From IMG/VR virus record IMGVR_UViG_3300025853_000043: DNA of 64,000 nucleotides; one strand, written 5' to 3'. Positions within the stretch are counted from its first letter, which is position 1. Every line of letters begins with the position of its first letter. The position numbers were made by a program, and so were the translations under genes. The stretch comes from a virus. This document shows, piece by piece, positions 1 to 64,000 of this stretch. The notes under the pieces were generated by a model. That model was given only the letters and a program-made list of their open reading frames with translations, searched no databases and was not told the origin of the DNA.

Positions 1-1
1 A

Positions 2-847
2 GGACTAGTATTTGCTTCTTTTTATGGTGTATTAAATGCAATCGAAGATGTTGAACAAGATATTGACAACGGAACTATAGATCAAGATGAAGGTGCTGAA
101 ATTGTAAATGTTCTTAAAGCACAACTTGCTTTGTGTTTAATCATGTCTTTAATGGTTATCTTTAGGAATGGTGCTTTACTTGGTAAACTAATATCATACA
201 TTAGACCTATTATTAGATTAATTGCAGCTGGTGCAACGGTAAGTGTTGTAGGTACCATACCGGGTATCATTGCGCTGTTAGCAAATGAAGTTGCTTGGGG
301 TTTAGTTATCTATGCACTAAGTTCACCTACCGTACAACGATCTGTTGCCGAATTCATTGCTGGCTCATTATTAGGACCTGTTATAGCAGAAGCTGGAAAA
401 TATGCAGGTACAGCAATGCAGTTCTTAAACCAAGCTAGTGAAGAAATGCTTGGTGTTAGCATTAGAGACGGTGACTTGTTTGGTTTCGATCAAACTGAAA
501 GAGGTGGTAGAGAAGGAGAATACTATGCAAGTGCTGAATGGGCAAAGCTATTATTCCAAGACATGTTATTTCCTCCAGCACAGAAATCAATGTTAGTTCC
601 TTATATTACACCTGCAAGACGTGAAGGACTATTAGAAGAAGCGTTTGGATTAACCAATCCTACACAAAACCAACCACAAAACCAACAACCGCCAACAACT
701 CAACCTGATGCAACAGATCCTGATGCAACAAGTTCTAATTCAGATGCAGTATCAAGGAAAGCAGATATTGAACGCAGTTTACAAAATACAGACTATTATA
801 ATAATCCTAGTTACACAAGGGCACAACCTGTTAGTGGACCACGTTAA
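2..847 (+). CDS. Hypothetical protein, 5'-truncated by the window edge; hydrophobic middle and P/Q/N-rich C-terminus
   Basis: The frame of ORF 131..847 is open from base 2 (GLVFASFYGVLNAIEDVEQD...); no family recognised. Confidence 0.7.
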   Translation, partial: GLVFASFYGVLNAIEDVEQDIDNGTIDQDEGAEIVNVLKAQLALCLIMSLMVIFRNGALLGKLISYIRPIIRLIAAGATVSVVGTIPGIIALLANEVAWGLVIYALSSPTVQRSVAEFIAGSLLGPVIAEAGKYAGTAMQFLNQASEEMLGVSIRDGDLFGFDQTERGGREGEYYASAEWAKLLFQDMLFPPAQKSMLVPYITPARREGLLEEAFGLTNPTQNQPQNQQPPTTQPDATDPDATSSNSDAVSRKADIERSLQNTDYYNNPSYTRAQPVSGPR

Positions 848-1023
848 AGCAGCGGCATACGAGAATTTTTTGTATTTTCAATATTATCTTTAATAATTCT
901 ACTCATAATTTCTTGATCTTCAATATCAGTATTATATAGCAGGTCGTTATATTGTACGCTGCCTCTCATGTACCAGCATATTCTATATGCGCTATCCTTG
1001 ATTGTTTTTATTTCATTTTCCAT
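844..1023 (-). CDS. Small gp51-like / tail-chaperone C-terminal ORF (59 aa, absent from the ORF track)
   Basis: Hand translation MENEIKTIKDSAYRICWYMRGSVQYNDLLYNTDIEDQEIMSRIIKDNIENTKNSRMPLL*. It lies directly downstream of the gp26-like gene, as gp51 does in T4-like phages. No clear SD; the frame stays open upstream across the gp26 end. Confidence 0.7.
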   Translation of the reverse strand: MENEIKTIKDSAYRICWYMRGSVQYNDLLYNTDIEDQEIMSRIIKDNIENTKNSRMPLL

Positions 1024-1029
1024 TTCTTT

Positions 1030-1083
1030 GGCTAACGATAGGATAGCATCGTTATTTAAAGTCGTTAGCCTGTTGCGAAAAAA
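1030..1083 (-). other. Candidate -1 programmed ribosomal frameshift signal
   Basis: In-frame heptamer T TTT TTC (1083-1077), 6-nt spacer, then stem GGCTAACGA (1070-1062) / TCGTTAGCC (1038-1030). Confidence 0.65.
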
Positions 1084-1904
1084 TCTGATGCGTCTAAGCT
1101 AACTTTTAATTTACTTTCGTGTTTACACTTTTCGCAAGTAACATCTTCAGTTGGTACTTGCCAAACGGTTGTGTTATGTTCAATAACTTCTTTTATTTTT
1201 GTAAAATATTTGACATCATTTTCATTCATAAACTCAATTATTTCATTGGTATTGCTTTCTTTTTGTCCGTCAACTTCTACAGATTCAATTTGTCTAAACA
1301 AAGTCATTACGGTTAGTTCATTAATTTTTTGAACAATGCTTTGAACAAATTTTTCTTTTTCAGTTTCATCTTTGATATTAGCACTTTCTTGAGAAACTGC
1401 ACGTTGATAAGCTACACTTGTTTTTTGAATGTCTGTCCATTCTTCGTATGTTAATGGACGTAAATTAAAAATAAAGTCATCAATTTGAACACGATCTTTA
1501 TACTCTAATGTATGGAAAAAATCTAAATAATTTCTTAAATTAATTTCATAAGCATTATCTTCACCGCATCTTATACAATTTTTATGTACGGTCATTGTTT
1601 CACCGTAAGTTGCCATTCTAATACCAAGTAATAATGTATCGATGTCTAATACTCTAAGTTTCATTGGATTTAAAATAGATGGAACACAACTGCGTATGTT
1701 ACTAGCTGTGGCTTCTCCGTTTACTAATGCATCAGGAGTTTTAAACAATATTTCATCGCTGGCAGTCATACTATAAACTGCTAGATCAGAAACAACACCG
1801 TTAGAGACAATCGACTCATTATACCATTTTCCGTTACTAGGTAAGTTTATAAAAAGTTTAGGTTGTCTACGGTATTTTTTTAAAGGACTTTCTTCGTTTG
1901 TCAT
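1065..1904 (-). CDS. gp26: T4 gp26-like baseplate hub / tail assembly protein
   Basis: RQPKLFINLPSNGKWY, MTASDEILFKTPDALVNG, two CxxC pairs (CIRC, CEKC); divergent from the tape measure gene. Confidence 0.75.
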   Translation of the reverse strand: MTNEESPLKKYRRQPKLFINLPSNGKWYNESIVSNGVVSDLAVYSMTASDEILFKTPDALVNGEATASNIRSCVPSILNPMKLRVLDIDTLLLGIRMATYGETMTVHKNCIRCGEDNAYEINLRNYLDFFHTLEYKDRVQIDDFIFNLRPLTYEEWTDIQKTSVAYQRAVSQESANIKDETEKEKFVQSIVQKINELTVMTLFRQIESVEVDGQKESNTNEIIEFMNENDVKYFTKIKEVIEHNTTVWQVPTEDVTCEKCKHESKLKVSLDASDFFATG

Positions 1905-1920
1905 ACCGGTTTTCCTATTA

Positions 1921-1928
1921 GGTAAATA
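1921..1928 (+). promoter_or_regulatory. Late-promoter variant GGTAAATA for tape measure/portal
   Basis: Resembles the recurring (G/T)ATAAATA motif; upstream of AGGAG and the TTG start at 1971. Confidence 0.5.
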
Positions 1929-1936
1929 CTATAGCA

Positions 1937-1944
1937 TATTTATT
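1937..1944 (-). promoter_or_regulatory. Late-promoter variant AATAAATA for the gp26-like gene
   Basis: TAAATA core on the minus strand about 30 nt upstream of the ATG at 1904. Confidence 0.45.
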
Positions 1945-1970
1945 GTTGTATTAACTAGGAGTTTAATGAT

Positions 1971-4079
1971 TTGGCAGAAGAAAGCATTTTAAATTTAGAA
2001 CGCTTTACAAACATACTGCAAGGCACAACACAGACTGCTGTTGGCTTAGGCGGTGCGCTTCTCACTGGCCAACAAAATATGAGTGCCTACAGCACTGCAT
2101 TATCTACAACTACAGATGCCTTAGGAGGCATGGGTAAAACACTTGGTAAAGTTGTAAATGGTTTAGTGCAGTTTGCTGAAGCAAGTTTAAAAGAATATCA
2201 AGACCTAAGTGCTATTGGTGCAACCTTTGGCAAAGAAATGGTTGACATTAAAGTTGCTGCTGCTGAAATGGGAATGAGTGTTCAAGAAATGACTACATTC
2301 CTTGGTCAAAACAACAAGTCTTTACGTGCATTTGGTGGTACAACTGATATGGCTATAAGCCGTTTTAGAGAGTTGAACAACCTTGTTTTAAACACACAAG
2401 AATTAGGAACTGAGCTAAGAAAATTAGGTTATACTACAACTGACATTGCAGAAGGATTAGCATTATACGGTGAAATAAGCGATTCAAATGCAAGATCTGA
2501 TCGCAGGAGCACAGCAGAGCAAGCGGCTAGTGCTAAAGAGTTTATGGTACAGCTTGACGGACTAGCAAAACTTACAGGTAAGCAAAGAGAACAAATTGCT
2601 GACGAAATGAAAGAACGCAGACGTGCAGGTGACATAAATGCATTTTTAATGGGCAAGTCAGAAGAAGACCAAGCAGCATTTACTGCACAACTTGCTGAAA
2701 TCCAAGCAAAGTTAGGTAAAGATGCAGCAGACGCATTTGTTGACTTAACATTACGAGGTGCTCCTACTACAGAACAAACTAGAGGTGCCTTACTTGCAAT
2801 GGGTGGTGGTGCTGAAGAATTGTATGCAGCCGCAAGTGCATTTAATAGCGGTAACATTGATCAATTTGCAAATTCAATAGATGCAGCAACAGCAAGTGCA
2901 ATGGAATATCAACGCAGTGAAGATTTTAGAAATACTGCGGTTTTAGGTGGATTAAGCACCGTGTCAAACGCATTTAGTAATGCAAGTGCAGCAAGTTACG
3001 ATTATGCAAATACACTTGAAGGTGCAGCAGAACCTGGCGAAACTGCTGCTCAAACGCAAGCACGATTACAAAATCAAATTTTAGATGAACAATATGTTCA
3101 AATGAAAACTACCACAGGTATTTTAGATGAAACTATTAGAACACAAGAAGCATTGCGTGATCTAAGTGTTACTGCTATGGAAACGGTAATGCCTCGTTTA
3201 GAAGATGTTGCAATGGCTGGTTTAGAAAAATTTAGAGCAGCTATTCCAAGTTCTGATGAAATTGCACAAAAACTTGCAGGTGCTGTAGACGGATTATTTG
3301 ATATGGCTAGATTAGCTGATAGAGAATCTAGAGATCCTATGAATGTAGTAGTAGATGGACAACAAGACTTAAGTCAAGAAAGCACACAACAAGAAGTTGC
3401 ACAAAGTTTAGGTGCAGAAATAGAAGATTCTAAAGAACGTGATAGTGAAACACAAGCTGCAATACAAAAAGCACAAGAAGCTGTTGAAGACGCAAAAGTT
3501 GCAGTGTTTGACGCAGAAATTCGTGTAAATGAATTACAAGAACAAAAAGCTAATATGTTAGCAACTGGTTTGCAAGAAACTGATGGTGCAGTTGTAGGTG
3601 TTTCGCAGCAGTTAGCTGAAGCAGAAGCAAAACTACAAGCAGCTATTAGAGAACAAGCACAAGCAAGTGCTGTTGCCGCTAGTCATAGATTAGGTTTAGG
3701 TGGTAAACTTTTCCGTGGAGGTAGAGCAGAAGGTGGACCTATTGGTGCTAATGAATTTGCTATGGTCGGTGAAGCAGGTCCTGAATTTATTAGCGGACCA
3801 GCAAATGTAATGAGTGCAAAAACAAGTATGGGCGTAATGCAGAATTTAATGAAAACAATTCGCAACGTTGAAAGCACCGTTCAAGAAAGCAATAATAATG
3901 TAGCACAACAGATAAGTACTAATGCATATAGTGGTAATGCTGAATTAGGTACAAAAATGGATAAAATGATTGAGATTTTAAATCAATTAGTGTTTATTGA
4001 GGGCAACGCCGTTACCACACAACAAAGAACATACAGAGCTACCAAAGGCTTACAAAGTAACATGATGAGAGGTTTATAA
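1971..4079 (+). CDS. Tape measure protein
   Basis: 702-aa Ala/Gln/Glu-rich helical sequence with the C-terminal GGRAEGGPIG...VGEAGPEF motif typical of tape measures. TTG start 9 nt after AGGAG. Confidence 0.75.
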   Translation: MAEESILNLERFTNILQGTTQTAVGLGGALLTGQQNMSAYSTALSTTTDALGGMGKTLGKVVNGLVQFAEASLKEYQDLSAIGATFGKEMVDIKVAAAEMGMSVQEMTTFLGQNNKSLRAFGGTTDMAISRFRELNNLVLNTQELGTELRKLGYTTTDIAEGLALYGEISDSNARSDRRSTAEQAASAKEFMVQLDGLAKLTGKQREQIADEMKERRRAGDINAFLMGKSEEDQAAFTAQLAEIQAKLGKDAADAFVDLTLRGAPTTEQTRGALLAMGGGAEELYAAASAFNSGNIDQFANSIDAATASAMEYQRSEDFRNTAVLGGLSTVSNAFSNASAASYDYANTLEGAAEPGETAAQTQARLQNQILDEQYVQMKTTTGILDETIRTQEALRDLSVTAMETVMPRLEDVAMAGLEKFRAAIPSSDEIAQKLAGAVDGLFDMARLADRESRDPMNVVVDGQQDLSQESTQQEVAQSLGAEIEDSKERDSETQAAIQKAQEAVEDAKVAVFDAEIRVNELQEQKANMLATGLQETDGAVVGVSQQLAEAEAKLQAAIREQAQASAVAASHRLGLGGKLFRGGRAEGGPIGANEFAMVGEAGPEFISGPANVMSAKTSMGVMQNLMKTIRNVESTVQESNNNVAQQISTNAYSGNAELGTKMDKMIEILNQLVFIEGNAVTTQQRTYRATKGLQSNMMRGL

Positions 4080-5834
4080 ATGAGTTGGAAAAAATATTTT
4101 ACTCCAGTTCCAACTGCTGACAATAGAAATGGCAGTTATTCGCCATTTTCTATGCGAGGTACAGGTAACGTAGGTCCTGCTGCTGCAAATTATTCTTCTC
4201 ATTTGCCTGACGTATATGTAGGGTCTCCAAATCGTATTGAACGTTATAATCAATACAATACAATGGATAGTGATAGTGAAGTTAATGCTGCACTAGATAT
4301 TCTTGCTGAGTTTTGTTCACAAAAAAACAAACAAAACGATACACATTTTGAAATTGATTTTAAAGGATCACCTACTAACAGCGAAGTACAAGTTATAGGG
4401 CAATATCTAAAGCAATGGTGTAAATTAAATCAATTTGAAACACGTATGTTTAGAACAATACGTAATGCATTTAAATATGGCGACCAATTTTTTATTAGAG
4501 ATCCACAGACACAAAAATGGTATCACGTTGATCCTAGTCAAGTAACAAAAATTATTGTTAACGAAAGCGAAGGAAAAAAGCCTGAGCAGTATGTTGTTAA
4601 AAATTTAAATTTTGCATTTGAAGCACTAGAAGCAACACCTTTAAACACAACTAATAGTTACGGACCTGGAGGAACAAGTCCAGGATATCAAACGGTTACA
4701 AAACAAAGCCAAACAGGTAATCATACACCAAGTGGTAACACAAGTAGATTTGCACAAGAACATGATGAAACTTATGTAGATGCAAATCATGTTGTACATT
4801 TGTCAATGAGTGAAGGACTTGATCAAAACTTTCCATTTGGTAATTCACTATTAGAAAGTATTTTTAAAGTATACAAACAAAAAGAATTATTAGAAGATGC
4901 GATTATTATCTATCGTGTACAACGTGCGCCAGAGCGCAGAGTATTCTACGTTGATGTGGGTAACATGCCTTCACACCTTGCTATGCAATTTGTGGAGCGT
5001 GTAAAAACGGAAATACACCAAAGACGTATCCCATCCAAGACAGGTGGTGGCACAAATGTTATAGACTCAAGTTATAATCCTCTGTCAATCAACGAAGATT
5101 ACTTCTTTCCACAAACTGCTGAAGGGCGTGGCTCAAAAGTTGAAACACTTCCGGGTGGTACCAACTTAGGAGAAATTGATGACCTTAGATACTTTACTAA
5201 TAAGTTGGTACGCGGCTTACGTATCCCAAGTTCGTACTTACCAACTGGAGCAGATGACGGTGCTTCACAATACAATGATGGACGTGTGGGTACTGCCTAT
5301 ATTCAAGAACTTCGCTTTAACAAATACTGCGAACGTTTGCAATCCATGGTTGAAGAAGTATTCAACAAAGAGTTCAAACTATTCTTAGGTTCAAAAGGTG
5401 CAAATATTGATTTTGCAATGTTTGACTTAAGGTTAACACCACCACAAAACTTTGCAGCATATAGACAAGCAGAACTTGATAACAACAGAATAGGAACGTT
5501 TACGCAAATGGCAGGTATACCTTATATCTCAAATAGATTTGCTATGCAACGTTTCTTAGGATTAAGTGCAGAAGAGATTGCAGAAAACGAACGTTTGTGG
5601 AGAGAAGAGAACGACGAAAATCTAGTAGATCTAGTTAACGATGACATGGCAGGTGAAATGCGTGGTGCAGGCCTTAGCGGTGCTGACCTTGCAGGAGACC
5701 TAGGTGGTATGGAAACTGATCTAGAAGGAGACTTGGGCGGCATTGATGGCGGCACTGGAGAAGCACCGGCAACAAATACAGAAAATGATTTAGGCGGAAC
5801 ACCAGCACCTACTGAAACGGCACAAACTATATAA
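4080..5834 (+). CDS. gp20: Portal protein (T4 gp20-like)
   Basis: LLEDAIIIYRVQRAPERRVFYVDVGNMP, EDYFFPQTAEGRGSKVETLPGG, LRIPSSYL; acidic Gly-rich C-terminal tail. Confidence 0.95.
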   Translation: MSWKKYFTPVPTADNRNGSYSPFSMRGTGNVGPAAANYSSHLPDVYVGSPNRIERYNQYNTMDSDSEVNAALDILAEFCSQKNKQNDTHFEIDFKGSPTNSEVQVIGQYLKQWCKLNQFETRMFRTIRNAFKYGDQFFIRDPQTQKWYHVDPSQVTKIIVNESEGKKPEQYVVKNLNFAFEALEATPLNTTNSYGPGGTSPGYQTVTKQSQTGNHTPSGNTSRFAQEHDETYVDANHVVHLSMSEGLDQNFPFGNSLLESIFKVYKQKELLEDAIIIYRVQRAPERRVFYVDVGNMPSHLAMQFVERVKTEIHQRRIPSKTGGGTNVIDSSYNPLSINEDYFFPQTAEGRGSKVETLPGGTNLGEIDDLRYFTNKLVRGLRIPSSYLPTGADDGASQYNDGRVGTAYIQELRFNKYCERLQSMVEEVFNKEFKLFLGSKGANIDFAMFDLRLTPPQNFAAYRQAELDNNRIGTFTQMAGIPYISNRFAMQRFLGLSAEEIAENERLWREENDENLVDLVNDDMAGEMRGAGLSGADLAGDLGGMETDLEGDLGGIDGGTGEAPATNTENDLGGTPAPTETAQTI

Positions 5835-5837
5835 ATA
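5830..5837 (+). promoter_or_regulatory. T4-type late promoter TATAAATA
   Basis: Exact T4 late consensus overlapping the portal stop, 5 nt before the next ATG. Confidence 0.65.
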
Positions 5838-5842
5838 ATAAT

Positions 5843-6094
5843 ATGATACTACGAGAACTATATTACTTCGATAAAGATACAATGGAACCAGTTGAGGACG
5901 AAACATACGATCCGCAAGACGACCAAAGTGTGATTAAAGTTGATGATACAAGAAAAAGTAGACTAACATTAAAAGATATAAACAAAGCCCGCAAAGCCAG
6001 TGATGCACATAGAAAAGAGTCAATGAAAGATCTAAACTACATTAGACAAATGTACGGATTAGCAGCTCAAGCAGCACTTGGCGGAGGCGTATGA
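5843..6094 (+). CDS. Small head-cluster hypothetical protein
   Basis: 83-aa ORF between portal and core genes, after a late promoter. Confidence 0.7.
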   Translation: MILRELYYFDKDTMEPVEDETYDPQDDQSVIKVDDTRKSRLTLKDINKARKASDAHRKESMKDLNYIRQMYGLAAQAALGGGV

Positions 6095-6696
6095 TAAAAA
6101 GAGCATTTGTTTTAGGTAACGGTGTCAGCAGAAAAAAAATCCATCCAAACTACTTAAAGGAAATAGGCAAAGTCTATGGATGTAATGCCTTGTATAGAGA
6201 ATTTGCTCCTGATCATTTAGTTTGTGTAGACACTAAAATGATTATAGAATTATCTCAAACTGAATATTACAAAAATAATAGTGTTTGGAGTAATTCAAAT
6301 AAAGTTACAAAAGGTTTACCTCAAATTAATATTATGAATCCAAACAAAGGATGGAGTAGTGGACCTACTGCATTACTTTTAGCTAGTCAACATTCATATG
6401 ACGAAATTTACATTTTAGGTTTTGATTATGAAGGAATTGGAAAAGATAAGCAATTTGTTAATAACATATATGCTGGATCGCAAAATTATAAAAGAACAGA
6501 AGACAGAGCAACTTATTTTGGAAATTGGACAAGACAAACTATGATGTGTATAAATCAGTTTCCAAAAACTAAATACTATCGAATAATAGAAAATGAAGGA
6601 TTTATACCAGATCATTTAAAAGATTTACCCAATCTAACACATATAGATGTTGAAAATTTTGTAGAAAAATTCAACATCACCACTTCAATACACTAA
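6091..6696 (+). CDS. MptE/DUF115-like (sialyltransferase-like Rossmann fold) protein
   Basis: RAFVLGNGVSR, VYGCNALYR, PDHLVCVD, WSSGPTAL, IYILGFD motifs. Confidence 0.55.
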   Translation: MIKRAFVLGNGVSRKKIHPNYLKEIGKVYGCNALYREFAPDHLVCVDTKMIIELSQTEYYKNNSVWSNSNKVTKGLPQINIMNPNKGWSSGPTALLLASQHSYDEIYILGFDYEGIGKDKQFVNNIYAGSQNYKRTEDRATYFGNWTRQTMMCINQFPKTKYYRIIENEGFIPDHLKDLPNLTHIDVENFVEKFNITTSIH

Positions 6697-6741
6697 AATA
6701 CGCTGTTTTGACCCCATTTTACACGTATATTTTCTAAAAAG

Positions 6742-6749
6742 TGTAAATA
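6742..6749 (+). promoter_or_regulatory. Late-promoter variant TGTAAATA for the core/capsid operon
   Basis: TAAATA core upstream of the AAGGAG SD at 6771. Confidence 0.5.
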
Positions 6750-6782
6750 TAACTGACAGCCTTGACAATAAAGGAGAATGAC

Positions 6783-7769
6783 ATGACTGATCGCAATAAG
6801 TTTGAAGAAATGCTTGAGCGTCTCGTCAATGAAGACAGAGAAGGTGCAGAAGCATTGTTCCACGAAATCGTGGTAGAAAAATCAAGAGATATTTACGAAT
6901 CACTACTTGAAGATGAAGAAGAAGTAGAAGAAACAACTGATGAAGAAGTTGATGAAGCTACAGATGAAGAAGTAGATGAATCAGAAGAAGACCTAGACGA
7001 AGCAACTGATGAAGAAGTAGACGAAGCTGCTGATGAAGATTTAGATGAATCTGATGAAGAAGTTGAAGAAATGTTTGATGTTGCAGAAGGTGACCCAGTA
7101 GACGACATGATGGGCGACATTGCAATGGACGGTGGCGACGACATGGATATGGAACCAGAAATGGGTGACGACGACATGGGTATGGGTGACGAAGAAGGCG
7201 ATGTAGAAGATCGTGTTGCTGACCTAGAAGACGAATTAGAAGCTCTAAAAGCAGAATTTGAAGCTATGATGGGCGACGAAGAGCCAGGTGATGAAGAGCC
7301 AGGTGATGAAATGCCAATGGACATGGATTCAGAAGAAGGCGACGACGAAGAAGAAGCCGAAGAAGAATCATATGCTTTTGAAGACGAAGAAGTAGATGAA
7401 GCAGCTGACGAAGAAGTTGAAGAGTCAAAATCAGCAAAATCACATGCAGAGATTATGCGTGAATACACAGATAAAGTGTCAGCAACAATGGGTGACAATG
7501 GCGCAAATGCAAAATCACCAGTAGCAAAGCCAAACAACATGGGCGGCACATCAGCAAACATCGCAAAAGGCGGTTCAGCTGACGAAAGCGGTACAGGTGC
7601 AAGTGCTCCAAAAGAAGATAACGCTGGTAACGTAAACGTTCCTGGCGCGAAAGGTGCTACTAAGTTAGCATCACAACCTGGCCACGGCGCTGAGAAAAAG
7701 GGCAAGCCAGAGACAGCCGATAAAGGTGCAGGTTCACCTCTAAACGGTGCTCCAAAAAGAGCGAAGTAA
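6783..7769 (+). CDS. Highly acidic prohead core protein
   Basis: ATG at 6783 follows AAGGAG (track start 6762 is probably too early). Tandem EEVDEA repeats; sits between portal and protease like T4 gp67/gp68. Confidence 0.7.
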   Translation: MTDRNKFEEMLERLVNEDREGAEALFHEIVVEKSRDIYESLLEDEEEVEETTDEEVDEATDEEVDESEEDLDEATDEEVDEAADEDLDESDEEVEEMFDVAEGDPVDDMMGDIAMDGGDDMDMEPEMGDDDMGMGDEEGDVEDRVADLEDELEALKAEFEAMMGDEEPGDEEPGDEMPMDMDSEEGDDEEEAEEESYAFEDEEVDEAADEEVEESKSAKSHAEIMREYTDKVSATMGDNGANAKSPVAKPNNMGGTSANIAKGGSADESGTGASAPKEDNAGNVNVPGAKGATKLASQPGHGAEKKGKPETADKGAGSPLNGAPKRAK

Positions 7770-7779
7770 GGACTGACGT

Positions 7780-8403
7780 ATGAGACTACTGAACGAACAT
7801 TTGAGCTTTGATGCTGCTAAAATGGTTGTTGAGTCTGCCAACGAAGGCAAAGATCTTTACATGAAAGGTATTTGCATTCAAGGCGGAGTACGCAACGCAA
7901 ATCAGCGTGTTTATCCCGTTAACGAGATTGGCAGGGCTGTCACCACACTCAACGAACAAATTAGTGGTGGCTACTCAGTGTTAGGCGAAGTAGATCATCC
8001 AGATGGACTTAATATTAACTTAGATCGTGTAAGCCATATGATTACAGAAATGTGGATGGATGGCCCAAACGGTTACGGTAAACTAAAAGTACTACCAACT
8101 CCGATGGGACAATTAGTTAAAACAATGCTAGAAAGCGGCGTTAAACTAGGTGTTTCATCGAGAGGTAGTGGTAATGTAAGCGAAAGCGGTAACGGTGAAG
8201 TATCAGATTTTGAAATTATTACCGTAGACGTTGTGGCGCAGCCAAGTGCGCCAGGCGCATACCCAACACCGATATACGAACACCTTATGAACACCCGAGG
8301 AGGGTATAAGGCGTTCCAAACATCAAGGGAAGTTCAAGGCGACAAACAGGCACAAAAATATTTAAAAGAGAGCTTATTAGATGTAATAAGCAAACTCCGC
8401 TAA
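7780..8403 (+). CDS. gp21: Prohead maturation protease (T4 gp21-like)
   Basis: NANQRVYP, LGEVDHP, GVKLGVSSRGSG, DVVAQPSAPGA catalytic motifs. Confidence 0.93.
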   Translation: MRLLNEHLSFDAAKMVVESANEGKDLYMKGICIQGGVRNANQRVYPVNEIGRAVTTLNEQISGGYSVLGEVDHPDGLNINLDRVSHMITEMWMDGPNGYGKLKVLPTPMGQLVKTMLESGVKLGVSSRGSGNVSESGNGEVSDFEIITVDVVAQPSAPGAYPTPIYEHLMNTRGGYKAFQTSREVQGDKQAQKYLKESLLDVISKLR

Positions 8404-8420
8404 CTAGGAGAGGATATAAA

Positions 8421-9512
8421 ATGTTAGATGCACTAAAATCACTCTTCGAAAACACTGCACTATCGGAAGAAGTGCGCTCAGAACTAGAAGAAGCATGGAA
8501 CGCAAAGGTGAAAGAAAATCGCCTTCAGGTCACTGCGGAACTACGTGAAGAATTTGCTAAAAAGTATGAGCATGATAAAGACACAATGGTTGAAGCCATT
8601 GATGCTATGATGACTGAGAAACTTAGCGAAGAAATTGCAGAATTCCAAGAAGATCGTAAGCAATTAGCTGAAGCAAAAGCAAAATTTGCTATTGCACAGC
8701 GTAAAAATGCTAATCTAATGAAATCATTTGTTAGTGAACAACTAGCAAAAGAAATCAAAGAACTACACTCAGATCAAAAAGCAATGGCTGACAAGTTTGT
8801 TGCTCTAGAAGAGTTTGTAGTTGAGTCGCTTGCAAAAGAACTTGCAGAGTTTTATGAAGACAAAAAAGATCTTGCTGAAACAAAAGTACGTCTTGTACGT
8901 GAAGGCAAAGCTCATGTCAATAAAGTTAAAAAAGACTTTATTGAAAAAAGTGCAGCGTTGGTATCTGAAACCGTGTCAAAAGGTCTTAAAAAAGAGATCT
9001 CGGCACTTAAAGAAGATATTGATCAAGCACGTAAAAATGATTTCGGTCGTAAATTATTCGAAGCATTTGCTAACGAATATTCACATAGCTATTTAAATGA
9101 GAAATCAGAAACAGCTAAACTTTTAAAAGTTATTGACGCAAAAGACAAGCAACTTTCAGAAGCTAAAAATGTGGCGGCGAAAGCAGTAAAACTTGTGGAA
9201 AACAAAGAATCGCAAATTAAAACAATTAACGAATCGGTGGCCCGCAAAGAAACAATTAGCGGTCTAATCTCACCATTGAGCAAAGACCAACAATCAATTA
9301 TGATGGATTTACTGGAATCAGTTCAAACAGCAAAACTACGTTCTGCTTTTGATAAGTATCTACCGGCAGTATTAGACGGTAAAGGTCCAGCAAAACAAAA
9401 GGCAGTATTAGCAGAGGCAAAAGAAGTAACAGGCAACAGAACACAAAATGACGTAAAAGCAGACGTAGATCACAATGTGATTGATATAAAACGTCTAGCT
9501 GGATTAAATTAA
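8421..9512 (+). CDS. gp22: Prohead scaffolding protein (T4 gp22-like)
   Basis: Long coiled coil between protease and MCP; ends IKRLAGLN. Confidence 0.8.
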   Translation: MLDALKSLFENTALSEEVRSELEEAWNAKVKENRLQVTAELREEFAKKYEHDKDTMVEAIDAMMTEKLSEEIAEFQEDRKQLAEAKAKFAIAQRKNANLMKSFVSEQLAKEIKELHSDQKAMADKFVALEEFVVESLAKELAEFYEDKKDLAETKVRLVREGKAHVNKVKKDFIEKSAALVSETVSKGLKKEISALKEDIDQARKNDFGRKLFEAFANEYSHSYLNEKSETAKLLKVIDAKDKQLSEAKNVAAKAVKLVENKESQIKTINESVARKETISGLISPLSKDQQSIMMDLLESVQTAKLRSAFDKYLPAVLDGKGPAKQKAVLAEAKEVTGNRTQNDVKADVDHNVIDIKRLAGLN

Positions 9513-9522
9513 GGAGAAACCT

Positions 9523-10695
9523 ATGTCAGAACTACTAGAAAGTCGCTGGCAAGATACAAAAACAGCACTTCTTGAAGGCCTATCAGGCAATAAGAAAGCA
9601 GTAATGGCTTCAACATTAGAAAATACTCGCAAGTATTTGGCTGAAACTGCAACTGCTGGTGCTACATCTGCCGGTAACATCGCAACACTTAACCGTGTTA
9701 TCCTACCAGTGATTAGACGTGTTATGCCAACCGTCATCGCTAATGAAATCGTTGGTGTTCAACCAATGACTGGACCAGTTGGTCAAATTCACACACTACG
9801 TGTTCGCTACAGCGACACAGCAGGCTCAGGCGCAGCAGGCGCAGTAGCTGGTGAAGAAGCACTATCACCATTCAAAATCGCAGAAGCATATTCAGGTAAT
9901 GCTACAACAGCAAAAGCTGATGCAACTGCGGCACTAGAAGGTGCAGCTGGTAACAGACTAAGCATCCAGATCTTGAAACAGACCGTGGAAGCTAAATCAC
10001 GTAAGCTATCAGCACGTTGGACATTTGAAGCGGCACAAGACGCTCAAGCACAACACGGTATCGACGTAGAAGCAGAAATCATGGCTGCACTAGCACAAGA
10101 GATTACTGCAGAAATCGACCAAGAGATTCTAGCATCTCTAAACACACTAGCAGGAACAGGTACAGACACATTTAACCAAGCGGCTGTATCAGGTACTGCA
10201 ACATTCGTTGGTGACGAACATGCTGCACTAGCAGTATTAGTTAACCGCGCAGCAAACCGCATCGCACAGCGTACACGCCGTGGTGCAGGTAACTGGGCTG
10301 TTGTTTCACCAGCAATCCTAACCGTACTACAAAGTGCAACTACATCAGCATTTGCACGTACTACAGAGGGTACATTTGAAGCACCGACAAACACAAAAAT
10401 GGTTGGTACATTGAACAATGCAATGAAAGTATATGTAAACACATATGCAGCAGACGACGATGTACTAGTTGGTTACAAAGGTACTAGCGAATCAGACGCA
10501 GCAGCGTTCTACTGCCCATACATCCCATTGATGAGCAGTGGCGTTGTACTAGATCCGACATCATTCGAACCAGTTGTGAGCTTCATGACACGTTACGGAT
10601 ATGTTGAGCTATCAAACACAGCATCGTCGCTAGGTAACGCAGCTGACTACCTAGAAAAGGTAGAAGTAAACAGCGGAAACCTAAGCTTCAGCTAA
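9523..10695 (+). CDS. gp23: Major capsid protein (T4 gp23-like)
   Basis: GVQPMTGPVGQI, SRKLSARWTFEAAQD, EITAEIDQEI, FYCPYIPL, MTRYGY; probable maturation site LAE|T at residue 41. Confidence 0.97.
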   Translation: MSELLESRWQDTKTALLEGLSGNKKAVMASTLENTRKYLAETATAGATSAGNIATLNRVILPVIRRVMPTVIANEIVGVQPMTGPVGQIHTLRVRYSDTAGSGAAGAVAGEEALSPFKIAEAYSGNATTAKADATAALEGAAGNRLSIQILKQTVEAKSRKLSARWTFEAAQDAQAQHGIDVEAEIMAALAQEITAEIDQEILASLNTLAGTGTDTFNQAAVSGTATFVGDEHAALAVLVNRAANRIAQRTRRGAGNWAVVSPAILTVLQSATTSAFARTTEGTFEAPTNTKMVGTLNNAMKVYVNTYAADDDVLVGYKGTSESDAAAFYCPYIPLMSSGVVLDPTSFEPVVSFMTRYGYVELSNTASSLGNAADYLEKVEVNSGNLSFS

Positions 10696-10715
10696 GTTTA
10701 AACTTATATGATTTT

Positions 10716-10744
10716 AAAATAGGCCCTACGGGGCCTATTTTTTT
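10716..10744 (+). terminator. Intrinsic terminator after MCP
   Basis: aaaataggccc-tacg-gggcctatttt followed by a T run. Confidence 0.9.
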
Positions 10745-10757
10745 GGTATATATTACA

Positions 10758-11597
10758 ATGAAGTTTAATGTTAATAAACATATTGAATATAGAAACAATC
10801 GATTTACCAAAGTATCAATATCTAATCCTAAGTTATTAGGATTAGCTACAATAGAAATTAATCCAACAGAATTATGCAACAGAACTTGTAGTTTTTGTCC
10901 TAGAGTTAATCCTTTATTATATCCAAATCGTAATTTAAATATGACAATAGAAACAGCTCAATTAATTGTTGAACAATTATTAGATGCTGAGTATAATGGA
11001 GATATTAATATTACAGGATTTGGCGAACCATTATTAAATAAAGACATTGTACAAATATGTACTATATTTTCTAAACATTATCATACTGAATTAATAACAA
11101 ACGGCGATAATATTTTAAATGGTAAAATTACTTTACAAGATTTAGAATTCTTAGATTTATTAATTATTGATTGTTACGATGGCAAAGAACAAGTAAAAAA
11201 ATTTAAAAATTTACTTAAAAATAAAAAAAATAAATTTATATTGCGTCCACATTATGACACTGGAGATCCTGCATTAATTAATCAATATGGATTTAACAAC
11301 AGAGGTGGATTATTATACAAAAAATCTAACAGCAATCCTTGTTATATGCCGTCATATAAAGGATTTATAGATTGGAATGGAGATGTAAGACTTTGTTGTA
11401 ATGATTGGAGTAGGAAGCAATTACCATTTGGAAATATACATAATAATACATTTTCAAAAATATGGATGAATAATAATTTTGTAAAATTAAGACAAGAATT
11501 ATACAACGGTAATAGAAATTTTAGTAATGCTTGCGAGACTTGTGATGTATGTGGTACAAAAGTAGGAAAAAATAGTGCTGAATTATTTTTAAGCTAA
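10758..11597 (+). CDS. Radical SAM protein with SPASM/twitch domain
   Basis: CNRTCSFC motif, GFGEPLL, C-terminal C...DWNGDVRLCCND...CETC. ATG at 10758 preferred over the track's TTG at 10743. Confidence 0.88.
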   Translation: MKFNVNKHIEYRNNRFTKVSISNPKLLGLATIEINPTELCNRTCSFCPRVNPLLYPNRNLNMTIETAQLIVEQLLDAEYNGDINITGFGEPLLNKDIVQICTIFSKHYHTELITNGDNILNGKITLQDLEFLDLLIIDCYDGKEQVKKFKNLLKNKKNKFILRPHYDTGDPALINQYGFNNRGGLLYKKSNSNPCYMPSYKGFIDWNGDVRLCCNDWSRKQLPFGNIHNNTFSKIWMNNNFVKLRQELYNGNRNFSNACETCDVCGTKVGKNSAELFLS

Positions 11598-11604
11598 GTA
11601 CATA

Positions 11605-12306
11605 ATGGATATTAGTATTGAAAAAACTCCAAAACAAAAGTTAAGTAAATATGCAATTGATACTGCAAGCGGTATTAGTATTACTCATTTGCCTAACACA
11701 AGTCTTTCAAAGGTAAAAGATGCAGCAATAGAAATTAATGATTTAGCTGGAAGTTCAAAAGCTATGGCACATATTGCTGCACGTAATATACAAAGTGAAA
11801 CTGAACTACATGAAAATTGTATTGCAATGCGCAAAGCAGGTGTTGATAAAGTTTTACTTATTGGAGGCAGTACGTATCATGGAAAAGTTTTTCAAACATT
11901 TTATGAAGTAAGAGATGCTATAGAATCATATGGCTTTGATATGTATTGTGGTGTATATCCACAAAGTGAAACTTACTCTAACATGGCATACACAAAGTAT
12001 TTGCATTTTAAAGGAGGAATAAGTCAACTATGTTTCAATCCTAAAATGTTAAATACTTGGGAAAAGAAGACACGGTACGGTGTTGCAACTAACTGCTCTC
12101 TAGACGGTTTATGGAAATATGCAAAAATTTGTGGAATAACAGATAGTGTTGCTTATGCATTAGGCAATTTAAGAGGATTAACATACGTTACTATGAAAGG
12201 ATTTAACACGGTAAAGTTTGTAAAAGATTTAAGAAATGACAATCCTATACATCTTTATAATTTTGGAAAGTTAGATCAAACACTATTACAATTGGAGATG
12301 ATGTAA
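11605..12306 (+). CDS. Methylenetetrahydrofolate reductase (MetF)-like protein
   Basis: SIEKTPK, ITHLP, AHIAARNI, GVDKVLLIGG, GVYP, ISQLCF, KYAKICG resemble short alphaproteobacterial MTHFR-like flavoproteins. Confidence 0.6.
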   Translation: MDISIEKTPKQKLSKYAIDTASGISITHLPNTSLSKVKDAAIEINDLAGSSKAMAHIAARNIQSETELHENCIAMRKAGVDKVLLIGGSTYHGKVFQTFYEVRDAIESYGFDMYCGVYPQSETYSNMAYTKYLHFKGGISQLCFNPKMLNTWEKKTRYGVATNCSLDGLWKYAKICGITDSVAYALGNLRGLTYVTMKGFNTVKFVKDLRNDNPIHLYNFGKLDQTLLQLEMM

Positions 12307-12503
12307 TGCCAACAGGAACAATTTACAAATATAATAAAAATAGAAAGTTTAGTGTTATTAGACCTGATAACTGGAAAACAGGATTAATTGATGTACTATT
12401 TGAAACAATTACTTTTGATGCAAAACTAGGTGATCGTGTTGAATACGATCAAATACAAATAAAAAGTAAAAGATATGCACAAAATCTTAAAAAAATAGGT
12501 TGA
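12306..12503 (+). CDS. Cold-shock-domain-like OB-fold protein
   Basis: PTGTIYKYNKNRKFSVIRPD...GDRVEY...YAQNL mirrors CSD topology; canonical RNP aromatic residues are degenerate. Confidence 0.55.
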   Translation: MPTGTIYKYNKNRKFSVIRPDNWKTGLIDVLFETITFDAKLGDRVEYDQIQIKSKRYAQNLKKIG

Positions 12504-12528
12504 CCTTTGTGTATTCTTTTGCTATATT
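12500..12528 (+). promoter_or_regulatory. Sigma70 promoter
   Basis: TTGACC-N17-TATATT. Confidence 0.75.
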
Positions 12529-12534
12529 AAGAAC

Positions 12535-12814
12535 ATAACAAAGACGACGGTCCGAGTTAGATAGTGCAAGGAAACGCTGCTTGGTAGAGGCAGTAACTTG
12601 GCTAGTAGTTGTAGTGACAGCGCATGAGCAAGGAGACTTGAAGATGTGTTTTTGGAAGTAACTATCCGATGCTAGGCTTCGCTTTTATGGAAGGATCTAC
12701 AAAGGCGATTGTTGGTAATCCTTAATCCAACCTATCATATATTATTAATCGTAATACGCGATGCTGAACCTCGATTAATAAATTAAAAAGGTCTACTCTG
12801 GTAGGCCTTTTTTT
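12535..12814 (+). ncRNA. Putative ~280-nt structured non-coding RNA, family unknown
   Basis: No ORF of 60 aa or more between the promoter and terminator; several hand-identified stems, a GAGA tetraloop and a possible loop-loop pairing (see findings). Confidence 0.6.
12785..12814 (+). terminator. Intrinsic terminator
   Basis: aaaaaggtctac-tctg-gtaggccttttttt. Confidence 0.85.
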
Positions 12815-12844
12815 GTGAACATAATAACCCATTTTTATGTTTTT

Positions 12845-12852
12845 GATAAATA
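12845..12852 (+). promoter_or_regulatory. Late promoter GATAAATA
   Basis: Recurring motif at the head of the fibre operon. Confidence 0.65.
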
Positions 12853-12944
12853 CTTATGTTAAGGTAACGAGCCTCAACGAGGACTTATGAGGACCCAACC
12901 TCGTAGACCATAGAACGGCAAATGATTAAAAAAAGGAGAAAATC

Positions 12945-13310
12945 ATGGGACGCCCAGTAAACAAAAGAAACTTCGGTACAACCGGTGTAGACGCAACACC
13001 AAAGGTGCCAATTAGATTCCACGACGGATCAAGTTTAATTGAAGGATATATTCTTTCACAAAGAGGAACAAATAAATTTAATTGTTCAAACGACGGTGAC
13101 ACAATCACAAGAGTATGCAGACTTACATCAGACGGTTCAGCACCAAACGCAAATTTCGAATGTCAACTAATTGGTATCGGTGCAGGCGGCGGTGCAATTG
13201 CAATTAAGAAATTGTTCAACAGAACAGCAGTAGATTACAATAACAATCGTTATACATGGACAACAGAAGACGACTCTACAGAATCATTGCTAAGATTAAC
13301 TGCAATTTAA
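12945..13310 (+). CDS. Hypothetical virion-cluster protein
   Basis: 121-aa ORF with AAGGAG SD, first gene of a late operon. Confidence 0.7.
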   Translation: MGRPVNKRNFGTTGVDATPKVPIRFHDGSSLIEGYILSQRGTNKFNCSNDGDTITRVCRLTSDGSAPNANFECQLIGIGAGGGAIAIKKLFNRTAVDYNNNRYTWTTEDDSTESLLRLTAI

Positions 13311-13321
13311 GGAGTTAAACT

Positions 13322-14329
13322 ATGGGTATCTTTGTTAATCGAATAGGTGGTAACTACTACAAATTACAAGTTGATACAGGCGGAGATATTATTCTTGATG
13401 TCGGTACAACGGGTAAAGTTACCATTGACGGTGACTTAGATGTGTTAGGTGAACAAACCAGTGTTGGATCCACTCAACTTGTTGTAGACGATAATACTAT
13501 TACCGTTAACAACGGAGAGACTGGAAATGGTATAACACTAGGAACTGCCGGACTTATTATGGATCGCGGTACTGATGATGATGCTCACTTCTTTTTTGAT
13601 GAATCATTAGTCGGTAAAGGTGCTGAAATTGATGGTGCATTTGTAACAAGAATTGCCACAGGCGATTTAGTTAGCTTATACACCAATGCAATATTAACAA
13701 ACGGCGAGCCACTATATTTGGTAGGTACTGGTACAGGACTTGCAACGGTAACTGGTACAACTGATTATGAAAAACAAATTTGGAATTACACAGGCGATAA
13801 CATTAACTTAGAACCTTTAAATCCAGATGGATTAGTTGCACCTAACGATGACGATGCTTTACTCAATGTAAAAGGTTTACAGGACTATGTCCGAGACTAT
13901 TTTGCAATTAACTTTCAAGAAAAAATTACCACAGGAACTTTAACTCCTACAAGAGTTGAAGCATTTGATACAGAAACTGGTGGAGTTACAAGTAGAGTTG
14001 AAATTAGTGTAGATGATACAATAATTGCAACTTTTTATGAAACTAGAGTAGAATTTGAAAATTTAAGATTTGACGATGACACTATTACTAGTAACGGAAT
14101 CAACGGTGATGTTGTGCTAAGAGCAGCAGGAACTGGATTTATTAAAATGGATGATTACACAAATTATACCATTCAAACAGATCCAGCTAGTCCTCCAACA
14201 GAAGGCACATTATTGTATAGTAAAACATTAGGAGATGGTGGTACAGGTTTGTATTTTAAAAATGAAGACGGGACATCAGACGAATTGGTTAGTAGGAATA
14301 AAGCATTACTTTATAGTATTATATTTTAA
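13322..14329 (+). CDS. Virion structural / fibre-like protein
   Basis: G/T/D-rich beta repeats (VTIDGDLDVLG, VDDNTITVNNGE, GLIMDRGT) typical of fibre shafts. Confidence 0.6.
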   Translation: MGIFVNRIGGNYYKLQVDTGGDIILDVGTTGKVTIDGDLDVLGEQTSVGSTQLVVDDNTITVNNGETGNGITLGTAGLIMDRGTDDDAHFFFDESLVGKGAEIDGAFVTRIATGDLVSLYTNAILTNGEPLYLVGTGTGLATVTGTTDYEKQIWNYTGDNINLEPLNPDGLVAPNDDDALLNVKGLQDYVRDYFAINFQEKITTGTLTPTRVEAFDTETGGVTSRVEISVDDTIIATFYETRVEFENLRFDDDTITSNGINGDVVLRAAGTGFIKMDDYTNYTIQTDPASPPTEGTLLYSKTLGDGGTGLYFKNEDGTSDELVSRNKALLYSIIF

Positions 14330-14340
14330 GGATAAACAAC

Positions 14341-14673
14341 ATGGCAATAGTAAACGCAGCAATAGCAACAACAGATACGACACTACTTACCGTGCCAGCA
14401 GGCAAGAAGTATGCTATCACTACTTTGCTTGTTTGTAATACTGCTACAGATGATGGTACAGGTGCAGGAGACACTAAGTTTGATTGTCACGTCATACCTG
14501 ATGGACAAAGTAAAGCAACAACAAATTTAATCATTAATGATTTAGAAGTTGCAGCAGCAGATACTTTTACGTTTGCAGCTGAAAGATTAATTTTAGAAGA
14601 AGGTGATAGAGTTGTAGTTGTTGGAACAACACCTACAAATTTAAGCGCCACACTTAGTTATTTGGAAGTTTAA
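14341..14673 (+). CDS. Small virion structural protein
   Basis: 110-aa beta-rich ORF (LLTVPAGKKYAITTLLVCN...LILEEGDRV) between fibre genes. Confidence 0.55.
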   Translation: MAIVNAAIATTDTTLLTVPAGKKYAITTLLVCNTATDDGTGAGDTKFDCHVIPDGQSKATTNLIINDLEVAAADTFTFAAERLILEEGDRVVVVGTTPTNLSATLSYLEV

Positions 14674-17600
14674 ATGAGTTTTATTAAGAAGCAGTCATTA
14701 CACAAAAGAAAAGTAGGAGATAAGTCATTTATTCTTACTGCCGACGGCAACATTGAGATGAATCTTGCTGCCGGTAAAACATTTACGGTAGATGCAGATT
14801 TCATAGCAACTGGAGATGTATCAGGTCCAAAAACAGAAAATGTTTTTTATGTTACAAAAGATGGTAGTGATGATAATGACGGCCGAAGTTCTGACGGTAA
14901 AGGTGCATTTGCAACAATTAAAAAAGCAGCTGAAGTAGCACCTTCTGGCTCAACAATCATTGTTGCACCAGGCGATTATTTTGAAGAAAATCCTATTACA
15001 CTTAAAGACTTTGTAACCATTACAGGACAAGGTGAATTACGTAATACAAGATTATTTCCAAAAAATAATACATCAGACTTCTTCTATATGGGTAATGGCT
15101 GTTACTTGTATCAACTTACATTTAGGGCACTTCGTGCGCCAGGATGGTGTGTAAAGATTAGACCAGGTGCATTGGTTACAACATCTCCTTATGTACAAAA
15201 CTGCACAAATATGAACGGTCCTTGGTTAAACGACGGTACTGAATTTATACCGTTTGAAACCGTTCAAATTGAAGGAATTGAACCGGGCGCAAGACCACTA
15301 ACGTTAGCAGATAATCCAAGTCTTCCATTTGACAAACAAGTAAACTTAACCGGTGGCGGTGGCGGGATGTTTGTCGACGGCGACGAATATGATCCAGCAT
15401 CACTTGTGTTTTCATTTGTTGCAGACGCATTTACACAAATTGCTCAAGGTGGTCCAGGATTTGAAGTTACTAACTTTGGTTATACTCAGATTGTTAGTTG
15501 CTTCTCTGTTTTCTGTTCAACAGGATTCAAAACAACAAAAGGCGGCTATTTAAGTATCTCTAACTCGGTATCTGACTTTGGTACATTTGGTTGTGTTGCA
15601 GATGGATTTTATCCAATTGCATATACACAAGCTGTGCCAACTGAAGATTATTTTAGTACCGTTGGTAGTATTACAATCAATCAACCAGGAGTTGGATATA
15701 CCAGCAATCCTACAATTACAATCGAATCCCCAGACGGTGCAGGTGGTGTAACAGCTACCGCTACTGGACAAGTCGACCTTACCACAGGACAATTAGCTGC
15801 TATTACAATCACAAATAATGGTAGTGGATATACATCAGTACCAACCGTTACAATTACAGGCGGTGGCGCAACTATTCAAGCAGAAGGTACCGTAAACTTA
15901 ACAACAAATAGTGTTATATCATTAGCAAGTTTACGAGATAAACCACAAACTGGTAGTATTATAAAATTTGATGACGACGATACATATTACTACATTACAG
16001 CAAACTCAATTACAAAGACGCCATTTAATTATAATGAAGAAACTTGTAAAAGAGATGTAAGACGTATTGTTGATGCTGTAACAGGTGATATTGTTTTAGG
16101 AACATATTATCAAACAACAGCAGCCGCTACTAGCTATTTACGTAGTACATCAACAAAGGTTATTTTAGATCAATTAGAACCTACAATATATGCAATTGAA
16201 GCTGCTAGAGATCAAATGAAAGCAAGAACAACAAATCTTGCAATGAAAGAAGAAATTGATCAGCGTTTTAATATTATTACAACAACTTTAGCAGCAGGTG
16301 ACAGCACTGAAACAGAATTTGTTGGTAGTGACTTTGTAAATGCATTAAATGATATTAATAGTATTGATAATGAAATAATTGAAGCAAAAAATAACATTCT
16401 TGCTAATAGAGATTTTATTATAGAAGAACTTACTGCTTATATTAATGATCAGTTTACAGAACTAAGTTATAACCAAACAAAATATACTAGTGAAATGTCA
16501 GAATTTATTACAAGTATGGCATACTACGTAGGCTTTAATGGAAGCGATCATAAAGTTTTAAGGGCTGCTCGCGAATGGAGCAATAGTAGAGCAAGATTTA
16601 ATGATATGATGATATCTAGCTTTAGATATTTACAACAACGTTTCCTTGCATTATCTGAAGTACAAGCAAGTGCAGTTGCAGTTACAAATGTTAATGAAGC
16701 ATTTGAACAACTTGCAAACATTATTGACGAAGGCGATAGTGCAGGTATTACTACAGAATTTCCGGCAGCAGTTGGTACTAATCAAAATGAAATTGATGCT
16801 AGAGATCAATTAATTGCAAATATGGATTTCTTGAAAGCAGAATTTATTGCATATCTTGATAGCATTAACTCAACTATAAGTTATACTCAAAGTAAGTTTG
16901 AACAAGATGTTGAAAATGCTGTAAATAGTGTAATTTACGATATTATGTACGGAGGTAATACTGCAACTAAAAAAGAAGCTGATTATTACTTCAATAGCGA
17001 AACTTGGAGTTCTAATTATACTCAAGTTGAAAGACAAGCTATTATTGACTCATGGGCAAGAACACGTTTTGCAATGCAACGTATTGTAAGAGGATTGTCA
17101 ATTACTCCAACTACTGGTAATGCGCAAACACAAGATTTTACAAGTGGCACTGCAACTCAAATCGAAGCAAATATTGCTGATAGCTTGATTCAGTATTACG
17201 AAACCGTTTTGACCGATTTAGCATTAACTAATCTACCACTTGATGTTTTACCGTTATACGATGATGAATCTGTATTACAACAAGCAGCAGCAAATACTAT
17301 TTTAGCACAAAGAGATAATTTCATTGAGGATGCAATTGCTTATAATTTAGCAAACAACCCAACTCTAACATATGATGTATCAAAATGTAAAAGAGATGTA
17401 GAATATATTATAGATGCAATATACAGCGATGCACAATTAGGCACAAACCATCGCAGTATTACTGCTGGTTTAGCTTACCAGAGAGCTAATGTTGCTTATT
17501 TGAATACAGAACAAAAACCTGCTACAATTATTGCTATGCGTGAAGCAAAACGTTTGTTAGTTGCAGCGGCAAATGGTAATTCAACATTCCAAACTGATGT

Positions 17601-20600
17601 AAGCAATTTGTTCGATGTAGTGCTTGACATTATTGAATTTAATCAATTACCAAGTGAAGGAACCGTGTATCCTGAACCAGGGCCTGCAAGTACTGAATTA
17701 ATTAATTCAACAAATCAACTAATTGCAAACAAAGATTTTTTAGTAGCTGAAGTTATTGCAAAGATTGCAGTAGATAACTTTGTTTATGATCAAGCAAAGT
17801 GCGAAAGAGATACTGGAATCATACTAGATGGTGTATATTATGATGCAGCATTTGGAACCAATTATAATGCAGTGACAAGCGGTCTTGCATATCAAAGAGG
17901 TAATAGTGCAAAAGTAATTAGTGATCAAATTACAGAAACCGTTGGTGCATTAACATTTGCAAAAGGTGAAGCAGCAACAGCTTTAGTATCTAATACTACC
18001 GCAGTGTCTAGAAGTAATGCAGCATTTGATGAAATTATTGATATTATTCAAAATGGAGCCGAAGGTACAGATCAAGCAGCAGATCCTTTAACGTTTCCTA
18101 ATCCAACAAGTGCAACCGCAGCACAAATTGCTGCAAAAGATCAACTACAGAATAACAGAGACTTCTTAGCAGCGGAAGCAGTATCTTACATTCAAAATAA
18201 CTATCAAAACTTTACTTATAATAGTGAAAAGTGTGAACGTGATGTTGGATTAATCATGGATGCTGTTGCACTTGATGTTGTATTAGGAACAAACTTTAAT
18301 GCAGTTACAGCAGGTTTAGCATATCAACGTGCAAGCAATGACTACTTACAAGACAATCAAAAAATACAAACACTTAGTGCTTTACGTCAACTTAAAAAAG
18401 AAATAGTAGAAATTGGATTAAGTGACGATGCTGAACCATTAGCTGAAGCAGCTATGGACGAAGTTATTGATATTTTAGAAAATGGTGTAATTAGTACTGA
18501 TACAGCCGCGGACGCACTAGTATTTCCTGCACCTAGTAGTCTACCAACTGCAAATGCAGTTGAAGCAAAAGATCAACTTGTTGCAAACAAAGAGTTTATT
18601 AAAGACGAAATAATTGCATGGATTGGTGTAAACTATCCTGCTTTAACATATGATGCAGTAAAATGTGAACGTGATGTTGGATATATTATTGATGCATTAT
18701 GTCATGACATTTTATACGGTGGAAATAGTGCCACTAAAATTGCAGCAGAAAGTTACTTTGTTGGTGCTGCAAGTCAACTAGGATCAGGTCAACAAGCTGC
18801 GACCGTAGCAGCATATCAGAGACTAAAAGATGTTGTTGGTGACGTAGTTATGGAATTATCTGTTGTTAAATCAGCAGGTAATGCGTTAAATCAAGATACT
18901 TCAGGAACACCAGCAAGTTCTACTGAAGCAGATGATGTAGAAGGTTTAGTTCAAATAATTGAAGATGTAATTGCAGCAGGAAACATAAGCGGGTTACCTG
19001 CAACACAATATCCATCTTTAACTTGGGCTGCAAATGATTTACAAGAAGCATATAGTCAAATTAAAGGAAATAAAGAATTTGTACAAGAGCGTATATTAAT
19101 TCATATTGCAAATAATTTCCAAAGTTTTGATTATGATGAAGTAAAATGTCGTAGAGATGTAGGAATTATGATAGAAGCAGTTGCTTATGATGCAGCAATT
19201 GGTACAAATTACAATTCTGTAACAGCAGGTCTAGCCTATCAAAGAGCAAATAGTTCATATGTTTTAAGTGGACAAAACTTACAAACGGTGCTGGCAATTA
19301 GATATCTAAGAGATCAAATTGCAGCTAACGGAACTTTACAAAGTAGTTTTAGAAGTGCTACAACTGCTGGGTTTAATGAAATAATTGATATTATCGAAAA
19401 TGGTGTAGTAAGCACAGATACAGCAGCTGACGCTCTTGTATTTCCAGATCCTGGTATAGATGCAAATCAAGTCAATGCAAAAGATAGAATGATTGCTAAC
19501 AAAGAATATGCAGCAAAAGAAACTTCTGCATTTGTTACAAATAACTATCCAGCGGTAGTTTTTGATAGCACAAAATGTGAAAGAGACGTAAAATATATCA
19601 TTGATGCATTATGTTATGATATTATGTATGGCGGCAATCTTGCAACTAAGCAAGCCGCAGAAAGTTACTTTGTTGGTGCTGCAAGTCAGTTAGGTGCTGG
19701 ACAAGCTACCGCTACCGTTGCTGCATACAACGAATTAGCAAACTTGCTATCAGATATTGTTCAAAACATTGCTCATGCAAGTAACGAACAAGTTGTTGTA
19801 ACACAAGACACAAGCGGAAGCGCATCAGATGCAGGTACTGGTGGTGAAATACAAGACTTGTTACAAATAATTGAAGATGTTATTGCAGCAGGAAATATTA
19901 CTAATATTCCAGCAGATTCTAACACTGATATTACTTGGACTAGCGTATTAAATCAAGATAATTTTACTTCATTAGTTGCTACTACAAGTGATTATCAAAA
20001 TTTAGTTATAAACTATATAGAAAGAACATTTACAAGAACATTTACATTTAATGCTACAAAATGTAATAGAGATACCAAGTACATTGTTGATGCTTTAACA
20101 TATGATATTATTTACGGTGGTAATGCTGCAACACTTGATGCTGCTAGAAGCTATTATGTTGGAACAACAAGTCAAGTTACAGGACAACAACAAGAAACAG
20201 CAAATGCTCTTGGATGGATTAAAACTTTATTAGGTGATGTGTTATTAGATGTTGCAGTTGCCGATCCAGAACAAACTGCCGAAACACAAGATGTTACAGC
20301 AGGTGCAGCAAGTGCAACTGAAGTTACTAGAGCAGAAACATTATTACAAATTATTCAAGATGTTATTACTGATGGTTTAGATCAACTGCCAACAGAAACA
20401 TTCCCTTCTACAGGGTGGATTTCTGCAGGAATTCAAACTGCAATTGATAACTTAGTAAGTGAAAAAACAACAATTGTTAATGATACTATAAGTTACATTG
20501 AAACAACATATAATGGCTTCAGTTATGATATTGATAAGTGTTCAAGAGATACAGGATACATTATTGATGCTGTTACACACGATTTACTTTATCAAGGCAA

Positions 20601-23600
20601 CATTGCGACACTTATTGCAACTAGAGCTTATTTCTTAGGTACAGCTAATTATTTGCCAGATGAACAAAAAGATATAACCGTTGCAGCATATGAACATTTA
20701 GCTCAAGTTGCAGCTGATTGTATAGAAGGTACAGCAGTTACTCCGTCTGTAGGAAACACAGAACCACAAGTTCTTGGCGGAGCATATGGTACATCTACAG
20801 AATCAGGTCAAGCTGTATTATTGTTTAGAATTCCAAAAAATGCAATTGACAACGGAACACTTGTAGGTACACCTGCTGAAATACAACCAGATTTTGCTTG
20901 GTTGCCAGCAACTATAAAATCAGCAGCAACAGACATGTTAGCTCAAAAAGTTAATATTCAAAACGGTGTTATTTCTTATATTACAGATAATTTAATTGAT
21001 TTTGAATATAATATTGTAAAGTGTAAAAGAGATACAGGATACATTATTGAAGCATTAATATATGATTTAATGTATGGTGGTAACAAACAAACACGTAGAG
21101 CTGCACAAGCATATTACAATGGTGCAATTTTAGGAGCAGCAAAAGTTGGTAATGCAGATCAAGTTTTAGTTACAGCATATTCATATTACTACTTAGGTGA
21201 TATATTAGCAAAAGTTGCAAAGAACGAAACGGTTACAAAAAGTTACAACAATACTGAAGTACAGGTAATTACAACACCCGATAGTGATGATACAACAGCA
21301 ACTAGAATTGAATTGTTAATTGATAGAATAGCTTTAAGTGTTCTTGAAGGATACACAACAGGTTGGCAAGAGAATAATCATAACTACGAATTAGGTAGTG
21401 GTGCTTACTTAACTGAAAGAAACACTATATTAGCAGACTTAGAAAGTATTGTAACAACAACAATTGACGACTTAAATGCTGAATACGGTGGTGAAGCAAC
21501 TATTACTATCTTCCCAGGTGTTATTAGTGTAACACAAGATAAAAAGGCAAATCTTTATAATGTTAGTACAATTTCTACATCGGGACATGCATTTGAATAT
21601 GTAGGTGCAGGTGTTGATTATAATGCTCTACCTTTCTTTGGCGGCACAGCAATTTCAGAAAACGAAATTGTACAACTTAACCAAGGTAAAGTATTTGCTG
21701 GTGGTACGGTTGACCAAATTGGTAACTTTAGAGTTGGTGACTTATTTGCAGTTAATGCTCTAACAGGTGCGATTGATCTAAATGCTAACCAAATTAGTTT
21801 AGAAGGCTTGACAAGTGTTGGTCCGTTTATTAGAAATGGTATTCCAGTTGGTGTCGAATTAAAAGAGGTTAGCGACAATACTAACTTACTTGCAAGTACA
21901 GGTACTCAAGACTTCCAAACTGCTCCTACACAAAGAGCTGTTGGAATTTATGTAGAAAATAGATATCTAAACAAATTAACTGGTGGTACGGTTACTGGTA
22001 ATATTGTATTGAACGGTGACTTTGATGTTAACGGTGATGTTATTAGTACTGATACAAGTGGTACATTTAACCTACTTAATACAAGTGCTACTACTATAGA
22101 AGCATTTGGTGATGCAACTACCATTAACATGGGTGCGCCTACAGGTACATTTACAATTAATCCAGATTTAGTTGTAGAAGGTGATTTAACCGTTAATGGT
22201 GATATTGTACTTACAGGTGATTACTCACTAAACATTCCAGATGAGAGCTTACAAGCGTATAGCATCAGTACTGAAGGTAGCTTAGACTACGTTAGTATTA
22301 ACACAAGAACAGACGAAGAAAAAATTACTTTTGGAGAAAGACCACAAGTTGAAATTCAAAATCTAATAGAGTCTACAAGCACTACAACAGGTGCATTAGT
22401 AGTTGATGGCGGTGTTGGAATAGCAAAAAGTTTGTATGTAGGTATTGATTTTACTGCTAATGGTAATGTTATTCTTGGCGATGATAGAGCAGTTGACACT
22501 CTTGATATTAATGCTACAACAGATATTGATGTTCCAGATAACGCAACCGATGTGTTTAGAATTCATGAAAATATTAATGATTACATTAGTATAAACACAA
22601 CAGATAATTCAGAAGTTGTAGAATTTGGCGCAACTCCTAATGTAATAATTCTAAATGCAGATGATGCTACTGATAATGTAACTGGTGCATTACAAGTTAC
22701 AGGTGGTATTAGCACTCAAGTTAACGTTCATGCAGGACAAGATATTGTTGCTGACAGAGACATAATTGCAGACAGAGATATTGAAGTAAATGGTACTAAT
22801 ATCATTACTGACGAAACTGGAACATTTAATGTCTTTAACACAAACGCAACTACAATCAATGCATTTGGCGATGCTACTGCAATCAACATTGGTGCAGATA
22901 CCGGTACATTAACCGTTGCAAACGAAATAACAATTTTTGATAGTGTGGAAGCAATCCAAATTCCAGTCGGTACTGATTTAGAACGTCCAACAGAAGCAAC
23001 AGGTCAAATACGTTTTAACACTGACAGCACAAGTTTTGAAGGCTATGACGGAACAGCGTGGGGTAGCTTAGGCGGAGTAAGAGATGTTGATCAAGATACA
23101 TTTATTAGACCAGAATCTACTCCAGGTGCAGACGAAGATACTATTACATTCCATACAAACGATGTTCAAAGGATGTCATTAGGCAATACTTTGTTAAACA
23201 TTGATGCTACCGTAAAAGTAACAATAGATAGCACAGAAGTATCATCTAATTATAACACAGGCGCATTAGTAGTAGCCGGAGGTGTTGGTATTGCTAAAGA
23301 CTTGTATGTTCAAGGATTTATTAGTGGTAATAATTCGGGTGTGTTACAGCTAACAGATCTTGCAAGTGACAAGATTTTAATCAAAGCTGACACAATTGAA
23401 TCTCCAGAATCTATTAAATGGATATCAAATGCACCTGATAGTGCAGCAGATGATATTGTTTATCCAATCAGTTTAGCACACCATAGTGTAAGCGGATCGC
23501 CAGCTGTTGGAAGCGGTACAGGACTAAGATTTGAACTTGAAACATCAAACAGCAATTATGAAATTGGCGGACAAATTGATTCAATTGTGCAAGACATAAC

Positions 23601-24063
23601 TGGAAACCAAGAAGACTTTGACATGGTATTCAGCACTATGAATTCTGGTTCTGTTACTGAAAAGTTTAGACTGAGTGAAAATACAGCAACAATTACAACA
23701 AGTTTACAAGTTAATCAAAACTTAACCGTAACAGGATTGTTAGACGCAGCAAGTATTACAGCAAGTATATATTCAGATGATAGTACTGAAATGCTTGATG
23801 CAATTAACAATAGACTTATTGTAACTACAGGTCAAATTGGTGAACTAACACTTACAACAGATCTTGAAGTACAATACGGTGGTACTGGTGTAAGCACATT
23901 TACAACAAATGGTATACTTTATGGTAACACAGCAGATCCAGTACAAGTTACAGATGCAGCAGGTACAAGTGATGCAAGCGAATCGTTCCAAATACTTACC
24001 GTAACAAGTGATGTTGATGCAACACCAGTTTGGACAGATACTATCGACGGTGGTAGCTTTTAA
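14674..24063 (+). CDS. Giant virion fibre/spike protein A (3129 aa): pectin-lyase-like beta-helix, ~12 helical repeats, fibre shaft
   Basis: VFYVTKDGSDDNDG...FATIKKAA, TSPYVQNCT, repeated KCxRD motifs, TGALVVxGGVGIAK repeats. Confidence 0.75.
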   Translation: MSFIKKQSLHKRKVGDKSFILTADGNIEMNLAAGKTFTVDADFIATGDVSGPKTENVFYVTKDGSDDNDGRSSDGKGAFATIKKAAEVAPSGSTIIVAPGDYFEENPITLKDFVTITGQGELRNTRLFPKNNTSDFFYMGNGCYLYQLTFRALRAPGWCVKIRPGALVTTSPYVQNCTNMNGPWLNDGTEFIPFETVQIEGIEPGARPLTLADNPSLPFDKQVNLTGGGGGMFVDGDEYDPASLVFSFVADAFTQIAQGGPGFEVTNFGYTQIVSCFSVFCSTGFKTTKGGYLSISNSVSDFGTFGCVADGFYPIAYTQAVPTEDYFSTVGSITINQPGVGYTSNPTITIESPDGAGGVTATATGQVDLTTGQLAAITITNNGSGYTSVPTVTITGGGATIQAEGTVNLTTNSVISLASLRDKPQTGSIIKFDDDDTYYYITANSITKTPFNYNEETCKRDVRRIVDAVTGDIVLGTYYQTTAAATSYLRSTSTKVILDQLEPTIYAIEAARDQMKARTTNLAMKEEIDQRFNIITTTLAAGDSTETEFVGSDFVNALNDINSIDNEIIEAKNNILANRDFIIEELTAYINDQFTELSYNQTKYTSEMSEFITSMAYYVGFNGSDHKVLRAAREWSNSRARFNDMMISSFRYLQQRFLALSEVQASAVAVTNVNEAFEQLANIIDEGDSAGITTEFPAAVGTNQNEIDARDQLIANMDFLKAEFIAYLDSINSTISYTQSKFEQDVENAVNSVIYDIMYGGNTATKKEADYYFNSETWSSNYTQVERQAIIDSWARTRFAMQRIVRGLSITPTTGNAQTQDFTSGTATQIEANIADSLIQYYETVLTDLALTNLPLDVLPLYDDESVLQQAAANTILAQRDNFIEDAIAYNLANNPTLTYDVSKCKRDVEYIIDAIYSDAQLGTNHRSITAGLAYQRANVAYLNTEQKPATIIAMREAKRLLVAAANGNSTFQTDVSNLFDVVLDIIEFNQLPSEGTVYPEPGPASTELINSTNQLIANKDFLVAEVIAKIAVDNFVYDQAKCERDTGIILDGVYYDAAFGTNYNAVTSGLAYQRGNSAKVISDQITETVGALTFAKGEAATALVSNTTAVSRSNAAFDEIIDIIQNGAEGTDQAADPLTFPNPTSATAAQIAAKDQLQNNRDFLAAEAVSYIQNNYQNFTYNSEKCERDVGLIMDAVALDVVLGTNFNAVTAGLAYQRASNDYLQDNQKIQTLSALRQLKKEIVEIGLSDDAEPLAEAAMDEVIDILENGVISTDTAADALVFPAPSSLPTANAVEAKDQLVANKEFIKDEIIAWIGVNYPALTYDAVKCERDVGYIIDALCHDILYGGNSATKIAAESYFVGAASQLGSGQQAATVAAYQRLKDVVGDVVMELSVVKSAGNALNQDTSGTPASSTEADDVEGLVQIIEDVIAAGNISGLPATQYPSLTWAANDLQEAYSQIKGNKEFVQERILIHIANNFQSFDYDEVKCRRDVGIMIEAVAYDAAIGTNYNSVTAGLAYQRANSSYVLSGQNLQTVLAIRYLRDQIAANGTLQSSFRSATTAGFNEIIDIIENGVVSTDTAADALVFPDPGIDANQVNAKDRMIANKEYAAKETSAFVTNNYPAVVFDSTKCERDVKYIIDALCYDIMYGGNLATKQAAESYFVGAASQLGAGQATATVAAYNELANLLSDIVQNIAHASNEQVVVTQDTSGSASDAGTGGEIQDLLQIIEDVIAAGNITNIPADSNTDITWTSVLNQDNFTSLVATTSDYQNLVINYIERTFTRTFTFNATKCNRDTKYIVDALTYDIIYGGNAATLDAARSYYVGTTSQVTGQQQETANALGWIKTLLGDVLLDVAVADPEQTAETQDVTAGAASATEVTRAETLLQIIQDVITDGLDQLPTETFPSTGWISAGIQTAIDNLVSEKTTIVNDTISYIETTYNGFSYDIDKCSRDTGYIIDAVTHDLLYQGNIATLIATRAYFLGTANYLPDEQKDITVAAYEHLAQVAADCIEGTAVTPSVGNTEPQVLGGAYGTSTESGQAVLLFRIPKNAIDNGTLVGTPAEIQPDFAWLPATIKSAATDMLAQKVNIQNGVISYITDNLIDFEYNIVKCKRDTGYIIEALIYDLMYGGNKQTRRAAQAYYNGAILGAAKVGNADQVLVTAYSYYYLGDILAKVAKNETVTKSYNNTEVQVITTPDSDDTTATRIELLIDRIALSVLEGYTTGWQENNHNYELGSGAYLTERNTILADLESIVTTTIDDLNAEYGGEATITIFPGVISVTQDKKANLYNVSTISTSGHAFEYVGAGVDYNALPFFGGTAISENEIVQLNQGKVFAGGTVDQIGNFRVGDLFAVNALTGAIDLNANQISLEGLTSVGPFIRNGIPVGVELKEVSDNTNLLASTGTQDFQTAPTQRAVGIYVENRYLNKLTGGTVTGNIVLNGDFDVNGDVISTDTSGTFNLLNTSATTIEAFGDATTINMGAPTGTFTINPDLVVEGDLTVNGDIVLTGDYSLNIPDESLQAYSISTEGSLDYVSINTRTDEEKITFGERPQVEIQNLIESTSTTTGALVVDGGVGIAKSLYVGIDFTANGNVILGDDRAVDTLDINATTDIDVPDNATDVFRIHENINDYISINTTDNSEVVEFGATPNVIILNADDATDNVTGALQVTGGISTQVNVHAGQDIVADRDIIADRDIEVNGTNIITDETGTFNVFNTNATTINAFGDATAINIGADTGTLTVANEITIFDSVEAIQIPVGTDLERPTEATGQIRFNTDSTSFEGYDGTAWGSLGGVRDVDQDTFIRPESTPGADEDTITFHTNDVQRMSLGNTLLNIDATVKVTIDSTEVSSNYNTGALVVAGGVGIAKDLYVQGFISGNNSGVLQLTDLASDKILIKADTIESPESIKWISNAPDSAADDIVYPISLAHHSVSGSPAVGSGTGLRFELETSNSNYEIGGQIDSIVQDITGNQEDFDMVFSTMNSGSVTEKFRLSENTATITTSLQVNQNLTVTGLLDAASITASIYSDDSTEMLDAINNRLIVTTGQIGELTLTTDLEVQYGGTGVSTFTTNGILYGNTADPVQVTDAAGTSDASESFQILTVTSDVDATPVWTDTIDGGSF
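16030..21120 (+). repeat. Tandem ~138-162-aa protein repeats Y(D/N)xxKCxRDxxxIxDAxxxD(LGTN/YGGN)
   Basis: Cys codons at 17386, 17800, 18232, 18664, 19147, 19576, 20062, 20539 and 21022, plus one near 16044 and two degenerate copies. Confidence 0.85.
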
Positions 24064-24087
24064 TTAAGCTACTACTTTTTCTCCTAT

Positions 24088-24095
24088 GATAAATA
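24088..24095 (+). promoter_or_regulatory. Late promoter GATAAATA
   Basis: Upstream of the 3617-aa gene. Confidence 0.65.
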
Positions 24096-24172
24096 ACATT
24101 ACAGCGATTTCTATCGTGTAGTTTTGGGCGTCTATATAGACCTGACCCGTACCTAAATAGGAGGCATGCCGA

Positions 24173-27100
24173 ATGGCAACAACAATTAGACACAAGCGAA
24201 GTGCGGTCGCGGGTAAGCAACCGTTAGTTTCTCAATTAGAATCAGGCGAATTAGCAATTAATACAGCAGATGGTAAAGTATACCTATTGCGTGATGATAA
24301 TACCGTACAAGATATTACTAAAAGAATTTTTGAAGGTAACTCAGAAGTAAAAGTTGATGACCTTGGCGATAGTACGGTAGCTCAAATTAGTGCTACGGTT
24401 AATGGTAATGAAGCATTAACAATCACTAATGCAGGATTTAATTTTAAAAATAATATAGATATTGAAAATGCAGGTACCTTAACTTTTAGAGAACTTACAG
24501 CTTCAGGTGAAGACGGTGTAACTTTACAGCCTCCAAGTACACTAGACGCAGGTTATACTTTAACATTGCCACCTAACAAAGGTTCAGTCGGACAAATTTT
24601 AGCAGTTAATGCTAGTGGAGAATTGTTTTTTAATGACGCAGATATTTTTGGCGGAAACGTTCTCTATGTTTCGCAAGAGCAAGGTGACGATGAAAACGAT
24701 GGACAAAGTGCTCCAGTTAAAACGGTTAAACGTGCATGTCAAATTGCCTCAGGACTAGTTTATAATTCAGATGGTAGTATCAACTTCCGTAGAATCAACA
24801 TCAAAGTTGCGGTTGGCGATTATACTGAACAAAACCCAATCATTGTTCCTGATAACACGGTTATTAAAGGTGATGGTTTGCGTGGTTGTATTATTCGCCC
24901 TGCAAACGCTAACTTAGATATTCTACGTGTCAGAAACGCTTGTTACTTTGGTGAATTTACTTTCCGTGATGGTGTCGACGATAACTTCGTGCCATTGATT
25001 ACAGGTGATTATTGTGTTGCATTTGATGATCCGGATGCAGTAGATGTGACAGATAGAAATACCTATCCAAACTTACCTAATACTAAACCAACTATTACAA
25101 CATCACCATATATTCAAAACTGCTCTATTCTTTCTTTCCTTGGGTTAAATGGTGCTAAGATCGATGGTAGTAAAGTTGAATCTCCTAACGTTCCTGTTAA
25201 CCAAATTGAAGCAGAAAATCCAGTTGTTGGCGCAATACCTGAACAAGGTAAATCGATGGTTGCCAACGCATTTACCATGCTTTCGTTTGGTGGTACTGGG
25301 TGGCGACTAACTAACGATGCTTATGCACAGATCGTTTCGTGTTTCCAAATTTTCTTGCTTAACGGTGTGTATACACAATCAGGTGGTTATTGTTCAATTA
25401 CTAACTCTGCTACAAACTTTGGTTTGTATGCTCTACGTTCAAGTGGTTATTCTCCAAAAGCATTCTCTTTTGACCGTTCGTTTGTAACTCAAACTGGTTC
25501 TAGTGAAGGTAAACAAACGGTTAGTGTTGTTGGTATTAATAGAGATGCTCCTGTTGAAGAATTTATTTTACGTTTTAGAGATCCAGATTATAAAACTGCT
25601 CATGATTTACTTCTTTCAAATAAACTATCTATTGCAGAAGATACGGTAACATGGATTAATGCACAAATTGCAGCTTCATCACCTAGTATATGGGCTGGAT
25701 TTACATATAATGAAGACAAGTGTCGTAGAGATACTAGACTATTAGTTGATTCTATTAGATATGATATTATTTTTAATAGCAATTATAGAACAATCAGTTC
25801 TGCACTTCGTTATTTTAGTGGAAGTTTTACAAATTTTGCAGACCAAAAAGATCAACATATTGCAGCGTTTGCACAAGCAAAAGCATACACAGCAAATATA
25901 TTAAATGATGCAACTGCAACAAGTAGATCAAATGCACTTTGGGATGAAATTATTGACATTTTAACAAATGGTGATGCAAATACCGTTCCAGGCGATGCTG
26001 TTGCTGATGCTTATAGTTTTCCTGATCCGACTAACTATAACACATCTTACCTAGTAGGATATGGTGATGCAAGAGATCAACTGCAAGCAAACAAACAATT
26101 TATTATTGATGAAATAACAGCTTGGATCGCTGTTCAAGTTGCTGCTGAAACTCCTCCTTTTGCTGGTTCATTTACATATGACGCAGCAAAATGTGAAAGA
26201 GACGTAGGATTAATTATAGACGCATTAATTTATGATATTACATATGGCGGCAACTTACAAACAAAACGTGCAGCAGAAGCATACTTTGTTGGCACAACTG
26301 CACAATACGGAGCAAACCAAAAAGAAGAAACTATTGCAGCTTACGAAAGACTTAGAGACGTAATAGCTGATGTTATTTTAGAAGTAGCAGTTACTAAATC
26401 AACAGGTAATGCTCAAACACAAGATACAAGTAATACAGCAGGTAGTGCAGCAAGTAAAACATTTGCAGTGGCTAGAATTCAAGAAATTATTGATTTTATT
26501 GATGGTGGTGGTGTAAACGAAGTAACAACTATCGAGCCAGGCACAGATTGGGTTTCAGGTAATAATGAATTTGAAGCATATAATAGACTTAACAACGAGG
26601 GTGCTGTTAATATTGCTCAAAATACAACTGAATGGATCAATGAACAAATTCAAGCCAATATTTGGTATGGATTTACATACGATCAATCTAAGTGTCAACG
26701 TGATACACAATTGATTGTTGAAGCTGTTGCAAAAGATACTTGGGATACTGGTAACAGATATTCACGTAGTGCTGGCCTATCTTATTATACACAAAACTTA
26801 CAAGACTCGACTAGAATAAGCATTAGTGGACAAGAATTACAAACAATTGCAGCTATTGATCAAGCAGCAGTATATGCTAACACGTACATTACTAGTACAA
26901 GTATTGCTGTACAAGATTTTGTTAATACTAGATTTGGAATCGTTACAACGGTTATTAATGATCCAAATGATTTACCACAACCAACTGAAGTAAGTAGTGA
27001 AGGTGATATTACAAACTCTTACAAAACAACACCAACAGAAACAACGTTTAATGCTGCTACAAACGTAAACGCTGATACAAATATTTTTACTATTACTAGT

Positions 27101-30100
27101 CATGGATTTACTAATGGACAAAAATTAATTTATGATTCTGATGGTAATACTCCTATTGTTGGACTTGATAACGAACAAACATATTATGTTAAAATTTTAG
27201 ATGCAAACGAGTTTACTCTTACGTTTGACGAATCAGGAGATTTTGATGTTGATATTAGAGCAGTAGGTGCAAATACTCACAAGTTCTTCTCAAATGTTAT
27301 TGAATTTTTTGTTGAAGAAGTTTTAAGTTCACATCAAACATATCAAACACTTATATTAGAATCGGGCGCAGAAAGTTATAACTTTGTTCCAGGTAGACAA
27401 ATTTCAGGTACTACAGGTGCTAACAACAATAGTGCTCTTGTTTATGAATGGGAACCAAGAGATCGCAGACTTGTTGTAAGTGTTGAAGAAGTAAGTGTTG
27501 GTGCGTCTACATTACGAGTTCAATTTGACGAAACAAGTATTATTAGTAGTGACCATTCACCAAGTCCTAACAACACAATTTCAATTAACGAAGTTGCTGC
27601 TAAAACTGGTTTAGGTACAGCAACATTTAGTATTACAGCTACAGATGGTAGTGCAAGTTTAACTAATCTAGTTAACTTGCCAGAAAAACAATGTTGGTTC
27701 CATAGACCAAGTATTGTTAACTCATCATCGCATACTTGGGAATATGCAGGTTCGGGTACAGACTATAACGCTCTACCACAGAACGGTGGTAATACAAAAG
27801 AAGAATTTGAACAATTCGAAGAACTGCCAGGGCGTGTGTACTCATCAGGTACAAACGAACTTGGTGACTTTAAAGTTGGTGACTTTATTACAGCGTTCAA
27901 CAGAACTGGTAACATTACATTTAGAAACAAAGTTCAGGTGGATGAACTTGATGCTTTGAGACTGAGCTTGTCAGATGTTGCTATTGAAGAAATCTCAACA
28001 AGTGTTAACTTAGGTGACGACGAACTTGGTGGCCCGAGTGATTCACGCATGGTTACTCAGCTTGCTGTTAGATCGTTTATTTCCAACAGACTAGGTGGCT
28101 TTGTTGATAAGTCAGTTTCAACTGCGGCTGTTCCTGGTGCTATTGTTCAATTGAATACAAACGGTCAGCTTAATCCTGACTTGATTCCAGCAACACGTCA
28201 GTTTACAAACACAAACTCAAATGGTTATTTAAGTAGACTACTATTGATTAACACTATTCCTGCAACAGACTTAAAAGCTGGTGATATTGGTACTGAAAAT
28301 TATGAACAAGTTGAATTAATTCTTAGTGGAAACATCACAGCAGCTGATGGCGCCACAATCACACAACCTGGTGTTGACGGTGCAATTGGTTATGCTAAAG
28401 GTTCGTATAGTGCTAGTGGAAACATTCTTGTTGCAACAATCGGCGAAGCATGGGATGCCAACGAAGATAGTACAGGCGATCCATGGGAAGTAAGCGCAGG
28501 AAACTTATTTGTGAATGGCGTAGACAGCGGTGTAAATATAAGTTCAAAAGGCGTTAGTAGTGAAATTATTGACAATTTCTTCTTACGTAGTAGTAATTCA
28601 AGTCAGTATCTAGTATTAGATGTAGACGACACATATAACTTTACTACAGGAGTTACTATCAGTAACTTGGCAAGAACTAGTAATGTTGTTACCGTAACAA
28701 CTAGCACTGCTCATGGATTTAAAATTGGAAACGTGGCTAGAGTTTATACTAGCGACGACGAAACATTCATACAAAACGGAGAAGTTTTAACCGTTCCTAC
28801 TAGTACTTCATTTACAATTGCAAATACAGGTATAGATGTTAGTAGTTTTGCAGTTACAGATGGAAAGGTTTACACAATTGTTACATCTGCTGATGGAAAT
28901 GCTCAAGGTGCTGTTACAGAATCTAGATTTGGCGTATTAACTAATATTGATAATACAAGCATCACAGCTGGTAGTGGTTATCTACCATCTGGAGGTACTC
29001 TAGTGTACAAAGATGTTCCTTTGACTGCAAACACAGGCGTAGGAACTGGTGCTACAGCTGATATTACGGTTACAGCAGGAGCTGTTACAGATGTTGATAT
29101 TGCAACTGGTGGTAGTGGATATGCAGTAGGAGATTTATTAAGTGCAAATAATTCTAATTTAGGAGGCGCAGGCTCTAGCTTCGAATGTGAAGTTGTAAGT
29201 GTAGAAAAACGTGCATATGTTGATATTTTAGGAGGTGAATTATTTGTTGCTAGTGCATCAAGTATTGACTTTGTTGAAGATAATGATAGTGTTGACACAA
29301 AGAAAACTATTAACCTAGATGATACAAGAGGATTTAATTTCTTAGCAGGTACTACAGGCGGCGGCGGTGCTGTTGACTATATTGATTACAGAATTAATAT
29401 TCCAAATCATGGATTTACAAGCGGTGATCCTTTAAAATATGATACATTAGGCAATGTTGCAATTGGTGGGTTGTTGAATGGAAATGTATATTATGCAAAA
29501 AGTATCGACGCAAATAATATAGAATTATACGAAGGATTTTCTCTTTTAAACAAAGTTGAATTTACTAGTACACCTGCAAACAACAACCATAATTTGACTA
29601 GATATGTAGTTAATGTTGTTGATAATAGTATTTTAGTTGAAGGACATGGATTAACAACAGGCGATGCTATCAGAATTGAAAGTTTAGACGACGGTTCTAG
29701 TGCAAATGTTCTTCCTGATATCACAGGAGACGCAATTACTAGTGGTAGTAGATTCTTTGTAGGATCTGTAACAACTAATTCATTTACTTTGCACGAACTT
29801 AGAAGTGATGCATTGAGCAGTATTAATGACCTAGTAACAAACGCTAAAGATATCGACGATGTAGGTGTAGGTAGTGCAGATATTATTGCAAACAACGTTA
29901 GTGTACAGGCAGTTGTAAACACATCGAGTAAAACAAAAGATAACTGGAGTACACTTGCTGTCACAAACATTGATGCAGAAAATATTATTTCAGGTACTAT
30001 TTCTCCATCACGCTTAGGTGCAAGTGGTACACCAAACAGCGATACAGCATTATTTGGTGATAGTGGATACAAGGTTGTTGTGCAAACACTGAAAAAAGCA

Positions 30101-33100
30101 ACAACAACAGACAATCCAATTACACTTACAGGCTCAAGTATAGGTGCAGAATTCTATGGTGATCCTGTAAACATTGGTATTGCAAACGTTGATTTTGATG
30201 CACTTGCAACATTCTCAAAACTAGGTACAGCAAGATTCTTACAAACACAATTTGATGTTGCAAGTGATGGTAGCGGACAAGTGTTTATCAAAGACGGTGT
30301 AGTAGATGCTGGTACACTTGACGGACTTGATAGTAGTTATTTCTTAAACCCTGCTAACTTAACTAGCCTTGTACCAGTTACAAGAGGTGGTACTGCTATC
30401 GGTACATATGCTATAGGTGATATACTTTATGCACAATCTTCAGGTTCATTAAATACTCTAAATATAGGTAGAGCAAATAACTTCTTAAAGTCAAATGGTA
30501 CTACACCAGAATGGGGTACAGCACTTGACTTGTCAGAAGGTTTGGACGTTGGATCTGCAAAACTAAGCTCAACTAGTACAGGTACAGGTAGCTTATATAA
30601 TGAAAATGTAACAAGTTTAGATATTGGCGGCGCAGCAACAAATATTAAAATTGGTAGTGTTGATGTAACTAGAAACTTGTTACCATTTATTGATGGGTAC
30701 GAAGCTACTATTTCTCAAAGTGTTGTTGTTAATTTAGGAAGTTTAACTGCTAACACAAATGATCCAGTAGCCAACGGTGAAACTGAAGTTCCAATGGCAG
30801 ACACAAGCTCAATACTTGTTGGTATGCTTGTTACTGGCAGTGGTAGTATTCCTGCAAATACAACGGTTAGTGGTGTTACAGATGATTACATTTACTTGAG
30901 TGCAAATACAACAGGAACTATCTTTAGTGGTACTACACTAACCTTTACTTATACACCGTTTACAATTGGTGTACGTGATGGTGATACTATCAACTTAAAC
31001 GGCACAACGGTAACTAATTTAGACGGTAGCTGGCCTGTAATTGGTGCAACAAGTATTGCTACATCATTTACAATTAGAACAACATCTAATGTGACAGCTG
31101 ATCCTAATGATGTTGTACAAGGTACAGCTACTATTGATGCTAACATGGTTATTAAAACACCAAAAGTTATTATTGGTGCTGCTGAAGCAAGTACAAGTCC
31201 AACAAATGCATCACTAGAAGGTAGTGATGGTATTGGTACTGATGTTGCTGGCGGATCTATGACAATTGAAGCAGGTATCGGTACAGGTAATTCAACAGGC
31301 GCAGATATTATCTTTAAAACAGGTGAAGTTTCTACTACAAGCAATAATCCTCAAACATCAACAGAACGTTTGAGAATTGATACTAGTGGTAAAGCAACCT
31401 TCACTGGTGAAGTAGAAGTTAACAACACTATTAGTACAACTGAAACCACGGTTGCTCTTTTAGACGATACTGCAACTACAATTAATATGGGCGGCGCTGC
31501 AACTACCGTCGAAATTGGTGCAGCTACAGGTACAACTACAATCCATAACAATGTTGATATTGATTTAGATTTAAATGTAGATGGTAGTGATATAACAACT
31601 AATCAAACAGGTACATTTAATCTGATTAATACAAACGCTACAACACTTAACATAGGTGGTGCAGCTACAACAATTAACATGGGTACAGGTGGTGATGGCG
31701 GTGGTACTACTACTATTGGACATGATTTAGTTGTTACAGGCGATCTTACCGTAAACGGCAATACAACAACAATCAATAGTACAACATTGACCGTTGATGA
31801 CTTGAATATCGTTATAGCAAGTGGTGCTGCAAGTGCAGCAGCAGCTAATGGTGCTGGATTAACAATTGATGGTGCAAATGTAACATTTACATATGACAGC
31901 GGTCAAGATAGAATGGATCTTAATGAAGATCTAAACTTAGAATCTGGTAACGCATTCTTTATAAATGATCAAAGTGTGTTAAATGCCACAACACTTGGTG
32001 CAGCAGTAGTAAACTCTAGTTTACAAACACTAGGTACAATTAGTACAGGTATATGGCAAGGTACAATTATTTCTCCAACCTACGGTGGTACAGGAATAAA
32101 CAATGGTACTAAAACTATTACTTTAGGCGGAAATTTAACAACAAGTGGTGCATTTAATAGTACATTTACTATGACAGGTGCAACAAGTGTTACATTCCCA
32201 ACAAGCGGTACACTTGCAATTACAGGTAATCCGTTAAGTCAGTTTGCGTCTACAACAAGTGCTCAATTACGTGGAGTGTTAAGTGACGAAACAGGTACAG
32301 GTGTTGCAGTGTTTGGTACAAGTCCAACATTTACAACAGGTATTAATGCTGCAAGCACAACTATGGCATTGTTTGATACAACAGCAACTACATTAAACTT
32401 AGCTAGAGCTGCAACATCAATTACAATAGGTGCTACAACAGGTACTACAAACATTAGACATAACTTAAATGTTACAGGCGATCTAGACATAGATGGTGGT
32501 GACTTAACATTTAGTGATGCAAGTATTAATATTGCAAACACTACACCAACTACAATTACCATGGGTAATGCAGCAACAACATTTACATTAGGTGCTACAA
32601 CAGGTACTTTAACCGTTAGAAATGCTACTACAACACTTAATGGTAATTTGAACGTTAACGGAAACACAATTGATACTGACGAAACAGGTACATTTAATCT
32701 TGTAAAAGATAACGTAACAACGTTAGCATTTGCACAAGCAGCAACTGAAATAGTTGTTGGCGAAACCAAAGCAGCAGCAGATCTTGCTGGTGCGCTAGGT
32801 GAAATGGTTGTTAGACTAGATTTACGAACCAATAACGACATGTACATTGATGGTGATCTATTTGTTAGCCAAATTAACAACACACCAATTGGTAACGTAA
32901 CTCCGAGTACAGGTGCATTTACTACACTTGCTGCAAATAACTTTGTAACATTCACTGATGCAACAAATGCAACAGGTGCAACATTTGCAACAGGAACAGC
33001 AGCAGTAAAAATTACAGGCGGGTTGTACGTTGCAAAAGATATACGTGCAGATAATTTTATTGGTGATATGGATGCTAGTTACTTAACAAGTGGTATAATT

Positions 33101-35026
33101 CCAGATGCACGTATTCAATCAAGTGGTGTTACACAGCACCAATTGGATATCACAGGTACTGGTGCGCTAAACGCAGGTAGTATTACAAGTGGCTTTGGCA
33201 ACATCAACATTGGTACAAGTATCTTCTCAGGTAATGGTAGTGGATTAACAACGCTAAATGCAAGCAACTTATCAAGTGGTACCGTTGCAGATGCACGTAT
33301 TCAATCAAGCAGTATTACACAACACCAAGGAGATATCACAGGTACTGGCGCACTAAACAGCGGTAGTATTACAAATGGATTTGGTAGCATTGATATTGGT
33401 ACTGACATATTTACTGGTAATGGTAGCGGACTTACAACTCTAAATGCAAGTAACTTGTCAAGCGGTACCGTAAGCGGTAGTAGACTTGGTGGAAATCAGT
33501 CAATGGCAGGTGTAAAAACATTTAGCGACACAACTGCTTCTACAAGTACTACAACAGGTGCAGTAAAAATTGCAGGCGGTTTAGGTGTTGCAGGCGACTT
33601 ATATGCAGGTACACTTAACGGTAATGGTGCCGGATTAACCAGTCTAAATGCTTCTAATTTAGGTAGTGGAACCGTGCCTAACGCACGTATCAGTGGTACA
33701 TACAGCAACATAACTGGTACAGGTGCTCTTAATGCAGGTGAGATTACAAGCGGCTTTGGTAACATCAATATTGGTACAAGTACATTTACTGGTAACGGTA
33801 GTGGATTGACCAGCGTTAATGCTGCTACACTTGATGGCATTGATAGTTTAAGTTTCCTACGTAGTGACCAAGCAGACACAATGACCGGACTACTTACACT
33901 TAATCATGCTGGTAATGAAATGTTACGTATGCAAGATACTGCTGCTGATGGATCGCCATATATTACATGGTATCAAGCAGGAACACGTAGAGGTTACATC
34001 CAATATGTTGACGGCGGTGATAGAATGTATATTGCTAACGAAGGTGGAAGTACTGCTATCGATCTTGACGGAGGTGTTAACGGACTTATCTTTAGAAATG
34101 GCGCAAATGCCTACACCGTTTGGCACAGCGGTAACGATGGTGCAGGTAGCGGACTAAGTGCTGATAACCTAGATGGTATTAGTTCAGGTAGTTTCTTACG
34201 CAGTGATGCTGATGATAGTTTCTCAGGAACACTTAGTGGTGCCGGTGCTATCAATATTACAGGTAACGTAACTGCTAATGCATTTAGTGGTGACGGTAGT
34301 GGACTTACTGGTATTAGTGCAGACGATGCTAATACACTAGACGGTATTGATAGCAGTCAGTTCTTACGTAGCGATCAAAATGACACAATGGATGCAGGAG
34401 TCAACACTACACTAACTATTTTGTCAGACGACACCGGTGCGTCAACTATTCAGTTGTACGGAAACAGCCAAGGTACTGGTAGAGTTTATGTAGGACAAAG
34501 TAGTGCATACGGTGGTGGTATTGAATACAACGGTGATAACTCTCCAGCAACAACTGGCGCTGGTAGTGATTACATCACACTATGGCGTAGAGATAACGGC
34601 ACAGATAGTTGGACAGGTAGAAACCAGTATAACAGCAACAACTGGGAGTTTAGAGGCGAAGTTACAGCGTATGCGTCAGATGCTAGACTCAAAGATGTTA
34701 CAGGCAATATTGATAATGCTATAGAAAAAGTCAAAGCACTAAACGGTGTAATTTATACTTGGAATGATACTGCATATGAAAAAGGTTTAAAAACTTACGC
34801 AGATGATAAAGCACCAGAAGCTGGTTTGCTTGCCCAAGAAGTTCAAAAAGTATTACCAGAAGTAGTTGTACCTGCTCCGTTTGATAAAGAATACCTAACT
34901 ATCAAATATGAGCGTGTTGTACCACTACTTGTTGAAGCAATCAAAGAGCAACAAGCACAGATTGATGCTCAAGCAACGGAGATTGCAGAACTACGTGAAA
35001 TGGTACAAAAACTACTGGATAAATAA
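24173..35026 (+). CDS. Giant tail fibre/spike protein B (3617 aa) with C-terminal intramolecular chaperone (peptidase S74-like)
   Basis: N-terminal IRHKRSAVAGKQP...GELAINTADGK. Beta-helix shared with protein A, 3 KCxRD repeats, HG(F/L)xxG domains, LDGxDSxxFLRSD repeats. C-terminal SDARLKDV...AGLLAQEVQKVLPEVV...YERVVPLLVEAIKEQ. Confidence 0.8.
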   Translation: MATTIRHKRSAVAGKQPLVSQLESGELAINTADGKVYLLRDDNTVQDITKRIFEGNSEVKVDDLGDSTVAQISATVNGNEALTITNAGFNFKNNIDIENAGTLTFRELTASGEDGVTLQPPSTLDAGYTLTLPPNKGSVGQILAVNASGELFFNDADIFGGNVLYVSQEQGDDENDGQSAPVKTVKRACQIASGLVYNSDGSINFRRINIKVAVGDYTEQNPIIVPDNTVIKGDGLRGCIIRPANANLDILRVRNACYFGEFTFRDGVDDNFVPLITGDYCVAFDDPDAVDVTDRNTYPNLPNTKPTITTSPYIQNCSILSFLGLNGAKIDGSKVESPNVPVNQIEAENPVVGAIPEQGKSMVANAFTMLSFGGTGWRLTNDAYAQIVSCFQIFLLNGVYTQSGGYCSITNSATNFGLYALRSSGYSPKAFSFDRSFVTQTGSSEGKQTVSVVGINRDAPVEEFILRFRDPDYKTAHDLLLSNKLSIAEDTVTWINAQIAASSPSIWAGFTYNEDKCRRDTRLLVDSIRYDIIFNSNYRTISSALRYFSGSFTNFADQKDQHIAAFAQAKAYTANILNDATATSRSNALWDEIIDILTNGDANTVPGDAVADAYSFPDPTNYNTSYLVGYGDARDQLQANKQFIIDEITAWIAVQVAAETPPFAGSFTYDAAKCERDVGLIIDALIYDITYGGNLQTKRAAEAYFVGTTAQYGANQKEETIAAYERLRDVIADVILEVAVTKSTGNAQTQDTSNTAGSAASKTFAVARIQEIIDFIDGGGVNEVTTIEPGTDWVSGNNEFEAYNRLNNEGAVNIAQNTTEWINEQIQANIWYGFTYDQSKCQRDTQLIVEAVAKDTWDTGNRYSRSAGLSYYTQNLQDSTRISISGQELQTIAAIDQAAVYANTYITSTSIAVQDFVNTRFGIVTTVINDPNDLPQPTEVSSEGDITNSYKTTPTETTFNAATNVNADTNIFTITSHGFTNGQKLIYDSDGNTPIVGLDNEQTYYVKILDANEFTLTFDESGDFDVDIRAVGANTHKFFSNVIEFFVEEVLSSHQTYQTLILESGAESYNFVPGRQISGTTGANNNSALVYEWEPRDRRLVVSVEEVSVGASTLRVQFDETSIISSDHSPSPNNTISINEVAAKTGLGTATFSITATDGSASLTNLVNLPEKQCWFHRPSIVNSSSHTWEYAGSGTDYNALPQNGGNTKEEFEQFEELPGRVYSSGTNELGDFKVGDFITAFNRTGNITFRNKVQVDELDALRLSLSDVAIEEISTSVNLGDDELGGPSDSRMVTQLAVRSFISNRLGGFVDKSVSTAAVPGAIVQLNTNGQLNPDLIPATRQFTNTNSNGYLSRLLLINTIPATDLKAGDIGTENYEQVELILSGNITAADGATITQPGVDGAIGYAKGSYSASGNILVATIGEAWDANEDSTGDPWEVSAGNLFVNGVDSGVNISSKGVSSEIIDNFFLRSSNSSQYLVLDVDDTYNFTTGVTISNLARTSNVVTVTTSTAHGFKIGNVARVYTSDDETFIQNGEVLTVPTSTSFTIANTGIDVSSFAVTDGKVYTIVTSADGNAQGAVTESRFGVLTNIDNTSITAGSGYLPSGGTLVYKDVPLTANTGVGTGATADITVTAGAVTDVDIATGGSGYAVGDLLSANNSNLGGAGSSFECEVVSVEKRAYVDILGGELFVASASSIDFVEDNDSVDTKKTINLDDTRGFNFLAGTTGGGGAVDYIDYRINIPNHGFTSGDPLKYDTLGNVAIGGLLNGNVYYAKSIDANNIELYEGFSLLNKVEFTSTPANNNHNLTRYVVNVVDNSILVEGHGLTTGDAIRIESLDDGSSANVLPDITGDAITSGSRFFVGSVTTNSFTLHELRSDALSSINDLVTNAKDIDDVGVGSADIIANNVSVQAVVNTSSKTKDNWSTLAVTNIDAENIISGTISPSRLGASGTPNSDTALFGDSGYKVVVQTLKKATTTDNPITLTGSSIGAEFYGDPVNIGIANVDFDALATFSKLGTARFLQTQFDVASDGSGQVFIKDGVVDAGTLDGLDSSYFLNPANLTSLVPVTRGGTAIGTYAIGDILYAQSSGSLNTLNIGRANNFLKSNGTTPEWGTALDLSEGLDVGSAKLSSTSTGTGSLYNENVTSLDIGGAATNIKIGSVDVTRNLLPFIDGYEATISQSVVVNLGSLTANTNDPVANGETEVPMADTSSILVGMLVTGSGSIPANTTVSGVTDDYIYLSANTTGTIFSGTTLTFTYTPFTIGVRDGDTINLNGTTVTNLDGSWPVIGATSIATSFTIRTTSNVTADPNDVVQGTATIDANMVIKTPKVIIGAAEASTSPTNASLEGSDGIGTDVAGGSMTIEAGIGTGNSTGADIIFKTGEVSTTSNNPQTSTERLRIDTSGKATFTGEVEVNNTISTTETTVALLDDTATTINMGGAATTVEIGAATGTTTIHNNVDIDLDLNVDGSDITTNQTGTFNLINTNATTLNIGGAATTINMGTGGDGGGTTTIGHDLVVTGDLTVNGNTTTINSTTLTVDDLNIVIASGAASAAAANGAGLTIDGANVTFTYDSGQDRMDLNEDLNLESGNAFFINDQSVLNATTLGAAVVNSSLQTLGTISTGIWQGTIISPTYGGTGINNGTKTITLGGNLTTSGAFNSTFTMTGATSVTFPTSGTLAITGNPLSQFASTTSAQLRGVLSDETGTGVAVFGTSPTFTTGINAASTTMALFDTTATTLNLARAATSITIGATTGTTNIRHNLNVTGDLDIDGGDLTFSDASINIANTTPTTITMGNAATTFTLGATTGTLTVRNATTTLNGNLNVNGNTIDTDETGTFNLVKDNVTTLAFAQAATEIVVGETKAAADLAGALGEMVVRLDLRTNNDMYIDGDLFVSQINNTPIGNVTPSTGAFTTLAANNFVTFTDATNATGATFATGTAAVKITGGLYVAKDIRADNFIGDMDASYLTSGIIPDARIQSSGVTQHQLDITGTGALNAGSITSGFGNINIGTSIFSGNGSGLTTLNASNLSSGTVADARIQSSSITQHQGDITGTGALNSGSITNGFGSIDIGTDIFTGNGSGLTTLNASNLSSGTVSGSRLGGNQSMAGVKTFSDTTASTSTTTGAVKIAGGLGVAGDLYAGTLNGNGAGLTSLNASNLGSGTVPNARISGTYSNITGTGALNAGEITSGFGNINIGTSTFTGNGSGLTSVNAATLDGIDSLSFLRSDQADTMTGLLTLNHAGNEMLRMQDTAADGSPYITWYQAGTRRGYIQYVDGGDRMYIANEGGSTAIDLDGGVNGLIFRNGANAYTVWHSGNDGAGSGLSADNLDGISSGSFLRSDADDSFSGTLSGAGAINITGNVTANAFSGDGSGLTGISADDANTLDGIDSSQFLRSDQNDTMDAGVNTTLTILSDDTGASTIQLYGNSQGTGRVYVGQSSAYGGGIEYNGDNSPATTGAGSDYITLWRRDNGTDSWTGRNQYNSNNWEFRGEVTAYASDARLKDVTGNIDNAIEKVKALNGVIYTWNDTAYEKGLKTYADDKAPEAGLLAQEVQKVLPEVVVPAPFDKEYLTIKYERVVPLLVEAIKEQQAQIDAQATEIAELREMVQKLLDK
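33104..33830 (+). repeat. 62-aa (186-nt) shaft repeats in fibre B
   Basis: GATGCACGTATTCAATCAAG at 33104 and 33290; third copy near 33680 (GALNAGxITxGFGxIxIGTxxFxGNGSGLT). Confidence 0.8.
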
Positions 35027-35031
35027 AATTA

Positions 35032-35060
35032 AGATAGCCGGATTTTTCGGCTATCTATTT
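35032..35060 (+). terminator. Terminator-like hairpin after fibre B
   Basis: agatagccg...cggctatct 9-bp stem followed by attt. Confidence 0.7.
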
Positions 35061-35087
35061 GACACAATGTAAATAGTATGTTATTAT
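35059..35087 (+). promoter_or_regulatory. Sigma70 promoter with a late-like TGTAAATA in the spacer
   Basis: TTGACA-N17-TATTAT. Confidence 0.65.
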
Positions 35088-35106
35088 AGAGTAAATAGGA
35101 AATAAT

Positions 35107-35286
35107 ATGGCACTACCAGCAACTGGATCTACGATTAGTATGACAAACATCAACAATTATTTTGTTGCTGGTGGTTTTACATCTTCTTTTGTTTTAAGTG
35201 TATTAGGTACATACATCGGAATTTCTGCTGGTACTACAATAAGTATGAGTAGTTCGTTTGGTGGTTATTATTTCCCAGCAACTTAG
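35107..35286 (+). CDS. Small fibre-associated protein (59 aa, absent from the ORF track)
   Basis: MALPATGSTISMTNINNYFVAGGFTSSFVLSVLGTYIGISAGTTISMSSSFGGYYFPAT*; AGGA SD; fills the gap after the fibre gene. Confidence 0.7.
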   Translation: MALPATGSTISMTNINNYFVAGGFTSSFVLSVLGTYIGISAGTTISMSSSFGGYYFPAT

Positions 35287-35294
35287 GAGTTACA

Positions 35295-35675
35295 ATGAAA
35301 TCTTTATACGAAGTGTTAAACATTGATTTAGCACAAGAATATACTAAAACTAGAAAACTAGCAAAATTACAAACACTAGAAATCAGCGATGCTCAACTAG
35401 AAATTGAAGTTAAAAAAGCAATTGATAGCATGGATATTCCAGACGACGACGATCGTTATCATTGGATTCAAAAACTAGGTCACGCAGCAGGTGCAGATTT
35501 GCTTACTATTGGTAAAGTACAACCTGAAAATATGCTTGCAATGGCAGCATTAAATGCTGATGATTTTCAAGAAGCAGTAAAAGTAGCTACAGGTACTGCA
35601 CGTAATTGGAACAAACAAACTATTGAAGCTGAAAAGCAACTAGCAGAAGAATCTATGCCAACAACTATCTTGTAA
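35295..35675 (+). CDS. Hypothetical protein
   Basis: 126-aa ORF, AGGAG SD, coupled to the next gene. Confidence 0.7.
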   Translation: MKSLYEVLNIDLAQEYTKTRKLAKLQTLEISDAQLEIEVKKAIDSMDIPDDDDRYHWIQKLGHAAGADLLTIGKVQPENMLAMAALNADDFQEAVKVATGTARNWNKQTIEAEKQLAEESMPTTIL

Positions 35676-36259
35676 TGAAACTAGCAATTTGTGTTCCAAC
35701 AAGAGACACGGTACATACATTATTTGCAGTAAGTTTGTGTAATCTTACAAACACACTTACAAAAAACAATATAGATTTTAATGTCCATATTGTTGCAGGA
35801 AGTGTAATATGCAATAGTCGAACTAGATTAGCCAAAGAAGCATTAGAAACAGGTGCAACACATTTGCTTTGGTTAGATAGTGATATGGCTTTTGCATCAA
35901 ATGTTGTAGAACAACTACTAAACCACAACAAAGACATAGTGGCTGCAAATTACAGCACACGGTATGCTCCTTATCAAAGTGTTGCTTTTGTAGACCCTGA
36001 CGATATGGATTGTAGATTAAATGCAACCAATGGTTTACATAAAGTTTGGGCTGTAGGCATGGGTTGTATGCTTGTAAAATCACAAGTTTACAAAGATTTA
36101 CCAAAGCCTTGGTTTGATCACGAATATAATAAAAAATTAGACAACTTCAGCGGCGAGGATATATATTTTTGTAATCAGGCGATGCATCACGGTTATGAAG
36201 TATATGTTGATGCAGATGTAAAATTATCGCATATAGGAATAAAGGCAAACACATTATGA
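35675..36259 (+). CDS. GT-A (GT2-like) glycosyltransferase
   Basis: LAICVPTRD, HLLWLDSD (DxD), GMGCMLV, GEDIYFC, SHIG. Confidence 0.75.
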   Translation: MKLAICVPTRDTVHTLFAVSLCNLTNTLTKNNIDFNVHIVAGSVICNSRTRLAKEALETGATHLLWLDSDMAFASNVVEQLLNHNKDIVAANYSTRYAPYQSVAFVDPDDMDCRLNATNGLHKVWAVGMGCMLVKSQVYKDLPKPWFDHEYNKKLDNFSGEDIYFCNQAMHHGYEVYVDADVKLSHIGIKANTL

Positions 36260-38889
36260 CAACAGCTTTTTCAGTTTTTGATAAATTTCAAACTAATCTT
36301 CACAATGGACAAGATTATTTAAAAAATCACATATTTGATAAATTTCCTATTTTATATACAGATAATCCAAATGATTTAACACAAGTTTGGGATAGAAATC
36401 TTGATACTGAATATGTTTGGCTTGTTGATAAAAACATAAAAATTTATGATAGTTTTCCTTGGTTTTTTAGACCAAAGCCTGATGCACAAGTAGCAATTCA
36501 TGCCTATCCATATGTTTATAAAAAAAGTAGAGATGTTAAAGACTGGAACAGAGTAAGATTAGTTCCTACAAAACCAGGAGAATATGAAGTAACTCAACAT
36601 CCTCACATTTGTGGACATTATGATCCATACAAAGGTGTTGACAAGTTTGATATCTTTTACATTGGAAAAAACAAAGACAATTTAAAGCAACTTGAAGAAA
36701 GAGGTTTGAGTATACAGGTTGTTGAAGACTATGAATCTGCTAGACAACAAAGTTATACTGATATGTTTTGGATTGTTTATGATGACACCGTTGTAAGAGA
36801 AACTTTTAAATTTAGTTATACACCTGACGAATGGAGCACAGATTTTGTTCATGTGTTTGGAAATGGTGATATTGATACATTAGATGGAATTGCTCTGTGT
36901 CCAAAAAGTTACAATCCTAGCAAAAAAGAATTAGACAATAGATTTTTTATTAATAAAAAAGAAATAAGAATTTTAGCAAGTAATCCAAGAAAATACGATA
37001 AGTTTGAAATGGACAACTATCAATCATATCTACATATGATGCGTCATAGTACCACAGATTTATTTTGGGGAATTCCTAAGGATATTGTAATTGATGATAA
37101 TTTTAAATTTGATTTTTATATTCCATATCACAATGTTGCAGATAAAAAACAAAATCATGCTTGGCTAAATGGTAACAAATATGACGGAATTTATTTGTTC
37201 AGCAAAGAAGCAATCATTACAGAAAATGAATTTAACTATAGATTTTTAGTTAATAAAATTGAACATGATGTTGTAGCAAGTAAACCAAAAGACTTTGAAA
37301 GATTTACAATCGATACTTACGAACAATATAGAAGTGCAATTGAAAGCTGCGGTACAAGTATGTTTTGGGCTATCCCTAGTGACGTAAAAGTATCACCGGA
37401 TTTTGCTTGGGATGAATATATTAACAATCTTGATAGTTTAGATAGAAGTACTAACCATGTATTTTTAAACGGTGATAGTTACGATGGTATTGTGTTAATG
37501 AACACAAAAGAATTTGTAAATGATAAAGAAATTAGACATAGATTTTATACCAATAAAAAAGAACATGAAGTAATTGCAAGTACACCAAAACCTTACGATA
37601 AATTTACAATTGATACATACGAAGATTACACTACAGCATTGTATCATACAGAATCTGAAATGTTTTGGGGTGTCCCTAGTGATGTTAATGTTGCTGAAGA
37701 TTTTGACTTTAGTTTATATTTTAGCTATCATAATCAATACGATCGTAATATGAATCACGTGTTTTTAAATGGAGAAAATTATGATGGTATTGTTTTATAT
37801 AGTAAAAACTTATTAGTTAGTGAAAAAGAAATTGAACATAGGTTCTACATTAAGAAAAAAGAATGGGAAGTAATTGCAAGTAATCCTAAACCTTTCCCTG
37901 TGTATACAATTAATGATTATGAAGATTATTTGAATGTAAAAAATGAAACTAGTGCTGATATGTTTTATATGATTAATGATAATATAAATTTGAAAGATGA
38001 ATTTAATTTTGATTTGTATATTAGTCATCATAATCAGTACGAACGTAAAATTAATCATGTTTGGAAAAATGGAGAATTTTATGATGGTGTTGCACTTACA
38101 AGTAAACACATCAATTTAAGTCAAAGAGAAATTGATTATAGATTTTATGCTGTAAAAAAAGAATACGAAGAAATTGCAAGTTTACCTGTGCCTTATGATA
38201 TTGTTTTTATTCAAAACGGTGAGCCAAATGCTGACGAAAACTATGCTACACTTTTACAAAGATTTCCCCGTGCTAAACGTGTTCAAAACATCAAAGGTAT
38301 ACACCAAGCACACCAACGAGCAGCAGAACTTGTTGACACTGAAATGTTTTGGGTTGTAGACGCAGATGCAGAAATATTAGAAGAATTTGATTTTAATTAT
38401 TATGTTCCTGCATACGATATTGATGGTAAGGATACCGTACATGTATGGCGTAGTTTCAACCCTGTTAACGGATTGGTATACGGGTATGGTGGAGTTAAAT
38501 TATTGCCAACAAGGCTAACACGTACAATGGATATGACTACAACTGACATGACTACAAGTATCAGTGATAAGTTTAAAAGTATTCCTGCAATGAGTAATGT
38601 TACAAACTTTAATACAGATGCCTATAGTGCATGGCGCAGCGGATTTAGAGAATGCGCAAAGTTAGCAAGTAAAACAATTGCAAGACAGGAAGACGACGAA
38701 ACTGAATTTAGACTTAATGCTTGGTGTACCAGAGGCGACGATAAACCGTTTGGTAGAGCAGCAATTGCTGGTGCAAAAGCAGGTCGAGAATTTGGCGAAA
38801 CTTACAAAGACAATAAAGAAGAATTAGAAAAAATTAACAATTTTCATTGGTTACACGACCAGTTTATAAAATTATATCAATCAACTTAA
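36256..38889 (+). CDS. 877-aa protein of ~7 tandem GT-A-like modules
   Basis: Repeats centred on YVWLVDKN, FWIVYDD, FWGIPKD, FWAIPSD, FWGVPSD, FYMINDN and FWVVDADA; only the last has an intact DxD. Confidence 0.55.
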   Translation: MTTAFSVFDKFQTNLHNGQDYLKNHIFDKFPILYTDNPNDLTQVWDRNLDTEYVWLVDKNIKIYDSFPWFFRPKPDAQVAIHAYPYVYKKSRDVKDWNRVRLVPTKPGEYEVTQHPHICGHYDPYKGVDKFDIFYIGKNKDNLKQLEERGLSIQVVEDYESARQQSYTDMFWIVYDDTVVRETFKFSYTPDEWSTDFVHVFGNGDIDTLDGIALCPKSYNPSKKELDNRFFINKKEIRILASNPRKYDKFEMDNYQSYLHMMRHSTTDLFWGIPKDIVIDDNFKFDFYIPYHNVADKKQNHAWLNGNKYDGIYLFSKEAIITENEFNYRFLVNKIEHDVVASKPKDFERFTIDTYEQYRSAIESCGTSMFWAIPSDVKVSPDFAWDEYINNLDSLDRSTNHVFLNGDSYDGIVLMNTKEFVNDKEIRHRFYTNKKEHEVIASTPKPYDKFTIDTYEDYTTALYHTESEMFWGVPSDVNVAEDFDFSLYFSYHNQYDRNMNHVFLNGENYDGIVLYSKNLLVSEKEIEHRFYIKKKEWEVIASNPKPFPVYTINDYEDYLNVKNETSADMFYMINDNINLKDEFNFDLYISHHNQYERKINHVWKNGEFYDGVALTSKHINLSQREIDYRFYAVKKEYEEIASLPVPYDIVFIQNGEPNADENYATLLQRFPRAKRVQNIKGIHQAHQRAAELVDTEMFWVVDADAEILEEFDFNYYVPAYDIDGKDTVHVWRSFNPVNGLVYGYGGVKLLPTRLTRTMDMTTTDMTTSISDKFKSIPAMSNVTNFNTDAYSAWRSGFRECAKLASKTIARQEDDETEFRLNAWCTRGDDKPFGRAAIAGAKAGREFGETYKDNKEELEKINNFHWLHDQFIKLYQST

Positions 38890-39298
38890 ACAAATCTAAT
38901 AATTTAGTTCTATTTCTTTTAACACGTAATGTATTTTGTAATCCGTGATGCAATGGCTTTGGCCACTTATCAAATGAAGTCCAAGCATATCCATCGTGTT
39001 CTCCGTTTAGCTTAGGCATAAATTCTTCTTGCACTATACACAAATATGTGTGAAAATGGAAGTGTTCGTCATTACTAATAAATGTTTCTAATGGAATAGT
39101 TTTTTTAATATTAGGTATAAAAGATATTTCTTCTTGTATTTCACGTTTCAATCCTTCCCAAGGTGTTTCGGTTCCTTCGTTAGTACCGCCAACTAATCCC
39201 CATAGGTTTTTTGCTTTACCCTGAGTACGATGTAAAAATAAAAAACGTTTTGTTTCTAATGAATAAAATAGTGCACCACTACAAATAATTTTCTGCAT
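38864..39298 (-). CDS. NUDIX hydrolase
   Basis: WGLVGGTNEGTETPWEGLKREIQEEI Nudix box; likely start MQKIICSG at 39298. Confidence 0.85.
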   Translation of the reverse strand: MQKIICSGALFYSLETKRFLFLHRTQGKAKNLWGLVGGTNEGTETPWEGLKREIQEEISFIPNIKKTIPLETFISNDEHFHFHTYLCIVQEEFMPKLNGEHDGYAWTSFDKWPKPLHHGLQNTLRVKRNRTKLLDLFKLIDIIL

Positions 39299-39311
39299 AA
39301 AAATAATTATT

Positions 39312-41018
39312 TTATAATTGTATACGCCATGTTCCTCTTGGATAATATCCATCTACACTGCTTTGCCAATAATATTGATTCCAATAATATTGTTGTCCAT
39401 TATCTAAATTAGTAATATATGTTTTTCCAGATTCACTAGCATCAAAAACAATATTCCATTTTGATCCGTCCCATTCGATAATGTCATTCGCATCTGCTAC
39501 AAAGTCAGAGTTGTCTAAATTTTTCCACGCATCTGCTCCATCTTCGTTTAAGTTTAAGATGTAAACAATTTTGTCATCAACTGATGGCATTTCGTCTAAG
39601 TCTATTACAAACTTATCATCAATATTACGTGACGTTGAAGAAACAGGAATATCATTAATAACAACTTGCCAACTTGTTACCGTGTCTGCTCTGCGTCCAG
39701 GAGTTGACCCTGATGCAGATTCAGCAACATAATAATCTATATCTGTATCAATTCTTGTTGATGCTGTTTCTACGGTAAAGCGTCTTTCAACTTTGAAACC
39801 AATTGGATCTAGTGTAAGTAATCTATAACCAGCAGTTTTTGTAGATGGATTGAATACTTTAGGATTAATAATTTTGTTAATACTTCCTGATGTAGTAACC
39901 GGACCTTCTATAATAGTGTCGCTAGGTAAAGTGTCAACATCCCATATTATATCAATTAGTTTATCATTATCAGCATTTAATGTAAATGTTCCTACAATTT
40001 CATTTATTAATTCAGCACGTTTTAATCTAAGCTGACTAATACCAGGTTGGTATCTTGCTGGCAATTCTGCTTCTAAAATATTAAGCCAACTAATATCTCC
40101 AACACGCAAACTTCTGTTTTTAGCAATTTTACCTGTTTCGTCTTCTACAATTAAGTCAAAATTTCTATAACTTACAACGATAGGATTATTCAAATCAAAT
40201 CTGCCATCTTGTCCTGTTGCTACAATTGTATTCAATCTAATTCCATCTTCGTTTACTAGAGTTCCATCTGGTAATACGGTTACTCCACTTGCTGCCCCAA
40301 CATTGTTATCTGTTGAAGGATTAAATCCTTCTAAACTAATTGTACCTGCGTCTTGGTTAAAAATACTTGTAATAATATCTGTAATGATTCCAAGTTTTTT
40401 AACTTTGACAGGTGGCGAAATGTAAACAGGCGCAGTAAATCCAAGTGTTGCAACATCAATTTCAGTTTCGGTTCCTGTAGGAATAGTTCTATTACTAAAG
40501 TTAATATTTTCTAATTGTAATACGCTTAAACTTGTCCAATCGATATAATTGTCTGTGGTTTGAAATTCTAAGTCAGGATTAAACAACATAAAAATTTGTT
40601 CAAGTATTTGTAGTTTTTGATCAGTACTTGTACTCCAAACATCTACATTGACACTTAATGTATATGGTGTTGGATGCAATCTTTCTACGGTATATCCTTT
40701 TGCTTGTTCGGTTGAATACTCACCTGTGGCAGTATCATAAGCTCTTTCTCTAAGATTAATTTTGCTTACATAACTGCTATCACTTAGTCTAGATCTATCC
40801 ATCTGGAAGCCAGTAATATAAACACCCATACGCGGAGCACTTGGCAGTTTGTTTTCGCTGTTGTCTCTAATTATACTTGCTACTTGTCTAGTTATATCAC
40901 CATACATAACAGGAACTTCACGTAAATCCCCATCAGCATCTTTGTAACTGAATTTACTAAATGCTCTTACAATTTGAGTTATATACCTACGTATTTGTCC
41001 GTCATAAAAATATTGCAT
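39312..41018 (-). CDS. gp15: Tail terminator / sheath stabiliser (T4 gp15-like) with C-terminal extension
   Basis: YFYDGQIRRYITQ, VPVMYG, PSAPRM, PTPYTLSVNVDVWS, QILEQIFMLFNP. Confidence 0.75.
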   Translation of the reverse strand: MQYFYDGQIRRYITQIVRAFSKFSYKDADGDLREVPVMYGDITRQVASIIRDNSENKLPSAPRMGVYITGFQMDRSRLSDSSYVSKINLRERAYDTATGEYSTEQAKGYTVERLHPTPYTLSVNVDVWSTSTDQKLQILEQIFMLFNPDLEFQTTDNYIDWTSLSVLQLENINFSNRTIPTGTETEIDVATLGFTAPVYISPPVKVKKLGIITDIITSIFNQDAGTISLEGFNPSTDNNVGAASGVTVLPDGTLVNEDGIRLNTIVATGQDGRFDLNNPIVVSYRNFDLIVEDETGKIAKNRSLRVGDISWLNILEAELPARYQPGISQLRLKRAELINEIVGTFTLNADNDKLIDIIWDVDTLPSDTIIEGPVTTSGSINKIINPKVFNPSTKTAGYRLLTLDPIGFKVERRFTVETASTRIDTDIDYYVAESASGSTPGRRADTVTSWQVVINDIPVSSTSRNIDDKFVIDLDEMPSVDDKIVYILNLNEDGADAWKNLDNSDFVADANDIIEWDGSKWNIVFDASESGKTYITNLDNGQQYYWNQYYWQSSVDGYYPRGTWRIQL

Positions 41019-42172
41019 TAATTATTAGCCTTTGCTCTAAGTGCTTTACTCAATGATTGTCTCTCGACAACTTCTTCTCCAGCAATGGTATTTACATTTG
41101 TATTGTTTATAAACGAACCTTTTAGAGTATCTTTGTCTTTTGTTGGTGTTAGTGTTGTTCTCACTTTATCCTCTACCTTTCTCCAACTATTTCCATCATA
41201 TCTAAATAATCTATTTGGAGATAAATCTATACGTAAAAAATAATCACCCTCGCCTGCTTGCGATGGAAAGCCTGTTCCCTGTCCGTACAATGCACCATTT
41301 GGTGGAATACCGTCACCAACTAAATAACCAATATATCCTGTTCCGTTAGGACTTTCAAAAACTTGATCAGATGTTATAAGTTCGTCAGAAATTAATGTTT
41401 CTTGGTCAACGGTAACAATAGCCATTTCTCCATCTTCTGTAACACTTAATGTGTAAAATTGTGTTGTTTCATAACCACTGAGTCTTGCATTTTCTTCTGC
41501 TTGTTGGATGATAGCTTCGTTTATTTGCATTTCTTTTTCGTAAGTGCTTAAAACATCACGTAAAGTATTACTACTACCTTCTTCTGCAGGTAAATCTAAA
41601 ATATCTTTGTATTCTTGTGAATCCATTATTTGTTTGCATTTTAGTCGATACAAATGCGGATACCAAGTTTGTGAAAATCCTTCTGCTGCTCGTGTAACAT
41701 CTTCTACAACATAAAATCTTTTTAACGCAACACTGAAGTCATTTAAAGCATATTCATCAATCATATGTGGTAATTCTATAACATCGCCACTCATTATTTT
41801 TCTGCCTAAAGTTTTTACACTGCTGGCAATATGTATTGTCAAAAATATTGTATCATTTTGTAAAAATAAGCCAAATTGACTTAAATCAAAATCAGTATCT
41901 TGAACATTATAATGACCTCTGAGTGTGTAAATATCGTTGTCATATTTTCTATCTCTGTTTTCTAGAAATAACAAGTCTTGAATGTTTGTTTCTGAAATTA
42001 CATCGTATATAGGTTGTTCGATAGTTGCATCATCTGCTGATACATTCTTTGGACCGATATATTTGTGTATATTTAAATCTGTACCGCCAACCGTGAATTG
42101 TTCATAGATAATACTATCTAAAAAGTCAAAGTCTTTGGATTTTTCCGGTCTATATAAACTTAATCTAGGCAT
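41018..42172 (-). CDS. gp14: Neck / head-closure protein (T4 gp14-like)
   Basis: DFDLSQFGLF, SGDVIELP, FYVVEDV...YPHLYRLKC; adjacent to gp13 and gp15. Confidence 0.7.
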   Translation of the reverse strand: MPRLSLYRPEKSKDFDFLDSIIYEQFTVGGTDLNIHKYIGPKNVSADDATIEQPIYDVISETNIQDLLFLENRDRKYDNDIYTLRGHYNVQDTDFDLSQFGLFLQNDTIFLTIHIASSVKTLGRKIMSGDVIELPHMIDEYALNDFSVALKRFYVVEDVTRAAEGFSQTWYPHLYRLKCKQIMDSQEYKDILDLPAEEGSSNTLRDVLSTYEKEMQINEAIIQQAEENARLSGYETTQFYTLSVTEDGEMAIVTVDQETLISDELITSDQVFESPNGTGYIGYLVGDGIPPNGALYGQGTGFPSQAGEGDYFLRIDLSPNRLFRYDGNSWRKVEDKVRTTLTPTKDKDTLKGSFINNTNVNTIAGEEVVERQSLSKALRAKANN

Positions 42173-42177
42173 ATGTA

Positions 42178-42198
42178 TATTTATCGTTACGATAAATA
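42178..42198. promoter_or_regulatory. Back-to-back late promoters forming a palindrome
   Basis: TATTTATCG-TTA-CGATAAATA gives GATAAATA on both strands between divergent gp14 and gp13. Confidence 0.75.
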
Positions 42199-42201
42199 CT
42201 A

Positions 42202-42975
42202 GTGGAGAACAATATGGCAGACTTGACTACTGAAAAACAAGAAATTTTTGATTACGTAAATGCATTCCTCGGCGGAGGCATGGTAGATGTTGAACTTGAT
42301 CCAATACACTACGAAACAGCACTTGTAAAAAGTTTAAGTAAATTTAGACAAAGAAGTGAAAATAGTGTAGAAGAAAGTTATTTGGTAATTGCACTAAATC
42401 CAGATCAAAACGAATATACATTGCCAAATGAAGTTATCGAAGTTAGACAACTATTTAGACGCAATGTAGGTAGTAGATTAGGTGCTAGTGCTGATGGCGG
42501 CAGTTTGTTTGAACCATTTAACTTAGCTTACACAAATACATATTTGTTAGCAGGTAGCGGCATCGGTGGTCTAGCAACTTATGATTTCTTTGCACAACAA
42601 CAAGAACTAGTAGGTCGTATGTTTGGTAGTTTTCTTGAATTTTATTGGAATACTAGTACAAAAAAATTAACTATATTACAACGTCCTAGAGCCGATGAAG
42701 AAATTTTAGCATATTGCTATAATCATAGACCTGACTTTGAACTATTCAAAGATTACAAAGCATATCAGTGGATTAAAGATTATACTTTAGCTAACTGCAA
42801 ATATATGTTAGGTGAAGCACGTAGCAAATTTGCAACCATAGCTGGACCAGGAGGTGGTACTACACTGAATGGCGATACATTAAAAGCCGAAGCACAAGCC
42901 GAAATGGAAAAATTAGAAAAAGAACTAGATACAGCAGTTGCAGGCGGTACAGGTTATACGTTCTTAATTGGCTAA
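42202..42975 (+). CDS. gp13: Neck protein (T4 gp13-like head-tail adaptor)
   Basis: LGGGMVDVEL, WIKDYTLANCKYMLGEARSKF...PGGGTTLNG. Confidence 0.85.
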   Translation: MENNMADLTTEKQEIFDYVNAFLGGGMVDVELDPIHYETALVKSLSKFRQRSENSVEESYLVIALNPDQNEYTLPNEVIEVRQLFRRNVGSRLGASADGGSLFEPFNLAYTNTYLLAGSGIGGLATYDFFAQQQELVGRMFGSFLEFYWNTSTKKLTILQRPRADEEILAYCYNHRPDFELFKDYKAYQWIKDYTLANCKYMLGEARSKFATIAGPGGGTTLNGDTLKAEAQAEMEKLEKELDTAVAGGTGYTFLIG

Positions 42976-43247
42976 AGATCGTTATCGTGAATGTACAATT
43001 GAATTAATGCATAATGCAAAATTTTCATTAAATCTTTTCGAGCATCTTCTGCTGTACCTTTTTTTCCATAGCGATTAGAATACTTGTCAACATTGCCCAT
43101 GCAAAAACCAGTTCCGTGTCCTCTATCAATAATTACTTCAGTTGATTGAAATTTATTGGTACTATAATGTCCATCATATGTTTTGTCAATGTATGCTTGG
43201 AATTCATCAATGTATTTTTTTTCGTCAAATTTATAATCAATGCTCAT
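42972..43247 (-). CDS. DUF3310 / T7 gp1.7-like small protein
   Basis: YIDKTYDGHYS, GFCMGNVDKYSNRYGKKG...DLMKILHY; likely start MSIDYKF at 43247. Confidence 0.6.
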   Translation of the reverse strand: MSIDYKFDEKKYIDEFQAYIDKTYDGHYSTNKFQSTEVIIDRGHGTGFCMGNVDKYSNRYGKKGTAEDARKDLMKILHYALIQLYIHDNDL

Positions 43248-43265
43248 AGTAAATCCTTTTCTATT

Positions 43266-43294
43266 ATAATACATGATACAAGTTGTAAAGTCAA
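43266..43294 (-). promoter_or_regulatory. Sigma70 promoter for the DUF3310-like gene
   Basis: Minus strand TTGACT-N17-TATTAT. Confidence 0.65.
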
Positions 43295-43345
43295 TAATAA
43301 AATGCGCACATAACGGCTAAAACCCCCTATTTTCTACCATAAGTA

Positions 43346-43353
43346 GATAAATA
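43346..43353 (+). promoter_or_regulatory. Late promoter GATAAATA
   Basis: Upstream of the sheath AGGAG SD. Confidence 0.65.
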
Positions 43354-43388
43354 TTATTGATAGACATAATCCATAGGAGAAATAAAAA

Positions 43389-46300
43389 ATGGCATTAACA
43401 TCACCAGGCGTAGAGGTCAGCGTAATTGACGAGAGTTTTTACACTCCGGCTGAACCAGGTACAACACCTATTATTTTTGTTGCAACAGCAGAAAATAAAC
43501 TAAATGGTGCAGGCACAGGAATAGCACCAGGAACAACCGCAGCAAATGCGGGTAAAGTATATCTAATGACATCACAACGTGACTTAGTAGAAACATTTGG
43601 TGATCCATTATTTTATACAGATACAAATAATAATCCAATACATGGCGGAGAACAGAACGAATATGGCTTACAAGCCGCATATTCATATCTAGGTGTAAGT
43701 AACAGAGCATGGGTAGTTAGAGCTGATATTGATTTATCAGCATTGAATGCAAGTTCAACTGCAACAGCAGCAGATCCTGAAAATGGTACATACTGGTTAG
43801 ATACACAAACTACATCATGGGGTGTATTTGAATGGAACGGAAGTGCGCTATCAACTTCAAATACATCAGGACAAACATTTACTAACAAGGCTCCTATTGT
43901 TATTACTGATTCAACAAAAGTTGCAGGTTCAAGTCCTTACACACCAAATGGTAGTGTAGGTCAGCCAGGTGAATATGCTATCGTTGCAATTTCAACAATA
44001 CCACGTTTATGGTACAAAAACTCAAGTGGTACTTGGGTGCAAGTAGGAAGTGCAAACTGGAAGGCATCATGGCCTTCAGTAAGTAGTTCAGGTTCGACTG
44101 CACCAGGCGCAGGCGAAGACTTTACTCTAAATGGTGCAACTATCACAACATCTGGTACAACATTCACAACACTTGCTAGTGATATTGAAGGTGCAGGCGT
44201 TACCGGTGTAACAGCAGCAGTAGTAGATGGTGTATTAGAAATATACAATGACGGAACTGGAACTGATAGTATTATCCTTGTTGACGGTACAGGAACACCG
44301 TTAGCAGATGCAGGTATTTCAGCAGGCACATATTATGCTCCTAAGTTACAAGCATCAAAACATACTAGTGTTCCAGAATACAAAACATCAGATTCAAATC
44401 CTCGTCCAACTGGAAGTATTTGGGTTAAAACAACAGAACCAAACTCAGGCGCACGTTGGAGAACCAAAGTATGGAACGGCGATACAGCAACATGGGATGC
44501 AGTTGATGCACCAATTTTTGATAATGGCGCAAGTGCAATTTATGAATTAGACAAAGCAGGTGGTGGTGCTAACTTACTTCCAGCAAATCTTTATGTAAAA
44601 ACAAACGTAACTGAAGCAGCAACTAATCTTGCTAATTTTACAATTTACAAAAGAGCAGCAGCAGGCCGCACAAAAATTGTAGGTACAGCAGTAAGTTCTG
44701 TTGCAGTAGCAACATATAGTGTAACAATCCAAGAAACTATTAAAAATTCAGCTGCTTATGCATCAGCACGTACGGTATCAATCACAACTACAGGTGCATC
44801 AACAGATGCGGAAGTAGTTGCAACACAAATTAACGCAGCAGGTTTTGCTAACATTGTTGCAAGTGTTGATAGCACAAACAGAGTTGTAATTGAACATACC
44901 TTAGGTGGAGAAATTCGTATTACTGATACAGATGGACTACTACCATTAATTGGTTTTACAAAATACAACTACTCAACTAAAGCTGGAACAGCAAACTTAT
45001 ATGCTTGGCCAGGTGCAAGTTCTAACCAATATGAAGCAAGTTTGTGGACTGAATTAACATACACAGCAAGCAATGATGCACCAACTGCTCTTGCAGCACA
45101 AGGAGCATTATGGTATAGTAGTGTTGTTGATGAAGTAGATATGCTTGTACACGATGGCACTAAGTGGGTTGGGCTATTACATAGCGATTCTCCATACTAT
45201 GCAGGTGGTGTAGCAGCTGATCAACCAGATCCAAAAGGTCCAATTGTAAGTGCAACTGAGCCAGATGAGCAATCAGACGGTACAGCACTTAAAACAGGCG
45301 ATATTTGGATTAGCACAGCAGATTTAGATAATTATCCAACAATTTATCGTTACAATGGTAACTTAGCATCTTGGATTTTACTAGACGCTACAGATCAAAC
45401 AACTGAAAACGGTGTACTATTTGCAGATGCACGTTGGAGTATTAACGGCGGTTCATCGTCAGCACATGAAGCAGGAACTATTGCCGATCTGTTAACAAGT
45501 TCTTTTGTTGATCCAGATGCTCCAGATCCAGCACTATATCCAAAAGGTATGTTGTTATGGAACCTACGTAGAAGTGGCTTTAACGTAAAACGTTTTGAGC
45601 GCAACTATATTGATTTAACAGCTGACAACACACGCTTTGGCGACGAAGATATGTCAACATATTATCCACATCGTTGGGTAACAGAATCAGCTAACGAATC
45701 AGACGGTAAAGGTAGTTTTGGACGTAAGGCACAGCGTAAAGTTGTTGTACAAAAATTACAATCATTACTAAATGAAAATCAAGACATACGTGATGACGAA
45801 TCAAGAACATTTAACTTGATTGCAACACCAGGTTATCCTGAACTAATTGGTGAAATGATCACACTTAACTATGACAGAGGCTTAACAGCATTTGTTGTTG
45901 GTGATTCGCCGATGCGTTTAACAAGCGATGCAACTTCATTAAACGAATGGGCAACAAACGTTAACACAGCAGTTGAAGACAACGATAATGGATTAGTAAG
46001 TAGAGATGAATATCTAGGCGTTTACTATCCAAGTGGTTTTACAAGTGACAACGCAGGTAACAATGTAGTTGTTCCGGCTTCACATATGGTGCTAAGAACT
46101 ATTGCACTTAATGACCAAGTTGCTTATCCATGGTTTGCACCAGCAGGTACAAGACGTGGTGGCGTAACAAACGCAACTTCAACAGGTTACATTAACAGCG
46201 AAGGCGAATTTGTTGCAGCAGCACTTAACGAAGGCACAAGAGATACATTGTATCAAAACAATGTAAACCCAATTACATTCTTGAGCGGAGCAGGCTTAGT

Positions 46301-46661
46301 TGTGTTTGGACAGAAAACTCGTGCAAGAAATGCAAGTGCATTAGACAGAGTTAACGTAGCTAGACTTGTAATTTACTTACGTAGTCAACTTAACACACTA
46401 GCTAAACCATACTTGTTTGAACCAAATGATAAGATTACCCGTGATGAAATTAAACAACAGGTAGAAAGTTTAATGGTTGAACTAGTTGGTCTAAGAGCAC
46501 TATATGACTTCCTAGTTGTATGTGACGAAACAAACAACACTCCTGCTAGAATTGATAGAAATGAGCTTTATGTAGATATTGCTATTGAACCAGTCAAAGC
46601 AGTTGAATTTATTTACATTCCGCTACGTATCAAGAACACAGGAGAGATCGCAGGTCTATAA
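43389..46661 (+). CDS. gp18: Contractile tail sheath protein (T4 gp18-like), enlarged
   Basis: MALTSPGVEVSVIDES, WFAPAGTRRG, LYQNNVNPI, GQKT, ALDRVNVARL, FEPND, IEPVKAVEFIYI. Confidence 0.95.
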   Translation: MALTSPGVEVSVIDESFYTPAEPGTTPIIFVATAENKLNGAGTGIAPGTTAANAGKVYLMTSQRDLVETFGDPLFYTDTNNNPIHGGEQNEYGLQAAYSYLGVSNRAWVVRADIDLSALNASSTATAADPENGTYWLDTQTTSWGVFEWNGSALSTSNTSGQTFTNKAPIVITDSTKVAGSSPYTPNGSVGQPGEYAIVAISTIPRLWYKNSSGTWVQVGSANWKASWPSVSSSGSTAPGAGEDFTLNGATITTSGTTFTTLASDIEGAGVTGVTAAVVDGVLEIYNDGTGTDSIILVDGTGTPLADAGISAGTYYAPKLQASKHTSVPEYKTSDSNPRPTGSIWVKTTEPNSGARWRTKVWNGDTATWDAVDAPIFDNGASAIYELDKAGGGANLLPANLYVKTNVTEAATNLANFTIYKRAAAGRTKIVGTAVSSVAVATYSVTIQETIKNSAAYASARTVSITTTGASTDAEVVATQINAAGFANIVASVDSTNRVVIEHTLGGEIRITDTDGLLPLIGFTKYNYSTKAGTANLYAWPGASSNQYEASLWTELTYTASNDAPTALAAQGALWYSSVVDEVDMLVHDGTKWVGLLHSDSPYYAGGVAADQPDPKGPIVSATEPDEQSDGTALKTGDIWISTADLDNYPTIYRYNGNLASWILLDATDQTTENGVLFADARWSINGGSSSAHEAGTIADLLTSSFVDPDAPDPALYPKGMLLWNLRRSGFNVKRFERNYIDLTADNTRFGDEDMSTYYPHRWVTESANESDGKGSFGRKAQRKVVVQKLQSLLNENQDIRDDESRTFNLIATPGYPELIGEMITLNYDRGLTAFVVGDSPMRLTSDATSLNEWATNVNTAVEDNDNGLVSRDEYLGVYYPSGFTSDNAGNNVVVPASHMVLRTIALNDQVAYPWFAPAGTRRGGVTNATSTGYINSEGEFVAAALNEGTRDTLYQNNVNPITFLSGAGLVVFGQKTRARNASALDRVNVARLVIYLRSQLNTLAKPYLFEPNDKITRDEIKQQVESLMVELVGLRALYDFLVVCDETNNTPARIDRNELYVDIAIEPVKAVEFIYIPLRIKNTGEIAGL

Positions 46662-46662
46662 A

Positions 46663-46692
46663 AATTGGGGTCAAGGAAACTTGGCCCTAATT
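46663..46692 (+). terminator. Hairpin after the sheath, abutting a late promoter
   Basis: aattggggtcaag-gaaa-cttggccctaatt; GATAAATA follows at 46694-46701. Confidence 0.6.
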
Positions 46693-46725
46693 TGATAAAT
46701 ACTTGTGTATTAAGGAGAACAATAG

Positions 46726-47364
46726 ATGGCAATCTCAACACTATTAAATTTAACGGTACCATTAGCTAATGATACAACATCAAGCTCACAAGGCTTGTTG
46801 ATGCCTAAGCTACAATATCGTTTCCGTGTTACATTAGAAAACTTTGGTATTTCAGGTGACACTCAAGAACTTACAAAACAAGTTATTGATGCTACTCGTC
46901 CTACTTTGAGTTTTGATCCAATTGTACTTGAAGTGTACAACTCAAAAATTCATATGGCGGGTAAACACACATGGAACACCGTGTCATTAAACTTACGTGA
47001 TGATGTAAGTGGTAATGTGCAAAAACTAGTTGGTGAACAACTACAGAAACAATTTGACTTTTTTGAACAAGCAAGCGCAGCTACTGGCCAAGATTACAAA
47101 TTCTTACAAAGAATTGAAGTCCTTGATGGTGGTAACGGTACAAACACTCCAGCAGTGCTTGAAACTTGGGAACTATATGGATGTTTCCTAACACAAGTTG
47201 ATTACGGCAGCATGTCATATGGTGAATCAAACCCAATGACGGTTGCACTAACAATTCAATACGATAATGCAGTGCAACTTGATCAAGGTGTTGGTACACC
47301 AAATGGGTTCCAAGATAGAACCATTGATAGCGGCACTGGTGCAACAGGCGCAGCAGCTCTTTAA
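46726..47364 (+). CDS. gp19: Tail tube protein (T4 gp19-like)
   Basis: LMPKLQYRFRV, GKHTWNTVSLNLRDD, WELYGCFLTQVDYG, LTIQYDNA; follows the sheath. Confidence 0.88.
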   Translation: MAISTLLNLTVPLANDTTSSSQGLLMPKLQYRFRVTLENFGISGDTQELTKQVIDATRPTLSFDPIVLEVYNSKIHMAGKHTWNTVSLNLRDDVSGNVQKLVGEQLQKQFDFFEQASAATGQDYKFLQRIEVLDGGNGTNTPAVLETWELYGCFLTQVDYGSMSYGESNPMTVALTIQYDNAVQLDQGVGTPNGFQDRTIDSGTGATGAAAL

Positions 47365-47384
47365 TAATTAAATGAGATTGTCTT

Positions 47385-47417
47385 AAATAAGGAGTCTTTA
47401 CGGCTCCTTATTTTTTT
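47385..47417 (+). terminator. Intrinsic terminator after the tube gene
   Basis: aaataaggagtc...ggctccttattttttt; GATAAATA follows at 47419-47426. Confidence 0.85.
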
Positions 47418-47430
47418 GGATAAATACTAT

Positions 47431-48738
47431 ATGGCAAGTAAACTTTATGATAATTTTAGTGGTAGAGGAAATCCTAAAGGTATTTTAGGAGACTTTCAAC
47501 ATGCTGCCGAGCTTTATAGAAAAAATAACTTTAGACTAAGTCCTAAAGTTAAATTTTTATATCACGTTGTATTGAATATAAATCCAATTGCACTTGCATC
47601 GTTAGGATCGAGTATACAAAGTGCTTTAAGTACAAGAGAGATAAATCTACTTGCACAAACCGTTGACTTGCCAACATATACAACTCAAATGGAAACAAAG
47701 AATCAATACAACAGAAAAAAACTTGTGCAAACAAAACTTAATTATGATCCTGTGTCTTTAATTTTCCATGATGATAATGCAGGATTAACTACACTACTCT
47801 GGGAAGCATATTACAGATATTATTTTCAAGATGGCAACTATTCTACTAGAACATCAACAGGTAGACCAAATTCCTATCGTGTTGGACTATATGATCCTGA
47901 ACCATTAAACTTGTATAGGCACGGTCTTGATAGATATAATTTTACAGAAGCACCGTTTTTTGATAGCATAGTTATACATCAACTACATCCGCAAAATGAA
48001 ATATCAAAATTTACAAGTTATACACTTGTTAATCCATTAATTGAAAGTCATAGACATGATACTTTAGATCAAACATCCGGAAGTGGATTAATGAAAAACA
48101 CAATGTCTATTCAATATGAAACCGTGCTGTATAATAGAGGTACTACTACACAAGATAATCCTGCAGGATTTGGAGATGATGCACATTATGATACAACACC
48201 AAGTCCATATGCTTATAGCTCGGCTAACGAAAGCGATGTAACACCTTTTGAAAATAACAGCATAAGTTTAGAGGGTTGGGCAGGAATATTTTTTGATGCT
48301 GTGTTAAAAACAATTACACAATCTGATTTACAAAATCAACGTAGTGTAATTGACAAGCAAGCAATTACACCTCCTATAACAACTAATCAACCATTGAGTT
48401 TGTTTAATAATGTTATTGTTCCTAGACCAGATACAATAACAGGCACAACTCAAACATCTGCAACAAATACAAACTGGGCATCAGTACTTAATGGCATAGC
48501 AAAAGACAAAAACACTTTAACTAATCAGCAAAAATTAAATGATTTTAGTAGAGTAGCATTTGGACTAGCAGACAACGATAGCGGTAGAAGTATATTTGAA
48601 AGTAAACTTGCATATGATAATCTTTCAGACGCTGCTACTTTACAAGTTCAAACAGCAGTTACTTTAAATGCAAACGAAATTGCAAACGGTAATGTACAAG
48701 GACTTAGAAACGATTTACAAAAACTAGGAATATTATAA
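47431..48738 (+). CDS. Tail-tube-fold baseplate / tube initiator protein (gp48/gp54-like)
   Basis: TVDLPTY...NQYNRKKLVQTKLNYDPVSLIFHDD, NTMSIQYE; ATG at 47431 follows the late promoter. Confidence 0.6.
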   Translation: MASKLYDNFSGRGNPKGILGDFQHAAELYRKNNFRLSPKVKFLYHVVLNINPIALASLGSSIQSALSTREINLLAQTVDLPTYTTQMETKNQYNRKKLVQTKLNYDPVSLIFHDDNAGLTTLLWEAYYRYYFQDGNYSTRTSTGRPNSYRVGLYDPEPLNLYRHGLDRYNFTEAPFFDSIVIHQLHPQNEISKFTSYTLVNPLIESHRHDTLDQTSGSGLMKNTMSIQYETVLYNRGTTTQDNPAGFGDDAHYDTTPSPYAYSSANESDVTPFENNSISLEGWAGIFFDAVLKTITQSDLQNQRSVIDKQAITPPITTNQPLSLFNNVIVPRPDTITGTTQTSATNTNWASVLNGIAKDKNTLTNQQKLNDFSRVAFGLADNDSGRSIFESKLAYDNLSDAATLQVQTAVTLNANEIANGNVQGLRNDLQKLGIL

Positions 48739-48739
48739 T

Positions 48740-49114
48740 ATGAGTTCAGTAACAGATGCAAGTATTAATCCATCAACAGATAGTGCAAGTGAAATAAAAC
48801 AATTCTTTGATCAGTATTTTTCTAATCCAATACAATATTCTAGTAACGAAGTTGATAGTGTTGTAGGATTTTTTACAAAACGTGGTTTTGATCAACAAGC
48901 CAGTATCAGTGTAGCAACTACATTATTACAACAAGCAAAAGTAGAAAAGAAACCAATCTTTCAATTATTAGATACACTGAAAGGTTTAGATAGTATACAA
49001 TTAAGTAAATTAATTGCAGCAATACTTAATAGTAATCGTAGTTATACAAGTGCTTTAGGATATGTTAATAATGAAAATGGTGAAACAACCGAAAGTAGGA
49101 ACATTATTGTTTAA
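48740..49114 (+). CDS. Hypothetical virion-cluster protein
   Basis: 124-aa ORF in the operon. Confidence 0.7.
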   Translation: MSSVTDASINPSTDSASEIKQFFDQYFSNPIQYSSNEVDSVVGFFTKRGFDQQASISVATTLLQQAKVEKKPIFQLLDTLKGLDSIQLSKLIAAILNSNRSYTSALGYVNNENGETTESRNIIV

Positions 49115-49551
49115 TGGCACGCTTTGCACAAGGAAAGTATACTTTAAAAAATCCTTCTAAGTACATTGGTGGTAGAACACCGACTTATAGAAGTAGTTGG
49201 GAATTTGCTTTCATGCGTATGTGTGATACTAATGAAAGTATTACAAAATGGGCCAGTGAAGCAATAAAGATTCCATACAGAAATCCTTTAAGTGGAAAAT
49301 TTACAATCTACGTTCCAGATTTTTTTGTTGTTTACACTGATAGAAATGGCAAGCAACATGTAGAACTTATAGAAGTAAAACCTAGTAATCACACTCTTAA
49401 AGAAAAAACTGGCCGCAGTAGAACTAACCAATTACATTTTGCAGTTAATCAAGCCAAATGGACTGCTGCTAGAGCATATTGTAAACAAAAAGGTATGACG
49501 TTTAGAATAGTTACTGAAAATGAAATGTTTCACCAAGGTAAAAGAAGATGA
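49114..49551 (+). CDS. gp4: Head completion nuclease (T4 gp4-like, TnsA-N fold)
   Basis: YRSSWEFAFM, WASEAIKIPY, YVPDFFV, LIEVKP, NQAKW...F.IVTE. Confidence 0.88.
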   Translation: MARFAQGKYTLKNPSKYIGGRTPTYRSSWEFAFMRMCDTNESITKWASEAIKIPYRNPLSGKFTIYVPDFFVVYTDRNGKQHVELIEVKPSNHTLKEKTGRSRTNQLHFAVNQAKWTAARAYCKQKGMTFRIVTENEMFHQGKRR

Positions 49552-50114
49552 AAATAGCATTTGTTCATATTCCTAAAACAGGAGGTGCAAGTGTTTATCG
49601 TTGGTGGTATAAAAATTTAAGAAATTCTAACTTTCAATTTGTAAGAAACGGACATGAATTCATAGGAAACATAAAAGAAGATTACGATAAAAGTTTTACA
49701 ATAACAAGAAATACATGGAATAGATTAATAAGTCTTTATGTATTTCAAGAACAAAAATGTTATCAAAAAATAAGAAAAAATCACAAAGTAGATTTTTATA
49801 AAGATATTTTAAATGCATGGAATAAAGGAATAGAATACTATATTGAATATAGTCTTGACAATAATTTTAATGGAACACATTGTCAAATAGAATATACAAA
49901 AGGTGTAGAACATATATTTTCAACTGAAAACTTGAAACAAGATTTTGCTACTATACAACAATGGGCCGATTGTTATATTCCTTTAGAAAAAAATGTGCAT
50001 GTTGGAAAATATAATAAAAAAGAATTTATGACAAAAAAATTTATAGACTTTGTGGGTAATAAATTTCAAAAAGAAATAGAATACTTTTCCTATGCTCCTA
50101 TACTAGATAAATAA
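49548..50114 (+). CDS. Sulfotransferase family 2-like protein
   Basis: FVHIPKTGGASV PAPS-binding loop; RNTWNRLISLY. Confidence 0.75.
   Translation: MKIAFVHIPKTGGASVYRWWYKNLRNSNFQFVRNGHEFIGNIKEDYDKSFTITRNTWNRLISLYVFQEQKCYQKIRKNHKVDFYKDILNAWNKGIEYYIEYSLDNNFNGTHCQIEYTKGVEHIFSTENLKQDFATIQQWADCYIPLEKNVHVGKYNKKEFMTKKFIDFVGNKFQKEIEYFSYAPILDK
50106..50113 (+). promoter_or_regulatory. Late promoter GATAAATA
   Basis: Upstream of the putative terminase small subunit. Confidence 0.6.
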
Positions 50115-50139
50115 TAGTAGCATATAATGGATAACTACT

Positions 50140-50631
50140 ATGACAAAAAAATTAGAAGAATTGTTAAATTTACCTGATAACCAAGACATTGTTGATGAAC
50201 AACAAGAAAAAGCAGAAGCAGCAGTTATTTCACATGAAGATACATTCCGTGATATTGCAGAGTTTGACAAAATAGCAAGTGCATTGCCTGCTGTAAAAGG
50301 TTTAGGTGATTTGGCAGACAAAGAACTAAATGAAGTTGCTGACAAAGCAATGACTGCATATGACGACCTAATGGACTTGGGTATGAATGTTGAAAGTCGT
50401 TATAGTGGCAGAGTTTTTGAAGTTGCAGGTACTATGTTAAAAACCAGTCTTGATGCAAAAGTTGCAAAACTAGATAAAAAACTTAAAATGGTAGAACTAC
50501 AACTTAAAAAAGAAAAAATGGATAGAGACAGCGGATCCGGTGATGGCGGTATTACTGAAGGCGAAGGGTTTGTAGTTACAGATAGAAATAGTCTTTTACA
50601 AAAGCTAAAAGGACTTGATAATGATAAATAG
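50140..50631 (+). CDS. Probable terminase small subunit (gp16-like)
   Basis: Helical, RYSGRVFEVAGTML, C-terminal FVVTDRNSLLQKLK; near the large terminase. Confidence 0.55.
   Translation: MTKKLEELLNLPDNQDIVDEQQEKAEAAVISHEDTFRDIAEFDKIASALPAVKGLGDLADKELNEVADKAMTAYDDLMDLGMNVESRYSGRVFEVAGTMLKTSLDAKVAKLDKKLKMVELQLKKEKMDRDSGSGDGGITEGEGFVVTDRNSLLQKLKGLDNDK
50623..50630 (+). promoter_or_regulatory. Late promoter GATAAATA
   Basis: Overlaps the upstream stop codon. Confidence 0.6.
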
Positions 50632-50653
50632 TAGTATAGTTTAGGATACGACA

Positions 50654-51208
50654 ATGAAAAAATTTGCAGATTATTTAATTGAATCTAAAAAAACATATGA
50701 ATTTAAAATCGGAGTTGCTGGCGAGCTGCCTGAAGATTTTGAAAACCGCATGGAAACTGCACTACAAAAGTTTGCTTGTACAAAGATGAGTGCAGGTAAA
50801 AAAACACCTATTCAAGAACGTCCGTTGGACTTTCCTCAATTACAAAATACAGACGTTACCTACTATGAAGTAGAATGTTCATATCCTACAACAATACAAG
50901 TTTTACAAGAATACATTGGTAGTTGCTGTGCTATTCCTCAAAGCCACATTATTGTACGTAATCCAAACGAACCACAAGAACTATATCAGCAAGAAGATAC
51001 AAAAGACGAATATGTAGCAAAACTTACACAAGAAGACATGGGCGGAGAAAGCGCACAAGAAGATGCAGGCAGCGCTCGTGTTATGAATTTGTTGAAAGAA
51101 TTAGAAACAGCCCGTAAAGAAAGATCAAACGATTATGTTGGTGAGGCTCCTGCAGGAGAGAGCAAAGATATCGGCGATGCTGAAAACAGCAAGGCAGTGT
51201 TATCATGA
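50654..51208 (+). CDS. Hypothetical, probably head-associated protein
   Basis: N-terminal YLIE|SKK resembles a gp21 cleavage site. Confidence 0.6.
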   Translation: MKKFADYLIESKKTYEFKIGVAGELPEDFENRMETALQKFACTKMSAGKKTPIQERPLDFPQLQNTDVTYYEVECSYPTTIQVLQEYIGSCCAIPQSHIIVRNPNEPQELYQQEDTKDEYVAKLTQEDMGGESAQEDAGSARVMNLLKELETARKERSNDYVGEAPAGESKDIGDAENSKAVLS

Positions 51209-52659
51209 AACGTAAAGAAATCCTAACAGAAAATCCTCTAGCAATTGCACTTATGGGCGCACTAGTTGGTATGGGACTAGAAAAAGAAAAAGCAAAAAAA
51301 GCAGCAGCACAAGCTGTAAATCAAGCACAATCAGGTAAAGCAGCACCAGCAGCAGCAACAGCACCACAGGGTGCAGATTATAATCAAATTATGAAACGTG
51401 GCAGTAGAGGCGAAGGTGTTAAGCAACTACAAATAAACTTAGGTATGACAGGTCCAGAAGTTGATGGTATTTTTGGTCCTGCTACAGAAAAAGCAGTTAA
51501 AACATTTCAACAAAATTCAGGTGCAAAGGTTGATGGTATTGTTGGTCCAGAAACTAGAGGCATGATTGAAAAATATGCAGGTAATAATGATGAACCAGCA
51601 GCAAGTTCTCCTCCACAAAGTACAACCCCAAGTTCAACAAAGCCGTGGAGAGCTGTAAATCCTCAACCACCAGGTTATGGACGTCAAGTAAATAAAATTC
51701 TAATTACAGATGGTAGTAGATATTATTATGTAGGTGCCGAACCAGAAAATGGAAAATATACAGGCGGTGGACCAGTAAAGATAGGTGCCGACGGCAAACC
51801 AACTGGTATTGAAAATTTAAAAGGATTTCAAACTGATGCTGATAACGTAGACATGAGCGGGGTAAAGGAGTCAATTATGACAGACAAAAAACAATTAGAC
51901 GAAGCAAGCATTAACATTAATGGTGCTGATGCAAGTGAAGTAGCAGAAATACTACGTATGATGCAACTAGCAGGAGCACCGGGTGCAAAAGTAGTTGAAC
52001 CAGACGATATTAATCCAGGTCCAAAACCTTGCCCAATATGCGGAAAGATTCACGGTCCAAGTCAACCAATGGGCGGCTGTGGTGCAAAACCAAAAGAGCC
52101 AGGCATGGGCGATATGATCAAATTAATGGCCCCAGAAGAAGCAGTTGCAGAAGGCGAAGATAAAATAAACAATCCAGCATATTTAGATATAATAAAAAAT
52201 TTACTAATGCGAGCAAAAAGCACTGAAGAATTTAAAGATTATCTAAACAATGAAATGGACGAAGATCCTAAATTTGGACAATGGATGAATTATTATGCAA
52301 AACACACTCCACTAGGTAAAAGAGCAATAAACGTTTATTTCGGTCGTGACGTAATAGGCGAAGAAGAAGATTATGACGGTGATTTTCAAGATGCTAGTAC
52401 AGAACCAGATGAAACATATATGAATGATGTTAGTGCTAGTATTCCAGCAGGAAATGACATGCACAAAGAAAAAGGATCATACCCAGCAACAGCAGGTGGT
52501 GACAATCCTATGAATACCAAAGAAAGCATCAAGGCAAGATTGTTACAAGCTCTTTCAGAAAAGAAAGCAAAACCAGATTATATTGATATTGACGGTGACG
52601 GTGACAAAAAAGAGCCAATGAAAAAAGCCATCAAAGATAAAGAGAAAAAGAAGGACTAA
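51205..52659 (+). CDS. Modular protein with a peptidoglycan-binding domain and a C-terminal DxDxDG motif
   Basis: MKRGSRGEGVKQLQ...VDGIFGPATEKAVKTFQ...VDGIVGPET (PG_binding_1 pattern); PDYIDIDGDGDKKEPM. Confidence 0.7.
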   Translation: MKRKEILTENPLAIALMGALVGMGLEKEKAKKAAAQAVNQAQSGKAAPAAATAPQGADYNQIMKRGSRGEGVKQLQINLGMTGPEVDGIFGPATEKAVKTFQQNSGAKVDGIVGPETRGMIEKYAGNNDEPAASSPPQSTTPSSTKPWRAVNPQPPGYGRQVNKILITDGSRYYYVGAEPENGKYTGGGPVKIGADGKPTGIENLKGFQTDADNVDMSGVKESIMTDKKQLDEASININGADASEVAEILRMMQLAGAPGAKVVEPDDINPGPKPCPICGKIHGPSQPMGGCGAKPKEPGMGDMIKLMAPEEAVAEGEDKINNPAYLDIIKNLLMRAKSTEEFKDYLNNEMDEDPKFGQWMNYYAKHTPLGKRAINVYFGRDVIGEEEDYDGDFQDASTEPDETYMNDVSASIPAGNDMHKEKGSYPATAGGDNPMNTKESIKARLLQALSEKKAKPDYIDIDGDGDKKEPMKKAIKDKEKKKD

Positions 52660-52677
52660 TTCATCCCCCCAGAACTC

Positions 52678-52704
52678 AATAGCGCCTTAGGGCGCTATTT
52701 TTTT
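52678..52704 (+). terminator. Intrinsic terminator
   Basis: aatagcgcc-ttag-ggcgctatt plus T run; GTTAAATA follows at 52706-52713. Confidence 0.88.
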
Positions 52705-52717
52705 GGTTAAATACAAC

Positions 52718-54298
52718 ATGAGTAAAAGTTTAGACGGTGTATTAACAAAAAAAGCAAATCAGAAAGAAACATATACAGAAACACAAATTCAAGATCTATT
52801 GAATTGTATGGATCCTGATGAAGGTTACTTGTATTTTGCAAAACGATTTGCACACATTCAGCATCCAGTAAAAGGAAAACTTTTGTTTGATCCTTACGAA
52901 TATCAGTTGAGGTTGATGCATTCGTATCATAATTTTAGATTTAATATTAATATGATGCCTAGACAAACAGGTAAAACTACATGTGCTAGTATATATTTGT
53001 GTTGGTATGCAATGTTCAATCCAGATCAAACTATTCTTATTGCAGCACACAAATACACAGGTGCGCAGGAGATTATGCAGCGTATACGCTATGTATATGA
53101 ACTATGTCCTGATTACATAAGAGCAGGTGTAACTAGTTATAATAAAGGTAGTATTGAGTTTGAAAATGGGTCACGTATTATCAGTCAAACAACAACAGGC
53201 ACTACTGGACGTGGTTTGTCTATCTCGCTACTATATTGTGACGAGTTTGCGTTTGTGCAACCAAACATTGCTGAAGAATTTTGGACTTCAATTTCGCCTA
53301 CACTAGCAACAGGTGGTAGAGCTATTATTACAAGCACACCAAACTCAGACGAAGATACATTTGCAGTTATATGGAAACAAGCTGAACAAAAGTTTGATGA
53401 GCATGGAAATGAACAAGAAATTGGTATAAATGGTTTTCACGCTTATAGAGCTCATTGGAGTGAACACCCCGACCGTGACGACGAATGGAAAGTTAATGAA
53501 ATAGGTCGTATTGGTGAAGAAATGTTTCGTAGAGAATATGGCTGTGAATTTTTAATCTTTGATGAAACACTGATCAATAGTATAAAACTTGCTGCAATGG
53601 AAGGCATTGAACCTACATTGCATATGGGTCAAGTGCGATGGTACAAAAAACCTGATGCAAAAAAATCTTATGTTATAGGATTAGATCCTGCTATGGGAAC
53701 AGGTGGAGATTTTGCTGCTATACAAGTGATAGAACTGCCTACATATGAACAAGTTGCTGAGTGGCAACATAACACTACAGCTATTCCAGGACAAATTAGG
53801 GTTTTGCGAGATATTTGTAGTTATATTGCAGAAGAAACAAAAACTACTTCTAATATTTATTGGAGCGTTGAAAACAATGGTATAGGAGAAGCAGCACTAC
53901 TTGTAATACAAGATTTTGGCGAAGAAAACATTCCTGGATTATTCATTAGTGAACCAATACGAAAAGGTCATGTAAGAAAATTTAGAAAAGGTTTTAATAC
54001 TACACATGGAAGTAAAACTACAAGTTGTGCTAGATTAAAAACAATGATTGAAAATGATAAACTAATATTAAAAAGTAAGCCTTGTATTAGTGAACTTAAA
54101 GCATACATAGCAGCAGGTAGTAGTTTTCAAGCAAAACCAGGACATCATGATGATTTAATTAGCAGTTTAATTTTAACATTAAGAATAATGAGCGTTATGA
54201 AAGATTGGGATCCTACGGTTTATAATACGTTTAGCCAAATTGAAGCAGATGAAGAATATGAAATGCCCATGCCTATCTTCGTAAGTAGCAGTTATTGA
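52718..54298 (+). CDS. gp17: Terminase large subunit (T4 gp17-like)
   Basis: PRQTGKTT Walker A, LLYCDEFAFV Walker B, IITSTPN, IGLDPAMG, HHDDLI; ATG at 52718. Confidence 0.96.
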   Translation: MSKSLDGVLTKKANQKETYTETQIQDLLNCMDPDEGYLYFAKRFAHIQHPVKGKLLFDPYEYQLRLMHSYHNFRFNINMMPRQTGKTTCASIYLCWYAMFNPDQTILIAAHKYTGAQEIMQRIRYVYELCPDYIRAGVTSYNKGSIEFENGSRIISQTTTGTTGRGLSISLLYCDEFAFVQPNIAEEFWTSISPTLATGGRAIITSTPNSDEDTFAVIWKQAEQKFDEHGNEQEIGINGFHAYRAHWSEHPDRDDEWKVNEIGRIGEEMFRREYGCEFLIFDETLINSIKLAAMEGIEPTLHMGQVRWYKKPDAKKSYVIGLDPAMGTGGDFAAIQVIELPTYEQVAEWQHNTTAIPGQIRVLRDICSYIAEETKTTSNIYWSVENNGIGEAALLVIQDFGEENIPGLFISEPIRKGHVRKFRKGFNTTHGSKTTSCARLKTMIENDKLILKSKPCISELKAYIAAGSSFQAKPGHHDDLISSLILTLRIMSVMKDWDPTVYNTFSQIEADEEYEMPMPIFVSSSY

Positions 54299-54304
54299 TA
54301 AATA
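54297..54304 (+). promoter_or_regulatory. Late promoter GATAAATA
   Basis: Overlaps the terminase stop, 7 nt before the next ATG. Confidence 0.6.
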
Positions 54305-54311
54305 GTATACA

Positions 54312-56534
54312 ATGAGAAATTTAAATACCGTAGCAGAACAATTATTTAATGAAATTAGAGGACGTTATTCAAGCGTGTCAATCGGCGATGCTGATGGTAA
54401 CATTACCAATGAACCTAAGCAAGCAAGATTTTATGAATTTGATTTTAAATCAGGAATGCAGGATTTAGGAAAAGTAAGTGTAACACTTGACGAAGAATCT
54501 GGTGTTACAATTATGTATAATAATAATTTTACAGAAAATGCACTAGTAAGTGAAAAACAAGATTGGTATAATTTTTTAAAAAATATTAGAATGTTTGCAA
54601 AAAAACGTTTATTAAATTTCGAAGTAAGAGATATTAATAAATCAAATCTAACTAAACGTGATTATTCTTATCTAGCTAAAAATCGTAGCGGAGATCAAAC
54701 TATGGCTGAGTCTAAAATGTACGGCAGTAATAAAACAAGTTTTCAAAAAATTGGTAATGCAAAATTATCAATTAAACATACAAAACCTATGGAAGAAAGT
54801 GAAAGTAGAACAAAAAATATTGGTTCTATTTACATCGAAAATAACCAAGGTGAAAAATTTAAATATCCTTACAAACATCTTAGTGGTGCAAGAGCTTTAG
54901 CTATGCATGTTAGCGAAGGTGGCAATCCTTATGACGACTTTGGTAAACACATTACAGGTTTAAGTGAAGAACTATCTAATCTCCGCAAGTTCAAAACTTA
55001 TATGGGCCGTAGCAGTGTAATGGCAGAAAGCCTTGCTGAACATATGGATATTGTTAATGAAAGAATTGCAACAATTAAAAAGTCTATACAAAATCTTCAA
55101 AAGGAATCTCATTACAAACAAGCATTTGAAGAATTTGTACCAATTGAAGACATAGAAGTACCAGAAGATATATCAGCTAATTGGATCGACCAATTAACCG
55201 TAAAACAATTTAATGAAGAATTAAAAGATGTATTTCCATACATTTACAATTTAGTTAGTGAAAATACAAAACCAGAAGAAATAACTTTTGAAGACATTTT
55301 TTATGAAGCAAAAGATACAATGATAAAAACACAACCTGGTGAAGATTCTGTATCGCAAGTTGCACAAAGATTCAGAGTGCCTGCAGAAAAAATGAAAGAT
55401 TTTATTCAAGACGTCATCGAAGTTAATGGGTTAGATAGTGACAAACTACAACCAGGAATAGATTTGGTTATACCAGCAGGTTATATTCCTGGTAATGTAT
55501 CATCGAGTCCAAGACCGCAAATGAGACCAACTAATAATACAAATATCGGCAGTACAGAAATAGCACCAAATGGTCAAGTTACAGGCAGCACAAGAGGCTT
55601 CAATACAGAGTCTGCAATTGATGCTGCATTTGATAAATTGTTAGGACAATTTGCAGATAATTTTAGTGCGCAAGTAGAAGGCGATACAGATGAAGGCAAC
55701 GCATACGCACATGCTGTAAGACAAGCAAAAATGAATGGCGCTAAAAAAGGCGACAAAATAGATCATCCAGATTCAGACGAAGATGATATTGTAATTGAAA
55801 AAGACAAAACACCATTAGGCGAGTTTATACTAAGTTACTTTGATAGACAAACAGGCCAGTTTCCAAAAGGCGAAACAGCAGTATTGACCAGTGTAGAAAA
55901 AGACTATGGCGATCAATACGTCAAACCAGCAAGTCAGTTCATAGAACGTCTAGGTCAAGTATACGAAAAATATCAACAGAAAAAACTAGGACAAGTTAAT
56001 TTAGACGAAGCAGGTGCCGGAGACTTTGAATCTCAATTCAGACGTATTCAACAAAGAGGTGGCAACGTAGCAGTTAGTATACATGGACTTCTTAAAGACT
56101 CTGGGTTAGATGCAGATCAAATTATGGGATTTGATCCTAATGTTCCGAGCAACCGTACTAAAGTTAACCAATTTCAACAAGGTAATCAAGAAGAAGTTTT
56201 ACAAAAAGCACAGCAGGCATTGGGCAGCGCACAAGGCGGACAAGCACAGCCAGCAGCAGGTAGTGCGCAAGGCGGACAAGATTTAGGCAATGGCTTCCAA
56301 AAAATAAAACATCCACAATATGGTGATGCTATATTGGATACTCAAAGCGGAAGTGTTATTTTTGTAAATGCAGGAAAATTAAGATCTCCAGGCAAATATG
56401 CAGTTTTACAAAGAAATGGAAAAATTCAAACGACAAACCAATTAGGACCGATGTCTACACAAGCAATGCAAGATGCAGGTTTAGGCGAGTCACAAAATTT
56501 AAACAGAATTCAAGAGTTAGCCGGTTTAAGATAA
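54312..56534 (+). CDS. Modular hypothetical protein with a LysM-like insert and scaffold-like C-terminus
   Basis: KTQPGEDSVSQVAQRF...IEVNGLDSDKLQPGIDLVIP (LysM-like); ends NRIQELAGLR. Confidence 0.6.
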   Translation: MRNLNTVAEQLFNEIRGRYSSVSIGDADGNITNEPKQARFYEFDFKSGMQDLGKVSVTLDEESGVTIMYNNNFTENALVSEKQDWYNFLKNIRMFAKKRLLNFEVRDINKSNLTKRDYSYLAKNRSGDQTMAESKMYGSNKTSFQKIGNAKLSIKHTKPMEESESRTKNIGSIYIENNQGEKFKYPYKHLSGARALAMHVSEGGNPYDDFGKHITGLSEELSNLRKFKTYMGRSSVMAESLAEHMDIVNERIATIKKSIQNLQKESHYKQAFEEFVPIEDIEVPEDISANWIDQLTVKQFNEELKDVFPYIYNLVSENTKPEEITFEDIFYEAKDTMIKTQPGEDSVSQVAQRFRVPAEKMKDFIQDVIEVNGLDSDKLQPGIDLVIPAGYIPGNVSSSPRPQMRPTNNTNIGSTEIAPNGQVTGSTRGFNTESAIDAAFDKLLGQFADNFSAQVEGDTDEGNAYAHAVRQAKMNGAKKGDKIDHPDSDEDDIVIEKDKTPLGEFILSYFDRQTGQFPKGETAVLTSVEKDYGDQYVKPASQFIERLGQVYEKYQQKKLGQVNLDEAGAGDFESQFRRIQQRGGNVAVSIHGLLKDSGLDADQIMGFDPNVPSNRTKVNQFQQGNQEEVLQKAQQALGSAQGGQAQPAAGSAQGGQDLGNGFQKIKHPQYGDAILDTQSGSVIFVNAGKLRSPGKYAVLQRNGKIQTTNQLGPMSTQAMQDAGLGESQNLNRIQELAGLR

Positions 56535-56570
56535 TCGGCTAACCATTTGAAAATATTGTCAAAAAAATAG

Positions 56571-56599
56571 TTGACAAGATAAATAACATTGTGTAGTAT
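56571..56599 (+). promoter_or_regulatory. Sigma70 promoter with a nested late promoter, for ssb
   Basis: TTGACA-N17-TAGTAT with GATAAATA at 56578-56585. Confidence 0.7.
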
Positions 56600-56658
56600 A
56601 GTAATTGTGCTGCACACTAAAGGCACATAGAACATAGGCAATATAAGGAGGCATAACT

Positions 56659-57648
56659 ATGGCATCATTAGCAGAAATTAGAGCAAAGCTCAAAGAACAA
56701 GAAAATCGTTCAAGCGGTGGCAACACAGGCGGCGATAACGCAATTTACCCATTTTGGAATATGAAAGAAGGCGATCAGGCAACCCTGCGCTTCTTGCCTG
56801 ACGGCGATGATTCAAACACTTTCTTTTGGAAAGAGCGTTTGATGATTAAACTTCCATTTGCTGGTGTAAAAGGCGAAACTGACTCACGTCCAGTACAAGT
56901 ACAAGTACCATGCATGGAAATGTATGGCGAATCTTGCCCAATCTTGCAAGAAGTACGTGGCTGGTTTAAAGATCCAAGTTTAGAAGATATGGGTCGTAAG
57001 TATTGGAAGAAACGTAGTTATATCTTCCAAGGTTTTGTTGTAGATGATCCATTGAAAGAAGATTCACAACCAGAAAATCCTATTCGTAGATTTATTATTG
57101 GTCCGCAAATCTTCCAACTAATCAAAGCAGCACTAATGGACCCAGATATGGAAGAACTGCCAACAGATTATACTGCTGGTGTAGACTTCCGTCTTGCTAA
57201 AGGTTCAAAAGGTGGTTATGCAGATTACGGCGCAAGTAATTGGGCACGTAGAGAGCGTCCACTAGGTGATGCAGAGATGGCAGCAGTGAACACACACGGG
57301 TTGTTTAATCTAAATGATTTCCTTCCTAAAAAGCCAGGCGAAGTAGAACTTAAAGTTCTTACTGAAATGTTTGAAGCAAGTGTTGACGGTGAAGCATATG
57401 ATGCAGAGCGTTGGAGTAATTACTTCCGTCCTGCAGGTATGGCAGCACGTACAGGTGATCCAAACACAGCACCTGCTCCGACACCTGCTCCACAACCAGC
57501 AGCACCTGCACCTGCACCAGCAGCAGTTGAAGATGATATTCCTTTTAAATCAAATGAGGAAGTAGCAGCTGAAGCAGCACCAGCAGAAAACGCCGGCGGC
57601 GGCGCACAAGACATCCTAGCGATGATTCGTGCTCGTCAAGGACAATAA
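56659..57648 (+). CDS. gp32: Single-stranded DNA-binding protein (gp32-like)
   Basis: LRFLPDGD, VPCMEMYGESCPI, GRKYWKKRSY, FIIGPQIF, GVDFRLAK; acidic/hydrophobic tail; precedes uvsX. Confidence 0.85.
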   Translation: MASLAEIRAKLKEQENRSSGGNTGGDNAIYPFWNMKEGDQATLRFLPDGDDSNTFFWKERLMIKLPFAGVKGETDSRPVQVQVPCMEMYGESCPILQEVRGWFKDPSLEDMGRKYWKKRSYIFQGFVVDDPLKEDSQPENPIRRFIIGPQIFQLIKAALMDPDMEELPTDYTAGVDFRLAKGSKGGYADYGASNWARRERPLGDAEMAAVNTHGLFNLNDFLPKKPGEVELKVLTEMFEASVDGEAYDAERWSNYFRPAGMAARTGDPNTAPAPTPAPQPAAPAPAPAAVEDDIPFKSNEEVAAEAAPAENAGGGAQDILAMIRARQGQ

Positions 57649-57650
57649 TA

Positions 57651-57678
57651 GAAAGGGCTTCGGCCCTTTCCTTTGCTT
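57651..57678 (+). terminator. UUCG hairpin / probable terminator after ssb
   Basis: gaaagggc-ttcg-gccctttc; interrupted T tract. Confidence 0.7.
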
Positions 57679-57697
57679 TTTAGAATAGGAGATATGT

Positions 57698-58792
57698 ATG
57701 GCTACTAAAGCATTCGATCCTTCAAAGTTTCGAAACTCATTAACAAAATCTATTAAAGGTATGAGTGCAGGCTTTAATGATCCACAAGATTGGATCAGCA
57801 CAGGCAACTATGCACTTAACTATCTGCTAAGTGGTGATTTCCGCAAAGGTATTCCGCTAGGTAAAGTAAGCGTGTTTGCAGGCGAATCAGGCGCAGGCAA
57901 GTCTTACATTGTGTCTGGTAATATTGTAAAGTCAGCACAAGAGCAAGACATCTTTGTGGTGCTTATTGACTCAGAAAACGCACTAGATCAAACATGGCTA
58001 GAAGCATTAGGTGTTGACTGCGATGACAGCAAACTACTAAAACTTAACATGGCAATGATTGACGATGTTGCTAAAACTATTAGCACATTTATGGATGATT
58101 ATAAATCAATGAACGAAGAAGATCGTCCTAAAGTATTGTTTGTTGTTGACTCATTAGGTATGCTTATGTCACCAACTGAAGTAAATCAGTTTGAAGCAGG
58201 TGATATGAAGGGTGATATGGGTCGTAAGGCAAAAGCACTGAAGGCATTGGTTACTAACTGCGTAAATATGTTTGGTAGTTACAATGTTGGTATGTGTGTT
58301 ACTAACCACACTTATGCATCGCAGGATATGTTTGATCCAGATGATAAGATTTCAGGTGGTAGTGGCTTTGTGTATGCAAGTTCAATGGTTGTAGCAATGA
58401 AAAAGCTGAAACTAAAAGAAGATGCAGACGGCAACAAAACATCACAAGTACACGGTATTAGAGCAGCGTGTAAGGTTATGAAAACACGTTACGCTAAACC
58501 GTTTGAAGCAGTACAAGTGAAGATTCCTTATGAAACAGGAATGGATCCATATTCAGGCATGTTTGATTTGCTTGAAGCAAAAGGACTGCTTGAAAAACAA
58601 GGTAATCGCTACAAGTATGTTGATAGCGAAGGAAATGAAACACTAGAATATCGTAAAAACTGGACAGGTGAACTACTCGAAATGATTATGGCCGATTTAC
58701 CGGCAAAAGAAGCACAAATGGTAAATATCGCTAACGCAACCGACGAAGAAGTTGTGATTGATCATAACGAGGAGTTAGCTGAGAATGAATGA
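57698..58792 (+). CDS. uvsX: UvsX/RecA-like recombinase
   Basis: ISTGNYALNYLLSG, AGESGAGKS, LIDSENA, VVDSLG, NHTY, ISGG. Confidence 0.93.
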   Translation: MATKAFDPSKFRNSLTKSIKGMSAGFNDPQDWISTGNYALNYLLSGDFRKGIPLGKVSVFAGESGAGKSYIVSGNIVKSAQEQDIFVVLIDSENALDQTWLEALGVDCDDSKLLKLNMAMIDDVAKTISTFMDDYKSMNEEDRPKVLFVVDSLGMLMSPTEVNQFEAGDMKGDMGRKAKALKALVTNCVNMFGSYNVGMCVTNHTYASQDMFDPDDKISGGSGFVYASSMVVAMKKLKLKEDADGNKTSQVHGIRAACKVMKTRYAKPFEAVQVKIPYETGMDPYSGMFDLLEAKGLLEKQGNRYKYVDSEGNETLEYRKNWTGELLEMIMADLPAKEAQMVNIANATDEEVVIDHNEELAENE

Positions 58793-59009
58793 AGAATTTG
58801 TTTCTGATCTATGGAACTTGTTTAAAGAATATTTGGATAAAAAGCATATTGAATTAGCAGCAGAAAGATATGTAGATACTCTTATTGATTACGGAGTTTC
58901 GGATATTCAGTTGCAAGAAATGTTAGGCGGTGATAAAACACTTGATGCTGCAATTCAATATTACTTAGAGTTAGACGACGATAACGATGACGACGATTGG
59001 GATGAATAA
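58785..59009 (+). CDS. Small acidic hypothetical protein
   Basis: 74-aa ORF between uvsX and uvsY. Confidence 0.7.
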   Translation: MNEEFVSDLWNLFKEYLDKKHIELAAERYVDTLIDYGVSDIQLQEMLGGDKTLDAAIQYYLELDDDNDDDDWDE

Positions 59010-59464
59010 TGGGTTGGTACAGCCAAGTAAGCAGAGATATATCACAAATTCCTTCTGCTATACAATACTTTGAAACTGAACTAGTTCAAGCAAAACAAGA
59101 ATGTAAGTTACACGGTAATGTTGAAAAACAAGCATCAATGATGCCAGGTATTGTCGAGCATAGATTTAATCAGTTACAAGAAATTGAAGCCATATTAGAA
59201 TTCTTAAACATTGAACTGCGTAAACTACGCAGTTCTTTTTTCAAAAAATATCTTGAAAATTATCAAAGAGCATTATCAAGCCGAGATGTAGAAAAGTATG
59301 TTGATGGCGAACAAGATGTATGTGATTATGAAAAAATTATAAACGAATTTGCACTTATGCGTAACAAATGGTTAGGTGTGTTAAAAGCACTAGATCAGAA
59401 ACAATGGCAGATAACTAATATTGTAAAACTAAGAGTAGCAGGTATGGAAGATGCAAGTTTATAA
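59009..59464 (+). CDS. uvsY: UvsY-like recombination mediator
   Basis: Coiled coil, LSSRDVEKYVDG, LKALDQKQWQITNIVKLR; synteny with uvsX. Confidence 0.8.
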   Translation: MGWYSQVSRDISQIPSAIQYFETELVQAKQECKLHGNVEKQASMMPGIVEHRFNQLQEIEAILEFLNIELRKLRSSFFKKYLENYQRALSSRDVEKYVDGEQDVCDYEKIINEFALMRNKWLGVLKALDQKQWQITNIVKLRVAGMEDASL

Positions 59465-59467
59465 ATA
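59460..59467 (+). promoter_or_regulatory. Late promoter TATAAATA
   Basis: Exact consensus at the start of the sugar cluster. Confidence 0.65.
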
Positions 59468-59489
59468 ACTTACGGAGTATAAAATATAT

Positions 59490-60431
59490 ATGGGAAAATA
59501 TCGTGTTTCTGGGGTACTTAATCCAACAGAAAGTATTAAAGCAAGTAACATTACTAAATGGCACAAAGGTGATAGAGTTGACTATTGGCCAAAAGATATG
59601 ATGGCTGAAAATAATGTTAACGGAGTGTTAAATGAATTGTTTTCTGCATACGGACCTCCAAAACCTATTTTTAGACCACAAGATAAAGTTTTGACTATGG
59701 GAAGTTGCTTTGCATTACGCATTAGAGAATGGATGGAAAAGAACGGAAGAGGCACAGAAGCACTTTTTATTCCAGAAGGATTAAACAATAGTTTTGCAGT
59801 AAGACAATTTATAGAATGGGCATTAACAGGTAATCGTAGTCACGATGCTTATTGGTATGATGAATTAGCAGACGGTGTAGGTAAATGGGAATCTCCTGAA
59901 GAGCAAGAACAAATAAAAAAACATTTTATCAATCACAACGGATTTGTTATTACTTTTGGTTTAGCAGAAGTTTGGAAAGACAAAGAAACCGGAGGCGTAT
60001 TTTGGAGAGGTGTGCCTAATGATATGTTTGATCCCAACAAACACGAATCTGTTGTTAGTACCGTAGAAGAAAATATTGCAAATATAAAAACAATTGTTGA
60101 GTTGTTAAGAAAATACTGCGGCAATAAACCTATTATTATTACACTAAGTCCTGTACCACTTAATGCTACATTTCAAGAAAGACCATGTGTAGTTAGTGAT
60201 TGTGTAAGCAAAAGTATATTACGTGTTTCAATAGACGAAGCATTAAGAAACATTAATGATAAAAATGTATATTACTGGCCTAGTTTTGAATATGTTAAAT
60301 GGATTCCTAGCCATATGCCAATTGTAACATTTGGTGGCAAAAAAGGAAAGAAAATTACTGATAGTAGACATGTAGCAGAGACTGCTGTATCAAACATTAT
60401 TAGTAATTTTGCTAAAAAGTTTTTTATATAA
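59490..60431 (+). CDS. GSCFA-domain (SGNH-like) protein
   Basis: VLTMGSCFA, ITFGLAEVW, ITLSPVPL, SKSILR, YWPSFE, DSRH. Confidence 0.8.
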   Translation: MGKYRVSGVLNPTESIKASNITKWHKGDRVDYWPKDMMAENNVNGVLNELFSAYGPPKPIFRPQDKVLTMGSCFALRIREWMEKNGRGTEALFIPEGLNNSFAVRQFIEWALTGNRSHDAYWYDELADGVGKWESPEEQEQIKKHFINHNGFVITFGLAEVWKDKETGGVFWRGVPNDMFDPNKHESVVSTVEENIANIKTIVELLRKYCGNKPIIITLSPVPLNATFQERPCVVSDCVSKSILRVSIDEALRNINDKNVYYWPSFEYVKWIPSHMPIVTFGGKKGKKITDSRHVAETAVSNIISNFAKKFFI

Positions 60432-60441
60432 GGTGTAAGAA

Positions 60442-61104
60442 ATGGATACTGATCTCCTTTATGGTTGGCATGTATTACAAGGTGATAGTACTCTAGAGAG
60501 AGCTTTTAATAAATCTAAAATTTCAACTATTTTAGATTATCAAAAAGATCAATTAGATACAGCAATATCTTTTTGTAAAAACTTTAGACATACTATTGAC
60601 ATTGGAGCCAATTATGGACTAATGTCGGCTAATATGTCTAATATATTTAAAAAAGTTTCTGCATTTGAAATAGTTCCTGAAATTAATGCTTGCTTTAAAA
60701 TGAATGCAAAAAAATTTAATTTACAAAATGTAGAAATATATGACTGCGGATTAGGCGACAAAAAAGAAAAAGTTTCTATAAATTTTAATCCTAAAAGTAC
60801 CTTTTCAACTCATATTAGTACAAATCAAGAAAATACTACCAAGGTAAAAATTTCTACATTAGATTCATTTAATTTTACAAATGTAGATTTTATTAAAATT
60901 GATGCAGAAGGGTTTGAACCTTTTATTATCAAAGGTGGTTTAAAAACAATTTTAAAATATAAACCTGTAATTCTTTATGAAAGAAAAGGACATGAAAAAA
61001 GATATGGATTTCAAAAAAATTCAGTACTAGATATTTTATCTCGCCATGGATATACAGAGTTAGCTAATATAGGAAGCAAAAATGCTTTGATAGGTGTGAA
61101 ATGA
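60442..61104 (+). CDS. FkbM-family methyltransferase
   Basis: IDIGANYG, AFE, GLGD, TLDSF, FIKIDAEGFE. Confidence 0.88.
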   Translation: MDTDLLYGWHVLQGDSTLERAFNKSKISTILDYQKDQLDTAISFCKNFRHTIDIGANYGLMSANMSNIFKKVSAFEIVPEINACFKMNAKKFNLQNVEIYDCGLGDKKEKVSINFNPKSTFSTHISTNQENTTKVKISTLDSFNFTNVDFIKIDAEGFEPFIIKGGLKTILKYKPVILYERKGHEKRYGFQKNSVLDILSRHGYTELANIGSKNALIGVK

Positions 61105-61721
61105 AAAAAGTATTTGAATACTGGATGCCAGATACAGATGAACACTTTGAAAGATTAATTGCAAAAAGAGTTAAAAATGGTGGCCCGCCGCAGTATCAAG
61201 ATGATGTAAGAGATGAAGCATACAAGTATGTAAGTGACTTTAACATTGCAGTTGACATAGGTGCTAATGTTGGTCTGTGGTCTAAACCTCTTACAGAAAA
61301 GTTTAACCAAGTAATAGCTTACGAACCTCTTGAGCAAGTATATTCGTGCTTAGAAAGAAATGTAAGTGGACTGCCTGTACAAATTCATAAACACGCATTA
61401 GGCAGTGTTAATGATGTAGTTGAAATGGTATTTGACGAAGAAAACACAGGCGGCAGTTTTGTTAGTGAAATTGGCACCGGTAGTATTCAAATTAAAAGAT
61501 TAGATGATTTAAATTTACCAAAGTTTGGATTATTAAAAATTGATTGTGAAAGACATGAATTAGAAGTGTTAAAAGGCGCAATGGATACTATCCTTAGATA
61601 CAAACCAATTATAGTATGTGAACAGCAAGCTGACACAGATCAATGTGCAGGTATGTATTTGAAATCTTTTGGCGCCAGAGAAATAACAAACGTAAGGAAA
61701 GACTATATCTTTGGATGGTAA
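61101..61721 (+). CDS. FkbM-family methyltransferase
   Basis: VDIGANVG, AYEP, ALG, RLDDL, LLKIDCERHE. Confidence 0.88.
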   Translation: MKKVFEYWMPDTDEHFERLIAKRVKNGGPPQYQDDVRDEAYKYVSDFNIAVDIGANVGLWSKPLTEKFNQVIAYEPLEQVYSCLERNVSGLPVQIHKHALGSVNDVVEMVFDEENTGGSFVSEIGTGSIQIKRLDDLNLPKFGLLKIDCERHELEVLKGAMDTILRYKPIIVCEQQADTDQCAGMYLKSFGAREITNVRKDYIFGW

Positions 61722-62580
61722 AATTTTATTAACTGGTTCACACGGATTTATTGGCAGTCATTACTACAAACATTTACAAAAACAAAATGCATATGTAGTA
61801 CCTTACGATAAAAAAATCCGCGGTGAAGATTTATCAGATAAAAATACTACACAATTATTACCTGACTATGATATTGTAGTACACCTTGCTGCAACTAATG
61901 GCACTAAATTATTTTATGAACAGCCAACTGATGTACTAATAAATAATACACTACCAACAATAAATTTAATTGAACGTTATAAAAATACCAATACTAAATT
62001 TGTTTTTGCTAGTACTTGTGAAATATTTAATGGAGCAATTGATGCAGGTTATTACCATGTGCCAACTGATGAGCAAGTACCGGTTGTGTTTAACGACATT
62101 ACGAATCCAAGATGGAGTTATAGCATTCCGAAAGCTCTAGGTGAAAACCTAGTAGCAAACAGCGGATTAGATTATTTAATTATTAGATATTTTAATGTTT
62201 ATGGTCCAGGACAAGTAGATCATTTCGTCAACGAATTTGTAGAACGCTGTAAACGTGGCGAGTATTATATTAAAGGCGATGATACTAGAAGTTTTTGTTA
62301 TATAGATGATGCAGTGCAAATGACTGACATTCTTATCAAAAAATCTTGTAGTAACATAGTGCATGTTGGAAATGACAACGAAGTAAAGATAAGCGTAGTA
62401 GCAAAACTTATTATGGGCTTTATGGGTATAAATCCTGACAAGTTACAAATACTACCAGGTCCAGAAGGCAGTGCAAAACGTAGATGTCCTGATACAACAC
62501 TAGTACAAATGCTAACAGGATTTACTAATTATACTCCTTTAGACGTTGGACTTAAAAAAACAATAGAAAGTTTATTATGA
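61711..62580 (+). CDS. NAD-dependent nucleotide-sugar epimerase/dehydratase
   Basis: TGSHGFIG, VHLAA, FASTCE, YSIPK (YxxxK), RYFNVYGP, TRSFCYIDD. Confidence 0.9.
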   Translation: MDGKILLTGSHGFIGSHYYKHLQKQNAYVVPYDKKIRGEDLSDKNTTQLLPDYDIVVHLAATNGTKLFYEQPTDVLINNTLPTINLIERYKNTNTKFVFASTCEIFNGAIDAGYYHVPTDEQVPVVFNDITNPRWSYSIPKALGENLVANSGLDYLIIRYFNVYGPGQVDHFVNEFVERCKRGEYYIKGDDTRSFCYIDDAVQMTDILIKKSCSNIVHVGNDNEVKISVVAKLIMGFMGINPDKLQILPGPEGSAKRRCPDTTLVQMLTGFTNYTPLDVGLKKTIESLL

Positions 62581-63320
62581 TTATAGGTGTAGTAGGTATA
62601 GGTGTTGTTGGAAAAGCAAATGTTAACGGCTTTAAAAGGTTAGGACACACCGTACTTGAGCACGATGTCAAATATAATACAGCTTTAAGAGATGTGTTGA
62701 CTGCAGAAATTATTTTTATTTGCACTCCTGAAGACCAAGTTAATAATGTTGTAAAAGATATTAGCCTGTATGATTATAAAGGAGTAGTAGCAATTCGAAG
62801 CACAACTACTCCGGGTACTACAGATGAACTAATAAAAAAACATAACATAGATATTTGTTTTGTACCTGAATTTCTTAGACAAAATTATGCTGACAAAGAT
62901 TTTGAACAATGTGATTTATTAGCTATTGGTACAAATAATTTAAAAATAGGACGTAAAGTAAGAAACGCTTTTGGTAAGTTACCTAAAAATGTAGATTATA
63001 TGATGCCAGCAGAAGCAGAAATATTGAAATTATATAATAACTCTTATGCAGCACTTAGAGTTGTGTTTGCTAATATTATGTACGATATTGCCAACAAATA
63101 TGATGCAGATTATAGTGTTATAAAAAATGCGTATAAAAAAACAAATAAAACAAGTGGAAATTATTTAGATGTAAATAAAAATTTACGTGGTTATAGCGGT
63201 GCCTGTTTACCTAAAGACACTTTAGCTCTTTCTAAATTAATTAATGATCTTAAATTAGATTACACACTTGTACAATCGATTCATAACGATAATTTAAAAT
63301 TACCAAAAAATAAAACTTAG
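62577..63320 (+). CDS. UDP-glucose/GDP-mannose dehydrogenase family, lacking the C-terminal domain
   Basis: GIGVVG, IFICTP, IRSTTTPGTT, PEFLR, AEILKLYNNSY, GYSGACLPKD; only 247 aa. Confidence 0.85.
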   Translation: MIIGVVGIGVVGKANVNGFKRLGHTVLEHDVKYNTALRDVLTAEIIFICTPEDQVNNVVKDISLYDYKGVVAIRSTTTPGTTDELIKKHNIDICFVPEFLRQNYADKDFEQCDLLAIGTNNLKIGRKVRNAFGKLPKNVDYMMPAEAEILKLYNNSYAALRVVFANIMYDIANKYDADYSVIKNAYKKTNKTSGNYLDVNKNLRGYSGACLPKDTLALSKLINDLKLDYTLVQSIHNDNLKLPKNKT

Positions 63321-63331
63321 TAAAGTACGCA

Positions 63332-63339
63332 TATAAATA
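63332..63339 (+). promoter_or_regulatory. Late promoter TATAAATA
   Basis: Exact consensus 4 nt before the ATG at 63344. Confidence 0.65.
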
Positions 63340-63343
63340 CTAC

Positions 63344-64000
63344 ATGAAAGTAGTACTAGTTACAGGTGGATTTGATCCTCTACATTCCGGGCACATTGCC
63401 TATTTTAAAGCAGCACGAGAACTTGGAGATCACTTAGTAGTTGGTCTTAATTCTGATGCTTGGCTTACACGCAAAAAGGGTCGTCCGTTTATGTCAATTG
63501 ATGAACGGGCTGCCATTGTTAAAGAACTAGAATGTGTAGATGAAGTTATAGCATTTGACGATAACGACAACACAGCATGTCTTGCTATAGGGCAAGTTTT
63601 ATCTACAAAGGCAAGTAGTTGGAAACTTATCTTTGCTAATGGCGGTGATAGAACAAATAAAACAACACCAGAATTTGAAACTTGGGGCAATCATCCTGAT
63701 GTTGAATTTGCCTGGGGTGTTGGCGGTAAAGATAAGAAAAACTCAAGCAGTTGGATACTCAAAGATTGGAGTCAACCTACAACAGAACGTGCTTGGGGCA
63801 AATACACTATATTAGATAAAGGTGAAGGTTGGCAAGTTAAACAACTTGAGTTTGCAGCAGGTAAAGCACTTAGTGATCAACGACACTTTAAACGCAGCGA
63901 ACACTGGCACGTTGTTAATGGCGTTATCAATATGTTCCTTGAAGATAAAATAGGAAGAAGAACTAGCACACTATTAACGCCAGGTGATAGTATTGACATT
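63344..64000 (+). CDS. Cytidylyl/adenylyltransferase fused to a cupin (PMI type II C-terminal-like); runs off the window end
   Basis: Hand translation MKVVLVTGGFDPLHSGHIAYFKAA...GLNSDAWLTRKKG...FANGGDR, then RAWGKYTIL...QVKQLE...LSDQRHFKRSEHWHVVNG. Confidence 0.85.
   Translation, partial: MKVVLVTGGFDPLHSGHIAYFKAARELGDHLVVGLNSDAWLTRKKGRPFMSIDERAAIVKELECVDEVIAFDDNDNTACLAIGQVLSTKASSWKLIFANGGDRTNKTTPEFETWGNHPDVEFAWGVGGKDKKNSSSWILKDWSQPTTERAWGKYTILDKGEGWQVKQLEFAAGKALSDQRHFKRSEHWHVVNGVINMFLEDKIGRRTSTLLTPGDSIDI

What the first reader, a model, noticed from the sequence alone, without database searches (positions are those of the whole stretch)
1..64000. Apparent total avoidance of the palindrome ACWGT, with ACSGT common
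Seen: reading the window by eye I found no ACAGT or ACTGT, while ACCGT and ACGGT are frequent. Thr-Val junctions appear to be written ACC/ACG-GTN although ACA/ACT dominate Thr elsewhere (e.g. 15258, 21229, 24301, 31448). A mononucleotide estimate at ~35% GC gives about 65 of each W form in 64 kb. The parts (ACAG, CAGT, ACTG, CTGT) and other palindromes (GATC, GANTC, CCWGG, GGWCC, GAATTC) occur freely. Knowledge: ACNGT cutters (HpyCH4III/TaaI type) cannot explain this because the S forms are kept, and I know no well-characterised ACWGT-specific enzyme. Inference: strong selection from a host restriction or DNA-targeting defence, or a phage nuclease that degrades host DNA while sparing its own.
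Basis: partly seen in the sequence, partly recalled or inferred. Interest (0 to 1): 0.75.

Follow-up and report, generated by a model that had tools for sequence, protein, structure and literature searches.

The report
Jumbo phage purged of ACWGT sites
An uncultured estuarine jumbo phage has removed every copy of the five-base word ACWGT from at least 192 kb of its genome while its close relatives keep hundreds. This is the classic footprint of escaping a host restriction enzyme, here one whose specificity I could not find described.

Summary
The window has 0 ACAGT and 0 ACTGT. Expected counts are about 106 (Markov), 98 (dinucleotide shuffle) and 111 +/- 6 (synonymous-codon shuffle).

I walked outwards on identical metagenome contigs and assembled 191,927 bp of the same T4-like jumbo phage. 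It still has 0 sites. Expected counts there are 298 +/- 12 (codon shuffle) and about 560 at the density seen in relatives.

- **All contexts are purged.** All 175 Thr-Val junctions read ACC/ACG-GT. The other two reading frames and the non-coding DNA are also site-free.
- **Relatives are normal.** About 3.4 Mb of relatives sit at expectation.
- **Other depleted lineages exist.** One or two further lineages are site-free, and one 120-kb genome is depleted to roughly 0.4 of expectation.
- **Real mutations, lasting selection.** Sites were lost through substitutions at all five positions. Selection held through about 20% divergence between two site-free lineages.
- **Other palindromes** are also avoided, in lineage-specific patterns.

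The best reading (about 0.75) is restriction-site avoidance driven by an orthodox Type II-like host system that cuts ACWGT but not ACSGT. The two recognisable phage nucleases (GIY-YIG and TnsA-like) are clade-wide and do not track the trait.

The host and the enzyme remain unidentified. Two earlier first-reader notes of this scan report the same avoidance on other windows, which look like sibling contigs. This is a known kind of phenomenon and an unusually clean new case.

The parts
1..64000 (.). ACWGT-free stretch. The whole window is the central third of a 191,927-bp site-free reconstruction of the same phage (window = positions 96,662-160,661 of that reconstruction).
   Evidence: for the window. 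for the extension.
15259..15263 (+). Example Thr-Val junction written ACC-GT inside the 3129-aa ORF. A second ACCGT lies at 15249-15253.
   Evidence: The rule across all junctions is shown.
21229..21233 (+). Example Thr-Val junction written ACG-GT.
24302..24306 (+). Example ACCGT at a Thr-Val junction near the start of the 3617-aa ORF.
31448..31452 (+). Example ACGGT at a Thr-Val junction.
52703..54298 (+). Large terminase gene. Used as a marker to collect 80 relatives and to place the site-free lineages on a tree.
4080..5834 (+). T4-type portal gene. It identifies the element as a T4-like jumbo myovirus whose nearest cultured kin are PA5oct-like phages, Phosso and Atu_ph07 at about 50% identity.
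49114..49551 (+). TnsA-like PD-(D/E)XK nuclease of 145 aa. Considered as a phage-borne ACWGT nuclease and rejected.
   Evidence: PF08722, E 7e-24; orthologues in normal-count relatives are up to 84% identical, the copy in site-free L036 is only 66% identical, and no residue is diagnostic of site-free lineages.

Best explanation
This lytic T4-like jumbo phage lineage replicates in a host population that carries a sequence-specific double-strand DNA nuclease, most probably an orthodox Type II restriction-modification system. That enzyme recognises the quasi-palindrome ACWGT and discriminates against ACSGT. Unmethylated incoming phage DNA is cut at each site, so each site lowers infection success. 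Every site can be removed by a synonymous change: ACW-GTN to ACS-GTN; xAC-WGT to xAT or AGC/TGC/TCN; A-CAG-T to CAA; A-CTG-T to another Leu codon. Selection has therefore driven the count to zero at almost no protein cost and keeps it there. Shown: the total, genome-wide, frame- and strand-independent, lineage-specific and long-maintained absence, and the mutational routes taken. Inferred: that the agent is a host restriction enzyme, its type, and its exact specificity.
For: (1) The word is absent. There are 0 sites against 111 +/- 6 in the window. There are 0 against 298 +/- 12 (minimum 256) in 191,927 bp, where it is the only missing 5-mer.
(2) Both orientations, all three frames and non-coding DNA are purged. 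In the 192-kb reconstruction, 175 of 175 Thr-Val junctions use ACC/ACG, against 91% ACA/ACT elsewhere. In the first 101 kb, AGT after xAC is 0 of 88, TGT after xAC is 0 of 16, A|CAG|T is 0 of 79, and A|CTG|T and non-coding sites are 0. A normal relative uses the W forms freely. This points to recognition of double-stranded DNA, not of RNA or protein.
(3) Relatives sit at expectation: 2193/2008, 2218/2265, 2420/2427 and 1923/1975 observed/expected in four surveys; G002 332/327 and G005 667/648. The word therefore has no clade-wide function, and the loss is derived.
(4) At orthologous places the sites are destroyed at any of the five positions, mostly G4>A and C2>T. These are ordinary mutations filtered by selection, not a centre-specific artefact.
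(5) Selection lasted. The roughly 2,200 substitutions separating two site-free lineages create 0 sites. Random placement of the same substitutions creates 14.5 +/- 3.6, and normal relatives at the same distance carry 28-29.
(6) A graded state exists. G001 has 86 sites against 198-235 expected. Normal density is confined to a 2025-aa ORF and its neighbour in the variable fibre block.
(7) Other palindromes are avoided in lineage-specific patterns: GCTAGC, AAGCTT, CATG, GTGCAC, CTGCAG.
(8) In a survey of about 4000 viruses, avoidance concerned overwhelmingly orthodox Type II sites and non-temperate dsDNA phages, and complete or near-complete elimination was seen in about one-tenth of genomes (PMC6286503).
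Against: No host is known, and no enzyme or methyltransferase of this specificity was found. The literature search was negative, and the stored part of a REBASE-derived table lacks the motif. About 10-18 kb of the 201.7-kb source contig was not seen, and CheckV-style estimates for relatives suggest the genome may be larger. Many ORFs have no annotation. Contigs L004, L097 and L255 join site-free to site-rich sequence. If these are real genomes rather than assembly chimeras, site-rich recombinants survive somewhere.
Confidence: 0.75

Rival explanations
1. The phage lineage encodes its own ACWGT-specific nuclease. It would shred host DNA or the DNA of co-infecting site-rich relatives, and the phage would be immune because it has no sites.
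For: The genome holds two small nucleases: a GIY-YIG protein of 141 aa like T4 EndoII/SegE and a TnsA-like protein. From my own knowledge, GIY-YIG restriction enzymes for 5-bp palindromes exist (Hpy188I). Site-rich relatives co-occur in the same samples (L085/L097 in ERZ27275062). Part of the genome is unseen and many ORFs are unannotated.
Against: The GIY-YIG protein is 96-98% identical in relatives with normal counts, for example L102 with 56 sites in 20 kb. The TnsA-like protein shows no residue diagnostic of site-free lineages. The Pfam labels I have name no other nuclease and no DNA methyltransferase; they cover most but not all ORFs of the 192 kb. The partly depleted genome G001, with 86 sites, is hard to reconcile with a self-encoded cutter.
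Confidence: 0.07
2. The agent is a host or mobile-element DNA-targeting defence that is not an orthodox Type II system. It could be a Type IIS/IIG/III-like or novel nuclease that reads ACAGT as an asymmetric word. ACAGT and ACTGT are the same double-stranded word in two orientations, so sequence alone cannot tell these apart.
For: The same sequence evidence as for the main explanation applies. No enzyme class can be read from the avoided word, and no known enzyme matches it.
Against: In the published survey, avoidance is not seen for Type I and IIG sites and only very rarely for Type III (PMC6286503). Known 5-bp words with a central W (CCWGG, GGWCC, GCWGC) are Type IIP sites, from my own knowledge. 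Both orientations are fully purged, which a Type III system would not need.
Confidence: 0.12
3. ACWGT is a signal for the phage's own machinery in this lineage, such as a packaging, replication or transcription site that must not occur by chance. Alternatively, the absence results from a context-specific mutational bias or a sequencing or assembly artefact.
For: None directly. It is considered because a total absence can in principle come from a strong internal signal.
Against: A signal would have to occur at least once, and there is not a single copy in 192 kb. Relatives with the same machinery carry the word at chance frequency in all frames. Replacements hit all five positions, so there is no single mutational mechanism. 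The same result appears in independent JGI, ENA and IMG/VR assemblies from many samples.
Confidence: 0.03

Closest known systems
Restriction-site avoidance in lytic dsDNA phages. Surveyed in Rusinov et al. 2018 (PMC6286503). Textbook cases from my own knowledge: Staphylococcus phage K without GATC, and Bacillus phages without GGCC.
   Same: A short palindromic word is eliminated completely or nearly so. The phage is non-temperate and has dsDNA. The elimination is achieved by synonymous changes. It is specific to some lineages or hosts, and other palindromes are under-represented too.
   Different: The host and the cognate enzyme are unknown here. The avoided word matches no characterised specificity that I could find. 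The genome is a jumbo phage, so roughly 300-560 sites had to be removed. A graded series is preserved among close relatives: normal, about 0.4 of expectation, and zero.
ACNGT enzymes (HpyCH4III / TaaI / Tsp4CI type).
   Same: The outer four bases (AC..GT) and the 5-bp length are the same.
   Different: These enzymes accept any central base. Here ACSGT is not avoided but enriched twofold (166 against 84 +/- 8). The agent must therefore read the central pair as A:T.
W-centred Type IIP systems (EcoRII/BstNI CCWGG, AvaII GGWCC, TseI GCWGC).
   Same: The architecture of the word is the same: two symmetric dinucleotide arms around a central W. These are the systems for which phage avoidance is typical.
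   Different: The arms differ. In this window CCWGG and GGWCC are not eliminated (50 and 32 copies).
T4 host-DNA degradation by EndoII (DenA, GIY-YIG), with self-protection through modified cytosine.
   Same: The phage has a small GIY-YIG protein of EndoII/SegE type next to the gp46/47-like recombination nuclease genes.
   Different: Self-protection through absence of sites is not supported. The same protein, at 96-98% identity, is present in relatives with normal site counts.

Membership tests
Restriction-site avoidance against an orthodox Type II R-M system | The avoided word is a short (4-6 bp) palindrome or quasi-palindrome. | tested here: met
   ACAGT and ACTGT are reverse complements. 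Together they are the only missing 5-mers.
Restriction-site avoidance against an orthodox Type II R-M system | Depletion exceeds what composition, codon usage and protein sequence explain. | tested here: met
   0 against 110.9 +/- 6.2 in the window and 0 against 297.6 +/- 12.3 in 192 kb under synonymous-codon shuffles. 0 against about 98 sites under dinucleotide shuffles.
Restriction-site avoidance against an orthodox Type II R-M system | The depletion is independent of strand, reading frame and coding status, as expected for recognition of double-stranded DNA. | tested here: met
   All three frame contexts and non-coding DNA have zero sites. A normal relative has sites in all of them.
Restriction-site avoidance against an orthodox Type II R-M system | The depletion is lineage- or host-specific, and close relatives are not depleted. 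| tested here: met
   About 3.4 Mb of relatives sit at expectation. Site-free or depleted states occur in only a few lineages.
Restriction-site avoidance against an orthodox Type II R-M system | The virus is a non-temperate dsDNA phage. | tested here: inconclusive
   It has a T4-like virion and replication gene set, and no integrase appears among the Pfam labels seen. The genome is not complete and the lifestyle is not demonstrated.
Restriction-site avoidance against an orthodox Type II R-M system | A cognate endonuclease/methyltransferase pair of that specificity exists in the host. | not testable with these tools
Literature searches were negative.
ACNGT (HpyCH4III/TaaI-type) restriction | All four central bases are recognised, so ACSGT should be avoided as well. 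| tested here: not met
   ACSGT is enriched: 166 against 84 +/- 8 in the window and 390 copies in 192 kb.
Phage-encoded site-specific nuclease with self-immunity by site loss | A nuclease gene or allele is confined to the site-free lineages. | tested here: not met
   Both recognisable nucleases are clade-wide. The GIY-YIG protein is 96-98% identical in normal-count relatives. The TnsA-like protein has no diagnostic residues. Unannotated ORFs and the unseen 10-18 kb were not excluded.
Type I / Type III / BREX-like defence | The target is bipartite or an asymmetric word, and avoidance is rare or orientation-biased. | tested here: inconclusive
   The word is contiguous, 5 bp long, and purged in both orientations. 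That argues against Type I, Type III and BREX. An enzyme that reads ACAGT asymmetrically cannot be excluded from sequence.

The most novel reading that the evidence does not exclude
The site-free lineages carry, in the unseen end of the genome or among their many unannotated ORFs, an ACWGT-specific nuclease of their own. They would use it to destroy host DNA and the genomes of the site-rich sister phages that co-occur in the same samples. Genome-wide site loss would then be self-immunity, that is, a weapon in phage-against-phage competition rather than a defence footprint.
Probability: 0.07. Interest if true: 0.8.

Novelty: new member of a known kind. Interest (0 to 1): 0.45.

Why it matters
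Restriction-site avoidance is well known, but this case is unusually complete. Several hundred expected sites have been removed from a jumbo phage genome. Normal and partly purged relatives are preserved beside it, so the process can be followed step by step. It predicts a restriction specificity (ACWGT, not ACSGT) that I could not find described. The enzyme should sit in an abundant but unidentified estuarine bacterium. The motif is therefore a concrete handle for linking an uncultured, widespread jumbo-phage clade to its host: look for the genome whose DNA is methylated at ACWGT, or which itself under-uses the word. In G001, normal site density is confined to an ORF in the variable fibre block. 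This suggests that site density can date recently imported host-range genes.

Tried and rejected
- **No whole genome.** None is held for the window. Records behind assembly loci cannot be searched, and 5-mer patterns are too short for the genome search.
- **Near-identical DNA search** against GenBank phages found nothing.
- **Host from a recently acquired gene.** The phage metK is an insertion relative to G005 and G001. Its best bacterial matches are only about 50% identical and scattered over many phyla, so they are uninformative.
- **No tRNA genes** in the stretches scanned.
- **GIY-YIG nuclease as the agent:** rejected.
- **TnsA-like nuclease as the agent:** rejected.
- **Normal relatives protect their sites with a phage methyltransferase:** not supported. 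G005 has a PF01555 methyltransferase just beyond the left end of my reconstruction. However, 0 of 39 normal relatives with sequence at that locus carry it. Whether the site-free lineage has it could not be seen.
- **A longer motif in the partly depleted genome:** rejected. The flanks of the 86 remaining sites in G001 show no strict rule.
- **Centre-only misreading or editing (ACWGT read as ACSGT):** rejected by the replacement spectrum.
- **The moraphage paper (PMC12619734):** I found nothing linking it to this clade.
- **Walking left** was blocked by a 4637-aa gene. I bridged it through a homology search.
Full report
**1. The observation**

The window (64,000 bp, 35.8% GC) contains no ACAGT and no ACTGT. 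It contains 63 ACCGT and 103 ACGGT. A second tool also finds 0 matches on both strands, against 196.7 +/- 13.8 strand-matches (about 98 sites) in dinucleotide-preserving shuffles.

A maximal-order Markov model expects 106 sites. ACAGT/ACTGT are the only 5-mers that are absent although more than 8 were expected. It gives 110.9 +/- 6.2 (minimum 92 of 200 shuffles) against 0 observed, and it shows ACSGT enriched twofold (166 against 84 +/- 8). The four example coordinates hold ACCGT or ACGGT at, or within one base of, the stated places.

**2. What the DNA is**

The window is the virion module of a T4-like myovirus. It holds a T4-type portal, gp15-like protein, sheath and T4-type large terminase. 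Its flanks hold gp23-type capsid, prohead protease, baseplate, gp46/47-like and UvsX/RecA-like genes.

The closest cultured phages are jumbo phages at about 50% protein identity: PA5oct-like Pseudomonas phages, Sinorhizobium phage Phosso and Agrobacterium phage Atu_ph07. No GenBank phage matches at the DNA level. The window is 100% identical to a 201,730-bp JGI metagenome contig. The same phage occurs in dozens of other JGI, ENA and IMG/VR assemblies.

**3. The absence is genome-wide**

I walked outwards on contigs 99-100% identical in their overlaps and joined 191,927 bp. The window occupies positions 96,662-160,661 of this reconstruction.

- The count stays at 0.
- The Markov expectation is 305.
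- The synonymous-codon shuffle gives 297.6 +/- 12.3 (minimum 256).
- The density in normal relatives (2.92 per kb) would give about 560.
- ACAGT/ACTGT remain the only absent 5-mers.

The absence includes a roughly 12-kb block of small early-type ORFs with 43.5% GC. Relatives carry about 4.5 sites per kb in that block.

**4. Every context is purged**

In the 192 kb, all 175 Thr-Val junctions are ACC/ACG-GTN, while Thr is ACA/ACT in 91% of other positions.

In the first 101 kb:

| Context | Site-free phage | Elsewhere in the same phage |
|---|---|---|
| Ser after an xAC codon | never AGT (0 of 88) | AGT 48% |
| Cys after xAC | always TGC (16 of 16) | TGT 80% |
| Gln between ..A and T.. | never CAG (0 of 79) | CAG 13% (147 of 1155) |
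| Leu between ..A and T.. | never CTG | CTG 3% (72 of 2246) |
| Non-coding DNA | 0 sites | not applicable |

A normal relative (G002) uses the W forms freely in all these contexts and has 12 non-coding sites. Nearly all genes here lie on one strand, yet both orientations are missing. The constraint therefore acts on double-stranded DNA, not on mRNA or protein. Every occurrence can be removed synonymously, so the purge costs only codon preference.

**5. Relatives**

Four surveys of IMG/VR, using the terminase, GIY-YIG, AAA-ATPase and methyltransferase neighbourhoods, gave about 3.4 Mb of related contigs. Site counts there are at expectation: 2193/2008, 2218/2265, 2420/2427 and 1923/1975 observed/expected. 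Two large relatives are also normal: G002 with 332/327 in 105 kb and G005 with 667/648 in 236 kb.

The exceptions are these:

- **The window's own lineage.**
- **A second site-free lineage** (G003/L115/L196-198). It has 0 sites in about 28 kb and is sister to the window on a gp46 tree at 88% nucleotide identity.
- **Three short site-free contigs** (L034, L036, L041). On the terminase tree they fall in a different, well-supported clade. Whether they belong to the second lineage is unknown.
- **G001**, a 120-kb genome in a distant clade with 86 sites against 198-235 expected.

In G001 the background density is about 0.4 per kb. A 2025-aa ORF and its neighbour in the variable fibre block have the normal 3 per kb. 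The flanks of the remaining sites show no strict rule.

The state has therefore arisen at least twice. It exists in graded form, and it is derived.

**6. How the sites were lost and kept out**

Where relatives have a site, the window differs at any of the five positions. G4>A and C2>T are the commonest changes, and only a minority convert W to S. These are ordinary mutations filtered by selection. They are not a centre-specific editing or base-calling effect.

Between the two site-free lineages (p-distance about 0.2), the roughly 2,200 real substitutions create no site. The same substitutions placed at random create 14.5 +/- 3.6 (minimum 5 of 300). Normal relatives at the same distance carry 28-29. 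At 4 of 6 well-conserved ancestral sites the two lineages share the same replacement, against a baseline 5-mer identity of 35%. This fits a purge begun in their common ancestor, but the numbers are small.

Selection against the word is therefore old and continuing.

**7. Context: other palindromes**

GTGCAC, CTGCAG and CGCG are depleted in all three large genomes compared. Others differ by lineage:

| Word | Site-free phage (obs/exp or ratio) | G002 | G001 |
|---|---|---|---|
| GCTAGC | 0/10 | 1/11 | 15/16 |
| AAGCTT | 2/14 | 12/18 | 30/35 |
| CATG | 0.59 | 0.26 | 0.75 |

This is the usual landscape of restriction avoidance, with a different host repertoire for each lineage.

**8. Candidate agents inside the phage**

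*Nucleases.* A 141-aa GIY-YIG protein of SegE/EndoII type lies left of the window. It is 96-98% identical in relatives with normal counts, for example L102 with 56 sites in 20 kb. A TnsA-like PD-(D/E)XK nuclease lies in the window at 49114-49551. Its orthologues in normal relatives are up to 84% identical, the copy in site-free L036 is only 66% identical, and no residue is shared by the site-free copies alone. The Pfam labels available to me cover most, though not all, ORFs of the 192 kb. They name no other nuclease and no DNA methyltransferase.

*Methyltransferase.* G005 carries an N6/N4 DNA methyltransferase immediately beyond the left end of my reconstruction. None of 39 normal relatives with sequence at that locus has it. 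It therefore does not explain why relatives tolerate the sites. Whether the site-free lineage has it is unknown.

**9. Interpretation**

The best-supported reading is restriction-site avoidance. The hosts of these lineages carry a nuclease that recognises ACWGT in double-stranded DNA and spares ACSGT.

An orthodox Type II R-M system is the likeliest class. In a survey of about 4000 viruses, avoidance was essentially confined to such sites and to non-temperate dsDNA phages, and complete or near-complete elimination occurred in about one-tenth of genomes (PMC6286503).

An ACNGT enzyme is excluded because ACSGT is enriched. ACAGT and ACTGT are one double-stranded word in two orientations, so an enzyme that reads it asymmetrically cannot be excluded from sequence alone.

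I found no description of an ACWGT specificity. No held paper contains ACWGT as a whole word. The stored, truncated part of a REBASE-derived table lacks it, while it lists ACNGT, GTSAC and CCWGG. This is absence of evidence only.

**10. Open points**

- The host is unknown. The metK comparison was uninformative, and no tRNA genes were found in the stretches scanned.
- Some 10-18 kb of the source contig was not seen. Completeness estimates for relatives hint at larger genomes.
- Three contigs (L004, L097, L255) join sequence 99-100% identical to the site-free lineage with divergent, site-rich sequence at sharp boundaries. They may be recombinants or assembly chimeras of co-occurring lineages. 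Read mapping would decide.

**11. Earlier notes of this scan**

Two first-reader notes on other windows describe the same ACWGT avoidance with the same gene content: gp46, gp47, halogenase, capsid and giant fibres. They look like sibling contigs of this phage, so they are not independent evidence.

**12. Verdict**

The explanation is a known mechanism in an unusually clean and complete new instance. It comes with a testable prediction of an undescribed restriction specificity in an unidentified estuarine host.

Noticed in passing
L256:3514-21275; L340:10543-19246; L341:613-1809; window 10743-11597: About 20 radical-SAM/SPASM genes are packed into roughly 35 kb left of the window. They are mixed with Asn-synthase-like, AMP-binding, nitroreductase, FkbM-methyltransferase, Asp/Asn-hydroxylase and subtilase genes. 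One more radical SAM/SPASM gene sits right after the capsid gene in the window. This is a very large modification or biosynthesis cluster for a phage.
   Followed up: partly
L096:10001-11077: The phage encodes a SAM synthetase (metK). It is an insertion relative to G005 and G001. Its best bacterial matches are only about 50% identical and scattered over many phyla. It plausibly feeds the radical-SAM array.
   Followed up: partly
L202:14739-21458 and L205:1-3200 (right of the window): A roughly 12-kb block of small minus-strand ORFs has 43.5% GC against about 35% for the genome. Relatives (L223, L224) share the high GC. Contigs from many samples end within it, which suggests a hypervariable region or a genome end.
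   Followed up: partly
window 49114-49551: A TnsA-like PD-(D/E)XK nuclease of 145 aa sits in the tail/packaging block and is conserved across the clade. It may be the branch-resolving nuclease for packaging.
   Followed up: partly
L089:12846-13271 (-) and L089:13294-14937 (-): A GIY-YIG protein of EndoII/SegE type (141 aa) is clade-wide. The neighbouring Trp-halogenase-like gene is present in the window lineage but absent from the second site-free lineage (L196).
   Followed up: partly
window 14674-24063 and 24173-35026; L250:10001-23914: There are three giant ORFs of 3129, 3617 and 4637 aa. The 4637-aa family has more than 1800 relatives of 2.5-8 thousand residues in the protein database.
   Followed up: no
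G001 (L182-L188), 44772-50849: In the partly depleted genome only a 2025-aa ORF and its neighbour have normal ACWGT density (about 3 per kb against about 0.4 per kb elsewhere). This looks like a recently imported gene in the variable fibre block.
   Followed up: partly
L004, L097:1-7300, L255:1-8300: These contigs join sequence 99-100% identical to the site-free phage with divergent, site-rich sequence at sharp boundaries. They are either recombinants or assembly chimeras of co-occurring lineages.
   Followed up: partly
whole window and relatives G001, G002: Avoidance of GCTAGC, AAGCTT and CATG is lineage-specific. Avoidance of GTGCAC, CTGCAG and CGCG is clade-wide. GGATG/CATCC is also halved in the window (45 against 89).
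   Followed up: partly
G005 (L213:13515-14384): An N6/N4 DNA methyltransferase (PF01555, DPPY motif) is found in only about 41 IMG/VR loci. It lies just outside the left end of the 192-kb reconstruction. It is absent from 39 of 39 other normal relatives at that locus.
   Followed up: partly

Follow-up and report, generated by a model that had tools for sequence, protein, structure and literature searches.

The window, a 64,000-nt stretch of DNA from an uncultured giant phage (IMG/VR record IMGVR_UViG_3300025853_000043), carries near its start a minus-strand gene of the PF12322 family, which also includes T4 gp26 and gp51. This gene diverges from a plus-strand gene for a 702-aa protein, and a T4-type portal gene follows directly (Table 1). 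The minus-strand product matched the Pfam PF12322 model (T4_baseplate) over model positions 38 to 219 of 219, with 50.2 bits against a cut-off of 24.5 (E 3.5e-13), and PHROG 150, "baseplate hub" (E 2.5e-15); the same Pfam model gave 215.6 bits for T4 gp26 and 177.5 bits for gp51. Two CxxC pairs give the protein a zinc-ribbon-like character, and their four cysteines (C94, C97, C241, and C244) are invariant in alignment A5, as are D255 and F260 of a D...F-F motif at the end of the domain. The gene ends with GA[T TTT TTC] GCA ACA GGC TAA, where the bracketed nucleotides form a candidate slippery heptamer. A first-pass annotation made from the letters alone had proposed that a -1 frameshift at this heptamer fuses a gp26-like gene to a hidden gp51-like open reading frame (ORF). 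Its description of the site proved accurate: T TTT TTC lies in the X XXY YYZ phase at 1083..1077, the -1 frame is open from about 1098 into a 59-aa ORF, and a 9-bp stem starts 6 nt after the heptamer.

Table 1. Features at the PF12322 locus, with positions in the window, strand, and basis of assignment
Feature	Position	Strand	Basis
PF12322 gene (T4 gp26/gp51 family), predicted short form of 279 aa	1065..1904	-	ORF list, Pfam, PHROG
Slippery heptamer U UUU UUC in X XXY YYZ phase, predicted -1 shift site	1077..1083	-	Sequence and conservation
Spacer between heptamer and hairpin, 6 nt	1071..1076	-	Length constant in the 20 sequences of alignment A2
Putative stimulatory RNA hairpin with 23-nt loop	1030..1070	-	Fold and covariation
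-1 extension, 77 codons and stop; predicted C-terminal helical domain	844..1077	-	Translation, homologues, AF2 model
59-aa ATG ORF, as a gene caller would report it	844..1023	-	ORF list; start codon survey
702-aa gene, putative tape measure protein	1971..4079	+	Divergent from hub gene; synteny
T4-type portal gene, directly after the 702-aa gene	4080..5834	+	

We followed the -1 frame across the zero-frame stop. From the CGC codon at 1077, it runs for 77 codons to a stop at 846..844, passing RNRLTTLNNDAILSLAKE before it enters the 59-aa ORF. The predicted fusion thus comprises 276 + 77 = 353 aa, the size first estimated, versus 279 aa for the zero-frame product. Among 50 distinct homologues, the open stretch of this frame is always exactly 77 codons long, which is the pattern that the first-pass annotation had asked of a true frameshift, and in cultured phages it is 70 to 77 codons long; the +1 frame at the same place closes after 1 to 30 codons. 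The zero-frame tail after the heptamer differs among homologues (1, 3, 11, or 12 codons), and conservation of the -1 peptide begins at its very first residue, which is an invariant Arg. Over codons 19 to 77 of the extension, pN/pS was lowest in the -1 frame (0.42 versus 0.91 and 1.44), and codons 2 to 18 displayed coding periodicity in the near clade. Comparison of the homologues indicated that purifying selection acts on both the zero and the -1 frames. Some sequencing platforms are error-prone at homopolymer runs, but a sequencing or assembly error, or a pseudogene, is hardly conceivable at this site: the same frames recur in these 50 sequences, which come from many samples, and in eight independently sequenced cultured phages, and neither frame is free of purifying selection. 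We rejected sequencing error because the arrangement recurs in distinct homologues and cultured phages alike. The extension was modeled by AF2 with a pLDDT of 85.8, and a fold search with the extension alone against the PDB and BFVD found no informative known fold.

The rear part of this frame could instead be a small gene, read from its own ATG (1023) or by termination-reinitiation. The window does have an ATG at codon 19 of the extension, an ATG overlaps the hub stop codon in Serratia BF and E. coli BF17, and GenBank records of related phages annotate hypothetical proteins of 58 to 76 aa. However, the start position is not conserved: ATG, GTG, or TTG occurs there in just 14 of 52 distinct homologues, with other positions doing no better, and the M of the window corresponds to F, Y, or L in many relatives. 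Database ORF calls within the extension begin inconsistently, giving products of 41, 59, 71 to 75, or 93 to 94 aa, and the PA5oct record annotates nothing in an open extension of 73 codons. Protein-level conservation covers the 18 codons that precede the ATG, starting at the heptamer, and the natural single-frame proteins described below hold all 77 residues as a C-terminal domain. With no conserved start and with coding conserved upstream of the ATG, we rejected independent translation of the 59-aa ORF and regard a separate gene as very unlikely. Judged by these comparisons, the ORF forms the rear of a C-terminal domain of 77 residues and is no gene of its own.

Conservation of the heptamer at homologous loci had been suggested as a check, and it was pronounced. 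NNT TTT TTC G was found in phase in 81 of 83 homologous sources, at protein identities of 30 to 100%; the remaining two were contig L038, which is broken, and contig L058, which is truncated. The 8-nt block TTTTTTCG was invariant across these 81 loci, down to 30% protein identity, and was the sole invariant block among 44 distinct 66-nt contexts. The G at 1076, directly 3' of the heptamer, is likewise invariant, with PA5oct, which has an A, as the exception. All eight cultured jumbo phages checked carry the heptamer (Atu_ph07, Phosso, Serratia BF, CBB, E. coli BF17, PA5oct, SCTP-2, and XaC1). The codon before TTT TTC always ends in T, although the residue that it encodes varies (D, N, S, or H), and TTC is used within the block although elsewhere in these genes 85% of Phe codons are TTT. 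Since the block is the only invariant one and uses the rarer TTC, the signal lies far beyond chance, and the comparison argues that the heptamer is conserved beyond what the protein requires. In E. coli, UUY in the A site and all-pyrimidine heptamers have been reported as highly shift-prone (PMC4066793).

The 9-bp stem downstream is formed by a 5' arm, GGCUAACGA (1070..1062), and a 3' arm, UCGUUAGCC (1038..1030). It is the minimum-free-energy fold, at -12.2 kcal/mol, and its 5' arm contains the zero-frame stop TAA (1067..1065). In alignment A2, which comprises 20 sequences, 95.5% of the hairpin cells were paired, versus 17 to 42% in slid controls; compensatory changes on both sides were found at 6 of 11 hairpin pairs, and in 0 of 500 shuffles did the covariation score reach the observed one. 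Among the covarying elements, the zero-frame stop (TAA/TAG) changes together with a -1-frame Leu codon (TTA/CTA) in the hairpin. The constant spacer and the stem covariation, two further checks that had been proposed, therefore both held within the clade of the window. An inner arm, UAACGAU, had been thought to compete for the same 3' arm; it is present at 1054..1048, but its fold, at -5.4 kcal/mol, is far less stable, and relatives do not conserve it. A search for a consensus RNA structure in two clades further away found none, and the stimulator thus does not appear to be universal: as far as the alignments indicate, the hairpin is limited to the window's own clade of 20 sequences. By comparison of homologues, the slippery signal and the dual coding are established, as is the hairpin within that clade.

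The hairpin also bears on transcriptional slippage, in which the polymerase would add one U and the resulting U7 mRNA would specify the same 353-aa protein. The site is a homopolymer of six T, and one added U would encode exactly D-F-F-R-N-R. Yet a run of six is short for a polymerase to slip on efficiently; productive sites usually comprise at least 8 residues. A conserved hairpin placed 6 nt downstream, with compensatory changes, has the geometry of a stimulator of ribosomal -1 shifting, and polymerase slippage is not promoted by a downstream hairpin. The phase of the heptamer is conserved as well, as seen from the T-ending preceding codon, and only ribosomal slippage needs phase. We therefore consider transcriptional slippage quite improbable, and a programmed -1 ribosomal frameshift at the heptamer very likely on the strength of this sequence pattern.

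A profile search with the extension returned about 20 natural single-frame proteins of 319 to 351 aa that have the domain at the C terminus, and their junction, LDxSxxFRxKLI, aligns without gaps with the predicted LDASDFF/RNRL (the slash marks the change of frame). One natural long form was modeled as a single compact protein (pLDDT 94.7, pTM 0.89) in which the whole 77 residues pack on the protein body as a C-terminal domain. Searches with a full-length natural homologue against the PDB (Foldseek), with VIA-align, and against AFDB clusters returned only uncharacterized phage or baseplate proteins, and a profile search with A5 against PDB sequences gave chance matches only. By comparison of sequences and models, the predicted trans-frame product is equivalent to these natural full-length proteins. 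All 6 of the informative contigs place the long form in tandem after a short PF12322 paralogue, and the two genes occupy the syntenic place of the single gene. The short paralogues are without the four Cys residues and hence cannot simply be equated with the zero-frame product. Two PF12322 genes are present in T4 and one, with a slip site, in each of Atu_ph07 and Serratia BF; together with the tandem contigs, these counts imply that lineages use either solution.

The two-gene lineages help to judge whether the slip merely repairs an old 1-nt insertion, in which case frameshifting would be efficient, the long form alone would be functional, and the 279-aa product would be waste. Such an origin is possible, since TTTTTTCG reads as F-F-R in the -1 frame, as would result if one base had been inserted into an ancestral single-frame gene. 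However, where the slip site is absent (the six contigs and T4), two PF12322 genes are retained, of which only one includes the domain, and this argues for a need for both forms. The arrangement has also persisted, with no reversion, in phages whose hosts range from Escherichia to Sinorhizobium. We accordingly hold the view of the short form as waste to be improbable.

Our preferred reading, to which we assign a probability of about 0.85, is that the window gene encodes a hub and tail assembly chaperone of the T4 gp26/gp51 type that is decoded in two ways. Most ribosomes would read GAU UUU UUC GCA ACA GGC UAA in the zero frame and release the 279-aa protein. A fraction would pause at the 9-bp hairpin while UUU occupies the P site and UUC the A site; both tRNAs would then re-pair one base back, on UUU UUU, and reading would continue in the -1 frame (CGC AAC AGG ...) for 77 codons. 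The resulting 353-aa protein, with the junction ...ASDFF/RNRL..., would consist of the common body and an extra three-helix C-terminal domain. These two forms match the short and long PF12322 proteins of the two-gene lineages, such as gp26 and gp51 of T4, and they presumably cooperate, in a set ratio, in assembling the complex of central hub and tape measure, much as lambda G and GT do. That ribosomes actually slip here, and with what efficiency, that both forms are required, and that the C-terminal domain has a binding partner, we infer.

The likeness to T4 is more than membership in PF12322, which the window protein shares with gp26 and gp51. Both T4 proteins have equivalent Cys pairs, the short form ends soon after F-F in both systems (...EFFELL in gp26), and gp51, of 249 aa, is the long counterpart with an additional C-terminal portion. 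The difference is that T4 makes both forms from two divergent genes, whereas the window has one gene and a predicted -1 slip; T4 gene 26 has no slip site, encoding F-F as TTC TTT, and is followed by gene 25. One point needed correction: gene 51 of T4 does not lie downstream of gene 26, the genes being divergent and gp51 a full-length paralogue. Precomputed annotations assign the gp51 C-terminal domain to PF28602. When hhalign profiles A7/A8 were used to compare the extension with the C-terminal tail of gp51, an E value of 5.7e-4 was obtained, with a probability of 29% over 36 columns. The extension profile had no match to the single T4 gp51 or gp26 sequences, and full-length profile-profile comparison aligned the central part alone. 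The case for homology between the 77-residue domain and the gp51 tail is thus only suggestive. Of the "hidden gp51-like ORF" proposed at the outset, the gp51-like character survives in this suggestive form, and the separate ORF does not.

In PMC3004832, T4 gp26 and gp51 appear in the list of hub assembly chaperones, and gp51 is reported to be missing from particles. The first-pass annotation did not know the mechanism to be established for T4-type myoviruses; the idea had already been published for gp26/gp51. As represented in PMC10274946 and PMC12846349, a study by Vladimirov, Gautam, and Davidson (Virology 2022;566:9-15, doi 10.1016/j.virol.2021.11.003) identified gp26 and gp51 as the tail assembly chaperones of T4-like phages. 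According to the same two sources, some T4-like phages have a short and a long gene instead of a frameshift, and slippery poly-T stretches are present in TAC-N genes of the T4-like group. The locus in the window is therefore well supported as a new example of a short/long chaperone principle that was itself published in 2022. It is a real feature that the database records consulted leave unannotated. The present lineages, the hairpin, and the tandem-paralogue arrangement may lie outside the coverage of that work.

In its logic, the locus resembles lambda gpG/gpGT: a -1 slip on X XXY YYZ a few codons before the stop of a chaperone gene, one gene giving (here by prediction) a short and a C-terminally extended product, an adjoining large gene that is probably the tape measure gene, and, as an indirect hint from relatives, products that may be absent from virions, the hub homologue not being listed in the CBB and PA5oct proteomes. 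In contrast to lambda, the window gene and the putative tape measure gene point away from each other, and the window gene is not placed between the tube and tape measure genes; its proteins are larger (279 and 353 aa) and bear a Cys4 motif. Lambda gpG/gpGT and conserved -1 frameshifting in tail assembly chaperone genes were reportedly described by Levin (1993) and by Xu, Hendrix, and Duda (2004), and are reviewed in PMC5009743. In P2, E and E+E', reportedly described by Christie et al. in 2002, are the contractile-tail counterpart of G/GT; they too are a myovirus chaperone pair that arises through -1 frameshifting close to where the upstream ORF ends, but they belong to another protein family and another gene context. 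No match of the window gene to lambda-type TAC families was found in Pfam (Phage_TAC), NCBIfam, or PDB sequences. A TAC fold was sought with Foldseek and VIA-align, and none was found, the best Z score of 8.3 covering a helical hairpin only; fold matches in AFDB were "baseplate" or uncharacterized proteins, with no TAC among them. Judged by these searches, the resemblance to the lambda G/T chaperones is one of mechanism and role, not one of detected homology. The G/GT-like chaperone system of the first-pass annotation can accordingly be kept for its short/long logic, to which the tandem short and long genes correspond, but not as a relationship of sequence or fold, although distant homology may escape such searches. 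One review describes G-T frameshifting as a conserved trait of long-tailed phages "except T4" (PMC5009743).

If the preferred reading is correct, the 59-aa "hypothetical protein" should be reannotated as the rear of a predicted 353-aa trans-frame protein, and the same correction fits every cultured relative inspected, among them phages of E. coli, Pseudomonas, and Pectobacterium that are of interest for therapy. The locus would lend independent comparative support to the view that T4-type phages obey the short-plus-long chaperone rule of long-tailed phages, with the frameshift replaced in T4 by genes 26 and 51. It also offers a clean natural experiment, frameshift versus gene duplication, on why the two chaperone forms should stand in a fixed ratio, and a compact, well-defined candidate for a bacterial -1 signal (U UUU UUC, 6 nt of spacer, and a covarying hairpin of 9 to 11 bp) that is testable in E. 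coli. A wider and more tentative proposal, which we find rather doubtful on present comparisons, is that one gene with a -1 frameshift and a pair of short and long paralogues are interchangeable solutions within PF12322, swapped more than once. Were this true, frameshifting with a covarying downstream hairpin would be the norm in Rak2-like, Atu_ph07-like, and PA5oct-like phages and in many uncultured jumbo phages of marine origin, whose public records do not annotate it, and the 77-residue domain would be an analogue of the T domain that recruits a tube or hub partner.

The gene neighborhood is shared by Serratia BF, CBB, PA5oct, and contig L096. Comparisons of the 702-aa protein with gp29 or other tape measure proteins by BLASTP and in Pfam, PHROGs, NCBIfam, and the PDB gave no match. 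Its look-alikes in the ESM Atlas include tape measure families (0.92 to 0.93), and identification as a tape measure protein is a language-model lead only. The CBB homologue of the 702-aa protein, CBB_251, was found in virions with 29 peptides, and the same virion table does not list CBB_249 and CBB_250. In the PA5oct record, the large neighbor is marked "ESI-MS/MS" and the hub gene is unmarked.

The first-pass annotation had proposed that the gp26-like gene is joined by a -1 frameshift to a hidden gp51-like ORF, and every statement it made about the sequence proved correct. The 279-aa ORF ends GAT TTT TTC GCA ACA GGC TAA, in which T TTT TTC is a slippery heptamer in the required phase; the -1 frame, entered at the C of TTC, stays open through 77 codons and is continuous with the translation of the 59-aa ATG ORF. 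The 9-bp stem that had been drawn after the heptamer is also the minimum-free-energy fold, and its 5' arm contains the zero-frame stop codon; the competing inner arm is present, yet weak at -5.4 kcal/mol. In the proposed mechanism, the P-site and A-site tRNA-Phe would slip back in tandem on U UUU UUC, the hairpin would stimulate this -1 slip, and 279-aa and 353-aa chaperones would be produced at a fixed ratio. In E. coli, UUY codons in the A site and heptamers consisting only of pyrimidines have been reported to be shift-prone (PMC4066793).

Features of the window discussed in the text
Feature	Coordinates	Strand	Remarks
PF12322 gene, 279 aa	1904..1065	minus	Pfam PF12322 'T4_baseplate', 50.2 bits vs cut-off 24.5; PHROG 150 'baseplate hub'
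Slippery heptamer T TTT TTC	1083..1077	minus	X XXY YYZ phase
9-bp stem	1070..1062 / 1038..1030	minus	starts 6 nt 3' of heptamer; minimum-free-energy fold, -12.2 kcal/mol
Stop codon of -1 frame	846..844	minus	
5'-open ORF, at least 281 aa	2-847	plus	convergent with the extension
Intergenic region, 66 nt	1905-1970		divergent, chaperone gene / 702-aa gene
702-aa gene	1971-4079	plus	Ala/Gln/Glu-rich; GEAGPE-like motif near C-terminus

The nearest cultured relatives of the 279-aa protein are jumbo myoviruses with ~27-32% identity (Atu_ph07, Sinorhizobium Phosso, Serratia BF, CBB, GAP32, Asteriusvirus coliphages, PA5oct, and SCTP-2), and IMG/VR holds 80 homologous loci with 34-100% identity. The relatives have a common synteny of a portal gene, a ~700-aa gene, and then the divergent PF12322 gene. 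The proposed slip site is conserved among them: NNT TTT TTC G lies in phase close to the gene end in 81 of 83 sources, the exceptions being L038, where the contig is broken, and L058, where it is truncated, and all eight cultured phages carry the heptamer. TTTTTTCG is the sole invariant block among 44 distinct 66-nt contexts. The second Phe codon is TTC without exception, whereas in the rest of these genes 85% of Phe codons are TTT; the codon before the Phe pair always has T as its third base and encodes D, N, S, or H. PA5oct (L098) has A (Gln) instead of G (Arg) immediately after the heptamer. The zero-frame tail past the heptamer, of 1, 3, 11, or 12 codons, is not conserved across clades; in the loci L060-L076 (38-40% identity), it runs 11-12 codons and ends ...SRNLI.

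The homologues also have an open -1 frame: its length is exactly 77 codons in 50 distinct sequences, and the eight cultured phages have 70-77 open codons; the +1 frame is shut after 1-30 codons. The -1 peptide is conserved starting at residue 1, an invariant Arg; C and G are invariant in the slip context because this codon is CGN. The pN/pS minimum among frames falls in the -1 frame, and coding periodicity is seen, within the near clade, in the 17 codons preceding the window's ATG. By these patterns, the -1 frame codes for protein from the heptamer on. No conserved start codon was found in the extension among 52 distinct sequences: the commonest start position is the window's ATG, where ATG, GTG, or TTG occurs in only 14 of them, and the extension therefore generally cannot be translated alone. 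Facing it on the plus strand is the convergent 5'-open ORF, with the two stop codons 3 nt apart; its first half is hydrophobic and its tail Q/P/T-rich, and it had no matches in Pfam, PHROG, or NCBIfam.

Covariation supports the stem in the window's clade. Across 20 distinct sequences, an 11-pair version has 95.5% of cells paired, compared to 17-42% in controls with the partner slid by 1-3 columns; six pairs vary on both sides, and the observed covariation was attained in none of 500 shuffles. The zero-frame stop TAA/TAG covaries with a -1-frame Leu codon, TTA/CTA. Two more distant clades yielded no consensus RNA structure, so the hairpin stimulator is lineage-specific. No consensus hairpin was predicted in about 100 nt past the heptamer in L060-L076. 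Two further loci, L077 (3801-3870) and L078 (2013-2080), have a similar stem at the equivalent site with GGC/GCC ends swapped to GCC/GGC, the 3' arm 8 nt further downstream, and a larger loop, which may represent an independently evolved or shifted hairpin. The main mechanistic rival to ribosomal slippage is transcriptional insertion of one U, which would give the same long protein, but both the conserved phase of the heptamer and the hairpin downstream of it fit such an insertion poorly.

A profile of the 77-residue extension, searched against 1.84 billion proteins, returned 293 matches. The majority are short ORFs of 41, 59, 71-75, or 93-94 aa whose start sites disagree, which is what gene callers should produce from an extension that has no start. 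About 20, however, are single-frame proteins of 319-351 aa with the extension domain at the C-terminus; these align with the window protein across the entire PF12322 body and have four invariant Cys. In a gap-free alignment, their junction LDxSxxFRxKLI corresponds to the predicted trans-frame LDASDFF/RNRL (slash, frame change). The predicted structure of one such homologue, P0062 (pLDDT 94.7, pTM 0.89), is a single compact unit in which the extension forms the last three helices, and the extension modelled alone is helical (pLDDT 85.8). No solved-fold match was found for either model; in AFDB, the matching proteins are labelled 'baseplate' or are uncharacterised.

In all six informative contigs (L084, L085, L093, L096, L103, and L105), the single-frame long gene lies directly 3' of another PF12322 gene, which encodes 276-329 aa and lacks the extension, and L096 has portal and large-gene synteny identical to that of the window. 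The short paralogues in L084 (411-1295) and L085 (5097-5999) lack all four zinc-ribbon-like Cys and are therefore no simple tail-less copies of the long gene; N-F-F or N-F-L stands a few residues ahead of their stop. PF12322 matches both T4 gp26 (208 aa) and T4 gp51 (249 aa; the model spans residues 1-201), which gives T4 two genes of this family. In the complete Atu_ph07 and Serratia BF genomes, the slip-site gene is the only PF12322 member. T4 gp26 differs in ending ...EFFELL, with F-F codons TTC TTT that are not slippery; gene 25 comes next, and genes 26 and 51 diverge. In precomputed annotation tables, the tail of gp51 and its homologues has a second Pfam family, PF28602, and hhalign gives only a weak alignment of the gp51 tail to the latter half of the 77-residue domain (E 5.7e-4, probability 29%).

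A review by Atkins et al. describes G-T frameshifting as conserved in long-tailed phages 'except T4' (PMC5009743). Vladimirov, Gautam and Davidson (Virology 2022;566:9-15), as cited in PMC10274946, described some T4-like phages in which one short and one long (fused) tail assembly chaperone (TAC) gene replace frameshifting and, as cited in PMC12846349, poly-T slippery sequences in TAC-N genes of T4-like phages. On these accounts, the principle is therefore already published, and it is well supported that the window is a further, unannotated example. Relative to that study as cited, three points may be new: the hairpin with its covariation, how widely the signal occurs among cultured jumbo phages, and the tandem-paralogue arrangement at a syntenic site. 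The searchable text of the genome papers of these jumbo phages yielded no mention of frameshifting, and none of the eight cultured records (L098 [PA5oct], L001, L002, L097, and L099-L102) annotates one. Seven of them enter all or part of the extension as its own 'hypothetical protein' (40-76 aa); in PA5oct (region 2325-2550), no feature is annotated across the 73-codon open -1 extension.

T4 gp26 and gp51 are listed as hub assembly chaperones, and gp51 is absent from particles (PMC3004832). In CBB, the large neighbour protein CBB_251 is an abundant virion protein (29 peptides), and the virion listing does not include CBB_249 and CBB_250; the PA5oct record flags the neighbour for mass spectrometry and leaves the hub gene unflagged. 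No profile or family match was found for the 702-aa protein, and its language-model look-alikes include tape measure families. Its size, its position, the virion presence of its homologue, and this language-model lead mark it as the probable tape measure protein. The intergenic region that separates this gene from the chaperone gene has a very high AT content and includes AATAAATA-like motifs that recall T4 late promoters.

Follow-up and report, generated by a model that had tools for sequence, protein, structure and literature searches.

A divergent member of the manA RNA family in an uncultured giant phage, probably a stand-alone RNA gene whose product is likely to self-assemble

Several large phage RNAs, GOLLD and ROOL among them, are structured and non-coding, are often located near tRNA genes, and self-assemble by means of loop-loop contacts. 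They are unrelated in sequence and fold to the RNAs of the manA family, are several times longer, and their symmetry is dihedral rather than pentamer-based. The manA RNA itself was rated a probable riboswitch candidate, situated in 5' UTRs (Weinberg et al. 2010, PMC2864571), and its type in Rfam, under accession RF01745, is Cis-reg. A 2026 preprint has reported that manA monomers join to form pentamers and decamers as well as a 60-mer cage (Ren et al., bioRxiv 10.64898/2026.07.01.735769). In its cryo-EM analysis, the 60-mer cage of manA_A0F1 is built from pentamers using the intermolecular contacts L5-L7', L8-L9' and L1-L1', and manA RNAs from Photobacterium form decamers using the contacts L6-P6', L5-L7' and L3-L8'. 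This work is unreviewed and concerns members of the family other than the one described here, and the RNA was refolded in vitro at a high concentration, roughly 3 mg/mL (10.64898/2026.07.01.735769).

The RNA that we describe lies in a stretch of viral DNA of 64,000 nucleotides, hereafter referred to as the window, and its carrier is an uncultured giant phage with a T4-type capsid. The major capsid protein, of the T4 gp23 type, is encoded at 9523-10695 (Pfam E 2.8e-101), and its nearest cultured relatives, with 66-69% identity, belong to Sinorhizobium phage Phosso, Vibrio phage 2.275.O and Cronobacter phage GAP32, which have genomes of 350-470 kb. On the 3' side, the capsid gene is followed by genes for a radical-SAM/SPASM protein, a 233-aa ORF and a 65-aa ORF (12306-12503, + strand). 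Between the latter and a 121-aa structural ORF (12945-13310, + strand) there are approximately 440 nt in which every ORF is 36 aa or shorter, and it is here that we find a manA-family RNA gene (12535-12814, + strand), defined by its promoter, folded core, extra hairpin and terminator. The initial annotation had seen no ORF of 60 aa or more between promoter and terminator, and indeed the longest one on either strand has 36 aa. A coding explanation was rejected, because the longest ORFs in the RNA region, counting both strands, are only 26, 25 and 36 aa and are unconserved, and relatives differ from each other by indels of 1-4 nt. No tRNA or tmRNA genes were found in the 64-kb window, and there was no Rfam match to GOLLD or ROOL in it. 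When the region and the core were compared by blastn with 50,697 GenBank phage records, no genuine match emerged. Vibrio phage 2.275.O and Sinorhizobium phage Phosso, whose capsid proteins are the nearest among cultured phages, also lacked a manA match, thus no laboratory model was found.

To obtain relatives, 64 IMG/VR loci were gathered by means of the downstream 121-aa protein, and 41 of these contained a homologous RNA at the same distance upstream of the 121-aa gene. A pattern scan for the P3 signature (see below for the helices) extended this to at least 120 viral contigs, and the whole RNA was present in 77 of the 80 loci searched from that scan. Among these 77 copies of the wider family, 39 are located just after the capsid gene, and at least 11 lie inside same-strand tRNA arrays, some of them 2-10 nt from a tRNA. 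The window RNA has a single core and the canonical size, and lies in this capsid-gene hot spot of giant phages.

At Rfam gathering thresholds, nothing was reported in the window. A permissive Rfam search of 12400-12960 (561 nt) exposed matches to manA and to freshwater-2. The manA match extends from 12541 to 12741 on the + strand and covers model positions 1-192 of 192, with a score of 39.2 bits and an E value of 1.2e-8 in the 561-nt search, or 1.3e-6 when scored over the whole 64-kb window. This does not reach the gathering score of RF01745, 55.2 bits, which is an operational cut-off and not a structural feature. Homologues at the same position score higher against RF01745: 89.3 bits for locus L046, 85.3 for L018, 66.5 for L062, 63.7 for L013, 62.5 for L012, 59 for L001 and 55.4 for both L006 and L009. 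All of these exceed the Rfam threshold and have the promoter, terminator and genomic position of the window RNA. A covariance model (R1) whose only input was the window RNA together with 12 close relatives retrieved threshold-passing manA RNAs with E values from 1e-12 to 1e-66, including L046 (74.5 bits), L018, L062 and L013, and through these R1 matches an unbroken chain of homology leads from the window RNA to accepted manA members. Searches with R1 found 42 and 77 relatives. A manA variant in locus L025, which looks more canonical, was missed by R1 and was spotted by eye, based on its promoter and the motif ACAAGACGUUGU...GGCUGAAUAAG; it is likewise under the Rfam gathering score.

Since the homologues at the same position score 55-89 bits, the window RNA is, judging from these comparisons, a divergent member of manA that is missed by the Rfam cut-off and not an undescribed class. 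The membership of the window copy is based on the significance of the match, the architecture, and homology through intermediates. The initial annotation had considered the RNA possibly undescribed and proposed a search against Rfam; this search was blank at the gathering threshold, and when permissive gave a full-length and significant manA match, in substance a hit to a known RNA, with the window copy below the gathering score. No new RNA class is therefore present here, and the RNA belongs to a known family.

The core of 204 nt (12537-12740, + strand) is outlined by the RF01745 match, R1 and covariation, and all its helices are on the + strand. P1 (12537-45/12550-58) carries a GACG loop and has, in the window lineage, a 3x3 internal loop. 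P2 (12560-64/12732-36) is a long-range closing helix. It is followed by P3, consisting of P3a (12567-70/12597-600) and P3b (12577-82/12588-93), and by a junction at P4 (12602-07/12670-75) with three hairpins, P5 (12608-09/12617-18), P6, which is composed of P6a (12620-25/12644-49) and P6b (12629-32/12637-40) with a GAGA loop, and P7 (12652-56/12665-69). The core ends with P8, formed by P8a (12679-86/12701-08) and P8b (12688-91/12696-99), and with P9 (12711-15/12727-31).

The region folds more stably than shuffled sequences (z = -2.46), and the minimum-energy fold agrees with the helix model except near P5 and P7. The initial annotation had asked for homologues and a covariation analysis, and both sets of relatives that we compared, 13 close and 72 distinct sequences, support the structure. 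In a plain MAFFT alignment of the 13 close sequences, 88.6% of the cells were paired and two-sided changes occurred in 32 of the 72 pairs, a level reached by none of 500 shuffles. Among the 72 distinct sequences 92.6% was paired, compared to 64.2% in shuffled alignments and 35-47% (about 40%) when the partner was slid, and two-sided changes were found in 56 of 64 pairs, counts which are biased toward the structure because this alignment was fitted to the model. Every helix shows two-sided changes except P3a, which is invariant. P2 is paired in 98% of cases, with compensatory changes in 5 of its 5 pairs, in a count that carries the same bias. Together, these data establish the window RNA as a real and well-supported structured RNA gene.

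Several stems that had been drawn from the window sequence reappear in this model with support from covariation: the CUGC/GCAG hairpin is P3b, the GCGCAU/AUGUGU stem with its CAAG-GAGA-CUUG cap corresponds to P6a and P6b, the UCGCUUUU/AAAGGCGA stem is P8a, and GUUGG/CCAAC is P9. Other suggestions fared less well. A long-range pairing of GAUAGU with ACUAUC (12661-66) shows no two-sided change and has a covariation score below all 500 shuffles; instead, GAUAG pairs with CUAUC at 12732-36 to form P2. The CCGAGUUA/UAACUUGG stem largely fails, with 75.5% paired against 70.5% in shuffles, and it competes with P1 and P3a, both of which are backed by the wider family. The motif GCAAGGARAC does occur twice, as had been pointed out, but its second copy, in P6b, varies freely in relatives, so that the repeat looks like a matter of chance.

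The order of P1 to P9, over all 192 model positions, is common to manA and the window RNA, and so are the GACG-type L1, the 11-nt L9, the complementary L5/L7 and L8/L9 loops and the origin from aquatic phages. There are also clear differences. The internal loop of P3 is GGAAACG and not CUGAAUAAaCUU, P6 continues through an internal loop into a second stem with a GAGA cap, and P1 is broken by the 3x3 internal loop. The carrier is a giant phage, whose capsid resembles the GAP32 and Vibrio 2.275.O types, whereas manA is known from T4-like cyanophages or Photobacterium, and the window RNA is a terminated stand-alone unit, whereas manA was described as a 5' UTR element. When compared with manA_A0F1 in particular, the window RNA has the same 4-bp L5-L7 and 4-bp L8-L9 complementarities, the latter using positions 4-7 of the 11 in L9, and the same GACG L1. 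The kissing sequences differ, being UAGU/ACUA and AGGA/UCCU in the window, and UGGU/ACCA and, for L8/L9, CUGU/ACAG in A0F1. The window RNA has no complement to its L3 in L8 and thereby departs from the Photobacterium type, in which L3-L8' and L6-P6' are used. The natural transcript predicted for the window RNA has approximately 75 extra nucleotides at its 3' end relative to A0F1, accounted for by a hairpin and the terminator. It also has a much longer P6, a different P8 and a weaker P1, and because of the longer P6 arm and the weaker P1 the stoichiometry of a possible assembly is not predictable.

The complementary loops are L5 (UAGU, 12612-12615) with L7 (ACUA, 12661-12664), and L8 (AGGA, 12692-12695) with L9 (UCCU, 12719-12722, positions 4-7 of the 11-nt loop), all on the + strand. 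The L7 sequence is the one that had first been paired with 12560-65. The second pair was already recognized in the initial annotation as a possible kissing interaction between AAGGAU and AUCCUU; its core is AGGA at 12692-95 and UCCU at 12719-22, and it co-varies. Relatives contain at least eight complementary L8/L9 types: AGGA/UCCU, CAGA/UCUG, AUGA/UCAU, AAUGA/UCAUU, GAGA/UCUC, GUGG/UCAC, GCUGA/UCAGU and AUGGA/UCCAU. For L5/L7 the types are UAGU/ACUA, which is the one in the window, UGGU/ACCA, UGU/ACA, UGC/GCA and UAU/AUA. In fixed register, L5-L7 was 92% paired, with A-U replaced by G-C in 6 rows, counted in the alignment that was fitted to the model and is for that reason biased toward the structure. 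In a loop-swap test, the L9 loops were exchanged among the distinct loop pairs and the mean best helix was scored. In the class to which the window belongs, L8-L9 reached 3.81 compared to 2.78 +/- 0.18 after swapping, with 0 of 1000 shuffles as high, and for L5-L7 the values were 3.69 and 3.45 +/- 0.10, with 8 of 1000 shuffles as high. None of five control loop combinations was significant. In a second class of relatives, it is instead L3, with the sequence ACCA, that is complementary to L8 (UGGU), and the two loop classes mirror the two sets of interfaces described in the preprint.

Since the co-varying loop pairs correspond to the intermolecular contacts in the preprint, self-assembly is the most likely physical behavior of the window RNA. 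By analogy with its homologues, contacts between molecules via L5 UAGU/L7 ACUA and L8 AGGA/L9 UCCU would produce a pentamer-based RNA particle. Covariation does not separate intramolecular from intermolecular loop pairing and is equally expected in both cases, so the same loops could also be tertiary contacts within a monomer, giving a compact particle that binds a protein or a ligand, for example as a sponge or decoy for an RNA-binding protein of the host or the phage. P8 and P9 adjoin each other, only 2 nt apart, the concentration in vivo may be far under the roughly 3 mg/mL of the preprint, and a gene for a protein with a cold-shock fold is often next to the RNA, all of which would suit a monomer. 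On the other hand, these loop pairs are intermolecular in every manA structure that the preprint solved, and the loop lengths and positions of the window RNA are those of A0F1, and we consider such a monomer rather unlikely.

The RNA appears to have its own transcription signals. A sigma70-type promoter is present at 12500-12528 on the + strand, as initially annotated, with the -35 box TTGACC (12500-05), which overlaps the stop codon of the 65-aa ORF, a 17-nt spacer, the TG of an extended -10 (12520-21), and the -10 box TATATT (12523-28). A consensus scan gave 10 of 12 consensus positions in addition to the extended -10, the promoter is among the best sigma70-type matches in a scan of 11000-14500, and the extended pattern is unique in the 64-kb window. 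The motif GGTTGAC...TGYTATATT is conserved in all of the 20 distinct variants at the site, where 7-13 nt separate its end from P1, and of 76 members in the wider family 50 show the strict promoter pattern. This strong promoter, predicted from its motif, would drive synthesis of the RNA from a start at approximately 12535, two bases before P1. Given that it is a strong promoter of the sigma70 type, the RNA is probably transcribed by the unmodified host polymerase, and hence early in infection.

The intrinsic terminator that had been proposed at 12785-12814 (+ strand) is also present, as a hairpin with 12-nt arms that reads A5, GGUCUAC, the loop, GUAGGCC and U7. It is conserved, since in 20 of 20 distinct variants at the site P2 is followed by a short variable spacer and then by a GC-rich hairpin and a U-run, and its stem shows compensatory changes across loci (GGTCTGC/GCAGGCC, GCTCG/CGAGC, GCCCGA/TCGGGC and GGCATG/CATGCC). 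A simple detector found terminators in at least 28 of the 77 loci of the wider family, which is a lower bound because many of the remaining loci continue into extra RNA domains or tRNAs. Termination at this site would give a primary transcript of approximately 280 nt, with its 5' end at the foot of P1. Between core and terminator, the window has an AU-rich hairpin (12742-12781, + strand) with a 10-bp stem and a 20-nt loop. The UAUUAAUCG/CGAUUAAUA stem in the initial annotation is this element (12742-81), a perfect 10-bp inverted repeat, but it is specific to the window lineage and absent from the 19 other variants at the site, which have only 10-15 nt from P2 to the terminator. In other family members, this position is taken by optional hairpins of other kinds, by additional RNA domains or by tRNAs.

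The RNA might also not be transcribed separately, and form the structured 3' end of the upstream mRNA for the radical-SAM, 233-aa and 65-aa genes, as a stabilizer or after being processed out. In favor of this, the RNA shares the strand of these genes, no terminator separates it from the 65-aa ORF in the window, and the ORF stop and the -35 box overlap. Against this, the near-consensus extended -10 promoter keeps its fixed distance to P1 also in loci where these upstream genes are missing or replaced by others, and in loci L006 and L012-L017, which lack the 65-aa ORF, an upstream terminator directly precedes the RNA promoter. An mRNA 3' end as the sole origin of the RNA therefore seems very unlikely, and the two routes, transcription from the own promoter and read-through from upstream, could coexist.

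Downstream of the RNA terminator, every locus contains a conserved box (12820-36 in the window), followed by the late-type promoter motif GATAAATAC (12845-53, + strand), of which the + strand of the window has 4 copies where 1 is expected. Next comes a freshwater-2 leader (RF02980) at 12871-12947, which runs into the start codon of the 121-aa ORF. The window copy of this leader scores 44.9 bits and does not reach the gathering score of 49.9, and the copies that occupy its place ahead of the 121-aa gene in about 30 loci score 50.9-68.1 bits. The 23 loci without a manA RNA keep the conserved box, GATAAATAC and the freshwater-2 leader, and their slot is either empty or occupied by an unrelated small ORF. 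It is likely from this arrangement that the 121-aa gene is not under control of the RNA and uses its own late-type promoter and leader. The initial view of an independent phage RNA is borne out by the dedicated and conserved promoter and terminator, the upstream terminator in loci where the small ORF is absent, and the separate promoter and leader of the next gene.

The RNA and its flanking genes have not diverged in step. In locus L033, the RNA is 99.5% identical to that of the window, with 91% identity for the capsid protein and 79% for the 121-aa protein, and in L001 the capsid protein is 97% and the 121-aa protein 93% identical, with an RNA that is only 69% identical. This indicates that the RNA is a cassette that is exchanged among these phages.

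A cis-regulatory leader or riboswitch, in which a ligand controls whether transcription passes the terminator at 12785-12814 and enters the 121-aa gene, would agree with the Cis-reg type in Rfam, the riboswitch-candidate rating of Weinberg et al. (2010) and the location of the RNA approximately 200 nt upstream of the next gene on the same strand, but is already disfavored and highly improbable, as no terminator or RBS sequestor overlaps and competes with the conserved core directly upstream of an ORF, the terminator is clear of the core and has no conserved alternative anti-terminator pairing, the spacer between them varies in both length and content, the promoter and leader of the downstream gene are kept in the 23 RNA-less loci, the relatives in tRNA arrays have no downstream ORF to control, and the identity of the RNA is independent of that of the flanking genes. 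The own promoter and terminator, the separate promoter and leader downstream, and the relatives in tRNA arrays argue for a stand-alone gene and against the Rfam label Cis-reg for these copies.

The initial annotation had described the protein encoded next to the RNA as cold-shock-like, and this holds at the level of the fold. The 65-aa ORF at 12306-12503 encodes a protein with a cold-shock-domain fold. Against the Pfam CSD profile (PF00313) it gave a full-length match with an E value of 0.061 and 13.6 bits, which does not reach the cut-off of 27, and a profile of 14 homologues searched against the PDB listed cold-shock proteins first, with E values of 0.003-0.014. The AlphaFold model of the protein has a pLDDT of 87.1 and five strands. 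In a Foldseek search of the PDB, the top 25 matches were cold-shock proteins or domains (TM 0.68-0.79), and with CspA, CspB, CspE and the cold-shock domain of YB-1 the TM values were 0.72-0.79. The length and the five-stranded beta-barrel are those of CspA and CspB (PF00313), whereas the sequence similarity is marginal, with K(F)SVI or KGVI in place of the RNP1 motif KGFGFI, and DVLFE in place of the RNP2 motif VFVHF.

In many loci the 65-aa ORF lies 36-60 nt upstream of the RNA, and among lineages with the RNA in the capsid-gene slot, about half have it ahead of the RNA. The RNA occurs without the protein in L006, L013, L046, L059 and L062, and the protein without the RNA in L193-195, in which the late-promoter region comes directly after the protein gene. 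An obligatory link between the two was rejected on account of L193-195. A functional link is possible, judging from this gene order, and the protein would then be a candidate chaperone or partner of the RNA.

Taken together, we consider it probable that the window encodes a stand-alone manA-family RNA gene of a giant phage, with its own promoter and terminator and a product that likely self-assembles. As for a function of such assemblies, one could imagine that RNA-only, pentamer-based shells made early in infection serve the phage as a compartment or decoy, in which a host nuclease, defense sensor or RNA chaperone is sequestered, or that they act together with the cold-shock-fold protein. We regard this role as quite doubtful; if real, it would account for the spread of the cassette among giant phages irrespective of its flanking genes.

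Since 2010, manA has had the status of an orphan riboswitch candidate, and RNA-only cages formed in vitro were reported in 2026. The present locus and its at least 120 relatives give manA a natural context, namely a stand-alone gene with a strong host-type promoter, situated either in a variable slot that closely follows the major capsid gene in a clade of giant aquatic phages or in tRNA arrays, and often adjoined by a gene for a protein with a cold-shock fold. The family extends well below the Rfam threshold, and the two kissing-loop pairs, through their natural covariation, provide ready-made specificity variants for assembly experiments. If early RNA shells do act as a phage compartment or decoy, this would be the first biological role for manA cages.

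The leader of the 121-aa structural gene downstream of the manA RNA, the divergent RF01745 member of the window, holds a second structured element. A match to the freshwater-2 RNA (RF02980) was found at 12871-12947 (+), with an Rfam score of 44.9 bits versus a gathering score of 49.9, and at the equivalent position in about 30 related loci freshwater-2 scored 51-68 bits against this same threshold. In the window, a late-type promoter motif, GATAAATAC (12845-53, +), lies just 5' of the element, which starts shortly 3' of this motif, runs across the Shine-Dalgarno sequence and ends at the ATG of the 121-aa gene. In this giant-phage clade, therefore, a conserved late structural gene appears to have freshwater-2, an orphan motif of Rfam, as its 5' leader. 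Between the manA RNA terminator and the late-type promoter lies the box CATAATAACCCATTTTT (12820-12836, +), which is kept in almost every related locus, also where the manA RNA is missing.

The variable slot between the major capsid gene and the 121-aa gene contains glutamine riboswitch aptamers (RF01739) in three related phages (L018:2214-2264, L046:2298-2345 and L050:2733-2781), scoring 50-56 bits versus a gathering score of 35. Structured RNAs are collected by this slot. In the window, a gene whose protein product has radical-SAM and SPASM domains (10743-11597, +; Pfam E-values 3.8e-12 and 6.3e-07) directly follows the major capsid gene on its 3' side, and among the compared loci this protein was found only in the window, except for one distant match in L104. 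A few genes downstream of the manA RNA, a single ORF of 3129 aa occupies 14674-24063 (+).

Members of the manA family were also observed within same-strand tRNA arrays (L100:4154-4439, and in L083, L113, L102, L128, L099, L095, L124, L096 and L148). In some of these loci the gap between tRNA and RNA is 2-10 nt; in L100 the manA-family RNA comes first, with tRNA-Gly 7 nt downstream, and in L128 tRNA-Gly comes first, with the RNA 3 nt downstream. This arrangement suggests co-transcription and RNase P/Z-type processing.

In some relatives, strongly folding, ORF-free further domains lie 3' of the manA core in place of the terminator (L139:4856-4990 and L086:3904-4040, coordinates of the oriented copies); these relatives are modular multi-domain RNAs. 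A more canonical-looking variant, ACAAGACGUUGU..GGCUGAAUAAG (L025:2648-2870), shares its promoter and the upstream 65-aa cold-shock-fold gene with the window RNA. Since this variant was not detected by model R1, the covariance model built from the window RNA and 12 close relatives, and scored below the Rfam gathering score, the manA family is wider than either model detects.
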